Shown piece after piece: positions 1 through 27,155 of a stretch of DNA of 27,155 nucleotides. The stretch spans positions 1 through 27,155 of the IMG/VR virus record IMGVR_UViG_3300020043_000557, one strand, 5' to 3'. Numbering within the stretch: position 1 is the first letter of the stretch; every line of letters starts with the position of its first letter. The notes below the pieces were generated by a model that worked only from the letters and a program-made list of their open reading frames with translations, was not told where the DNA came from and searched no databases. This stretch comes from a virus (lineage: Duplodnaviria; Caudoviricetes). Position numbers and translations under genes: made by a program.

Positions 1-60
1 GCCATGATAATTTGGAAACTAACAAAACCACAGCAAACAGCGGCTATTTACTCCGAGTAG
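1..60 (+). CDS. terL: Terminase large subunit, C-terminal fragment (partial, enters from the window edge)
   Basis: Frame +1 reads AMIIWKLTKPQQTAAIYSE*, matching the B TerL C-terminus AMVVSMLLKPQQVAAIYTE*; not in the ORF track. Confidence 0.88.
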   Translation, partial: AMIIWKLTKPQQTAAIYSE

Positions 61-76
61 TGTATAATTGCCCTCT
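57..76 (+). promoter_or_regulatory. Putative late/structural promoter, TATAAT -10 element (probable leaderless portal mRNA)
   Basis: GTAGTGTATAATTGC conserved in both segments; TATAAT at 63-68 ends 8 nt before the ATG at 77; no SD. Confidence 0.65.
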
Positions 77-1174
77 ATGGGTCTATTCACGCGTAAGCCA
101 GAAGTCATTCAAGCGCAAGAAGCTCCAAGGGTCATGTCCGACTCTTATCTTTCTTTCGGTACTTACTATCCGACACTCGTTACACGCCAGCAAGCTCTAC
201 AGGTTCCCAGCATCAAGCGATGCCGCGATTTGATTTGTGGCACGATTGCTTCAATCCCTCTAGAGTATTATAAGAAATCTACTGGCGAGCATATTGCCGC
301 TCCTAGATGGGTAGAACAGCCATCTAAGTCACAGCCAAGATTTGAGACTCTCTATTTCACCCTTGACAGCCTTCTCATGTATGGGGTCAGTTACTGGCAG
401 ATTACCGAGACCTATCTTGAAGATAATCGAATGGCCAATGCTGAATGGGTAGCAAACAGCCGCGTAACATTTAATACAGATTCAACCAATAGCTTTGTAA
501 CTGAGTATTATCTTGATGGAAAACCATTACCGATGTCAGGTCTTGGATCTCTCATTACATTTCAGAAGGATGAAGGTATTCTCGCAGTAGGTGGTAGCAC
601 AATTAAGGCAGCCCTAGACGCGCAGAATGCAGCTAGTGTTGCACTTGCCACTCCATCTGCGACTGGTTTCCTAAAAAATTCAGGTGCGGATCTCCCACCA
701 GCAGAAGTTCAAGGATTACTTGCAGCTTGGTCCTCGGCCAGAAAAAACAGGTCCACGGCATATCTCACTTCCACTTTGAATTACGAAACTATTGGATTCA
801 GCCCTAAGGACATGGGCTATACGGACGCAATCCAGAATCTCGCAACGGAATGCGCCAGACTTTGCTCGGTTGATCCATATTATGTCAGCGCTTCGATGAA
901 CACAACCATGACTTATGCGAACGTACAGGATGAAAGAAAGCAGATGGTTGCTTTTACCCTTCAGCCTTATGTTTCAGCGATTGAGGCAAGACTGAGCATG
1001 GATGACATCTCTACTTCTGGTCACTATGTCAAATTTGCCCTTGATGATTCATTCTTGAGAACAGAGCCAATGGAGCGCCTTCTCGTACTTGAGAAGATGC
1101 TTGCACTTGGCCTTATTACAACTGAACAGGCAATGGAAATGGAAGACCTCTCACCTAACGGGAACGGCAGCTAA
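77..1174 (+). CDS. Portal protein (HK97-type)
   Basis: Position after terL; motifs RCRDLICGTIASIPL, LLMYGVSYW, TMTYANVQDE..LQPYVSAIE; start moved to ATG 77 (MGLFTRK) by comparison with B. Confidence 0.9.
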   Translation: MGLFTRKPEVIQAQEAPRVMSDSYLSFGTYYPTLVTRQQALQVPSIKRCRDLICGTIASIPLEYYKKSTGEHIAAPRWVEQPSKSQPRFETLYFTLDSLLMYGVSYWQITETYLEDNRMANAEWVANSRVTFNTDSTNSFVTEYYLDGKPLPMSGLGSLITFQKDEGILAVGGSTIKAALDAQNAASVALATPSATGFLKNSGADLPPAEVQGLLAAWSSARKNRSTAYLTSTLNYETIGFSPKDMGYTDAIQNLATECARLCSVDPYYVSASMNTTMTYANVQDERKQMVAFTLQPYVSAIEARLSMDDISTSGHYVKFALDDSFLRTEPMERLLVLEKMLALGLITTEQAMEMEDLSPNGNGS

Positions 1175-2718
1175 TGGAAACTCTATACATCGAAGCATCC
1201 TCAATTGAATGCTCAGAAGAACGTCGTGAAATCTCAGGCAAGATCGTGCCTCTAGGTACTGGCGAAATTGGTCACACCAATCTCGGCGCTTATACTTTCG
1301 CAGCTAACTCAATCGAGATTGCAGATCCAACCAAGATTCGTCTTTTATCGCAACATAACATGCAGAAACCGATCGGTAAAATGATCAGCGCTGAAACTCG
1401 CGAGGATGGGATTTATGCTGTCTTTCGTTTAAGTCGTAGCAGCGCTGGTACTGACGCCCTCATCATGGCACAAGAAGGACTAGTCACAGGTCTGTCAATC
1501 GGTGCGGAGATTATCGCATCTAAGCCATCTAAGGATGGTCACACAGTCGTTTCGGCGGCTAGGCTCAAAGAAGTTTCTCTAGTAACAGTTCCCGCATTTG
1601 CGTCGAGCGAAGTATTAGAGATCGCAGCAGAGGAAGTCATCCCTGCTGTAGAAACCTCAACAGAAACAGAAAGCGAGACAGTCGTGGAAGACACAACAGT
1701 CGAAGCAACACCAGTAGAAGCCGCGGCTGTAGAAGCTGCTCGCCCTACAGTAACAGCGATGGCATACACATCACCGCGCATTAACCTCAACATCACAGCT
1801 GGCGAATACGCCAAGGCACAACTCAGCGCATCACGCGGCGACGCAGATGCACGCGAACTTGTAGCAGCTCTTTCAGTTGCAACAGTTGCTGAGAACACAG
1901 GAATGGTTCCACCTACATACCTTAAGGATGTAATTGGTATCATTGACTCATCACGTCCGTTTATTGACTCAATCGAGCGCGCAGCCCTACCTGCTTCTGG
2001 GATGAAGATTTTCACTCCTAAGCTCGGAGTACAGGCAGCAGTAGATCTAACAGCAGAAGGTGCAGAGTTTGCATCTGCTGACACAACAGTTACCTTCCAA
2101 GAGGATAATGTAGTTAAGTTCGCGGGCGCTGGCGTCCTCGATTTAGAGTTGGTAGATCGCTCTGACCCAAGCTTCCTTGACCTCTATCTCCGCGAGTTGG
2201 CTGCAAGCTACGCTCAGAAGACAGATCAGTACGCAGCGAAGATCGCAGCAGACGGATCATCTGATTCATCATCTTCAACAATCTACAAGGCTATTGCTAA
2301 GTCGATTGCTGATTCATTCGGCGTAATGCGCCAGACACCTAACAACCTTCTTGTTGCCACATCTGGCGGAAACGACAATGTGGACTTTGCAAGTCTTCTT
2401 GGAGAAGTTGATTCAACAGGTCGCCCACTATACGCAGCAGCAGCACCTCAGAATGCTAACGGCGTAATCACACAGGGATCAACAAACGGCACAGTCGCAG
2501 GACTCAACCTCGTTGTTGACCCTAACTACACAGGTGGAACATCTAACATCAAGGTAGGCCTTGTCTATCCTTCAATGGCAATGCGATTCCACGAAAGCGG
2601 AACGCTTCAAATCCGCACCAATGTTGTCTCTAACGGACAGCTTGAAATCGGAATCTACGGATACGTTGCAGTAGTCAATCGCTACCCTACAGCATTCCGC
2701 GCAGTACAAGTTGCTTAA
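1174..2718 (+). CDS. Fused prohead protease (HK97/S78-like) - acidic linker - major capsid protein
   Basis: N-terminal LLSQH, GLSIG and LKEVSLV..PAF catalytic-type motifs; E/T/A-rich linker; C-terminal HK97-fold capsid motifs (GRPLY, GTVAGLNLVVDP). Confidence 0.88.
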   Translation: METLYIEASSIECSEERREISGKIVPLGTGEIGHTNLGAYTFAANSIEIADPTKIRLLSQHNMQKPIGKMISAETREDGIYAVFRLSRSSAGTDALIMAQEGLVTGLSIGAEIIASKPSKDGHTVVSAARLKEVSLVTVPAFASSEVLEIAAEEVIPAVETSTETESETVVEDTTVEATPVEAAAVEAARPTVTAMAYTSPRINLNITAGEYAKAQLSASRGDADARELVAALSVATVAENTGMVPPTYLKDVIGIIDSSRPFIDSIERAALPASGMKIFTPKLGVQAAVDLTAEGAEFASADTTVTFQEDNVVKFAGAGVLDLELVDRSDPSFLDLYLRELAASYAQKTDQYAAKIAADGSSDSSSSTIYKAIAKSIADSFGVMRQTPNNLLVATSGGNDNVDFASLLGEVDSTGRPLYAAAAPQNANGVITQGSTNGTVAGLNLVVDPNYTGGTSNIKVGLVYPSMAMRFHESGTLQIRTNVVSNGQLEIGIYGYVAVVNRYPTAFRAVQVA

Positions 2719-2737
2719 TAAGTAACACCCTAAGTCG

Positions 2738-2773
2738 CTGGCAGGGTAGTGCCCTTCTACCCTGCCAGTCTTT
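2738..2773 (+). terminator. Post-capsid hairpin (terminator/attenuator-like), 12-bp stem with TGCCCTT loop
   Basis: CTGGCAGGGTAG-tgccctt-CTACCCTGCCAG followed by TCTTT; covarying counterpart at 23119-23151. Confidence 0.75.
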
Positions 2774-2787
2774 AGAAAGGTTAATAA

Positions 2788-3366
2788 ATGGCTCTCACGA
2801 CAGTCAGCGAGTTAAGAACCGCACTTGGAGTTGGCACGCTGTATTCAGACGCGACCCTTCAATCTGTCTGCGACGCCTCAGATAATGTTTTGCTACCTTT
2901 TATCTGGAACAATTCAACTTTTAATATTGCTCACAGCAACACAACCAACACAGGCACTCTTTACTTTGAAGCGCCAGTTTATGACACATTTTATGTGGGT
3001 CAGCAAGTAGTCGTATCTGGCAACGGATCAAAACATAACGGCTCAAAGACGATCACAGCGGTAAGCGATTATTCGATCACTTATGCCATCACAGGCAACA
3101 ACAACACAGCCGCGCCTTACCATCCAGTTAATCCTTTCGGAACAGTCGCAGGCGAAACCTATCTCGATCCTGCAACAATCCCAGCGATCCAAGAAGCATC
3201 TCTCATGGTTGCCATAACAATCTGGCAGGCAAGGCAATCCCCAAGCGGTCAATCTGTTTCTCTCGATGGATTCCAACCAAGCCCATTCACAATGTCCGCG
3301 ACACTCGTGGCCAGAGTGCGTGGCTTACTTGCGCCTTATCTTGATCCGCGTTCACAGGTGGGCTAA
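2788..3366 (+). CDS. Head-tail connector/adaptor protein with an inserted beta-rich domain
   Basis: Follows the capsid gene; N-terminal MALTTVSELRTALG and C-terminal IQEASLM..VRGLLAPY typical of gp6/gp15-like adaptors; AGAAAGG SD. Confidence 0.72.
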   Translation: MALTTVSELRTALGVGTLYSDATLQSVCDASDNVLLPFIWNNSTFNIAHSNTTNTGTLYFEAPVYDTFYVGQQVVVSGNGSKHNGSKTITAVSDYSITYAITGNNNTAAPYHPVNPFGTVAGETYLDPATIPAIQEASLMVAITIWQARQSPSGQSVSLDGFQPSPFTMSATLVARVRGLLAPYLDPRSQVG

Positions 3367-3755
3367 TGGCCGCCATCTCAACACTTCGCGCAGGCATCGC
3401 CTCAGCTCTCACAGATAACACAAAGTATTCAGTATTTAGTTTTCCACCTGCGACAGTAATCGCTAACAGCGTCATAGTCAGCCCTTCTGATCCTTATATC
3501 TCGCCGTCTAACGGATGGCATAGCACGATTTCACCAATGGCTAATTTCACAATCTCAATCATGGTTCCCTTGCTAGACAATGAAGGCAACCTCAACGGAA
3601 TTGAAGACGACATCGTTCGGGTTTTTAACCTGCTCGCTGCATCTTCATACACTTATAACGTCACAGAGGTATCGGCTCCAGCCGTACTGAATGCCGTTTC
3701 AGGTGATCTACTAACATGTAATATAAATATCTCAGTCCTAACGAGTTGGAGCTAA
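3366..3755 (+). CDS. Putative tail terminator/tail completion protein
   Basis: 129 aa just upstream of the major tail gene; only 7 differences from the B copy; function by synteny. Confidence 0.6.
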   Translation: MAAISTLRAGIASALTDNTKYSVFSFPPATVIANSVIVSPSDPYISPSNGWHSTISPMANFTISIMVPLLDNEGNLNGIEDDIVRVFNLLAASSYTYNVTEVSAPAVLNAVSGDLLTCNINISVLTSWS

Positions 3756-3756
3756 A

Positions 3757-3852
3757 ATGTCCGAGTGGGAAAAAGAGCAAGAAGCCTTCCTGAAGAAGAT
3801 CGGGCAGGTAGCACCATCTAAGCCAGTAACTACTAAGAAAGACGAGGAATAA
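3757..3852 (+). CDS. Conserved 31-aa micro-protein (MSEWEKEQEAFLKKIGQVAPSKPVTTKKDEE)
   Basis: Fills the gap between neighbouring genes; GGAG SD; B homolog differs by an in-frame 6-nt indel; below the ORF-track cutoff. Confidence 0.75.
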   Translation: MSEWEKEQEAFLKKIGQVAPSKPVTTKKDEE

Positions 3853-3856
3853 TCTC

Positions 3857-4276
3857 ATGGCTGTATTTCTAAGCAACAAGGTCGGCGTGAAGGTAAACTC
3901 TGTCGATCTTTCAGACCACGTTACCGCAGTAACACTTAACCGCGCATTTGATGAGCTAGAAGTCACCGCAATGGGTGACTCAGGCCACAAGTTTGTCAAG
4001 GGTCTTGAGGCATCATCAGTCACAATCGACTTCCTTAACGACACAGCTTCTGCAAACGTACTAGCTACATTGCAGGCAGCATGGGGAACAAACGTCACAA
4101 TCGTTCTACTCCAAGAAAAGGGAACCGCAGTATCTGCGACCAACCCTCTCTACACAATGACCTGCCTTATCAACAACACCACAGACATCAACGGCGCAGT
4201 AGGCGACCTAAGTACCCAAAGTTTGTCCTTTAATGTCTCTGGTACTATCGCAGTCACCACAACAGGCACATTCTAA
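3857..4276 (+). CDS. Major tail (tube) protein
   Basis: 139 aa with VDLSDHV..DELEVTAMGD..FVKGL tail-tube-like motif; upstream of chaperone and TMP; GAGGA SD. Confidence 0.82.
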   Translation: MAVFLSNKVGVKVNSVDLSDHVTAVTLNRAFDELEVTAMGDSGHKFVKGLEASSVTIDFLNDTASANVLATLQAAWGTNVTIVLLQEKGTAVSATNPLYTMTCLINNTTDINGAVGDLSTQSLSFNVSGTIAVTTTGTF

Positions 4277-4299
4277 GAAACTAAACAAAGGGGCACAAC

Positions 4300-4557
4300 A
4301 TGGCAAAGTTAATAGTCACAATGGCAGACGACAGCGTTACCAATATCGAGATCACACCTCGACTGGAGTACGCGTTCGAGCTATATGCTAAAAAGGGATT
4401 TCACAAAGCGTTTCGCGATGATGAAAAGCAATCAGATGTCTATTGGTTGGCATGGGAAGGCCTTCGACTAAGTGGAGTCACAGTCAAGCCATTCGGCCCA
4501 GACTTTCTCGAAACTCTAAAGAGTGTAGAGGTTGCTGAGTCAGACCCTTTGGCTTAG
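4300..4557 (+). CDS. Tail assembly chaperone (gpG-like)
   Basis: Between major tail and TMP; ends in slippery heptamer CCCTTTG (4545-4551). Confidence 0.8.
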   Translation: MAKLIVTMADDSVTNIEITPRLEYAFELYAKKGFHKAFRDDEKQSDVYWLAWEGLRLSGVTVKPFGPDFLETLKSVEVAESDPLA

Positions 4558-4724
4558 GGCGGGATAGCATCCACTACCTTATTGCTCGCTTGAGCATTGA
4601 GACGGCTATCCCACCCCAATCTTTAATAGATTTAGATTCATCTATGCTTCAGATGTTACTGAAAGCATTGAAAGACCGAGCAAAGGAGCAACAGGATGCC
4701 TACAGAAGTAAGCGGCGCTCTTGA
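4300..4724 (+). CDS. Tail assembly chaperone, -1 frameshift-extended form (gpGT-like)
   Basis: The -1 frame after C CCT TTG is open for 58 codons (FGLGRDSIHYLIARLSIETAIPP...AYRSKRRS*), has no start of its own near the beginning and is conserved in B with synonymous changes. Confidence 0.8.
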
Positions 4725-5346
4725 GGTTCGTAAAGCTCTAAAGCAATTTTCTCCTATCTTGGCTAAAGAGTCAGAAAAAGAAATACGCAATCTGCTCAAG
4801 GTAGTAGTAAGAAACGCCAGAGGATTTGTTCCTAGCGAGGCTCCGCTATCTGGCTGGGGCAACGCGGTAGGAATCTGGGAAAATCGCGTGTTTAGCAGTA
4901 GCGACATCAAGCGAGGTCTTGGATATACCACTACTCCGTCTAAGCCTAATAAAAGAGGCTTTAGATCGCTAGCTACTATCTATAACAAATCTGCTGCTGG
5001 TGCTATTTATGAAACCGCTGGCCGCAAGAATCCATTTGGTCAACCAACTCAGGCGTCCACCAAGGGCGTGTTTAGCTCTTATATTGACACCTCAAACAAG
5101 GTAAACAAATCAGCCAACCCTAACGCAGGCCGCCAGTTTATTGAGGCAATGCCGCCGCTAGTCGATAGCCAGCAGTCAAACGTGGCAGGCCGTCGTACCC
5201 GTAAAACTAAAGGCCGTTTGCTCTTTAGAGCGTGGGCAGAAGATCAAGGCAAGACTAACGCAGCCGTAATGAAGGCTATTGAGAAGTCAATGGACACAGC
5301 TCTTAAAGTCACTAAAGGCTTTAACATAGATTTCAGAGGTCGATAG
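4696..5346 (+). CDS. Basic virion morphogenesis protein, possibly HK97 gp10-like neck/tail component
   Basis: AAGGAG SD; conserved in B; V.G..E.RKAL and GRLLFRAW termini resemble gp10-like proteins; family call tentative. Confidence 0.5.
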   Translation: MPTEVSGALEVRKALKQFSPILAKESEKEIRNLLKVVVRNARGFVPSEAPLSGWGNAVGIWENRVFSSSDIKRGLGYTTTPSKPNKRGFRSLATIYNKSAAGAIYETAGRKNPFGQPTQASTKGVFSSYIDTSNKVNKSANPNAGRQFIEAMPPLVDSQQSNVAGRRTRKTKGRLLFRAWAEDQGKTNAAVMKAIEKSMDTALKVTKGFNIDFRGR

Positions 5347-7023
5347 ATGTCAGCAAACACTACTTTAGCAATCAGAATTGCCTCGATCTTTGACAACAAA
5401 GGACTTAAAGGCGCGCAAAAAGGCGTCAAGGATCTGCAAGGAACTGTTAAGAAGTTAGCAGGCGCAGCAGGCATTGGTCTATCTACCGCTGCTGTTATAA
5501 ACTTTGGCAAGGCCGCCGCTAAGGCATTTATTGCCGATGAGAAAGCCGCAAGTCGATTGGCCATGTCAGTCAAGAATCTTGGCCTAGGATTTGAGACAGT
5601 ACGCATCGAAAAATTCATTTCGGGCTTATCTGAAGCGTCGGGTGTGACCGACGACGTTCTTCGTCCGAGTATGCAGAAACTATTGCAGACCACAAATTCA
5701 GTTGCCAAGTCTCAAGAGTTACTGACTCAGGCTCTAGACATTTCACGCGGCAGCGGCATAGATTACGAAACTGTTGTTTCAGATTTGACCGCAGCCTACC
5801 TAGGTCAGACTAAAGGACTAACTAAGTATTCTTTAGGTCTTACCAAGGCTGAACTAAAGACAATGAGTTTTGCGGAAATTCAAGCTAAGCTGACTGATGA
5901 ATTTAAGGGTGCTAATGCCCAATATTTGACCACTTACGCTGGCAAGATGGAATTGCTTAACACAGCAGCAGGTGAAGCTCAAGAAACAATCGGTAAAGGT
6001 CTGGTTGACGCTCTTTCTTTATTAGCAGGACAAGGCAACACAGTTCAACCTTTAGCCGATTCCATGGCTGACTTTAGCGTTTATGTTTCCGATGCCATTG
6101 TAGGCGTTGCAGTTTTGGTTGATAAACTAAAGAAGATTCCTGGAATGGGTGAATCTAATGCTGTCAGCAAAGGCAGCTTTGCAATGTTTCCCAGCCTTGC
6201 CTCTCTGGCTATTCTCAAAAAGGGTCTTGATTATGTAAGCAAGACAGGCGCAGAATATCAAGCGCTTACTAATCCAGTTACTCAAGGTTATCTAGGTTCA
6301 ATGCCTGTTGGTATTTATCCAACAGCTGCTGAACTAGCCAAGCAAAAGCAAATGGAAAAGGACAGACTCAAGCTAGAAAAAGAACGAGCCGCCTTGCAAA
6401 AAAAGGCTAATACTGAAGCCAAGAAAAAGGCAGCACTAGATAAAGCATCCCAGACCTTAGATCTAGAAGGTATCGGAATCACCGCTGCACTAAAAGGCAA
6501 GATCAGCGAGACTGATCGGATCTCACTTGAACTACAGAAAGCCATTCTTGCAGGCAATGCAACGCTAGCGACTCAGTTATCTGATCAACTTGAAGCAGCG
6601 ATTAAGCGCAATAACGAACTTCGTCAATCTCTACTAGCGACTCCAGAAGCTCCTAATCCTTTTAGGAACTGGAAGATTCCAGCGCTTGATTATGGTGGAA
6701 ACAAATTAGGCACAGCCTTGCCGCCAAACTTTACGCCGCCTTCTTATCCAGAGCCATCACCTACGCCTCAAGGCCCTAAACCTTTTGTACCGCCAAGCAT
6801 ATCCAATGTACCTAGCGATAGTTACACCCAGTACGGCCCTCTAGGCGGCCTAGCTGCTGGAGTCATTGCTGGCGTAAATATGCAACCGCCAGTTAGCGTA
6901 ACAGTCACCCTCGATGGTAAAGAATTGACTTCAATTATTACTGATACACAGATTAACGACACTCTTTCAGGTTCTTTCAGTTCTGTTAATCGTTCAGGAT
7001 TTAAGGGAGCGGTAGCGATCTAA
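5347..7023 (+). CDS. Tape measure protein (short, 558 aa)
   Basis: Longest tail ORF; Ala/Lys/Leu-rich helical sequence; Pro-rich C-terminus with VTVTLDGKEL; follows the chaperone genes. Confidence 0.85.
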   Translation: MSANTTLAIRIASIFDNKGLKGAQKGVKDLQGTVKKLAGAAGIGLSTAAVINFGKAAAKAFIADEKAASRLAMSVKNLGLGFETVRIEKFISGLSEASGVTDDVLRPSMQKLLQTTNSVAKSQELLTQALDISRGSGIDYETVVSDLTAAYLGQTKGLTKYSLGLTKAELKTMSFAEIQAKLTDEFKGANAQYLTTYAGKMELLNTAAGEAQETIGKGLVDALSLLAGQGNTVQPLADSMADFSVYVSDAIVGVAVLVDKLKKIPGMGESNAVSKGSFAMFPSLASLAILKKGLDYVSKTGAEYQALTNPVTQGYLGSMPVGIYPTAAELAKQKQMEKDRLKLEKERAALQKKANTEAKKKAALDKASQTLDLEGIGITAALKGKISETDRISLELQKAILAGNATLATQLSDQLEAAIKRNNELRQSLLATPEAPNPFRNWKIPALDYGGNKLGTALPPNFTPPSYPEPSPTPQGPKPFVPPSISNVPSDSYTQYGPLGGLAAGVIAGVNMQPPVSVTVTLDGKELTSIITDTQINDTLSGSFSSVNRSGFKGAVAI

Positions 7024-8267
7024 TGGCCCTACCTGCCAGTATCTCGGTTTCATTCGACTTTAGCCAAGGTGCTACTTTCGGGTATCCGTTTACTATTGGC
7101 GATCCTATCAACGGAGTTATCGGCGTATCTCAATTCGCAGCGACAGAAGTTCCTGATCCAGTAGTGGATCTCAGCGACGTTACTCGATCTATTAAGATCA
7201 GCCGCGGACGCAACATCATGCGAGATACCTATGAATCTGGATCATGCACAGTCCGAGTTTTAGACCCTAATTCTTATTTTAATCCACAGAATACATCAAG
7301 CCCCTATTTCGGCTATCTGACTCCACTTCGCAAGATCCGCGTAGCGGCTACTACTGCAACTACTCAGAATTTTTTATTTTCAGGCTATGTCGATTCCTAC
7401 CAGTATTACTATCCAACAGGTCAAGAAATCGGATATGTCGATATCATCTGTAACGATGCCTTTAGACTCTTTCAGATGGCTAACGTCGCGAGCGTAAGCG
7501 GAGCAACCGCAGGCCAGACCACAGGCACACGCATTACCAAAATTCTAGATCAAGTCTCATTCCCTACTTCCATGAGAATTACAGACACAGGATCAACAAC
7601 TGTTCAGGCAGATCCAGCCACAGCTCGCACAGCCCTTGCCGCCCTAAAGGCAGCAGAGTTTGCAGAGCAGGGCGCATTCTTTATTCGTACAGATGGAACA
7701 GCCGAGTTTAAGGATCGTACCGATGTCGTGGGATCTCTAGCTGCTGCTCCCATCGAGTTTAACCAGACTACAGGCATTCCATATTCAGACCTCAAATACG
7801 CCTTTGATGACAAGCTCATTGTCAATCAAGCCAGCATGACACGCATCGGCGGTTCGGCTCAGACCGCGGTAAACGTCGATTCATCGGCCAAGTATTTCCC
7901 TCACGGCACAACAATTACAGACATGATCCCAGAGACAGATGCTCAAGTTCTAGACATTGCCAAAATCTATGTAGCGACTAGAGCTGAGACTACAATCCGC
8001 ATAGACGCCATGACTGTTGATCTACTTGATCCAGCAGTACCGACTGACACAATGATTGGCCTCGACTATTTTGATTCTGTGAAAATTACGAATGAGCAGC
8101 CAGACGGATCTACAATTGTCAAGACTTTGCAAGTCCAAGGATTAGCATGGGATATAACCCCTAACAGTATGAAATGCACAGTAACAACACTTGAGCCAAT
8201 CGTGGAAGGATTCATTATAGGATCTTCTACGTCGGGTATAATAGGCACGTCCATAATGGGATACTAG
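7023..8267 (+). CDS. Minor tail/tail-tip (baseplate hub-like) protein
   Basis: Directly after TMP; ISRGR..DTYESG.CTVRVLDPN motif of actinophage-like minor tail proteins; homolog in B. Confidence 0.7.
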   Translation: MALPASISVSFDFSQGATFGYPFTIGDPINGVIGVSQFAATEVPDPVVDLSDVTRSIKISRGRNIMRDTYESGSCTVRVLDPNSYFNPQNTSSPYFGYLTPLRKIRVAATTATTQNFLFSGYVDSYQYYYPTGQEIGYVDIICNDAFRLFQMANVASVSGATAGQTTGTRITKILDQVSFPTSMRITDTGSTTVQADPATARTALAALKAAEFAEQGAFFIRTDGTAEFKDRTDVVGSLAAAPIEFNQTTGIPYSDLKYAFDDKLIVNQASMTRIGGSAQTAVNVDSSAKYFPHGTTITDMIPETDAQVLDIAKIYVATRAETTIRIDAMTVDLLDPAVPTDTMIGLDYFDSVKITNEQPDGSTIVKTLQVQGLAWDITPNSMKCTVTTLEPIVEGFIIGSSTSGIIGTSIMGY

Positions 8268-8276
8268 GAGAAAATC

Positions 8277-8666
8277 ATGGCAGAAGGCTTTCCAGCGACA
8301 ACAGGCGACATCTTTACCGCCGCAGACTATAACGGCCTAGTAGCCTTTACTATCGGCGCAGCCAATACAGTCGACTATACGGCGGTAATTGCAGACGCTT
8401 ATCAGGTCTGCGAGCTTATGAACAAGGCTACGGCCATCAACTTTCTTATCCCTACCAATGCCTCTGTAGCCTTCCCTATCGGCACAGTCCTTACAGTCCT
8501 CAACATCGGCCTCGGCACTTGCACGATCAAGGCAGTCACTTCTGGCACAACTGCAGTCCTTTCGGCTGGTGCAGTACCTGCTCAACCTACCCTTGCTCAA
8601 TATAAGTCAGCAGCCTGCATCAAGACAGGCACAGATACTTGGTACGTCGTAGGTGCGATCGCCTAA
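8277..8666 (+). CDS. Tail-fibre-associated structural protein
   Basis: AGGAGA SD; IPTNASVAFPIGT..IKTGTDTWYVVG motif common in phage fibre/appendage proteins. Confidence 0.6.
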   Translation: MAEGFPATTGDIFTAADYNGLVAFTIGAANTVDYTAVIADAYQVCELMNKATAINFLIPTNASVAFPIGTVLTVLNIGLGTCTIKAVTSGTTAVLSAGAVPAQPTLAQYKSAACIKTGTDTWYVVGAIA

Positions 8667-9535
8667 TGCTTAACAACATTGCAGGCTTACTTGCTCCTAC
8701 TACCATCAGTGCATTCTTAGCAGATTACTTGGTCATTGCAGGCGGCGGCGGTGGTGGATCACAAGGCGGCGGCGGTGGTGCTGGCGGTTATAGAACTTCG
8801 ACTGGATTTAGTCTTTCTATAAATACCAACTATACAGTTACAGTCGGTGCTGGTGGTGCTGGTGGCACGACTGCTGGTAATAAAGCGAGCAATGGTAACA
8901 ATTCAGTTTTTAGCACTATTTCATCAACGGCGGGCGGAGCAGGCGCAGGTGGTGCATCAGGTCAAAGAACTCCGAATACTGGTGGTTCTGGCGGTGGTGC
9001 CCCTGTAGCACCAGAAGCAGTTACTGGCGCTGCTGGTAATGCTGGATCTTATTCACCTGTCGAAGGTTTTGCTGGTGGAAATAGCGTTGCAGCTGCTAAT
9101 TATGGTGGAGGCGGTGGCGGTGGTGCATCTGCTGTTGGCGTTAATGGAACTACAACAACGGGTGGAAATGGTGGTGCTGGTAGTGCGTCATCTATTACAG
9201 GATCTTCAGTTACTCGCGGCGGCGGTGGTGGCGCAGGCGTTTACATAAGCGGATCAGCAGCAGGAACGGGTGGCGCAGGTGGCGGTGGTAATGGAAACAT
9301 CGGACAAACTGGCAACCCTACGGCTGGAACTGCTAATACTGGCGGCGGCGGTGGTGGTTCTGGTGAGACTTCCGTTGCAGGAGCTAGTGGTGGTTCTGGA
9401 GTTGTAATCTTAAAATATCCTGACACTAGAACTATAACAATAGGCGCAGGTTTAACAGGTACTACTGCCTCACCATCAGGCGGATTTATTGTATCCACAA
9501 TAACTGCTGGTACTGGAAATGTGAGCTGGACATAA
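8666..9535 (+). CDS. Glycine-rich tail/adhesin-like protein
   Basis: DYLVIAGGGGGG..GGGGAGGYR, YTVTVGAGG, ANTGGGGGG and GGSGVVILKY motifs; start set at the TAATG overlap (8666) rather than 8639. Confidence 0.75.
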   Translation: MLNNIAGLLAPTTISAFLADYLVIAGGGGGGSQGGGGGAGGYRTSTGFSLSINTNYTVTVGAGGAGGTTAGNKASNGNNSVFSTISSTAGGAGAGGASGQRTPNTGGSGGGAPVAPEAVTGAAGNAGSYSPVEGFAGGNSVAAANYGGGGGGGASAVGVNGTTTTGGNGGAGSASSITGSSVTRGGGGGAGVYISGSAAGTGGAGGGGNGNIGQTGNPTAGTANTGGGGGGSGETSVAGASGGSGVVILKYPDTRTITIGAGLTGTTASPSGGFIVSTITAGTGNVSWT

Positions 9536-9849
9536 TGGCACACTACGCATTGCTTGATGACTCTAGTATCGTCACAGAAGTTATTACTGGTATTGACGAA
9601 ACTGAACTAATTGAAGGTCTTGATCCTGAAACATGGTACGGAAATTTCAGAGGCCAAGTCTGCAAACGGACGAGTTACAACGGGAACATTCGCTACAATT
9701 ATGCAGGGATTGGTTATACCTACGATCCTATTGACGACGCATTTATAGCCCCTATTCCATGTAATCATCCAGAGTTATCACTTAACAATCTTAAGCGATG
9801 GGAGTGTGCAACCTGTGACGCGATCGCCGATCAAATGGTGGCTGAGTAA
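9535..9849 (+). CDS. Conserved phage protein accompanying the Gly-rich protein (MAHYA..KRTSYN..YAGIGYTYD..DAFIAP)
   Basis: TAATG overlap; homolog in B; function unknown, possibly a fibre chaperone. Confidence 0.7.
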   Translation: MAHYALLDDSSIVTEVITGIDETELIEGLDPETWYGNFRGQVCKRTSYNGNIRYNYAGIGYTYDPIDDAFIAPIPCNHPELSLNNLKRWECATCDAIADQMVAE

Positions 9850-10261
9850 ATCAGCCGTTCAGCTAAGAGAACAGATTGACGACAGTTATCCTGACCGAGA
9901 TCGTACCTCGGACGGCTCCGTTGGCGATTTGCGTCATTCAGCGCGCCCTTCTCATCACAATCCTTGCCCAAAGACTGGGGTTGTCAGAGCGGTTGATATT
10001 GACGCAGATCTCATGGGAAAGAAAAAGCCGATTCTCATGCCTGACCTTGCAGATCAGATTCGACTCTATGCAAAGTCTGATCGAGCAAAACGCATTGAAT
10101 ATATTATCTTTTCGGGCAAGATCGCTTCAGCCAAGAAAGGCTGGGCTTGGCGAGAATATACTGGCGTCAATCGCCACGATAAACATATGCACGTCAGTTT
10201 TACTCCAAAGGGCGATGAAGATAGTTCGTTCTTTAATATCCCGATGATAGGTGGAAACTAA
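9806..10261 (+). CDS. Putative endolysin (single-domain Zn peptidase, M15/LAS-like)
   Basis: Lysis-cassette position before membrane proteins; SxHNP..RAVDID..HDKHMHVS Zn-ligand pattern. Confidence 0.62.
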   Translation: MQPVTRSPIKWWLSKSAVQLREQIDDSYPDRDRTSDGSVGDLRHSARPSHHNPCPKTGVVRAVDIDADLMGKKKPILMPDLADQIRLYAKSDRAKRIEYIIFSGKIASAKKGWAWREYTGVNRHDKHMHVSFTPKGDEDSSFFNIPMIGGN

Positions 10262-10407
10262 TGGAAGCAATCATTTATGCAACTCTCGGACTTATAGCGA
10301 TCCCTGTCATTCGTGCAGCGATCAAGTCTTACCGAGCTAAGAAGGCCGTTGCAGATATCGTCGTCGATGCCATCGAGGCAGCAGTAGATACTGTGGAGAA
10401 GAAATGA
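10261..10407 (+). CDS. Small membrane protein, putative holin (48 aa, MEAIIYATLGLIAIPVIRAAIK...)
   Basis: TAATG overlap with the endolysin; one N-terminal hydrophobic helix; not in the ORF track. Confidence 0.6.
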   Translation: MEAIIYATLGLIAIPVIRAAIKSYRAKKAVADIVVDAIEAAVDTVEKK

Positions 10408-10553
10408 CGCAGGAGAACTTCTTCACTCTTTACTTTGCCAGCCTTGCAGTAATCGGTGGCCTTGCAGGTTACGTCATTACTCACTTGCTATCCGAAATTA
10501 AGCGACTCAACTCGCGTGTCGATGAGATCTACAACATACTCTTAGAGCGATAA
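10404..10553 (+). CDS. Small membrane protein with TM plus coiled coil (49 aa, MTQENFFTLYFASLAVIGGLAGYVITHLL...), lysis-associated
   Basis: ATGA overlap; GGAG SD; hydrophobic segment then IKRLNSRVDEIY; not in the ORF track. Confidence 0.62.
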   Translation: MTQENFFTLYFASLAVIGGLAGYVITHLLSEIKRLNSRVDEIYNILLER

Positions 10554-10560
10554 TTTTTTC

Positions 10561-10779
10561 ATGGCAAGAAAGAAAGTCATCGACCTTGATACTTACTCGC
10601 AGCTTGACGCTTACGCGATCTCGATGCATGAGTTTTATAAGTCGCTGCGCAGAGCAGGCTTCGCCGTTGACCTCTGCCTAGCAATCATTACTGATCGAGA
10701 CGCTTACCCTGACTGGATTCTGCCTGCGATCCCTGACCGAGTGGATCGGCTACCCTACGAGGACGACGACGAGGACTAA
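10561..10779 (+). CDS. Conserved hypothetical protein, 72 aa, with acidic C-terminus
   Basis: Near-identical B homolog (15147-15365) with synonymous changes. Confidence 0.8.
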   Translation: MARKKVIDLDTYSQLDAYAISMHEFYKSLRRAGFAVDLCLAIITDRDAYPDWILPAIPDRVDRLPYEDDDED

Positions 10780-10784
10780 ACAAG

Positions 10785-11531
10785 ATGCGGAAAATAGTTA
10801 TAATTTCCGATTTGCAAGTTCCATTTCATGATCGAGTAGCAGTAAAGAACGTGGCCAGTTTTATCAGTAAGTTTAAGCCGCATGAGGTAGTAACCATCGG
10901 CGACGAGATTGACTTCAATACAATTAGCAAATGGTCGGAAGGAACGCCAGAAGCATATGAACAGACTCTGGGAGATGATCGCGATGAAGCTGTTCAGGTA
11001 CTTTACGATCTACAAGTAACACAAATGATCAGGTCTAACCACACAGACCGCCTATACAACCAGATCATGAGAAAAATCCCATCATTCTTATCTTTGCCAG
11101 AGCTGCGCTTTGAGAAGTTTATGCAGCTTGACGAGCTTGGGATTACCTTTCATAAGAAGCCATATAACATCGCGCCTAACTGGATCGCAGTTCATGGCGA
11201 CCATACCCCTATTAAGTCTCAAGGCGGCCTCTCAGCCCTTGAGGCGGCCCGTAGACATGGCAAGAGCGTCATCTCAGGTCACACTCACAGGGCAGGCAGA
11301 TCGTCCTTCTCAGAGGCCTCTGGGGGCCGTATAGGGCGTGTTCTGCATGGGGTCGAGGTTGGGAACTTGATGGACTTCTCTAAGGCCTCATACACCAAGG
11401 GATCGGCTAACTGGCAGCAGGCATTCGCCATCATGTACGTTGATGGCAAGAACGTCCAAGTCGATCTGATCTATCTGGAGAAGGACGGCACATTCGTCGT
11501 ATCAGGTAAGCGCTATGGACGACCTAGATAA
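10785..11531 (+). CDS. Calcineurin-like metallophosphoesterase
   Basis: Motifs SDLQ, GDEID, SNH, HGDH, GHTH. Confidence 0.88.
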   Translation: MRKIVIISDLQVPFHDRVAVKNVASFISKFKPHEVVTIGDEIDFNTISKWSEGTPEAYEQTLGDDRDEAVQVLYDLQVTQMIRSNHTDRLYNQIMRKIPSFLSLPELRFEKFMQLDELGITFHKKPYNIAPNWIAVHGDHTPIKSQGGLSALEAARRHGKSVISGHTHRAGRSSFSEASGGRIGRVLHGVEVGNLMDFSKASYTKGSANWQQAFAIMYVDGKNVQVDLIYLEKDGTFVVSGKRYGRPR

Positions 11532-11616
11532 CGAGCTAAATCGAGACATTGACGATCACATAGATGATGCAGAATCGTTACCATTTCGTTATCAAAATTC
11601 TATTGACCGCGCCTGA
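11515..11616 (+). CDS. Acidic micro-protein, 33 aa (MDDLDNELNRDIDDHIDDAESLPFRYQNSIDRA)
   Basis: Overlaps the phosphoesterase end; B homolog shows synonymous third-position changes in this frame. Confidence 0.6.
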   Translation: MDDLDNELNRDIDDHIDDAESLPFRYQNSIDRA

Positions 11617-11672
11617 ACGTCTGTCATAGTTGACTCATTGAAGCCAGAAGGGCTGGCGGATATGAAAGGGCA
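11576..11672 (+). promoter_or_regulatory. Putative early promoter and structured leader: GTTAC-n6-GTTAT repeat, TTGACC -35, TGn-CATAGT -10, GCCAG-aaggg-CTGGC hairpin
   Basis: TTGACC 11603-11608; CATAGT 11625-11630 (16-nt spacer); hairpin 11643-11657; analogous layout in B. Confidence 0.5.
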
Positions 11673-11676
11673 AAAA

Positions 11677-11835
11677 ATGTTACTTTACCAAGTGAGATTA
11701 TTTATAGATAACAAATGGCACGTTATTCGCACCTATGCAGTTAAGTCAGAGGCAGAGACTTTCGCTCAACTACTTCAGCCTGAATGGGATATCAAGGAAG
11801 TTTCAATCCTAGAAGCTAACGAGGTTGGTGCATAA
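11677..11835 (+). CDS. Hypothetical protein, 52 aa (MLLYQVRLFIDNKWHVIRTY...), specific to A
   Basis: AAAGGGC-preceded ATG; TAATG overlap with the next gene; absent from the equivalent position in B. Confidence 0.6.
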   Translation: MLLYQVRLFIDNKWHVIRTYAVKSEAETFAQLLQPEWDIKEVSILEANEVGA

Positions 11836-11879
11836 TGTTTGATCCATCATTAGGCGACTTGGTTGTAATGATTCTCTGA
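11835..11879 (+). pseudogene. Truncated early membrane-protein gene (MFDPSLGDLVVMIL*), cut at the A/B junction
   Basis: First 13-14 codons match the 51-aa B gene at 14105-14260, then homology stops abruptly. Confidence 0.85.
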
Positions 11880-12090
11880 ATACAATCTCATGATGACAAG
11901 CTTCTTGTTTATCTGTTAGTTGATACTTAGCTAAGTCTTTAACATATCGAATTGCTTGGTTCGACGCCTGTGCATCTAAGGGCATTGCCATAGATAGAGC
12001 TATCCCAATAGCGATCGCTACCCTGCGGCCTCTGTCCTTCGGGGCCGCCGTGAGCCCTTGATGGGCTCTAGCGCTGAGAGTACCAGCCAT
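11868..12090 (-). pseudogene. Secreted lytic transglycosylase/SLT-like gene, truncated at the junction just after the ..EIVFRES motif
   Basis: Signal peptide (RGRRVAIAIGIALSMAMPLDAQA); C..EIV.RES resembles the catalytic-Glu helix of lysozyme-like transglycosylases; residues after RES are only the antisense of segment A. Confidence 0.6.
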
Positions 12091-12138
12091 GTCAAATATG
12101 TTCATGTGTAGCATCTCCTATAATCTCAATATGTGGAA

Positions 12139-12154
12139 TGTGAATTAGATCACA
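12139..12154. promoter_or_regulatory. CRP/GlxR-family binding site TGTGA-ATTAGA-TCACA
   Basis: Perfect TGTGA-N6-TCACA in a short intergenic gap upstream of the transglycosylase-like gene. Confidence 0.65.
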
Positions 12155-12155
12155 T

Positions 12156-12344
12156 CTATCTATTATCAGTTGAATAGAAGCCTGTTCCTTTAAAGCTAAC
12201 TCCAACACTTGAATACACCTTGCTCATAGATGAATGACAGAATGGACATTCCAGATCATGTGGCTCATGTATTGACATCCATTTCTCTATTCTGGCGTTG
12301 GACTCGCAATGCTCGTTGTCGCACTCGAACTCATAGGTTGGCAT
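12156..12344 (-). CDS. FmdB-family zinc-ribbon protein
   Basis: MPTYEFEC..C..CPFC..MSKVYS..VSFKGTGFYSTD; start set at MPTY. Confidence 0.85.
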   Translation of the reverse strand: MPTYEFECDNEHCESNARIEKWMSIHEPHDLECPFCHSSMSKVYSSVGVSFKGTGFYSTDNR

Positions 12345-12771
12345 CTGGATCACTCTCACATGTTCTGCATGTCTCGGTAAAGGCCCATGCCCCACACATC
12401 TTGCATCTCATAGGCTCTAGTTTAGCAAGATCATCGCTGAAATCGCCGTAACCTGCTTTGAGCAATAGATCGACCAAGTCGCCCAATCTCATGAATGCAA
12501 GGTAATCCTGTGGATTCTTCTCCCCTTGACCATTCAAGCGAGCAACTACGATAGGCAAGTCACCAGCTTTACCTGCCCTCTTTGTTACTTGGTCGATCCA
12601 TGCCTTTGGCTGGAACGCCGATCTAGCCTTCACTTCCATGTCATAGGGAACATGAGTGATATCTTTTCCAGCCCCTCGACCGATGTCTGCATGTGGCCAC
12701 CAAGTCGATAGGTACTTGGCAACTACACGCTCAGTCGAGAATCCTCGGTACTTACGGCTTTGAGAGGCCAT
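12331..12771 (-). CDS. PD-(D/E)xK nuclease, putative Holliday junction resolvase with C-terminal Zn finger
   Basis: RKYRG..ERVVA..GKDI..MEVK pattern; CKMC..CRTC; start set at MASQSRK. Confidence 0.72.
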   Translation of the reverse strand: MASQSRKYRGFSTERVVAKYLSTWWPHADIGRGAGKDITHVPYDMEVKARSAFQPKAWIDQVTKRAGKAGDLPIVVARLNGQGEKNPQDYLAFMRLGDLVDLLLKAGYGDFSDDLAKLEPMRCKMCGAWAFTETCRTCESDPDANL

Positions 12772-12982
12772 TGACCGCGTGGCACTTAGCGCATGACCAG
12801 CTCTTATTGACAAGATTAACCTTGATGTCTTTGTAAGGGATTGCATCATTACAGAGACAGCATCTTGTCGTAAATGTAAATTCTTCTAAGATGGCAATAA
12901 CTTCCTTCGATCTGTGAATCTCATCCTCCGTTGGAAATGATTCCCATTCACCATCTTGGTTTAAGAACTGCAAACGCCCCAT
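12752..12982 (-). CDS. Zn-finger hypothetical protein (76 aa)
   Basis: CCLC..WSCAKC; TAATG overlap with the upstream gene sets the start at MGRLQF. Confidence 0.7.
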   Translation of the reverse strand: MGRLQFLNQDGEWESFPTEDEIHRSKEVIAILEEFTFTTRCCLCNDAIPYKDIKVNLVNKSWSCAKCHAVNGLSKP

Positions 12983-13695
12983 TACCCTCTCGCCTTCTGT
13001 CGTTGCCATGTGCCATCTTCTTTGCTGATCTCGTACCAGATCACATCGTTAGGAGCTTCACAGCGTCCACCTAGTTCACCCGTTACCCATGCCATACACT
13101 TGAAATGGCCCCATGGCTTATTGCCTGTCTTGCTAGTGCCAGTCTTCCAAACCATGTCTCCATGCTTGCACTTGGGGATGTCCTTCTCTGTCTGGCCGCC
13201 AATAATCTCTTTCACCATCGACACCGCTTCCCCCATTGTGGGCGGCATAGTCGCAGGCTTGATAGTCCATGGATCTTCTTCCTTTACTACTGGAATGTAT
13301 TCGCCAGATGTACTAGCCATCTTAGCCTTTACTTCATCGAGGTTAGCCTTTACTTTAGAAGCTGCTTCGACCTTACTCATTTCTTCTCGGCTTGCTCGTT
13401 TTGATGGGTCGCCTTTAGGGCTATAGCCAGCGTTCGCAAGCGCCCTCGCCAATGCCGAAGTTTCTGCGTTTTCAAGAGCCGAAGTAGCATTGACTCCACG
13501 ACCGGAAATCGTTTCTTCCGCGAGCCCAGAAGCCCAAGGGTGTTGATCAACTTCAGTTCGATAAATGTAAGCCTGAACAATAAAGCGACTACTACTTGCC
13601 TCAATAAGTTTCGTGTCAATTCTGCCATCTGGATGCTCCTTCCAAAACAACTCTAGGCGTTCTGCACATGTCTGATACTCCGAAAGATTAAACAT
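12982..13695 (-). CDS. Single-strand annealing protein (Rad52/Sak-like) with C-terminal Cys/His Zn domain
   Basis: ERL..F..HPDGRI..ASGLAEE..ALENAETSALARAL core; CKHG..FKC..C tail; family assigned from motif memory. Confidence 0.65.
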   Translation of the reverse strand: MFNLSEYQTCAERLELFWKEHPDGRIDTKLIEASSSRFIVQAYIYRTEVDQHPWASGLAEETISGRGVNATSALENAETSALARALANAGYSPKGDPSKRASREEMSKVEAASKVKANLDEVKAKMASTSGEYIPVVKEEDPWTIKPATMPPTMGEAVSMVKEIIGGQTEKDIPKCKHGDMVWKTGTSKTGNKPWGHFKCMAWVTGELGGRCEAPNDVIWYEISKEDGTWQRQKARG

Positions 13696-13837
13696 TTGTG
13701 ACCTCTTTTACTGTTGAATTTTTACCATCTTGCCAAAGAGCAAATATCTCCTCATAGGAAATGCACTTACAAAAATATGCAATAGAACCTTCAATTTTTA
13801 TTGCTTGACCATATCTGTGGCATTTGCGCTTAAACAT
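13688..13837 (-). CDS. AT-rich 49-aa hypothetical protein (MFKRKCHRYGQAIKIEGSIAYFCKCISYEE...), moron-like
   Basis: Open frame overlapping both neighbours through ATGTTTAA; not in the ORF track. Confidence 0.6.
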   Translation of the reverse strand: MFKRKCHRYGQAIKIEGSIAYFCKCISYEEIFALWQDGKNSTVKEVTNV

Positions 13838-14108
13838 AATTCTCATCCCTTTCTGTTATAAGTTCGCAAGCTAGTGCCAAGTAAGCACACGCGTCGATAT
13901 AGGAGTCAACGTGATCTGCGGTTTCTTGGAGTCTTGCCAATTTAACTTCGACCATCGCCAAACATGCTTGATGGTCTGAGATTGGTGTCTCAAGCATCTG
14001 CTGGAGTCGTAATGCGATTCTAGTCTGATTGACACGAGGATGACCATAAACTCGTCCTCGGTCTCCAATGATGTCAGTAGCTGATAATAGGACTTCACTT
14101 GCTTTCAC
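13830..14108 (-). CDS. DUF6378-like helical phage protein (possible nucleotide pyrophosphatase-like fold)
   Basis: A..II.DRGRVYGHP..RIA..MVEVKLARL..DSYIDACAY; GTG start at 14108 from a GTGA overlap (ORF-track start 14279 too long). Confidence 0.7.
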   Translation of the reverse strand: MKASEVLLSATDIIGDRGRVYGHPRVNQTRIALRLQQMLETPISDHQACLAMVEVKLARLQETADHVDSYIDACAYLALACELITERDENYV

Positions 14109-14260
14109 ACTCGCACCCTTTCTTTTGTCTCGTAGTAATCTCGGACTGCTTTGCGGCCTTTTAGATAACCTACGCGAATGCCGACAATACGGCCTAGATG
14201 AAAATATAGTGCTGATAAGACAATCATGGCAACCAAGTCGCCTAATGATGGATCGAACAT
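14105..14260 (-). CDS. Early single-TM membrane protein, 51 aa (MFDPSLGDLVAMIVLSALYFHLGRIVGIRVGYLKGRKAVRDYYETKERVRV)
   Basis: GAGAGG SD; GTGA overlap with the next gene; N-terminus conserved in A. Confidence 0.75.
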   Translation of the reverse strand: MFDPSLGDLVAMIVLSALYFHLGRIVGIRVGYLKGRKAVRDYYETKERVRV

Positions 14261-14264
14261 GTTG

Positions 14265-14298
14265 GAGCCTCTCTATCAACGCCCTTCGTTGATGGCTC
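14265..14298 (-). promoter_or_regulatory. Structured early leader: GAGCC-ATCAACG-aaggg-CGTTGAT-..-GGCTC hairpin overlapping the SD
   Basis: 7-bp perfect inner stem plus 5-bp outer stem; same AAGGG loop as the A hairpin but a different stem sequence. Confidence 0.55.
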
Positions 14299-14305
14299 TA
14301 CTGTC

Positions 14306-14416
14306 TCACGCCCTAAGGGGGAATTTTAGGAATTTAAGATAACGAAATGGTAACGATTCTGCGTCATCAATGTGATCATCGATGTCTCGATCGAGCTCGT
14401 TATCTAGGTCGTCCAT
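14306..14416 (-). CDS. Acidic micro-protein, 36 aa (MDDLDNELDRDIDDHIDDAESLPFRYLKFLKFPLRA)
   Basis: Homolog of 11515-11616 with synonymous substitutions. Confidence 0.6.
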   Translation of the reverse strand: MDDLDNELDRDIDDHIDDAESLPFRYLKFLKFPLRA

Positions 14417-15146
14417 AGCGCTTGCCTGAGACCACGAAAGTTCCGTCCTTCTCGATGTAGATCAGGTCAACCTGGACGTTCTTGCCCTCGACGTACATAA
14501 TGGCGAAAGCCTGTTGCCAGTTAGCCGATCCCTTGGTGTAACTGGCCTTAGAAAAGTCCATTAAATTTCCCACTTCTACGCCATGCAGAACACGCCCTAT
14601 ACGGCCTCCAGATGCCTCTGAGAAGGACGATCTGCCCGCCCTGTGAGTATGTCCTGAGATGACTGATTTGCCGTGCCTACGGGCTGCCTCAAGGGCTGAA
14701 AGACCGCCTTGAGACTTGATAGGGGTGTGATCGCCATGGACTGCAATCCAGCCAGGAGCGATGTTATACGGCTTGCGATGGAAGGTAATTCCTAACTGGT
14801 CAAGCTGCATAAACTTCTCAAATCGAAGTTCTGGCAATGACAGGAATGATGGAATCTTACGCATGATCTGTGTGTAAAGGCGATCCGTGTGATTAGACCG
14901 AATCATCTGTGTTACTTGGAGATCGTAAAGTACCTGAACAGCTTCATCGCGATCATCTCCCAGAGTCTGCTCATAAGCTTCTGGCGTCCCTTCTGACCAC
15001 TTGCTAATCGTGTTGAAATCAATCTCGTCACCTATTGTGACTACTTCGTGCGGCTTAAACTTGGCTATAAATTGTGCTACATTCTTGACTGCGTGTCGAT
15101 CATGAAAGGGAACCTGTAGGTCACTCACTATGACTATGCGCTTCAT
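14400..15146 (-). CDS. Calcineurin-like metallophosphoesterase
   Basis: Same motifs as the A copy; 12 differences in 248 aa by eye. Confidence 0.88.
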   Translation of the reverse strand: MKRIVIVSDLQVPFHDRHAVKNVAQFIAKFKPHEVVTIGDEIDFNTISKWSEGTPEAYEQTLGDDRDEAVQVLYDLQVTQMIRSNHTDRLYTQIMRKIPSFLSLPELRFEKFMQLDQLGITFHRKPYNIAPGWIAVHGDHTPIKSQGGLSALEAARRHGKSVISGHTHRAGRSSFSEASGGRIGRVLHGVEVGNLMDFSKASYTKGSANWQQAFAIMYVEGKNVQVDLIYIEKDGTFVVSGKRYGRPR

Positions 15147-15365
15147 CTAGTCCTCGTCGTCGTCCTCATAGGGTAAGCGATCCACTCGGTCGGGGATCGA
15201 TGGCATAAGCCAATCGGGATACGCTTCACGATCTGTAATGATCGCCAGACATAAATCAACGGCAAAGCCTGCGCGTCTAAGACTCTTATAGAACTCGTGC
15301 ATGCAGATTGCGTATTGATCAAGCTGTGAGTAAGTATCGAGATCGATGACTTTCTTCTTTGCCAT
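15147..15365 (-). CDS. Conserved hypothetical protein, 72 aa, with acidic C-terminus
   Basis: Homolog of 10561-10779. Confidence 0.8.
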   Translation of the reverse strand: MAKKKVIDLDTYSQLDQYAICMHEFYKSLRRAGFAVDLCLAIITDREAYPDWLMPSIPDRVDRLPYEDDDED

Positions 15366-15375
15366 GAGATAAGTC

Positions 15376-15567
15376 TTACTTACCTAACATCTCGATAATT
15401 GTATCGACACGCGCTTCAAGTCGATTTACTTGATCTTTGATTGATGAGCCGCCGTTAGGCTTCAGTTCATTGAGGTAATACTTAATCAAGAATTGTAGAT
15501 AAGCAGCTACTCCGCCAAGGACTGTAACTATTCCTACGGCGATTGCCGCAATATCTACCGCGTCCAT
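15376..15567 (-). CDS. Small membrane protein with TM plus coiled coil (ELKPNGGSSIKDQVNRLE), lysis-associated
   Basis: N-terminal TM; PNGGSS motif typical of actinophage post-lysin membrane proteins. Confidence 0.68.
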   Translation of the reverse strand: MDAVDIAAIAVGIVTVLGGVAAYLQFLIKYYLNELKPNGGSSIKDQVNRLEARVDTIIEMLGK

Positions 15568-15710
15568 TACTTTTTCGGGCTCGCGTATCCGAAGACTCCA
15601 GCTACGACTGAGCCAAGGATGGCGCGGTAGTCGAGAGCGAAGTTAGATGTAGTTCCCCACACGGCCAAGAATGCACCGATCGAGATTATTGCTGGATGCT
15701 TCATGTTCAT
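15567..15710 (-). CDS. Putative holin, 47 aa, two TM segments (MNMKHPAIISIGAFLAVWGTTSNFALDYRAILGSVVAGVFGYASPKK)
   Basis: Directly after the endolysin; two hydrophobic segments and a basic C-terminus; TAATG overlap; not in the ORF track. Confidence 0.65.
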   Translation of the reverse strand: MNMKHPAIISIGAFLAVWGTTSNFALDYRAILGSVVAGVFGYASPKK

Positions 15711-16148
15711 TTATTTTCCACCTATCATCGGGATATTGAACCAACTAGAGTCTTCATCGCCCTTGATAGTAAAGCTGACATGCGCATGGTGATTATGCTT
15801 ATTGATCCCATCATAAGGACGCCAAGCCCAAGCCTTCTTAGATGAGGCGATCTTGCCATCGAAGATGATGTAACTGATTCTTTTATTGCCAGACTTTGCA
15901 TCGATTCGAATCTGATCAACCAGGTCAGGCATGAGATCGGGCTTTCTGCCCTTGCCGTTAAGGTCGCGGTCAATGTCGATGGCACGAACCCATCCCTGTA
16001 CATCTGGATTATGATCAGACTTACGCGCAGCGTGTCTCGTGTCACCGATCCAGCCGTCCGAAGTTCGATCTCTATCTGGGAATGCATCATCGATCTGCTC
16101 TCTAAGCTGGATCGCTGACTTGCTTAAGCGCGGCTTCACAGGTCTCAC
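15711..16148 (-). CDS. Putative endolysin (Zn peptidase, M15/LAS-like)
   Basis: SDHNP..RAIDID..HNHHAHVS; homolog of 9806-10261. Confidence 0.62.
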   Translation of the reverse strand: MRPVKPRLSKSAIQLREQIDDAFPDRDRTSDGWIGDTRHAARKSDHNPDVQGWVRAIDIDRDLNGKGRKPDLMPDLVDQIRIDAKSGNKRISYIIFDGKIASSKKAWAWRPYDGINKHNHHAHVSFTIKGDEDSSWFNIPMIGGK

Positions 16149-16419
16149 ACTCCCATCGCTTTAGATCGTTGAGTGTCAATTCTGCATGCTCACATGGAGC
16201 GGGCGCAATGAATGCATCATCGATCGGATCGTAGGTATATCCCACTCCTGCATAGTTGTAGCGAATTTTCCCGTTATAGCTTGTCCGCTTGCATGTCTGG
16301 CCTCTAAAATTGCCGTACCAAATCTCAGGCTCTAAACCTTCAATTAATTCTGTTTCATGAATGCCCACGATCACTTCTGTCACAATGCTTGATTCATCTA
16401 AGAATGCGTAATGTGCCAT
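16102..16419 (-). CDS. Conserved phage protein (MAHYA...)
   Basis: Homolog of 9535-9849; TAATG overlap. Confidence 0.7.
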   Translation of the reverse strand: MAHYAFLDESSIVTEVIVGIHETELIEGLEPEIWYGNFRGQTCKRTSYNGKIRYNYAGVGYTYDPIDDAFIAPAPCEHAELTLNDLKRWECETCEAALKQVSDPA

Positions 16420-17288
16420 TATGCCCAACTCACATTTCCAGAACCAGCAGTGATTGTAGTTACCTTAAATCCGCCTGAAGGTGAACCTGTAGTTCCTGTT
16501 AATCCAGCGCCGATTGTTATAGTTCTAGTATCAGGGTATTTCAAGATCACAACTCCAGAGCCACCTGCTGCACCTGCAAGAGAAGTTTCACCAGAACCGC
16601 CGCCGCCGCCGCCAGTATTAGCAGTTCCAGCAGTAGGGTTGCCAGTTTGTCCGATGTTTCCATTACCACCGCCACCTGCGCCACCTGTTCCTGCTGCTGA
16701 TCCGCTTATGTAAACGCCTGCACCACCACCACCACCGCGAGTAACTGAAGATCCCGTGATCGATGACGCACTACCAGCACCACCATTTCCGCCAGTTGTC
16801 GTAGTTCCATTAACGCCAACCGCAGATGCACCACCACCACCACCGCCGCCATAATTAGCGGCTGCAACGCTATTTCCACCAGCGAAACCTTCAACTGGTG
16901 AATAAGATCCAGCATTACCAGCAGCACCAGTAATTGCCTCTGGTGCTACAGGGCCACCACCGCCAGAACCACCAGTATTAGGAGTTCTTTGACCTGAAGC
17001 GCCGCCTGCGCCAGCACCGCCTGCCGTTGATGAAATAGTGCTAAAAACTGAATTGTTACCATTGCTCGCTTTATTGCCAGGAGTCGTACCACCAGCGCCA
17101 CCAGCACCGACTGTGACGGTATAGTTAGTATTTATAGAAAGACTAAATCCAGTCGAAGTTCTATAACCACCAGCACCACCGCCGCCGCCTTGCGATCCGC
17201 CGCCTGCTCCGCCTGCAATTACCAAATAATCTGCAAGGAATGTGCTGATCGTTGTAGGAGCAAGTAAACCTGCAATGTTGTTAAGCAT
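16419..17288 (-). CDS. Glycine-rich tail/adhesin-like protein
   Basis: Near-identical to 8666-9535; start set at the TAATG overlap. Confidence 0.75.
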   Translation of the reverse strand: MLNNIAGLLAPTTISTFLADYLVIAGGAGGGSQGGGGGAGGYRTSTGFSLSINTNYTVTVGAGGAGGTTPGNKASNGNNSVFSTISSTAGGAGAGGASGQRTPNTGGSGGGGPVAPEAITGAAGNAGSYSPVEGFAGGNSVAAANYGGGGGGGASAVGVNGTTTTGGNGGAGSASSITGSSVTRGGGGGAGVYISGSAAGTGGAGGGGNGNIGQTGNPTAGTANTGGGGGGSGETSLAGAAGGSGVVILKYPDTRTITIGAGLTGTTGSPSGGFKVTTITAGSGNVSWA

Positions 17289-17677
17289 TATGCGATTGCA
17301 CCCACGACGTACCAGGCGTCTGTGCCAGTCTTGATGCAAGCTGCTGCCTTATATTGAGCAAGTGTCGGGGCAGCAGGTACTGCACCAGCTGAAAGGATAG
17401 TAGTCGTGCCAGAGGTTACTGCTGAGATTGTGCAGACTCCAGCCCCGATGTTAAGGATGTTAAGGACTGTACCAATAGGGAAGGCTACTGAGGCATTCGT
17501 AGGGATTTGATAAGCGATTGCTGTGGCCTTGTTCATGAGCTCTAATACCTGATAGGTATCAGCAATAACCGCCGTATAGTCATTAGTCTGAGCTGCGCCA
17601 ATAGTAAAGGCTACTAGGCCGTTATAGTCTGCGGCTGTAAAGATGTCGCCTGTTGTCGCTGGAAAGCCTTCTGCCAT
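17288..17677 (-). CDS. Tail-fibre-associated structural protein
   Basis: Homolog of 8277-8666. Confidence 0.6.
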   Translation of the reverse strand: MAEGFPATTGDIFTAADYNGLVAFTIGAAQTNDYTAVIADTYQVLELMNKATAIAYQIPTNASVAFPIGTVLNILNIGAGVCTISAVTSGTTTILSAGAVPAAPTLAQYKAAACIKTGTDAWYVVGAIA

Positions 17678-17686
17678 GATTTTCTC

Positions 17687-18931
17687 CTAGTATCCCATTA
17701 TGGATTGTCCGATTATACCGTATGTACTTGATCCCAATATGAATCCTTCTACGATTGGCTCAAGTGTTGTCACAGTGCATTTCATGCTGTTAGGGGTTAT
17801 GTCCCATGCCAAGCCCTGCACCTGCAAGGTCTTAACAATTGTTGAAGAATCAGGCTGGACATTGGTGATCTCGACATTATCGAAATAATCGAGGCCGATC
17901 ATTGTGTCAGTCGGTACATCTGTATCCAGCAGATCGACAATCATGGCATCGATGCGGATGGTTGTCTCTTTACGGGTTGCAACGTAGATGTCAGCAATGT
18001 TCTGCACCTGCGCATCGGTCTGTGCAATTAGGTTATCGACGTTCATGCCATGAGGAAAGTATTTTGCGATCGAGTCAGCATCAAAAGATGAAACAGTCGT
18101 GCCGCCTACTCTAGTCATGGTTGCGCTGTTGATGATGAGTTTGTCATCGAATGCGAACTTAAGGTCTGAGTATGGAATACCTGTAGTTTGATTAAATTGG
18201 ATGGGCGTAGCGCCTAAAGATCCAACTACATCTGATCGATCCTTAAACTCAGCCGTGCCGTCTGTACGGATAAAAAATGCGCCCTGCTCTGTAAACTCTG
18301 CAACTTCTAGGGCTGAAAGGCTAGACCGCGTAGTGCCTGGATCGGCTTGGCAAGTTGTCGAGCCTGTGTCAATAATTCGCATATTGCTAGGAAAGTCCAC
18401 TTGATCAAGAATCTTACCGATGCGAGTGCCAGTCGTCTGGCCAGCAGTCGCATCTGTAACTGTAGAGACGTTAGCCATAGCAAATAGACGGAATGCATCA
18501 GAGCAGACAATATCGACGTAGCCGATTTCCTGTCCCTGCGGATAGTAATAACGATAGTCCTGAACGTAACCTGAGAATAAAAAGTGCTGAGTCGTTGCAG
18601 TAGTCGCAGCTACTCGGATCTTACGAAGTGGAGTGAGGTAGCCAAAATAAGGGCTAGAAGCATTCTGTGGATTAAAATAAGAATTGGGATCTAAGACTCG
18701 AACTGTGCAGTTACCAGCCTCGTATGTGTCACGCATGATATTGCGACCACGTCTGATAGTGATTTGTCTAGTGACATCGCTAAGATCGATAACGGGTTCT
18801 GGGACTTCAGATCCTGCGAATGTACTTACGCCGATAACGCCATATTTCGCATCGCCAATTGTAAACGGATAGCCAAATGTAGCACCCTGGCTAAAGTCAA
18901 AGGAGACCGAGATCGTGGCTGGAAGGGTCAT
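17687..18931 (-). CDS. Minor tail/tail-tip protein
   Basis: Homolog of 7023-8267, same length (414 aa). Confidence 0.7.
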   Translation of the reverse strand: MTLPATISVSFDFSQGATFGYPFTIGDAKYGVIGVSTFAGSEVPEPVIDLSDVTRQITIRRGRNIMRDTYEAGNCTVRVLDPNSYFNPQNASSPYFGYLTPLRKIRVAATTATTQHFLFSGYVQDYRYYYPQGQEIGYVDIVCSDAFRLFAMANVSTVTDATAGQTTGTRIGKILDQVDFPSNMRIIDTGSTTCQADPGTTRSSLSALEVAEFTEQGAFFIRTDGTAEFKDRSDVVGSLGATPIQFNQTTGIPYSDLKFAFDDKLIINSATMTRVGGTTVSSFDADSIAKYFPHGMNVDNLIAQTDAQVQNIADIYVATRKETTIRIDAMIVDLLDTDVPTDTMIGLDYFDNVEITNVQPDSSTIVKTLQVQGLAWDITPNSMKCTVTTLEPIVEGFILGSSTYGIIGQSIMGY

Positions 18932-20505
18932 CCTTCGTCTACCCTAGTTCCAAATCTTGCGGTGCGATTAGTGCCAACAAATGATCCTGATAGAGATTGG
19001 TTAGTCTGAGTCTGCGTGATAACTGCTGCTACAGCTTCTCCAGCAACCTCAACTTTGATATTGATTGGAGGTGCAGGATTGACCCCTGCGACGACGCCAG
19101 CAGGCAAGCCACCTTGTTGCCCGAATGTTGGTGGCATTGCATAAGCAGGCGGTACGAAATTAGGTACGGGCGTGCCTAGCATGTTCCCACCAAAATCTAG
19201 TTTAGGTATTGACCATTCTGAGAAAGGATTAGGCGCTTTAGGAGTGGCAAGCAAGGATGCACGCAGTTCATTGTTGCGCTTGATTGCTGTGTCTAATTGA
19301 TCAGATAACTGTGTGGCTAAGGTTGCATTGCCATCAAGAATGGCCTTCTGCAATTGTAGAGAGAGCCGATCAGTCTCGTTCAACTTACCTTTAAGCGCTG
19401 CCTCAATACCAATAGCCTCTATGTTAAGAGTCTTAGACGCCTTCTGTAAGGCTAAAGACTTCTTCTGTGTATCCAGAGTCTTCTTCTGTAATGCTGCTAA
19501 TTCTCTGGCACGCTTGGCTGCTGCCGCTTCTGCCGCTTTACGAGCTGCTTCATTTGGATCAATAAAAGTGCCGCCAAGTGCAGATGATGGATAACCGCCC
19601 ATGCCTGGAGTTGTAGTTGGAGCAAGTTTTCTTAATAAATTTAGTGCTTGCGTTATTTGATTAAGTTTTAATACTTGAGGAAAGATGTTTTTTAGATAGT
19701 AATCCATCCCTGGTAGTTCTTTTACCTTTGCAATTAAAGTTGCAAGTCCTACTGTTACATCGCTGACATAAGTTGCAAGTTCTCCCATCGAGTCAGCAAT
19801 TGGTTGTACTGTGTTACCTTCGCCAGCCAATAAACTCAATGATTCAACTAGACCTCCACCAATAATTTCTTGAGCGTTATCAGCGGCTTCTTGAAGCACG
19901 CGCATCTTTCCAGAATACGTTTCAAGCTCTGCTGTGCCAGCGCCCTTAAAGTTTGCAGATAGTTTACTTACCGCGCTATCAAAGTCTAAGGTCTTAAGTT
20001 CTGACTGAGTAAGGCCTAAGTTATATTTGCGAAGCCCTCGCGTCTGTCCCGTGTAGGCGGCGGCGAGATCCTGATTGACTGTAAGAAGATTGACGCCAGA
20101 TCCAGCGGCAATGTCTAGCGAAAGATTAAGAAGGTCTTGAGACTTCTTGGCAGAGCCCGTGGTCGTGATTAACTTCTGGAATGCCTCTCGTAATACTTCG
20201 CCTTCGTATCCGAACTTGGCAGATACCCTGTCCAGACTGGCTTCAATGCCTGGAATCTCAAAGGCAAGTCCTAAATTCTTTACTACTGTTTCTAATCGCT
20301 TGGCAGACTTCTCATTTTCAGCAAATGCTTTGGCTGCATTCTTGCCAAAGTTAATAACTGCGGCAGTCGAAAGACCTATGCCTGCTGCCCCTGCTAGTTT
20401 TTTTACGGCGCTTTGTAATTTTGCGGTGGCTTTGTCAGCCTCCTTGAGTCCCTTATTATCAAAAATCGCTGCAATGCGAATTGCTAGACTTGTATTAGCT
20501 GACAT
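18928..20505 (-). CDS. Tape measure protein (525 aa)
   Basis: Homolog of 5347-7023. Confidence 0.85.
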   Translation of the reverse strand: MSANTSLAIRIAAIFDNKGLKEADKATAKLQSAVKKLAGAAGIGLSTAAVINFGKNAAKAFAENEKSAKRLETVVKNLGLAFEIPGIEASLDRVSAKFGYEGEVLREAFQKLITTTGSAKKSQDLLNLSLDIAAGSGVNLLTVNQDLAAAYTGQTRGLRKYNLGLTQSELKTLDFDSAVSKLSANFKGAGTAELETYSGKMRVLQEAADNAQEIIGGGLVESLSLLAGEGNTVQPIADSMGELATYVSDVTVGLATLIAKVKELPGMDYYLKNIFPQVLKLNQITQALNLLRKLAPTTTPGMGGYPSSALGGTFIDPNEAARKAAEAAAAKRARELAALQKKTLDTQKKSLALQKASKTLNIEAIGIEAALKGKLNETDRLSLQLQKAILDGNATLATQLSDQLDTAIKRNNELRASLLATPKAPNPFSEWSIPKLDFGGNMLGTPVPNFVPPAYAMPPTFGQQGGLPAGVVAGVNPAPPINIKVEVAGEAVAAVITQTQTNQSLSGSFVGTNRTARFGTRVDEG

Positions 20506-21191
20506 TAGCGACCTCTGTAATCTCTATTAACGCCCTTAGTAACTCTTATGGCGGTCGTCATTGACTTCTCAATCGCTTTTAGTACGGCTGCGTTAGTCTT
20601 GCCTTGATCTTCTGCCCATGCTCTAAATAGGAGACGGCCTTTAGTCTTGCGAGTTCTACGGCCTGCCGCGCTTGATTGTTGGCTATCTACTAGCGGAGGC
20701 AATGCCTCAATAAATTGACGACCAGCATACGGGTTGGCAGATTGGCTCTTTGTTTTATCGCTACTGCGCTTCTGATATCCAGCGCGCCGAGCGGAACGTG
20801 TGCCAGCATCTGTGTAGACGTCGACTAGTGGAGCTTGTGGTCTGCCGTTTGATCCTGAAAGACGTCCAGCAGTCTCATAGATTGATCCTGCTGCACTTTT
20901 ATTAAAGATAGTCGCGATCGATCTAAATCCACGCTTGTTAGGCTTTGATGGAGCGGTGCTATAACCAAGTCCCCGCTTAATATCGCTAGAGCTGAAGACG
21001 CGATTTTCCCAGACTCCTACCGCTTTACCCCATCCTGAAAGTGGGGCTTCGCTAGGTACAAAGCCTTTAGCCTTAGTGGAAACAACTTTGAGAAGGTTTC
21101 TAATCTCCTTCTCGGTTTCTTTAGCCAGTTCAGGCTGAACTTTTTTAAGTGCCTTGCGAAGTTCAAGTGCGCCTGTTACTTCTGTAGGCAT
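20505..21191 (-). CDS. Basic virion morphogenesis protein, possibly HK97 gp10-like
   Basis: Homolog of 4696-5346 with a different central loop. Confidence 0.5.
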   Translation of the reverse strand: MPTEVTGALELRKALKKVQPELAKETEKEIRNLLKVVSTKAKGFVPSEAPLSGWGKAVGVWENRVFSSSDIKRGLGYSTAPSKPNKRGFRSIATIFNKSAAGSIYETAGRLSGSNGRPQAPLVDVYTDAGTRSARRAGYQKRSSDKTKSQSANPYAGRQFIEALPPLVDSQQSSAAGRRTRKTKGRLLFRAWAEDQGKTNAAVLKAIEKSMTTAIRVTKGVNRDYRGR

Positions 21192-21587
21192 CCTGTTGCT
21201 CCTTCGCTCGGTCTTTCAACGCTTTCAGAATCATCTGAAGCATCGATGCATCTAAATCAATTAAGTATTGTGGAGGGATAGCCGTCTCAATGCTCAAGCG
21301 AGCTATGAGATAGTGGATGCTATCCCTGCCTAGGCCAAAGGGTCAGACTCTGCAACCTCGACACTCTTTAGGGTATCGAGAAAGTCTGCACCGAATGGCT
21401 TGACTGTGACTCCACTTAGTCGAAGGCCTTCCCATGCAAGCCAATAGACATCGCTTTGCTTTTCATCATCGCGAAACGCTTTATGAAATCCCTTTTTTGC
21501 AAACAATTCGAAGGCATATTCTAAACGTGGGGTGATTTCAATCTCCGTCACGCTATCGTCTGCCATCTTTACTATTAACTTTGCCAT
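21163..21587 (-). CDS. Tail assembly chaperone, -1 frameshift-extended form (gpGT-like)
   Basis: Slippery CCCTTTG at 21342-21336; -1 frame open for 58 codons and conserved with A. Confidence 0.8.
21330..21587 (-). CDS. Tail assembly chaperone (gpG-like)
   Basis: Homolog of 4300-4557. Confidence 0.8.
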   Translation of the reverse strand: MAKLIVKMADDSVTEIEITPRLEYAFELFAKKGFHKAFRDDEKQSDVYWLAWEGLRLSGVTVKPFGADFLDTLKSVEVAESDPLA

Positions 21588-21609
21588 GCTGTGCCCCTTT
21601 GTTAGTTTT

Positions 21610-22029
21610 TTAGAATGTACCTGTTGTGGCTACTACTGTAGTACCTGATACGTTAAATGTCAGGCTCTGGACTGCAAGATCAGCAACGCTGCCGTTGATG
21701 TCTGTTGTTGAGTTGATCAAGCAGGTCATTGTGTAGAGAGGGTTAGTTGCAGAAACTGCAGTTCCCTTTTCCTGAAGTAGCACTACTGTGACGTTAGTTC
21801 CCCACGCAGCTTGCAAAGTCTGTAGGACGTTGGCTGTCGCTGTGTCATTGAGGAAGTCGATTGTGACCGATGATGCCTCAAGGCCTTTAACGAACTTGTG
21901 TCCGCCATCGCCCATCGCTGTCACTTCGAGCTCGTCGAAAGTGCGGTTAAGTGTTACTGCTGTAACGTGGTCTGAAAGATCGACTGTGTTAATCTTCACG
22001 CCGACCTTGTTATTTAGAAATACAGCCAT
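21610..22029 (-). CDS. Major tail (tube) protein
   Basis: Homolog of 3857-4276. Confidence 0.82.
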   Translation of the reverse strand: MAVFLNNKVGVKINTVDLSDHVTAVTLNRTFDELEVTAMGDGGHKFVKGLEASSVTIDFLNDTATANVLQTLQAAWGTNVTVVLLQEKGTAVSATNPLYTMTCLINSTTDINGSVADLAVQSLTFNVSGTTVVATTGTF

Positions 22030-22033
22030 GAGA

Positions 22034-22135
22034 TTATTCCTCGTCTTTCTTAGTAGTTACTGGCTTAGGTGTTGATGGTGCTACCTGCCCGATCTTGATC
22101 AGGAAGGCTTCTTGCTCTTTTTCCCACTCGGACAT
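22034..22135 (-). CDS. Conserved 33-aa micro-protein (MSEWEKEQEAFLIKIGQVAPSTPKPVTTKKDEE)
   Basis: Homolog of 3757-3852. Confidence 0.75.
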   Translation of the reverse strand: MSEWEKEQEAFLIKIGQVAPSTPKPVTTKKDEE

Positions 22136-22136
22136 T

Positions 22137-22526
22137 TTAGCTCCAACTCGTTAGGACTGAGATATTGATATTGCATGTAAGTAGATCACCCGATGCGGCA
22201 TTCAGTACGGCGGGAGCCGATACCTCTGTCACATTGTAAGTGTATGAAGATGCAGCGAGCAGGCCAAAAACCCGAACGATGTCATCTTCAATTCCATTAA
22301 GGTTGCCTTCATTATCGAGAAGGGGAACCATGATTGATATTGTGAAATTAGCCATTGGTGAGATCGATGCATGCCATCCGTTAGATGGTGAGATGTAAGG
22401 ATCGCTAGGGCTAATTATGACGCTGTTAGCAATGACAGTAGCTGGAGGGAATGAGAAGACTGAATACTTTGTATTGTCGACGAGTGCTGCTGCGATACCT
22501 GCGCGGAGTGTTGATATGGCGGCCAT
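22137..22526 (-). CDS. Putative tail terminator/tail completion protein
   Basis: Homolog of 3366-3755. Confidence 0.6.
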   Translation of the reverse strand: MAAISTLRAGIAAALVDNTKYSVFSFPPATVIANSVIISPSDPYISPSNGWHASISPMANFTISIMVPLLDNEGNLNGIEDDIVRVFGLLAASSYTYNVTEVSAPAVLNAASGDLLTCNINISVLTSWS

Positions 22527-23098
22527 TAGCCCACCATCGATCTCGGATCAAGATATGGAGCGAGCAAGCCGCGAACGCGAGCGAGCAAGGTGTTACCCAT
22601 GCGATACGGAGAAGGTGCATAGCCATCGATGCTAACGCCGCCGCTCGATGGGGCTTGGCGAGATTGCCAGATGTCAATTGAGATCATAAGAGAAGCTTCT
22701 TGGATCGCTGGGATCGTTGTGTAATCTGTGTAAGTCTCAGCTGCTGCGATACCAAATGGCTCCACTGAGTGACGTGGATTGTCGCTGGTGTGATTTGTGG
22801 TTACGTTAAATGATCGAGTATCGACGCCCGTGATTGTCTTTGTGCCGTTGAACTTGGCTCCAGCACCTGAGATCACAACCGATTGTCCTACATAAAATAC
22901 GTCAAGGATATTCTGATCAAAGTAGAGAGTGCCGACTGTGCCTACATTGCCGTGAGCAATGATGTACTGCTGGTTTTTCCATAGAAAGGGCAAGAGTACG
23001 TTATCTGCGGCATCACAGACAGACTGCAAGACTGCATCAGTATAGAGAGTTCCAACGCCAAGGGCGGTGCGAAGCTCTGCGACTGTTGTCAATGCCAT
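22526..23098 (-). CDS. Head-tail connector/adaptor protein with inserted domain
   Basis: Homolog of 2788-3366. Confidence 0.72.
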   Translation of the reverse strand: MALTTVAELRTALGVGTLYTDAVLQSVCDAADNVLLPFLWKNQQYIIAHGNVGTVGTLYFDQNILDVFYVGQSVVISGAGAKFNGTKTITGVDTRSFNVTTNHTSDNPRHSVEPFGIAAAETYTDYTTIPAIQEASLMISIDIWQSRQAPSSGGVSIDGYAPSPYRMGNTLLARVRGLLAPYLDPRSMVG

Positions 23099-23113
23099 GC
23101 TCTTATCCTTTCT

Positions 23114-23151
23114 AAAGACTGGCAGGGGTAAAAGGGCATTACCCCTGCCAG
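23114..23151 (-). terminator. Post-capsid hairpin, 13-bp stem with TGCCCTT loop
   Basis: CTGGCAGGGGTAA-tgccctt-TTACCCCTGCCAG then TCTTT on the - strand; compensatory changes relative to A. Confidence 0.75.
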
Positions 23152-23166
23152 CGACTTAAGGGTGGC

Positions 23167-24711
23167 TTACGCCTTGTTGTTCTTGAATGCGCCTGCGCCG
23201 ACCTTGGTAGCGATTGCTCCGAAGCCGTAGTAGCCGATTGTTACCTGACCCGCGGCTGTTGATTCGGCGCGGAGGCGGTAAGTTGGTGACTCGTACCATG
23301 TGTACGCATCTGGGTTAACGATGAGGATTGTTCCATCGCCATCGCCGCCGTTTGTTGGATCAACGTAAAGGTTGAGTCCAGCAACGTTACCTGTGAGTGA
23401 AGTTGGAGCAACTGCTCCGCCAGCGTTCATCGGATTTGTCGCTGTGTAAATTGGGCGTCCTGCATCGTTGAGAGACATAATGTTTGACCATTGTCCTGTT
23501 GATACGACCATGTTGCGAGCAAATGGATTTGGAAGGCCTGCTGTTGCGCCATAGACAGATGCTGATCCGCGAGCAACAATTCCGAGAAGTTCGGCTGCTG
23601 TTGGGTACGTTGCAACTGTTGTTGCATCAAGTGAAGCACCTGAAATAAGTGCAGCGTTTACTGCTGAGTTAGTTGCCTTTGCGTAAGCTGCTGCCATGTT
23701 GCGGACGAGTTCATCGAAGAATGCTGGAGATGTACGATCTAGCAATTCAACTGAGAATGTCTGCTGTCCAGCGTACTTCTGTACTGTTACTGAAAGGAAG
23801 CTTGAGTTCTGATCTGTGTCGCTGAATGCGTCGCCTTCTGGCTCGATTGCAACTGTTGGCATCTGTGTGATCTTTGGGATCTCAAATGTCATACCTGCAT
23901 CAGGAAGCACTCCACGAGAGATTGCATCGATTGATGGACGAATTGTAGTTCCGAGAGGGTTGATGATCTCAGAGAGTTGACGTGTTGGTACGAGACCAGC
24001 GTTGTCAGATGTGTCTGCCGCTGCCGCGATCCATTGACGAGCTACGTCGTCTCCGAGTGCTGCGCGGATTGTGTTCTCTGCATACTTTGCAGCTGTTACT
24101 TCAATGCGTGGCTTTGTGTAAGCCATTGCTGTTACAGCAGGGCGAGCAGCTTCAACTGCGGCAGCCTCAACTGTAGGTGTTGCTTCGACTGCTGGAGTGG
24201 TTTCCACTGTGGCTGTCTCGCTTTCTGTTGGTAGGGTTTCTTCAACGGCTTCATCTTCAGATGCCGCGATATCGGTTACGGCTGCAGACTTAAAGGCTGC
24301 TGCCTGAACCAAACTTACTTCGAGTAGGTCAGCACTCGACACATACAGAACGCCATTTTTAGGCTTTGCTGCATTGACCATAACTCCGACTGAAAGACCA
24401 GTACGAAGTTCTTCTGAGGCTTCGATGAGAGCATCTGTGCCACGACTTGACTTAGAAATCTTAAATGATGCAAAGATTCCGTCTTCTGTCTCGTTAAAAA
24501 ATTGAGCACGGCCAATTGGCTGCTTAGGATCGTGCTCTAGTAAGAGCTTCACTTTGCTTGAATCTGCGATGCTAATTGCGCCGCGCTCAAAGACAACTGC
24601 CCCAGCAGAGGTGTTTCCGACCTCGCCGTCATAAGGCACGATCTTGCCAGAGATAGTGCGCTCCGCCGCATCTGCTGTAAGTTCTGCTGAGAATGTGAGC
24701 ATCTCTTTCAT
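23167..24711 (-). CDS. Fused prohead protease - linker - major capsid protein
   Basis: LLLEH, GLSVG and LLEVSLV motifs; GRPIY and GNVAGLNLYVDP capsid motifs; strongly diverged from A. Confidence 0.88.
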   Translation of the reverse strand: MKEMLTFSAELTADAAERTISGKIVPYDGEVGNTSAGAVVFERGAISIADSSKVKLLLEHDPKQPIGRAQFFNETEDGIFASFKISKSSRGTDALIEASEELRTGLSVGVMVNAAKPKNGVLYVSSADLLEVSLVQAAAFKSAAVTDIAASEDEAVEETLPTESETATVETTPAVEATPTVEAAAVEAARPAVTAMAYTKPRIEVTAAKYAENTIRAALGDDVARQWIAAAADTSDNAGLVPTRQLSEIINPLGTTIRPSIDAISRGVLPDAGMTFEIPKITQMPTVAIEPEGDAFSDTDQNSSFLSVTVQKYAGQQTFSVELLDRTSPAFFDELVRNMAAAYAKATNSAVNAALISGASLDATTVATYPTAAELLGIVARGSASVYGATAGLPNPFARNMVVSTGQWSNIMSLNDAGRPIYTATNPMNAGGAVAPTSLTGNVAGLNLYVDPTNGGDGDGTILIVNPDAYTWYESPTYRLRAESTAAGQVTIGYYGFGAIATKVGAGAFKNNKA

Positions 24712-25829
24712 TGCATGCCTTCGCTTCCGTTAGGTGTTAGGTCTGTCATCTCCATGGCTTGCTCCTGAGTGATCAACTGGAGATCAAGTAGTTCACGAAT
24801 AATTGAAAGTTCTTTAAGTGGATCTGTGCGGAGATAATTGCTATCGAGATCAAACTTGACGATGTTGCCACGAGCTGTGATGTCATCCATTGATAGACGA
24901 TCTTCGATGGCGGATACGAAAGGTTGCAAAGATAGTGTGAGGAACTGAAGCCTCTCGTCTTGGACGTTTGCATACGTCATTGTCGTGTTCTGATCTGCTG
25001 AAACGTAATAAGGAGGGACGTTGCAAAGGCGAGCGATCTCAGTAGCAAGATTCTGAATTGCTTCGTTGTACATCATGTCTTTAGGGCTGAATCCAACTGT
25101 CTCGTAATTTAAAGTCGAGGTGAGATAGGCAGTCGAACGATTTTGACGAGCGTTCTTGAAGGCTGCAAGGAGTCCCTGGACTTCTGCTGGAGGTAGGTCT
25201 GCGCCTGTGTTCTTAAGGTAGCCAGTAGGCATTGGGGTTGCCGCTGCGATTACTGAAGCCTTCTGGATGTCCAGAGCTGCACGAATAGTTGATGTTCCAG
25301 TATTGAGAATGCCATCGCTAAGTGACTGAAATGTGATCAGTGAACCGAGGCCGTCCATTGGTACTGTCGTACCATCGATAGCGTAAGACTTAACGAATAC
25401 GTTGTCACGATCAAGTGTGGCAGTTACGCGACTATTAGCGACCCACTCGAAGCGAGATGGGCGGCCGTCTTCCTGGTAAGTCTCAACGACCTGCCAAAAG
25501 GCCTGTCCGTAGAATAGAAGTGAATCAACTGTGTAAGCAATAGTTACAGAACGTGGCTGAGAATAAGAAGGTTGATCGAGCCAAAGTGGTTTGCCTAATT
25601 TTTCGCCAGTTGATTTCTTGTATAGCTCGAGTGGGATTGTTCCAATCGTTCCCGCTAAAAGGTTTCTGCACCTGGCTAACGCAGGCACGCCCATTGCTTC
25701 TGTGCGTCCGACATAAGCGAATTGAAACGGCATCGCATAAGGCGAATACTCACCTAAGACCTGCGGTGCATATTGCGCTTCGACATTGGTCTTTGGTGTT
25801 GCACCTGTAAGGCGCGAAAGGATACCCAT
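24708..25829 (-). CDS. Portal protein (HK97-type)
   Basis: RCRNLLAGTIGTIPL, LLFYGQAFW, TMTYANVQDE; start set at MGILSRL. Confidence 0.9.
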   Translation of the reverse strand: MGILSRLTGATPKTNVEAQYAPQVLGEYSPYAMPFQFAYVGRTEAMGVPALARCRNLLAGTIGTIPLELYKKSTGEKLGKPLWLDQPSYSQPRSVTIAYTVDSLLFYGQAFWQVVETYQEDGRPSRFEWVANSRVTATLDRDNVFVKSYAIDGTTVPMDGLGSLITFQSLSDGILNTGTSTIRAALDIQKASVIAAATPMPTGYLKNTGADLPPAEVQGLLAAFKNARQNRSTAYLTSTLNYETVGFSPKDMMYNEAIQNLATEIARLCNVPPYYVSADQNTTMTYANVQDERLQFLTLSLQPFVSAIEDRLSMDDITARGNIVKFDLDSNYLRTDPLKELSIIRELLDLQLITQEQAMEMTDLTPNGSEGMQ

Positions 25830-25849
25830 AGACCGCAATTATACACTAC
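25830..25849 (-). promoter_or_regulatory. Putative late promoter, TATAAT -10 element (leaderless portal mRNA)
   Basis: GTAGTGTATAATTGC identical to A; same 8-nt spacing to the ATG. Confidence 0.65.
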
Positions 25850-25857
25850 ATGTTGTG

Positions 25858-27153
25858 CTATTCGGTGTATATAGCCGCTACCTGTTGTGGCTTCAATAGC
25901 ATTGATACAACCATTGCAAGACCGATAGGCGCTGAGATATCGCCTGCACTCTTACGCTTTACGATGCGCCATGATGAGTCATTGACTTTAGCCGCGCAGT
26001 TATTCATCTGCTGGATCAACTCGGCTTGGCCGTTATGCACTACGCGATGATTGACTAGACCATCGAGAAGGTCAGAGCAAGCCTGATAGAACTGCTGGCC
26101 TGATACGTCTTGCGTTACTTGTCCAGCATTGGCAAGGCGCTCGCTAATTGATTGCGTTGCGTACTTGTCGTAGCAGATCATCTTAGGTCGATATTGATCA
26201 GCCCATCCCTTAATGTCAGCTGCGATCTTTAAGTCATCGACCGAGACTTGGCTCTCCCACGTCTGGAGAATCCCGACGCCGATTCTTCCGTCACCCATAA
26301 TCTGACCAGCAACGAGGCTCGCATTGCGGCGAGATGGAGATACATCGAAGCCAAATACTGTATAGCCACCGATCGGAATCTGGAGCGTGGCATCGGAAGT
26401 TTCCTCAAGTACGCCATGAGGCCATGGACTCTGTAGAGAATCAATCCATTGACATAAAAGTTCAGTCCTAGTGTCTTCAATTTTGTTAGTTGCCACAGCT
26501 TCTTCAAGTGATTCCTCCGTTATCGTATGACCGAGAGCAGGATTGGCTAGCGCCCATCCGTTGCGGTCGGTGATCTTGCAGTATTGCGGTGCTGAGTATT
26601 CATAGAATCCGAAGGACTTAGGCGGTGATTCAAGGGCACGTGTTCTCAAATTATTTAGGGTTTCTGAAAATGCATCACCAGCGTTGCTACTCAAGAAGGT
26701 CTGGCTGTTAGCCCTTGCACGAGTCGTAGGGATTGCAGCTGTGTAGCCTTCCTTGCTGATCTCTCGAACTTCATCGATCCAGAGAAAGTCTGCTGTGCGT
26801 CCACGAGATGAGTCACGCGTATCTGATACCAGGTCAAGTGTTGCTCCGTTCAGAAGCTCTATGCGCTCACCGCCGTTGGCGTATCGGATCGCTTTAGTAC
26901 CAGCCTTTAAGTGTGGAGTGTTCTCGATAATCCAAGCAATCTCACGAAAGGTCATGAGGGCAGTCGCTCGATTGGAAGACATGATTAGATGCTTCATTTC
27001 GCCTCCATAGAACAGCCCCCAGATGACACGCATGCGTCCTAAATGGGACTTGCCATTCTGGCGTGCTACTAATAGCAAGCATGTCTTACGAATGTAATTG
27101 CCTTTAGCGTCAATACGCATCATGTCATCTAGAACCCACTTCTGCCACGGCAT
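25858..27153 (-). CDS. terL: Terminase large subunit (5' end probably beyond the window edge)
   Basis: PWQ adenine-binding motif, Walker A VARQNGKS, Walker B LWIDE, ANPALG, nuclease FGFDVS and DISAPIG. Confidence 0.95.
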   Translation of the reverse strand: MPWQKWVLDDMMRIDAKGNYIRKTCLLLVARQNGKSHLGRMRVIWGLFYGGEMKHLIMSSNRATALMTFREIAWIIENTPHLKAGTKAIRYANGGERIELLNGATLDLVSDTRDSSRGRTADFLWIDEVREISKEGYTAAIPTTRARANSQTFLSSNAGDAFSETLNNLRTRALESPPKSFGFYEYSAPQYCKITDRNGWALANPALGHTITEESLEEAVATNKIEDTRTELLCQWIDSLQSPWPHGVLEETSDATLQIPIGGYTVFGFDVSPSRRNASLVAGQIMGDGRIGVGILQTWESQVSVDDLKIAADIKGWADQYRPKMICYDKYATQSISERLANAGQVTQDVSGQQFYQACSDLLDGLVNHRVVHNGQAELIQQMNNCAAKVNDSSWRIVKRKSAGDISAPIGLAMVVSMLLKPQQVAAIYTE

Positions 27154-27155
27154 TA

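Follow-up and report, generated by a model that had tools for sequence, protein, structure and literature searches.

The IMG/VR record IMGVR_UViG_3300020043_000557 is a single contig of 27,155 nt, analysed here in its entirety (the window). Its genes appear to be present twice in mirror order, and the question it raises is whether a virus with a double genome exists in nature or whether two genomes were put together during DNA amplification and assembly. We conclude that the contig is very probably such an artefact.

Two mirrored arms

The mirror arrangement of the original prediction is real: arm A lies on the plus strand (1–11875) and arm B on the minus strand, up to 27155. Self-BLAST of the window returned 10 inverted blocks and no direct repeats. 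Long blocks are 74–83% identical (for example, 7023–10261 versus 18931–15711 at 79.8% and 3322–5024 versus 22570–20863 at 82.8%), and two short ones reach 91%. The duplication was said to run from terL to the early membrane gene, which is true of the order of the genes but not of their ends: A retains just 19 codons from the end of terL and 14 from the start of the membrane gene, and terL of B lacks about 40 N-terminal codons.

1..11875, plus strand: arm A, with the tail of terL, portal, protease-capsid fusion, head-tail and tail genes, lysis cassette, metallophosphoesterase, an ORF of 52–65 aa and the start of the membrane gene (ORFs, PHROGs)
1..60, plus strand: final 19 codons of the arm A terL, within which the contig starts, and the related contig L083 extends 1,463 nt upstream through full terL
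1174..2718, plus strand: A prohead protease-major capsid fusion, 514 aa (phrog_2263, E=2e-61; PF04586; 42.5% identity to the B copy)
10785..11531, plus strand: A metallophosphoesterase (phrog_221; 236/248 residues the same in B)
11835..11875, plus strand: A early membrane gene, of whose 51 codons 14 are kept (these 41 nt differ from the B copy at 4 positions; the gene goes on in relatives)
14191..27155, minus strand: arm B, with the start of the membrane gene, phosphoesterase, lysis cassette, tail and head genes, portal and terL (ORFs, PHROGs)
25858..27153, minus strand: B terminase large subunit, truncated by the contig end, which removes about 40 N-terminal codons (14 relatives extend upstream)

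The differences reported earlier for the tail terminator (7/129) and the phosphoesterase (12/248) are exact, with 122/129 and 236/248 residues identical, and the capsids are indeed strongly diverged (42.5% identity; portals 60.7%). The tails had been called near-interchangeable, which does not hold throughout, as the tape measure is 57%, the neck protein 77% and the distal tail protein 80% identical. The small lysis genes, described as non-homologous holins, do have little in common (8/24 and 17/48 aligned residues identical), although the second pair may be distantly related.

Judged by sequence, the arms are two related siphovirus-like miniphages with genomes of ∼16 kb each. Both late operons are unbroken from portal to phosphoesterase. 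Each arm type belongs to a genome of ∼15–16 kb with co-directional terL, portal, fused protease-capsid, tail and lysis genes (the related contig L058 is 15,588 nt once its 127-nt end repeat is removed), and A-like and B-like genomes are each found singly (L083; L053 and L058). Positions 1–8676 of arm A are 93.2% identical in nucleotides to L083, an independent, uninverted contig. Circular closure of the window was considered, as the contig end reads in frame into the terL tail of A, and rejected, as L083, the closest A relative, and L087 differ there; the contig reads as linear with both ends open.

The junction near the inferred genome end

The join had been predicted near 11860–11890 and could be placed within that interval.

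11868..11875, no strand: inverted junction with an 8-nt overlap fitting both partners, at least 5 nt by conserved letters alone (alignment to relatives)
11869..12114, minus strand: lysozyme/transglycosylase-like gene, broken off after 82 of 152 codons (full length in L003)

Two genes that are intact in relatives are broken here: the membrane gene, with 14/51 codons kept, and the lysozyme-like gene, with 82/152. The latter is presumably a lysozyme or transglycosylase by its motif, and a Pfam search of it gave no match. In 60 simulated blunt joins the median overlap was 0; 2/60 reached 8 nt and 4/60 reached 5 nt. From the junction to the right end inferred for the family's genomes is 442 nt, and the other partner of the join is 2.2 kb away. 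In relatives an HNH gene (PF01844) occupies the right end, 53 of 59 HNH-to-terL adjacencies carry an end motif, and the end itself is inferred from the piling up of contig ends, 28 of 55 loci stopping after HNH. The HNH gene, the C-terminal part of the lysozyme-like gene and the end motif are all missing from the window. The HNH frame extends across the inferred genome end.

The junction did not turn up in either of two contig collections, from which records nearly identical to the window may have been withheld. Its 26-mer had 0 matches in the metagenome contigs, and a loose pattern had 19 in viral contigs, none of them homologous. The 52-aa ORF of arm A, taken as bait, retrieved only two viral and two metagenome loci, all of another phage group, so that no close A-type genome spanning the junction was obtained. 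None of 24 sequencing runs contained half of the words of 9000–17000 (best 0.24). Four runs aligned to 1–17000 yielded contigs of related strains, and among the pieces listed (15 of 218 joints) none bridges the junction. One contig of run X4 tracks 11870–12622 and continues for 440 letters unlike arm A; another tracks 1–822 and has 1,457 letters upstream.

Inverted joins in related contigs

Among the matches listed, 21 of 297 related contigs are inverted, no two of them sharing a breakpoint, and they concentrate in samples 3300020042/43/44/47/50 (20/29 contigs versus 1/268 in others; Fisher p=3e-23). The count leaves out L001, L002 and L162–L182 (members of other groups of phages, or hits of a pattern search) as well as L187 (the same contig as L059). 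Overlaps are 4–14 nt, with a median of 6, in 22 of 23 measured junctions (L081 has no overlap value), compared with a median of 0 in 60 blunt simulations (p=1e-10). One partner lies <500 nt from the inferred end in 19 of 22 mapped junctions (L320 has no map position) against 12% expected, an end bias that may be inflated since loci were the best 80 of larger result lists, retrieved with near-end genes. Partners are close to each other, with a median distance of 2.1 kb (KS p=5e-6). All 23 other junctions among the matches listed are inverted and none in direct order was counted, in a test that is blind to in-register direct switches between relatives. L216 and L294 (2/297) were flagged as direct-order; in both, an additional HNH gene precedes the lysozyme-like gene, and neither was counted as a join.

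In two cases the same genome stands on both sides of the join: L055 compared with L198 (99.99–100%) and L048 compared with L035 (98.4% and 99.0%), the latter passing to another genome farther into the loop. Four contigs (L069, L075, L262 and L271) have terminal stems of 87–172 nt that are 99–100% identical, and in L059 and L084 the arms are unlike near the join (72% and 89% identity). G001 and G002 each carry two genomes head to tail, with an exact repeat of 127 nt, which shows that assemblers thread two such genomes together. What sets the five sample numbers apart could also be biological, for instance infected cells, and not preparation alone.

The single early module

Between the arms lies one early module.

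11869..14190, minus strand: zinc-ribbon protein, RusA-like/PDDEXK nuclease, phrog_11717 protein and DUF6378 (96.0% to L003)
14151..14196, minus strand: likely site, within the 3′ half of the membrane gene, at which the A-type module gives way to genome B by a second switch, between homologous sequences (mismatch profile versus L003)

Among 78 loci the module is closest to L003 (96.0%; runner-up 78.2%). This contig has an A-type promoter region (93% to A versus 71% to B) and ties the central module to the A-type promoter and membrane-gene start; by this likeness the module is likely arm A's own, folded back. Mismatches to L003 number 0–8 per 100 nt within the module (one bin has 16) and rise to 23–24 per 100 nt at 14200–14399, and an exact run of 36 nt stands at 14151–14186. 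The likeness breaks no more than ∼70 nt from the predicted loop closure.

L003 itself lacks the 65-aa ORF of A, has a B-like 5′ end of the phosphoesterase and runs on into a terL unlike that of L083. Such a mix of A-like, B-like and other parts indicates natural mosaicism in the family, and where likeness shifts close to the edge of a gene, old recombination can be the cause. The link between the module and A depends on one independent contig, L003.

Origin of the contig

Of the ways in which an artefact could have arisen, we consider a fold-back followed by a switch into a relative the probable one. An A-type single strand, its 3′ end ∼440 nt short of the right end, would have primed on the 8-nt match in its own membrane gene, ∼2.3 kb upstream, and extension by a strand-displacing polymerase would have given a hairpin with arm A as the stem and the early module as the loop. 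At loop closure the path would then have left the used stem, either in assembly or by another, homologous change of template, and entered the genome of a co-occurring relative, B, via the shared sequence 14151–14196. This course is supported by the inverted orientation of the arms, the 8-nt overlap, the two disrupted genes, the lack of an HNH gene and end motif, and the five-sample concentration. That both partners of the fold-back came from one template, <10 kb apart, is suggested here by one witness (L003) and is directly visible only in L048 and L055.

The original prediction preferred a chimera because of the broken genes at the junction, and this preference gains from the two truncated genes and from end-biased, short-overlap joins concentrated in five samples. 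It also held that the divergence of the arms excludes a fold-back, which is correct for a pure fold-back but not for one followed by a switch: L048 folds back within one genome and then passes to another, so divergent arms are no proof against fold-back, and L003 suggests the same course here.

Multiple displacement amplification (MDA) is known to produce such molecules. In the accessible text of Lasken and Stockwell 2007 (PMC1855051), >85% of MDA chimeras are inversions, primed on matches of 2–21 nt that are mostly <10 kb apart; the window resembles them in inversion, 8-nt match, partners a few kb apart and non-recurring breakpoints. It differs from those described there in that its arms are two genomes ∼80% similar, which calls for either a further switch or the joining of two molecules, and in the strong bias of the miniphage joins to one genome site; amplification of the source library is, moreover, inferred here. 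The available part of another report (PMC10945365) describes chimeras from amplification as rare and, for the most part, inverted and formed within a single template. Exonuclease-assisted hairpins were described for strand displacement on linear phage lambda DNA, where a 3′ end is cut back until it meets a short inverted match and is then elongated; as far as that account goes (PMC9484634), it shares with the course proposed for the window the inverted-repeat molecules made in this way from a 3′ end and differs in the use of a T7 replisome, one template and initiation at a nick.

A single-step chimera between two molecules, in which the 3′ end of a B-type strand, close to its right end, used the 8-nt match to prime on A-type DNA during amplification, would be an artefact too, and we regard it as rather unlikely. 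The early module would then be B's, and its likeness to L003 would reflect natural mosaicism, which the mosaic family allows. One event would suffice, the overlap, end bias and sample concentration fit equally well, and the dissimilar arms of L059 and L084 are in its favour. However, joins between molecules are expected to be direct as often as inverted and to have no distance bias (58 direct and 69 inverted in the part of PMC1855051 consulted), whereas all 23 seen are inverted with partners near each other. The same genome on both sides of L048 and L055 and the break of L003 likeness so close to loop closure also speak against it.

It is improbable that the contig represents a real dead-end molecule of infected cells, in which a resected end pairs with a short matching stretch, either in the same DNA or in that of a co-infecting phage, and a predicted strand-annealing protein and resolvase make an inverted dimer that is neither packaged nor inherited. 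The centre does encode a RusA-like nuclease (phrog_244, E=4e-14) and the phrog_11717 protein, which we take to be annealing-protein-like. Joins at short matches near ends are also an outcome of phage end recombination by lambda Red-type systems, and would be expected on this account as well. Yet such molecules would be rare and varied rather than dominating an assembly, and 20/29 versus 1/268 contigs points to preparation. We likewise give little credence to a broader version, that co-infecting miniphages fuse near their ends at 4–14 nt matches into two-capsid, back-to-back dimers that feed module shuffling, five samples having been caught mid-infection. Were the joins real in unamplified cell DNA, they would be a direct exchange route between co-infecting miniphages.

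A heritable double-genome phage of ∼29 kb that encodes two head types and can invert an early module common to both, which the original prediction had also entertained, is hardly credible: its late operons are unbroken and full terL genes may lie beyond the open contig ends, but the join breaks two genes, the HNH gene and right end are missing, neither the 26-mer (0 metagenome contigs) nor the pattern (0/19 homologous) found the junction again, each arm type also exists as a genome on its own, the inverted contigs all differ in breakpoint, arm-to-arm inversion would not yield the non-homologous join, and no site-specific recombinase or invertase was found among the ORFs scanned (30 against PHROGs, 19 against Pfam).

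With amplification and assembly as the favoured source, the contig most likely has no biological weight, and its value is in quality control. About two-thirds (20/29) of the family contigs in five IMG/VR sample numbers, among the matches listed, carry inverted joins, and completeness is given as 100% for one inverted contig (G004) and for three contigs that are head-to-tail doubles. Screening of double-length miniphage records should precede any claim on genome size, gene order or 'two capsids'. No paper on double or inverted miniphage genomes was found in the literature searched.

Kinship of the family

A blastn search of 9000–16900 against 50,697 phage records gave one match only, unrelated and covering 2%. 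Cluster AN Arthrobacter phages (Decurrovirus) have 15.5-kb genomes with 11-base 3′ ends, according to the portion of PMC5513430 available, and with their member KT355471 the family shares genome size, the order terminase, portal, fused protease/capsid, tail and lysis, and HNH as the last gene. Capsid identity is 43.7% over just 28% of the protein, G+C is 47% here versus 60%, and the early genes are other ones; by sequence comparison cluster AN is a distant look-alike and not the same genus. Freshwater actinobacterial miniphages (Kavagutti et al. 2019, PMC6802176) are, in the accessible part of that study, very small tailed phages from freshwater metagenomes, with genomes from 13–14 kb and hosts assigned largely by whiB. 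The window, of freshwater origin as well, is likened to them by description and unlike them has no WhiB among the proteins scanned (30 with PHROGs, 19 with Pfam), in a stretch without the right-end genes. Capsid relatives (44–54%) were found in five genome contigs, small contigs in bins of unrelated phyla; these were rejected as host evidence and taken as binned phage.

Organization of the window and its relatives

The window, an entire virus record of 27,155 nt, is very probably an artefact. ORF calls and PHROGs profiles place two late operons in mirror order, with only one early module sited between them:

Arm A: 1–11875, + strand, tail of terL through to the phosphoesterase gene and a short ORF
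Centre: 11869–14190, − strand, early module
Arm B: to 27155, − strand, terL and the same genes as arm A

Self-comparison gives long inverted blocks of 74–83% identity. Protein identity is lowest for the capsid (42.5%) and tape measure (57%) and highest, at ∼95%, for the tail terminator (122/129) and phosphoesterase (236/248), so the 7 and 12 differences counted in the original prediction are correct. Both window ends lie inside terL; circular closure was checked and rejected. Two small lysis genes are swapped between the arms (10261–10553 versus 15376–15710) while their neighbours are still 72–90% identical, and the second small-lysis-gene pair has a similar C-terminal stretch in common. In arm A only, the promoter region and the membrane gene are separated by an inserted ORF of 52–65 aa (11638–11835); a family search gave no match for it, and its relatives are in the miniphage contig L046 (57%) and an unrelated phage group (L001, L002, L181 and L182; 65–67%).

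IMG/VR was scanned with four window proteins, taking the best 80 loci each of 100 to ∼600 confirmed matches, which left 297 contigs after duplicate removal. Uninverted relatives measure ∼15–16.6 kb, with all genes in one direction: terL, portal, protease-capsid, tail, lysis, phosphoesterase, membrane gene, early genes, lysozyme-like gene and HNH. The label 'lysozyme-like', and 'annealing-protein-like' for the phrog_11717 protein of the centre, are our presumptions from motifs. Twelve contigs terminate 454 nt beyond residue 82 of the lysozyme-like gene, just past HNH, 28 of 55 loci terminate on identical letters after HNH, and many contigs begin ∼200 nt upstream of terL; because of this pile-up we infer a fixed genome end just after HNH. 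In a run labelled freshwater metagenome, every one of the 30 bins of window positions 1–17000 has related contigs.

In all 53 loci with the end motif (L003:3478–3798 and 52 others) the HNH frame overruns the putative end by 65–98 nt and stops at or inside the terL frame start, so a distinct small terminase gene does not fit there. Should this end be a genuine cos site, circularisation would be needed to complete the HNH gene, whose tail may then serve in place of a small terminase; otherwise the contig ends would have some other cause. The closest cultured phages by capsid, cluster AN Arthrobacter phages, yet with 43.7% identity over just 28% of the protein, also have a terminal HNH; PMC5513430 gives them 15.5 kb and 11-base 3′ ends.

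The junction and inverted joins in related contigs

At 11868–11875 two oppositely oriented genes abut, the membrane gene of arm A at codon 14 of 51 and the centre's lysozyme-like gene at codon 82 of 152; 8 nt are compatible with both partners. The break falls 442 nt before the putative right end, so the window lacks HNH, the end motif and the remainder of the lysozyme-like gene. A contig of sequencing run X4 tracks the centre as far as 11870 and then continues for 440 letters that do not match arm A, the length expected for the natural genome end; another X4 contig extends leftward past position 1 by 1,457 nt.

Inverted joins occur in 21 of the 297 contigs (23 junctions), and no direct-order joins were found among them by the test used. 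Five sample numbers (3300020042, 3300020043, 3300020044, 3300020047 and 3300020050) account for 20 of these 21 contigs, 20/29 there versus 1/268 elsewhere (p = 3e–23); further viral contigs from the same samples may also be affected. Two of their contigs, L046 and L085, carry two inverted joins each. Breakpoints of the inverted contigs all differ from one another. Overlap is 4–14 nt in the 22 measurable junctions; for 60 simulated blunt joins under identical scoring the median is 0 (p = 1e–10). One partner lies ≤500 nt from the putative genome end in 19 of 22 mapped junctions, and the other usually sits close to that end as well (median distance 2.1 kb). The window agrees with this set in every respect.

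According to Lasken and Stockwell (PMC1855051), amplification chimeras are mostly inversions primed on 2–21 nt within 10 kb; on linear phage DNA, PMC9484634 describes 3′ ends that are shortened back to a brief inverted match and extended from there. Judged from contig sequence, the window probably works like both. PMC10945365 found such chimeras to be rare among reads, which by itself does not explain chimeras in two thirds of the five-sample contigs; early amplification from little template would.

Probable fold-back and its alternatives

The artefact probably arose in two steps, with the early module of A folding back from the junction to form a hairpin and the contig passing into genome B at ∼14190, near the point where the hairpin would close. 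Four contigs carry a terminal inverted stem of 87–172 nt at 99–100% identity, as pure fold-back would leave an assembler. One contig, L055, is the L198 genome throughout, folded on itself (99.99–100%). The arms of L048 are just 83–86% alike, yet the L035 genome stands on both sides of its junction (98.4% and 99.0%), and farther into the loop a different genome follows. In the window, the related contig L003 matches the central module at 96.0% (next best of 78 loci, 78.2%), is the best match of A's promoter region (93%, versus 71% to B) and has an A-like membrane-gene start; its likeness falls at ∼14190 after a 36-nt exact run, within ∼70 nt of the closing point of a hairpin from the junction. 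Since L003 joins the centre to an A-type start and likeness drops at that point, the centre probably represents the early module of A itself, with L003 as single witness. Against this, L003 is without A's short ORF, its phosphoesterase 5′ end follows B, its terL is of a third kind, and natural mosaic borders also lie near gene borders. Within the early module, a 52-aa ORF lies in an insert of 142 nt (13688–13829) that is common to L003 and skipped in contigs of runs X3 and X6, where 8 letters fit either side.

A one-step join between molecules, with a B-type 3′ end primed on an A-type strand, is a less probable route to the artefact. In that case the early module would be B's; between-molecule joins are direct and inverted equally in PMC1855051. 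A real dead-end recombination product is improbable, and a heritable double genome is barely credible. The window junction has 0 matches in metagenome contigs and none of 19 loose pattern matches in viral contigs is homologous, though both collections as searched may lack records very near the window. The literature, supplements aside, yielded no report of double miniphage genomes.

Three head-to-tail records, all listed as 100% complete, each hold two different miniphages: G001 (L053; 31,089 nt), G002 (L011; 30,281 nt) and G003 (L079; 32,321 nt). Since these exist, assemblers pass between such genomes. The two genomes are ∼75–85% alike in G001 and G003 and less so in G002; the first 127 nt of G001 and G002 recur exactly at mid-contig, so these two are likely figure-of-eight assemblies. 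Some relatives also have tandemly duplicated major tail protein genes (L306:566–1397, L001:15192–15994 and L002:1155–1939).
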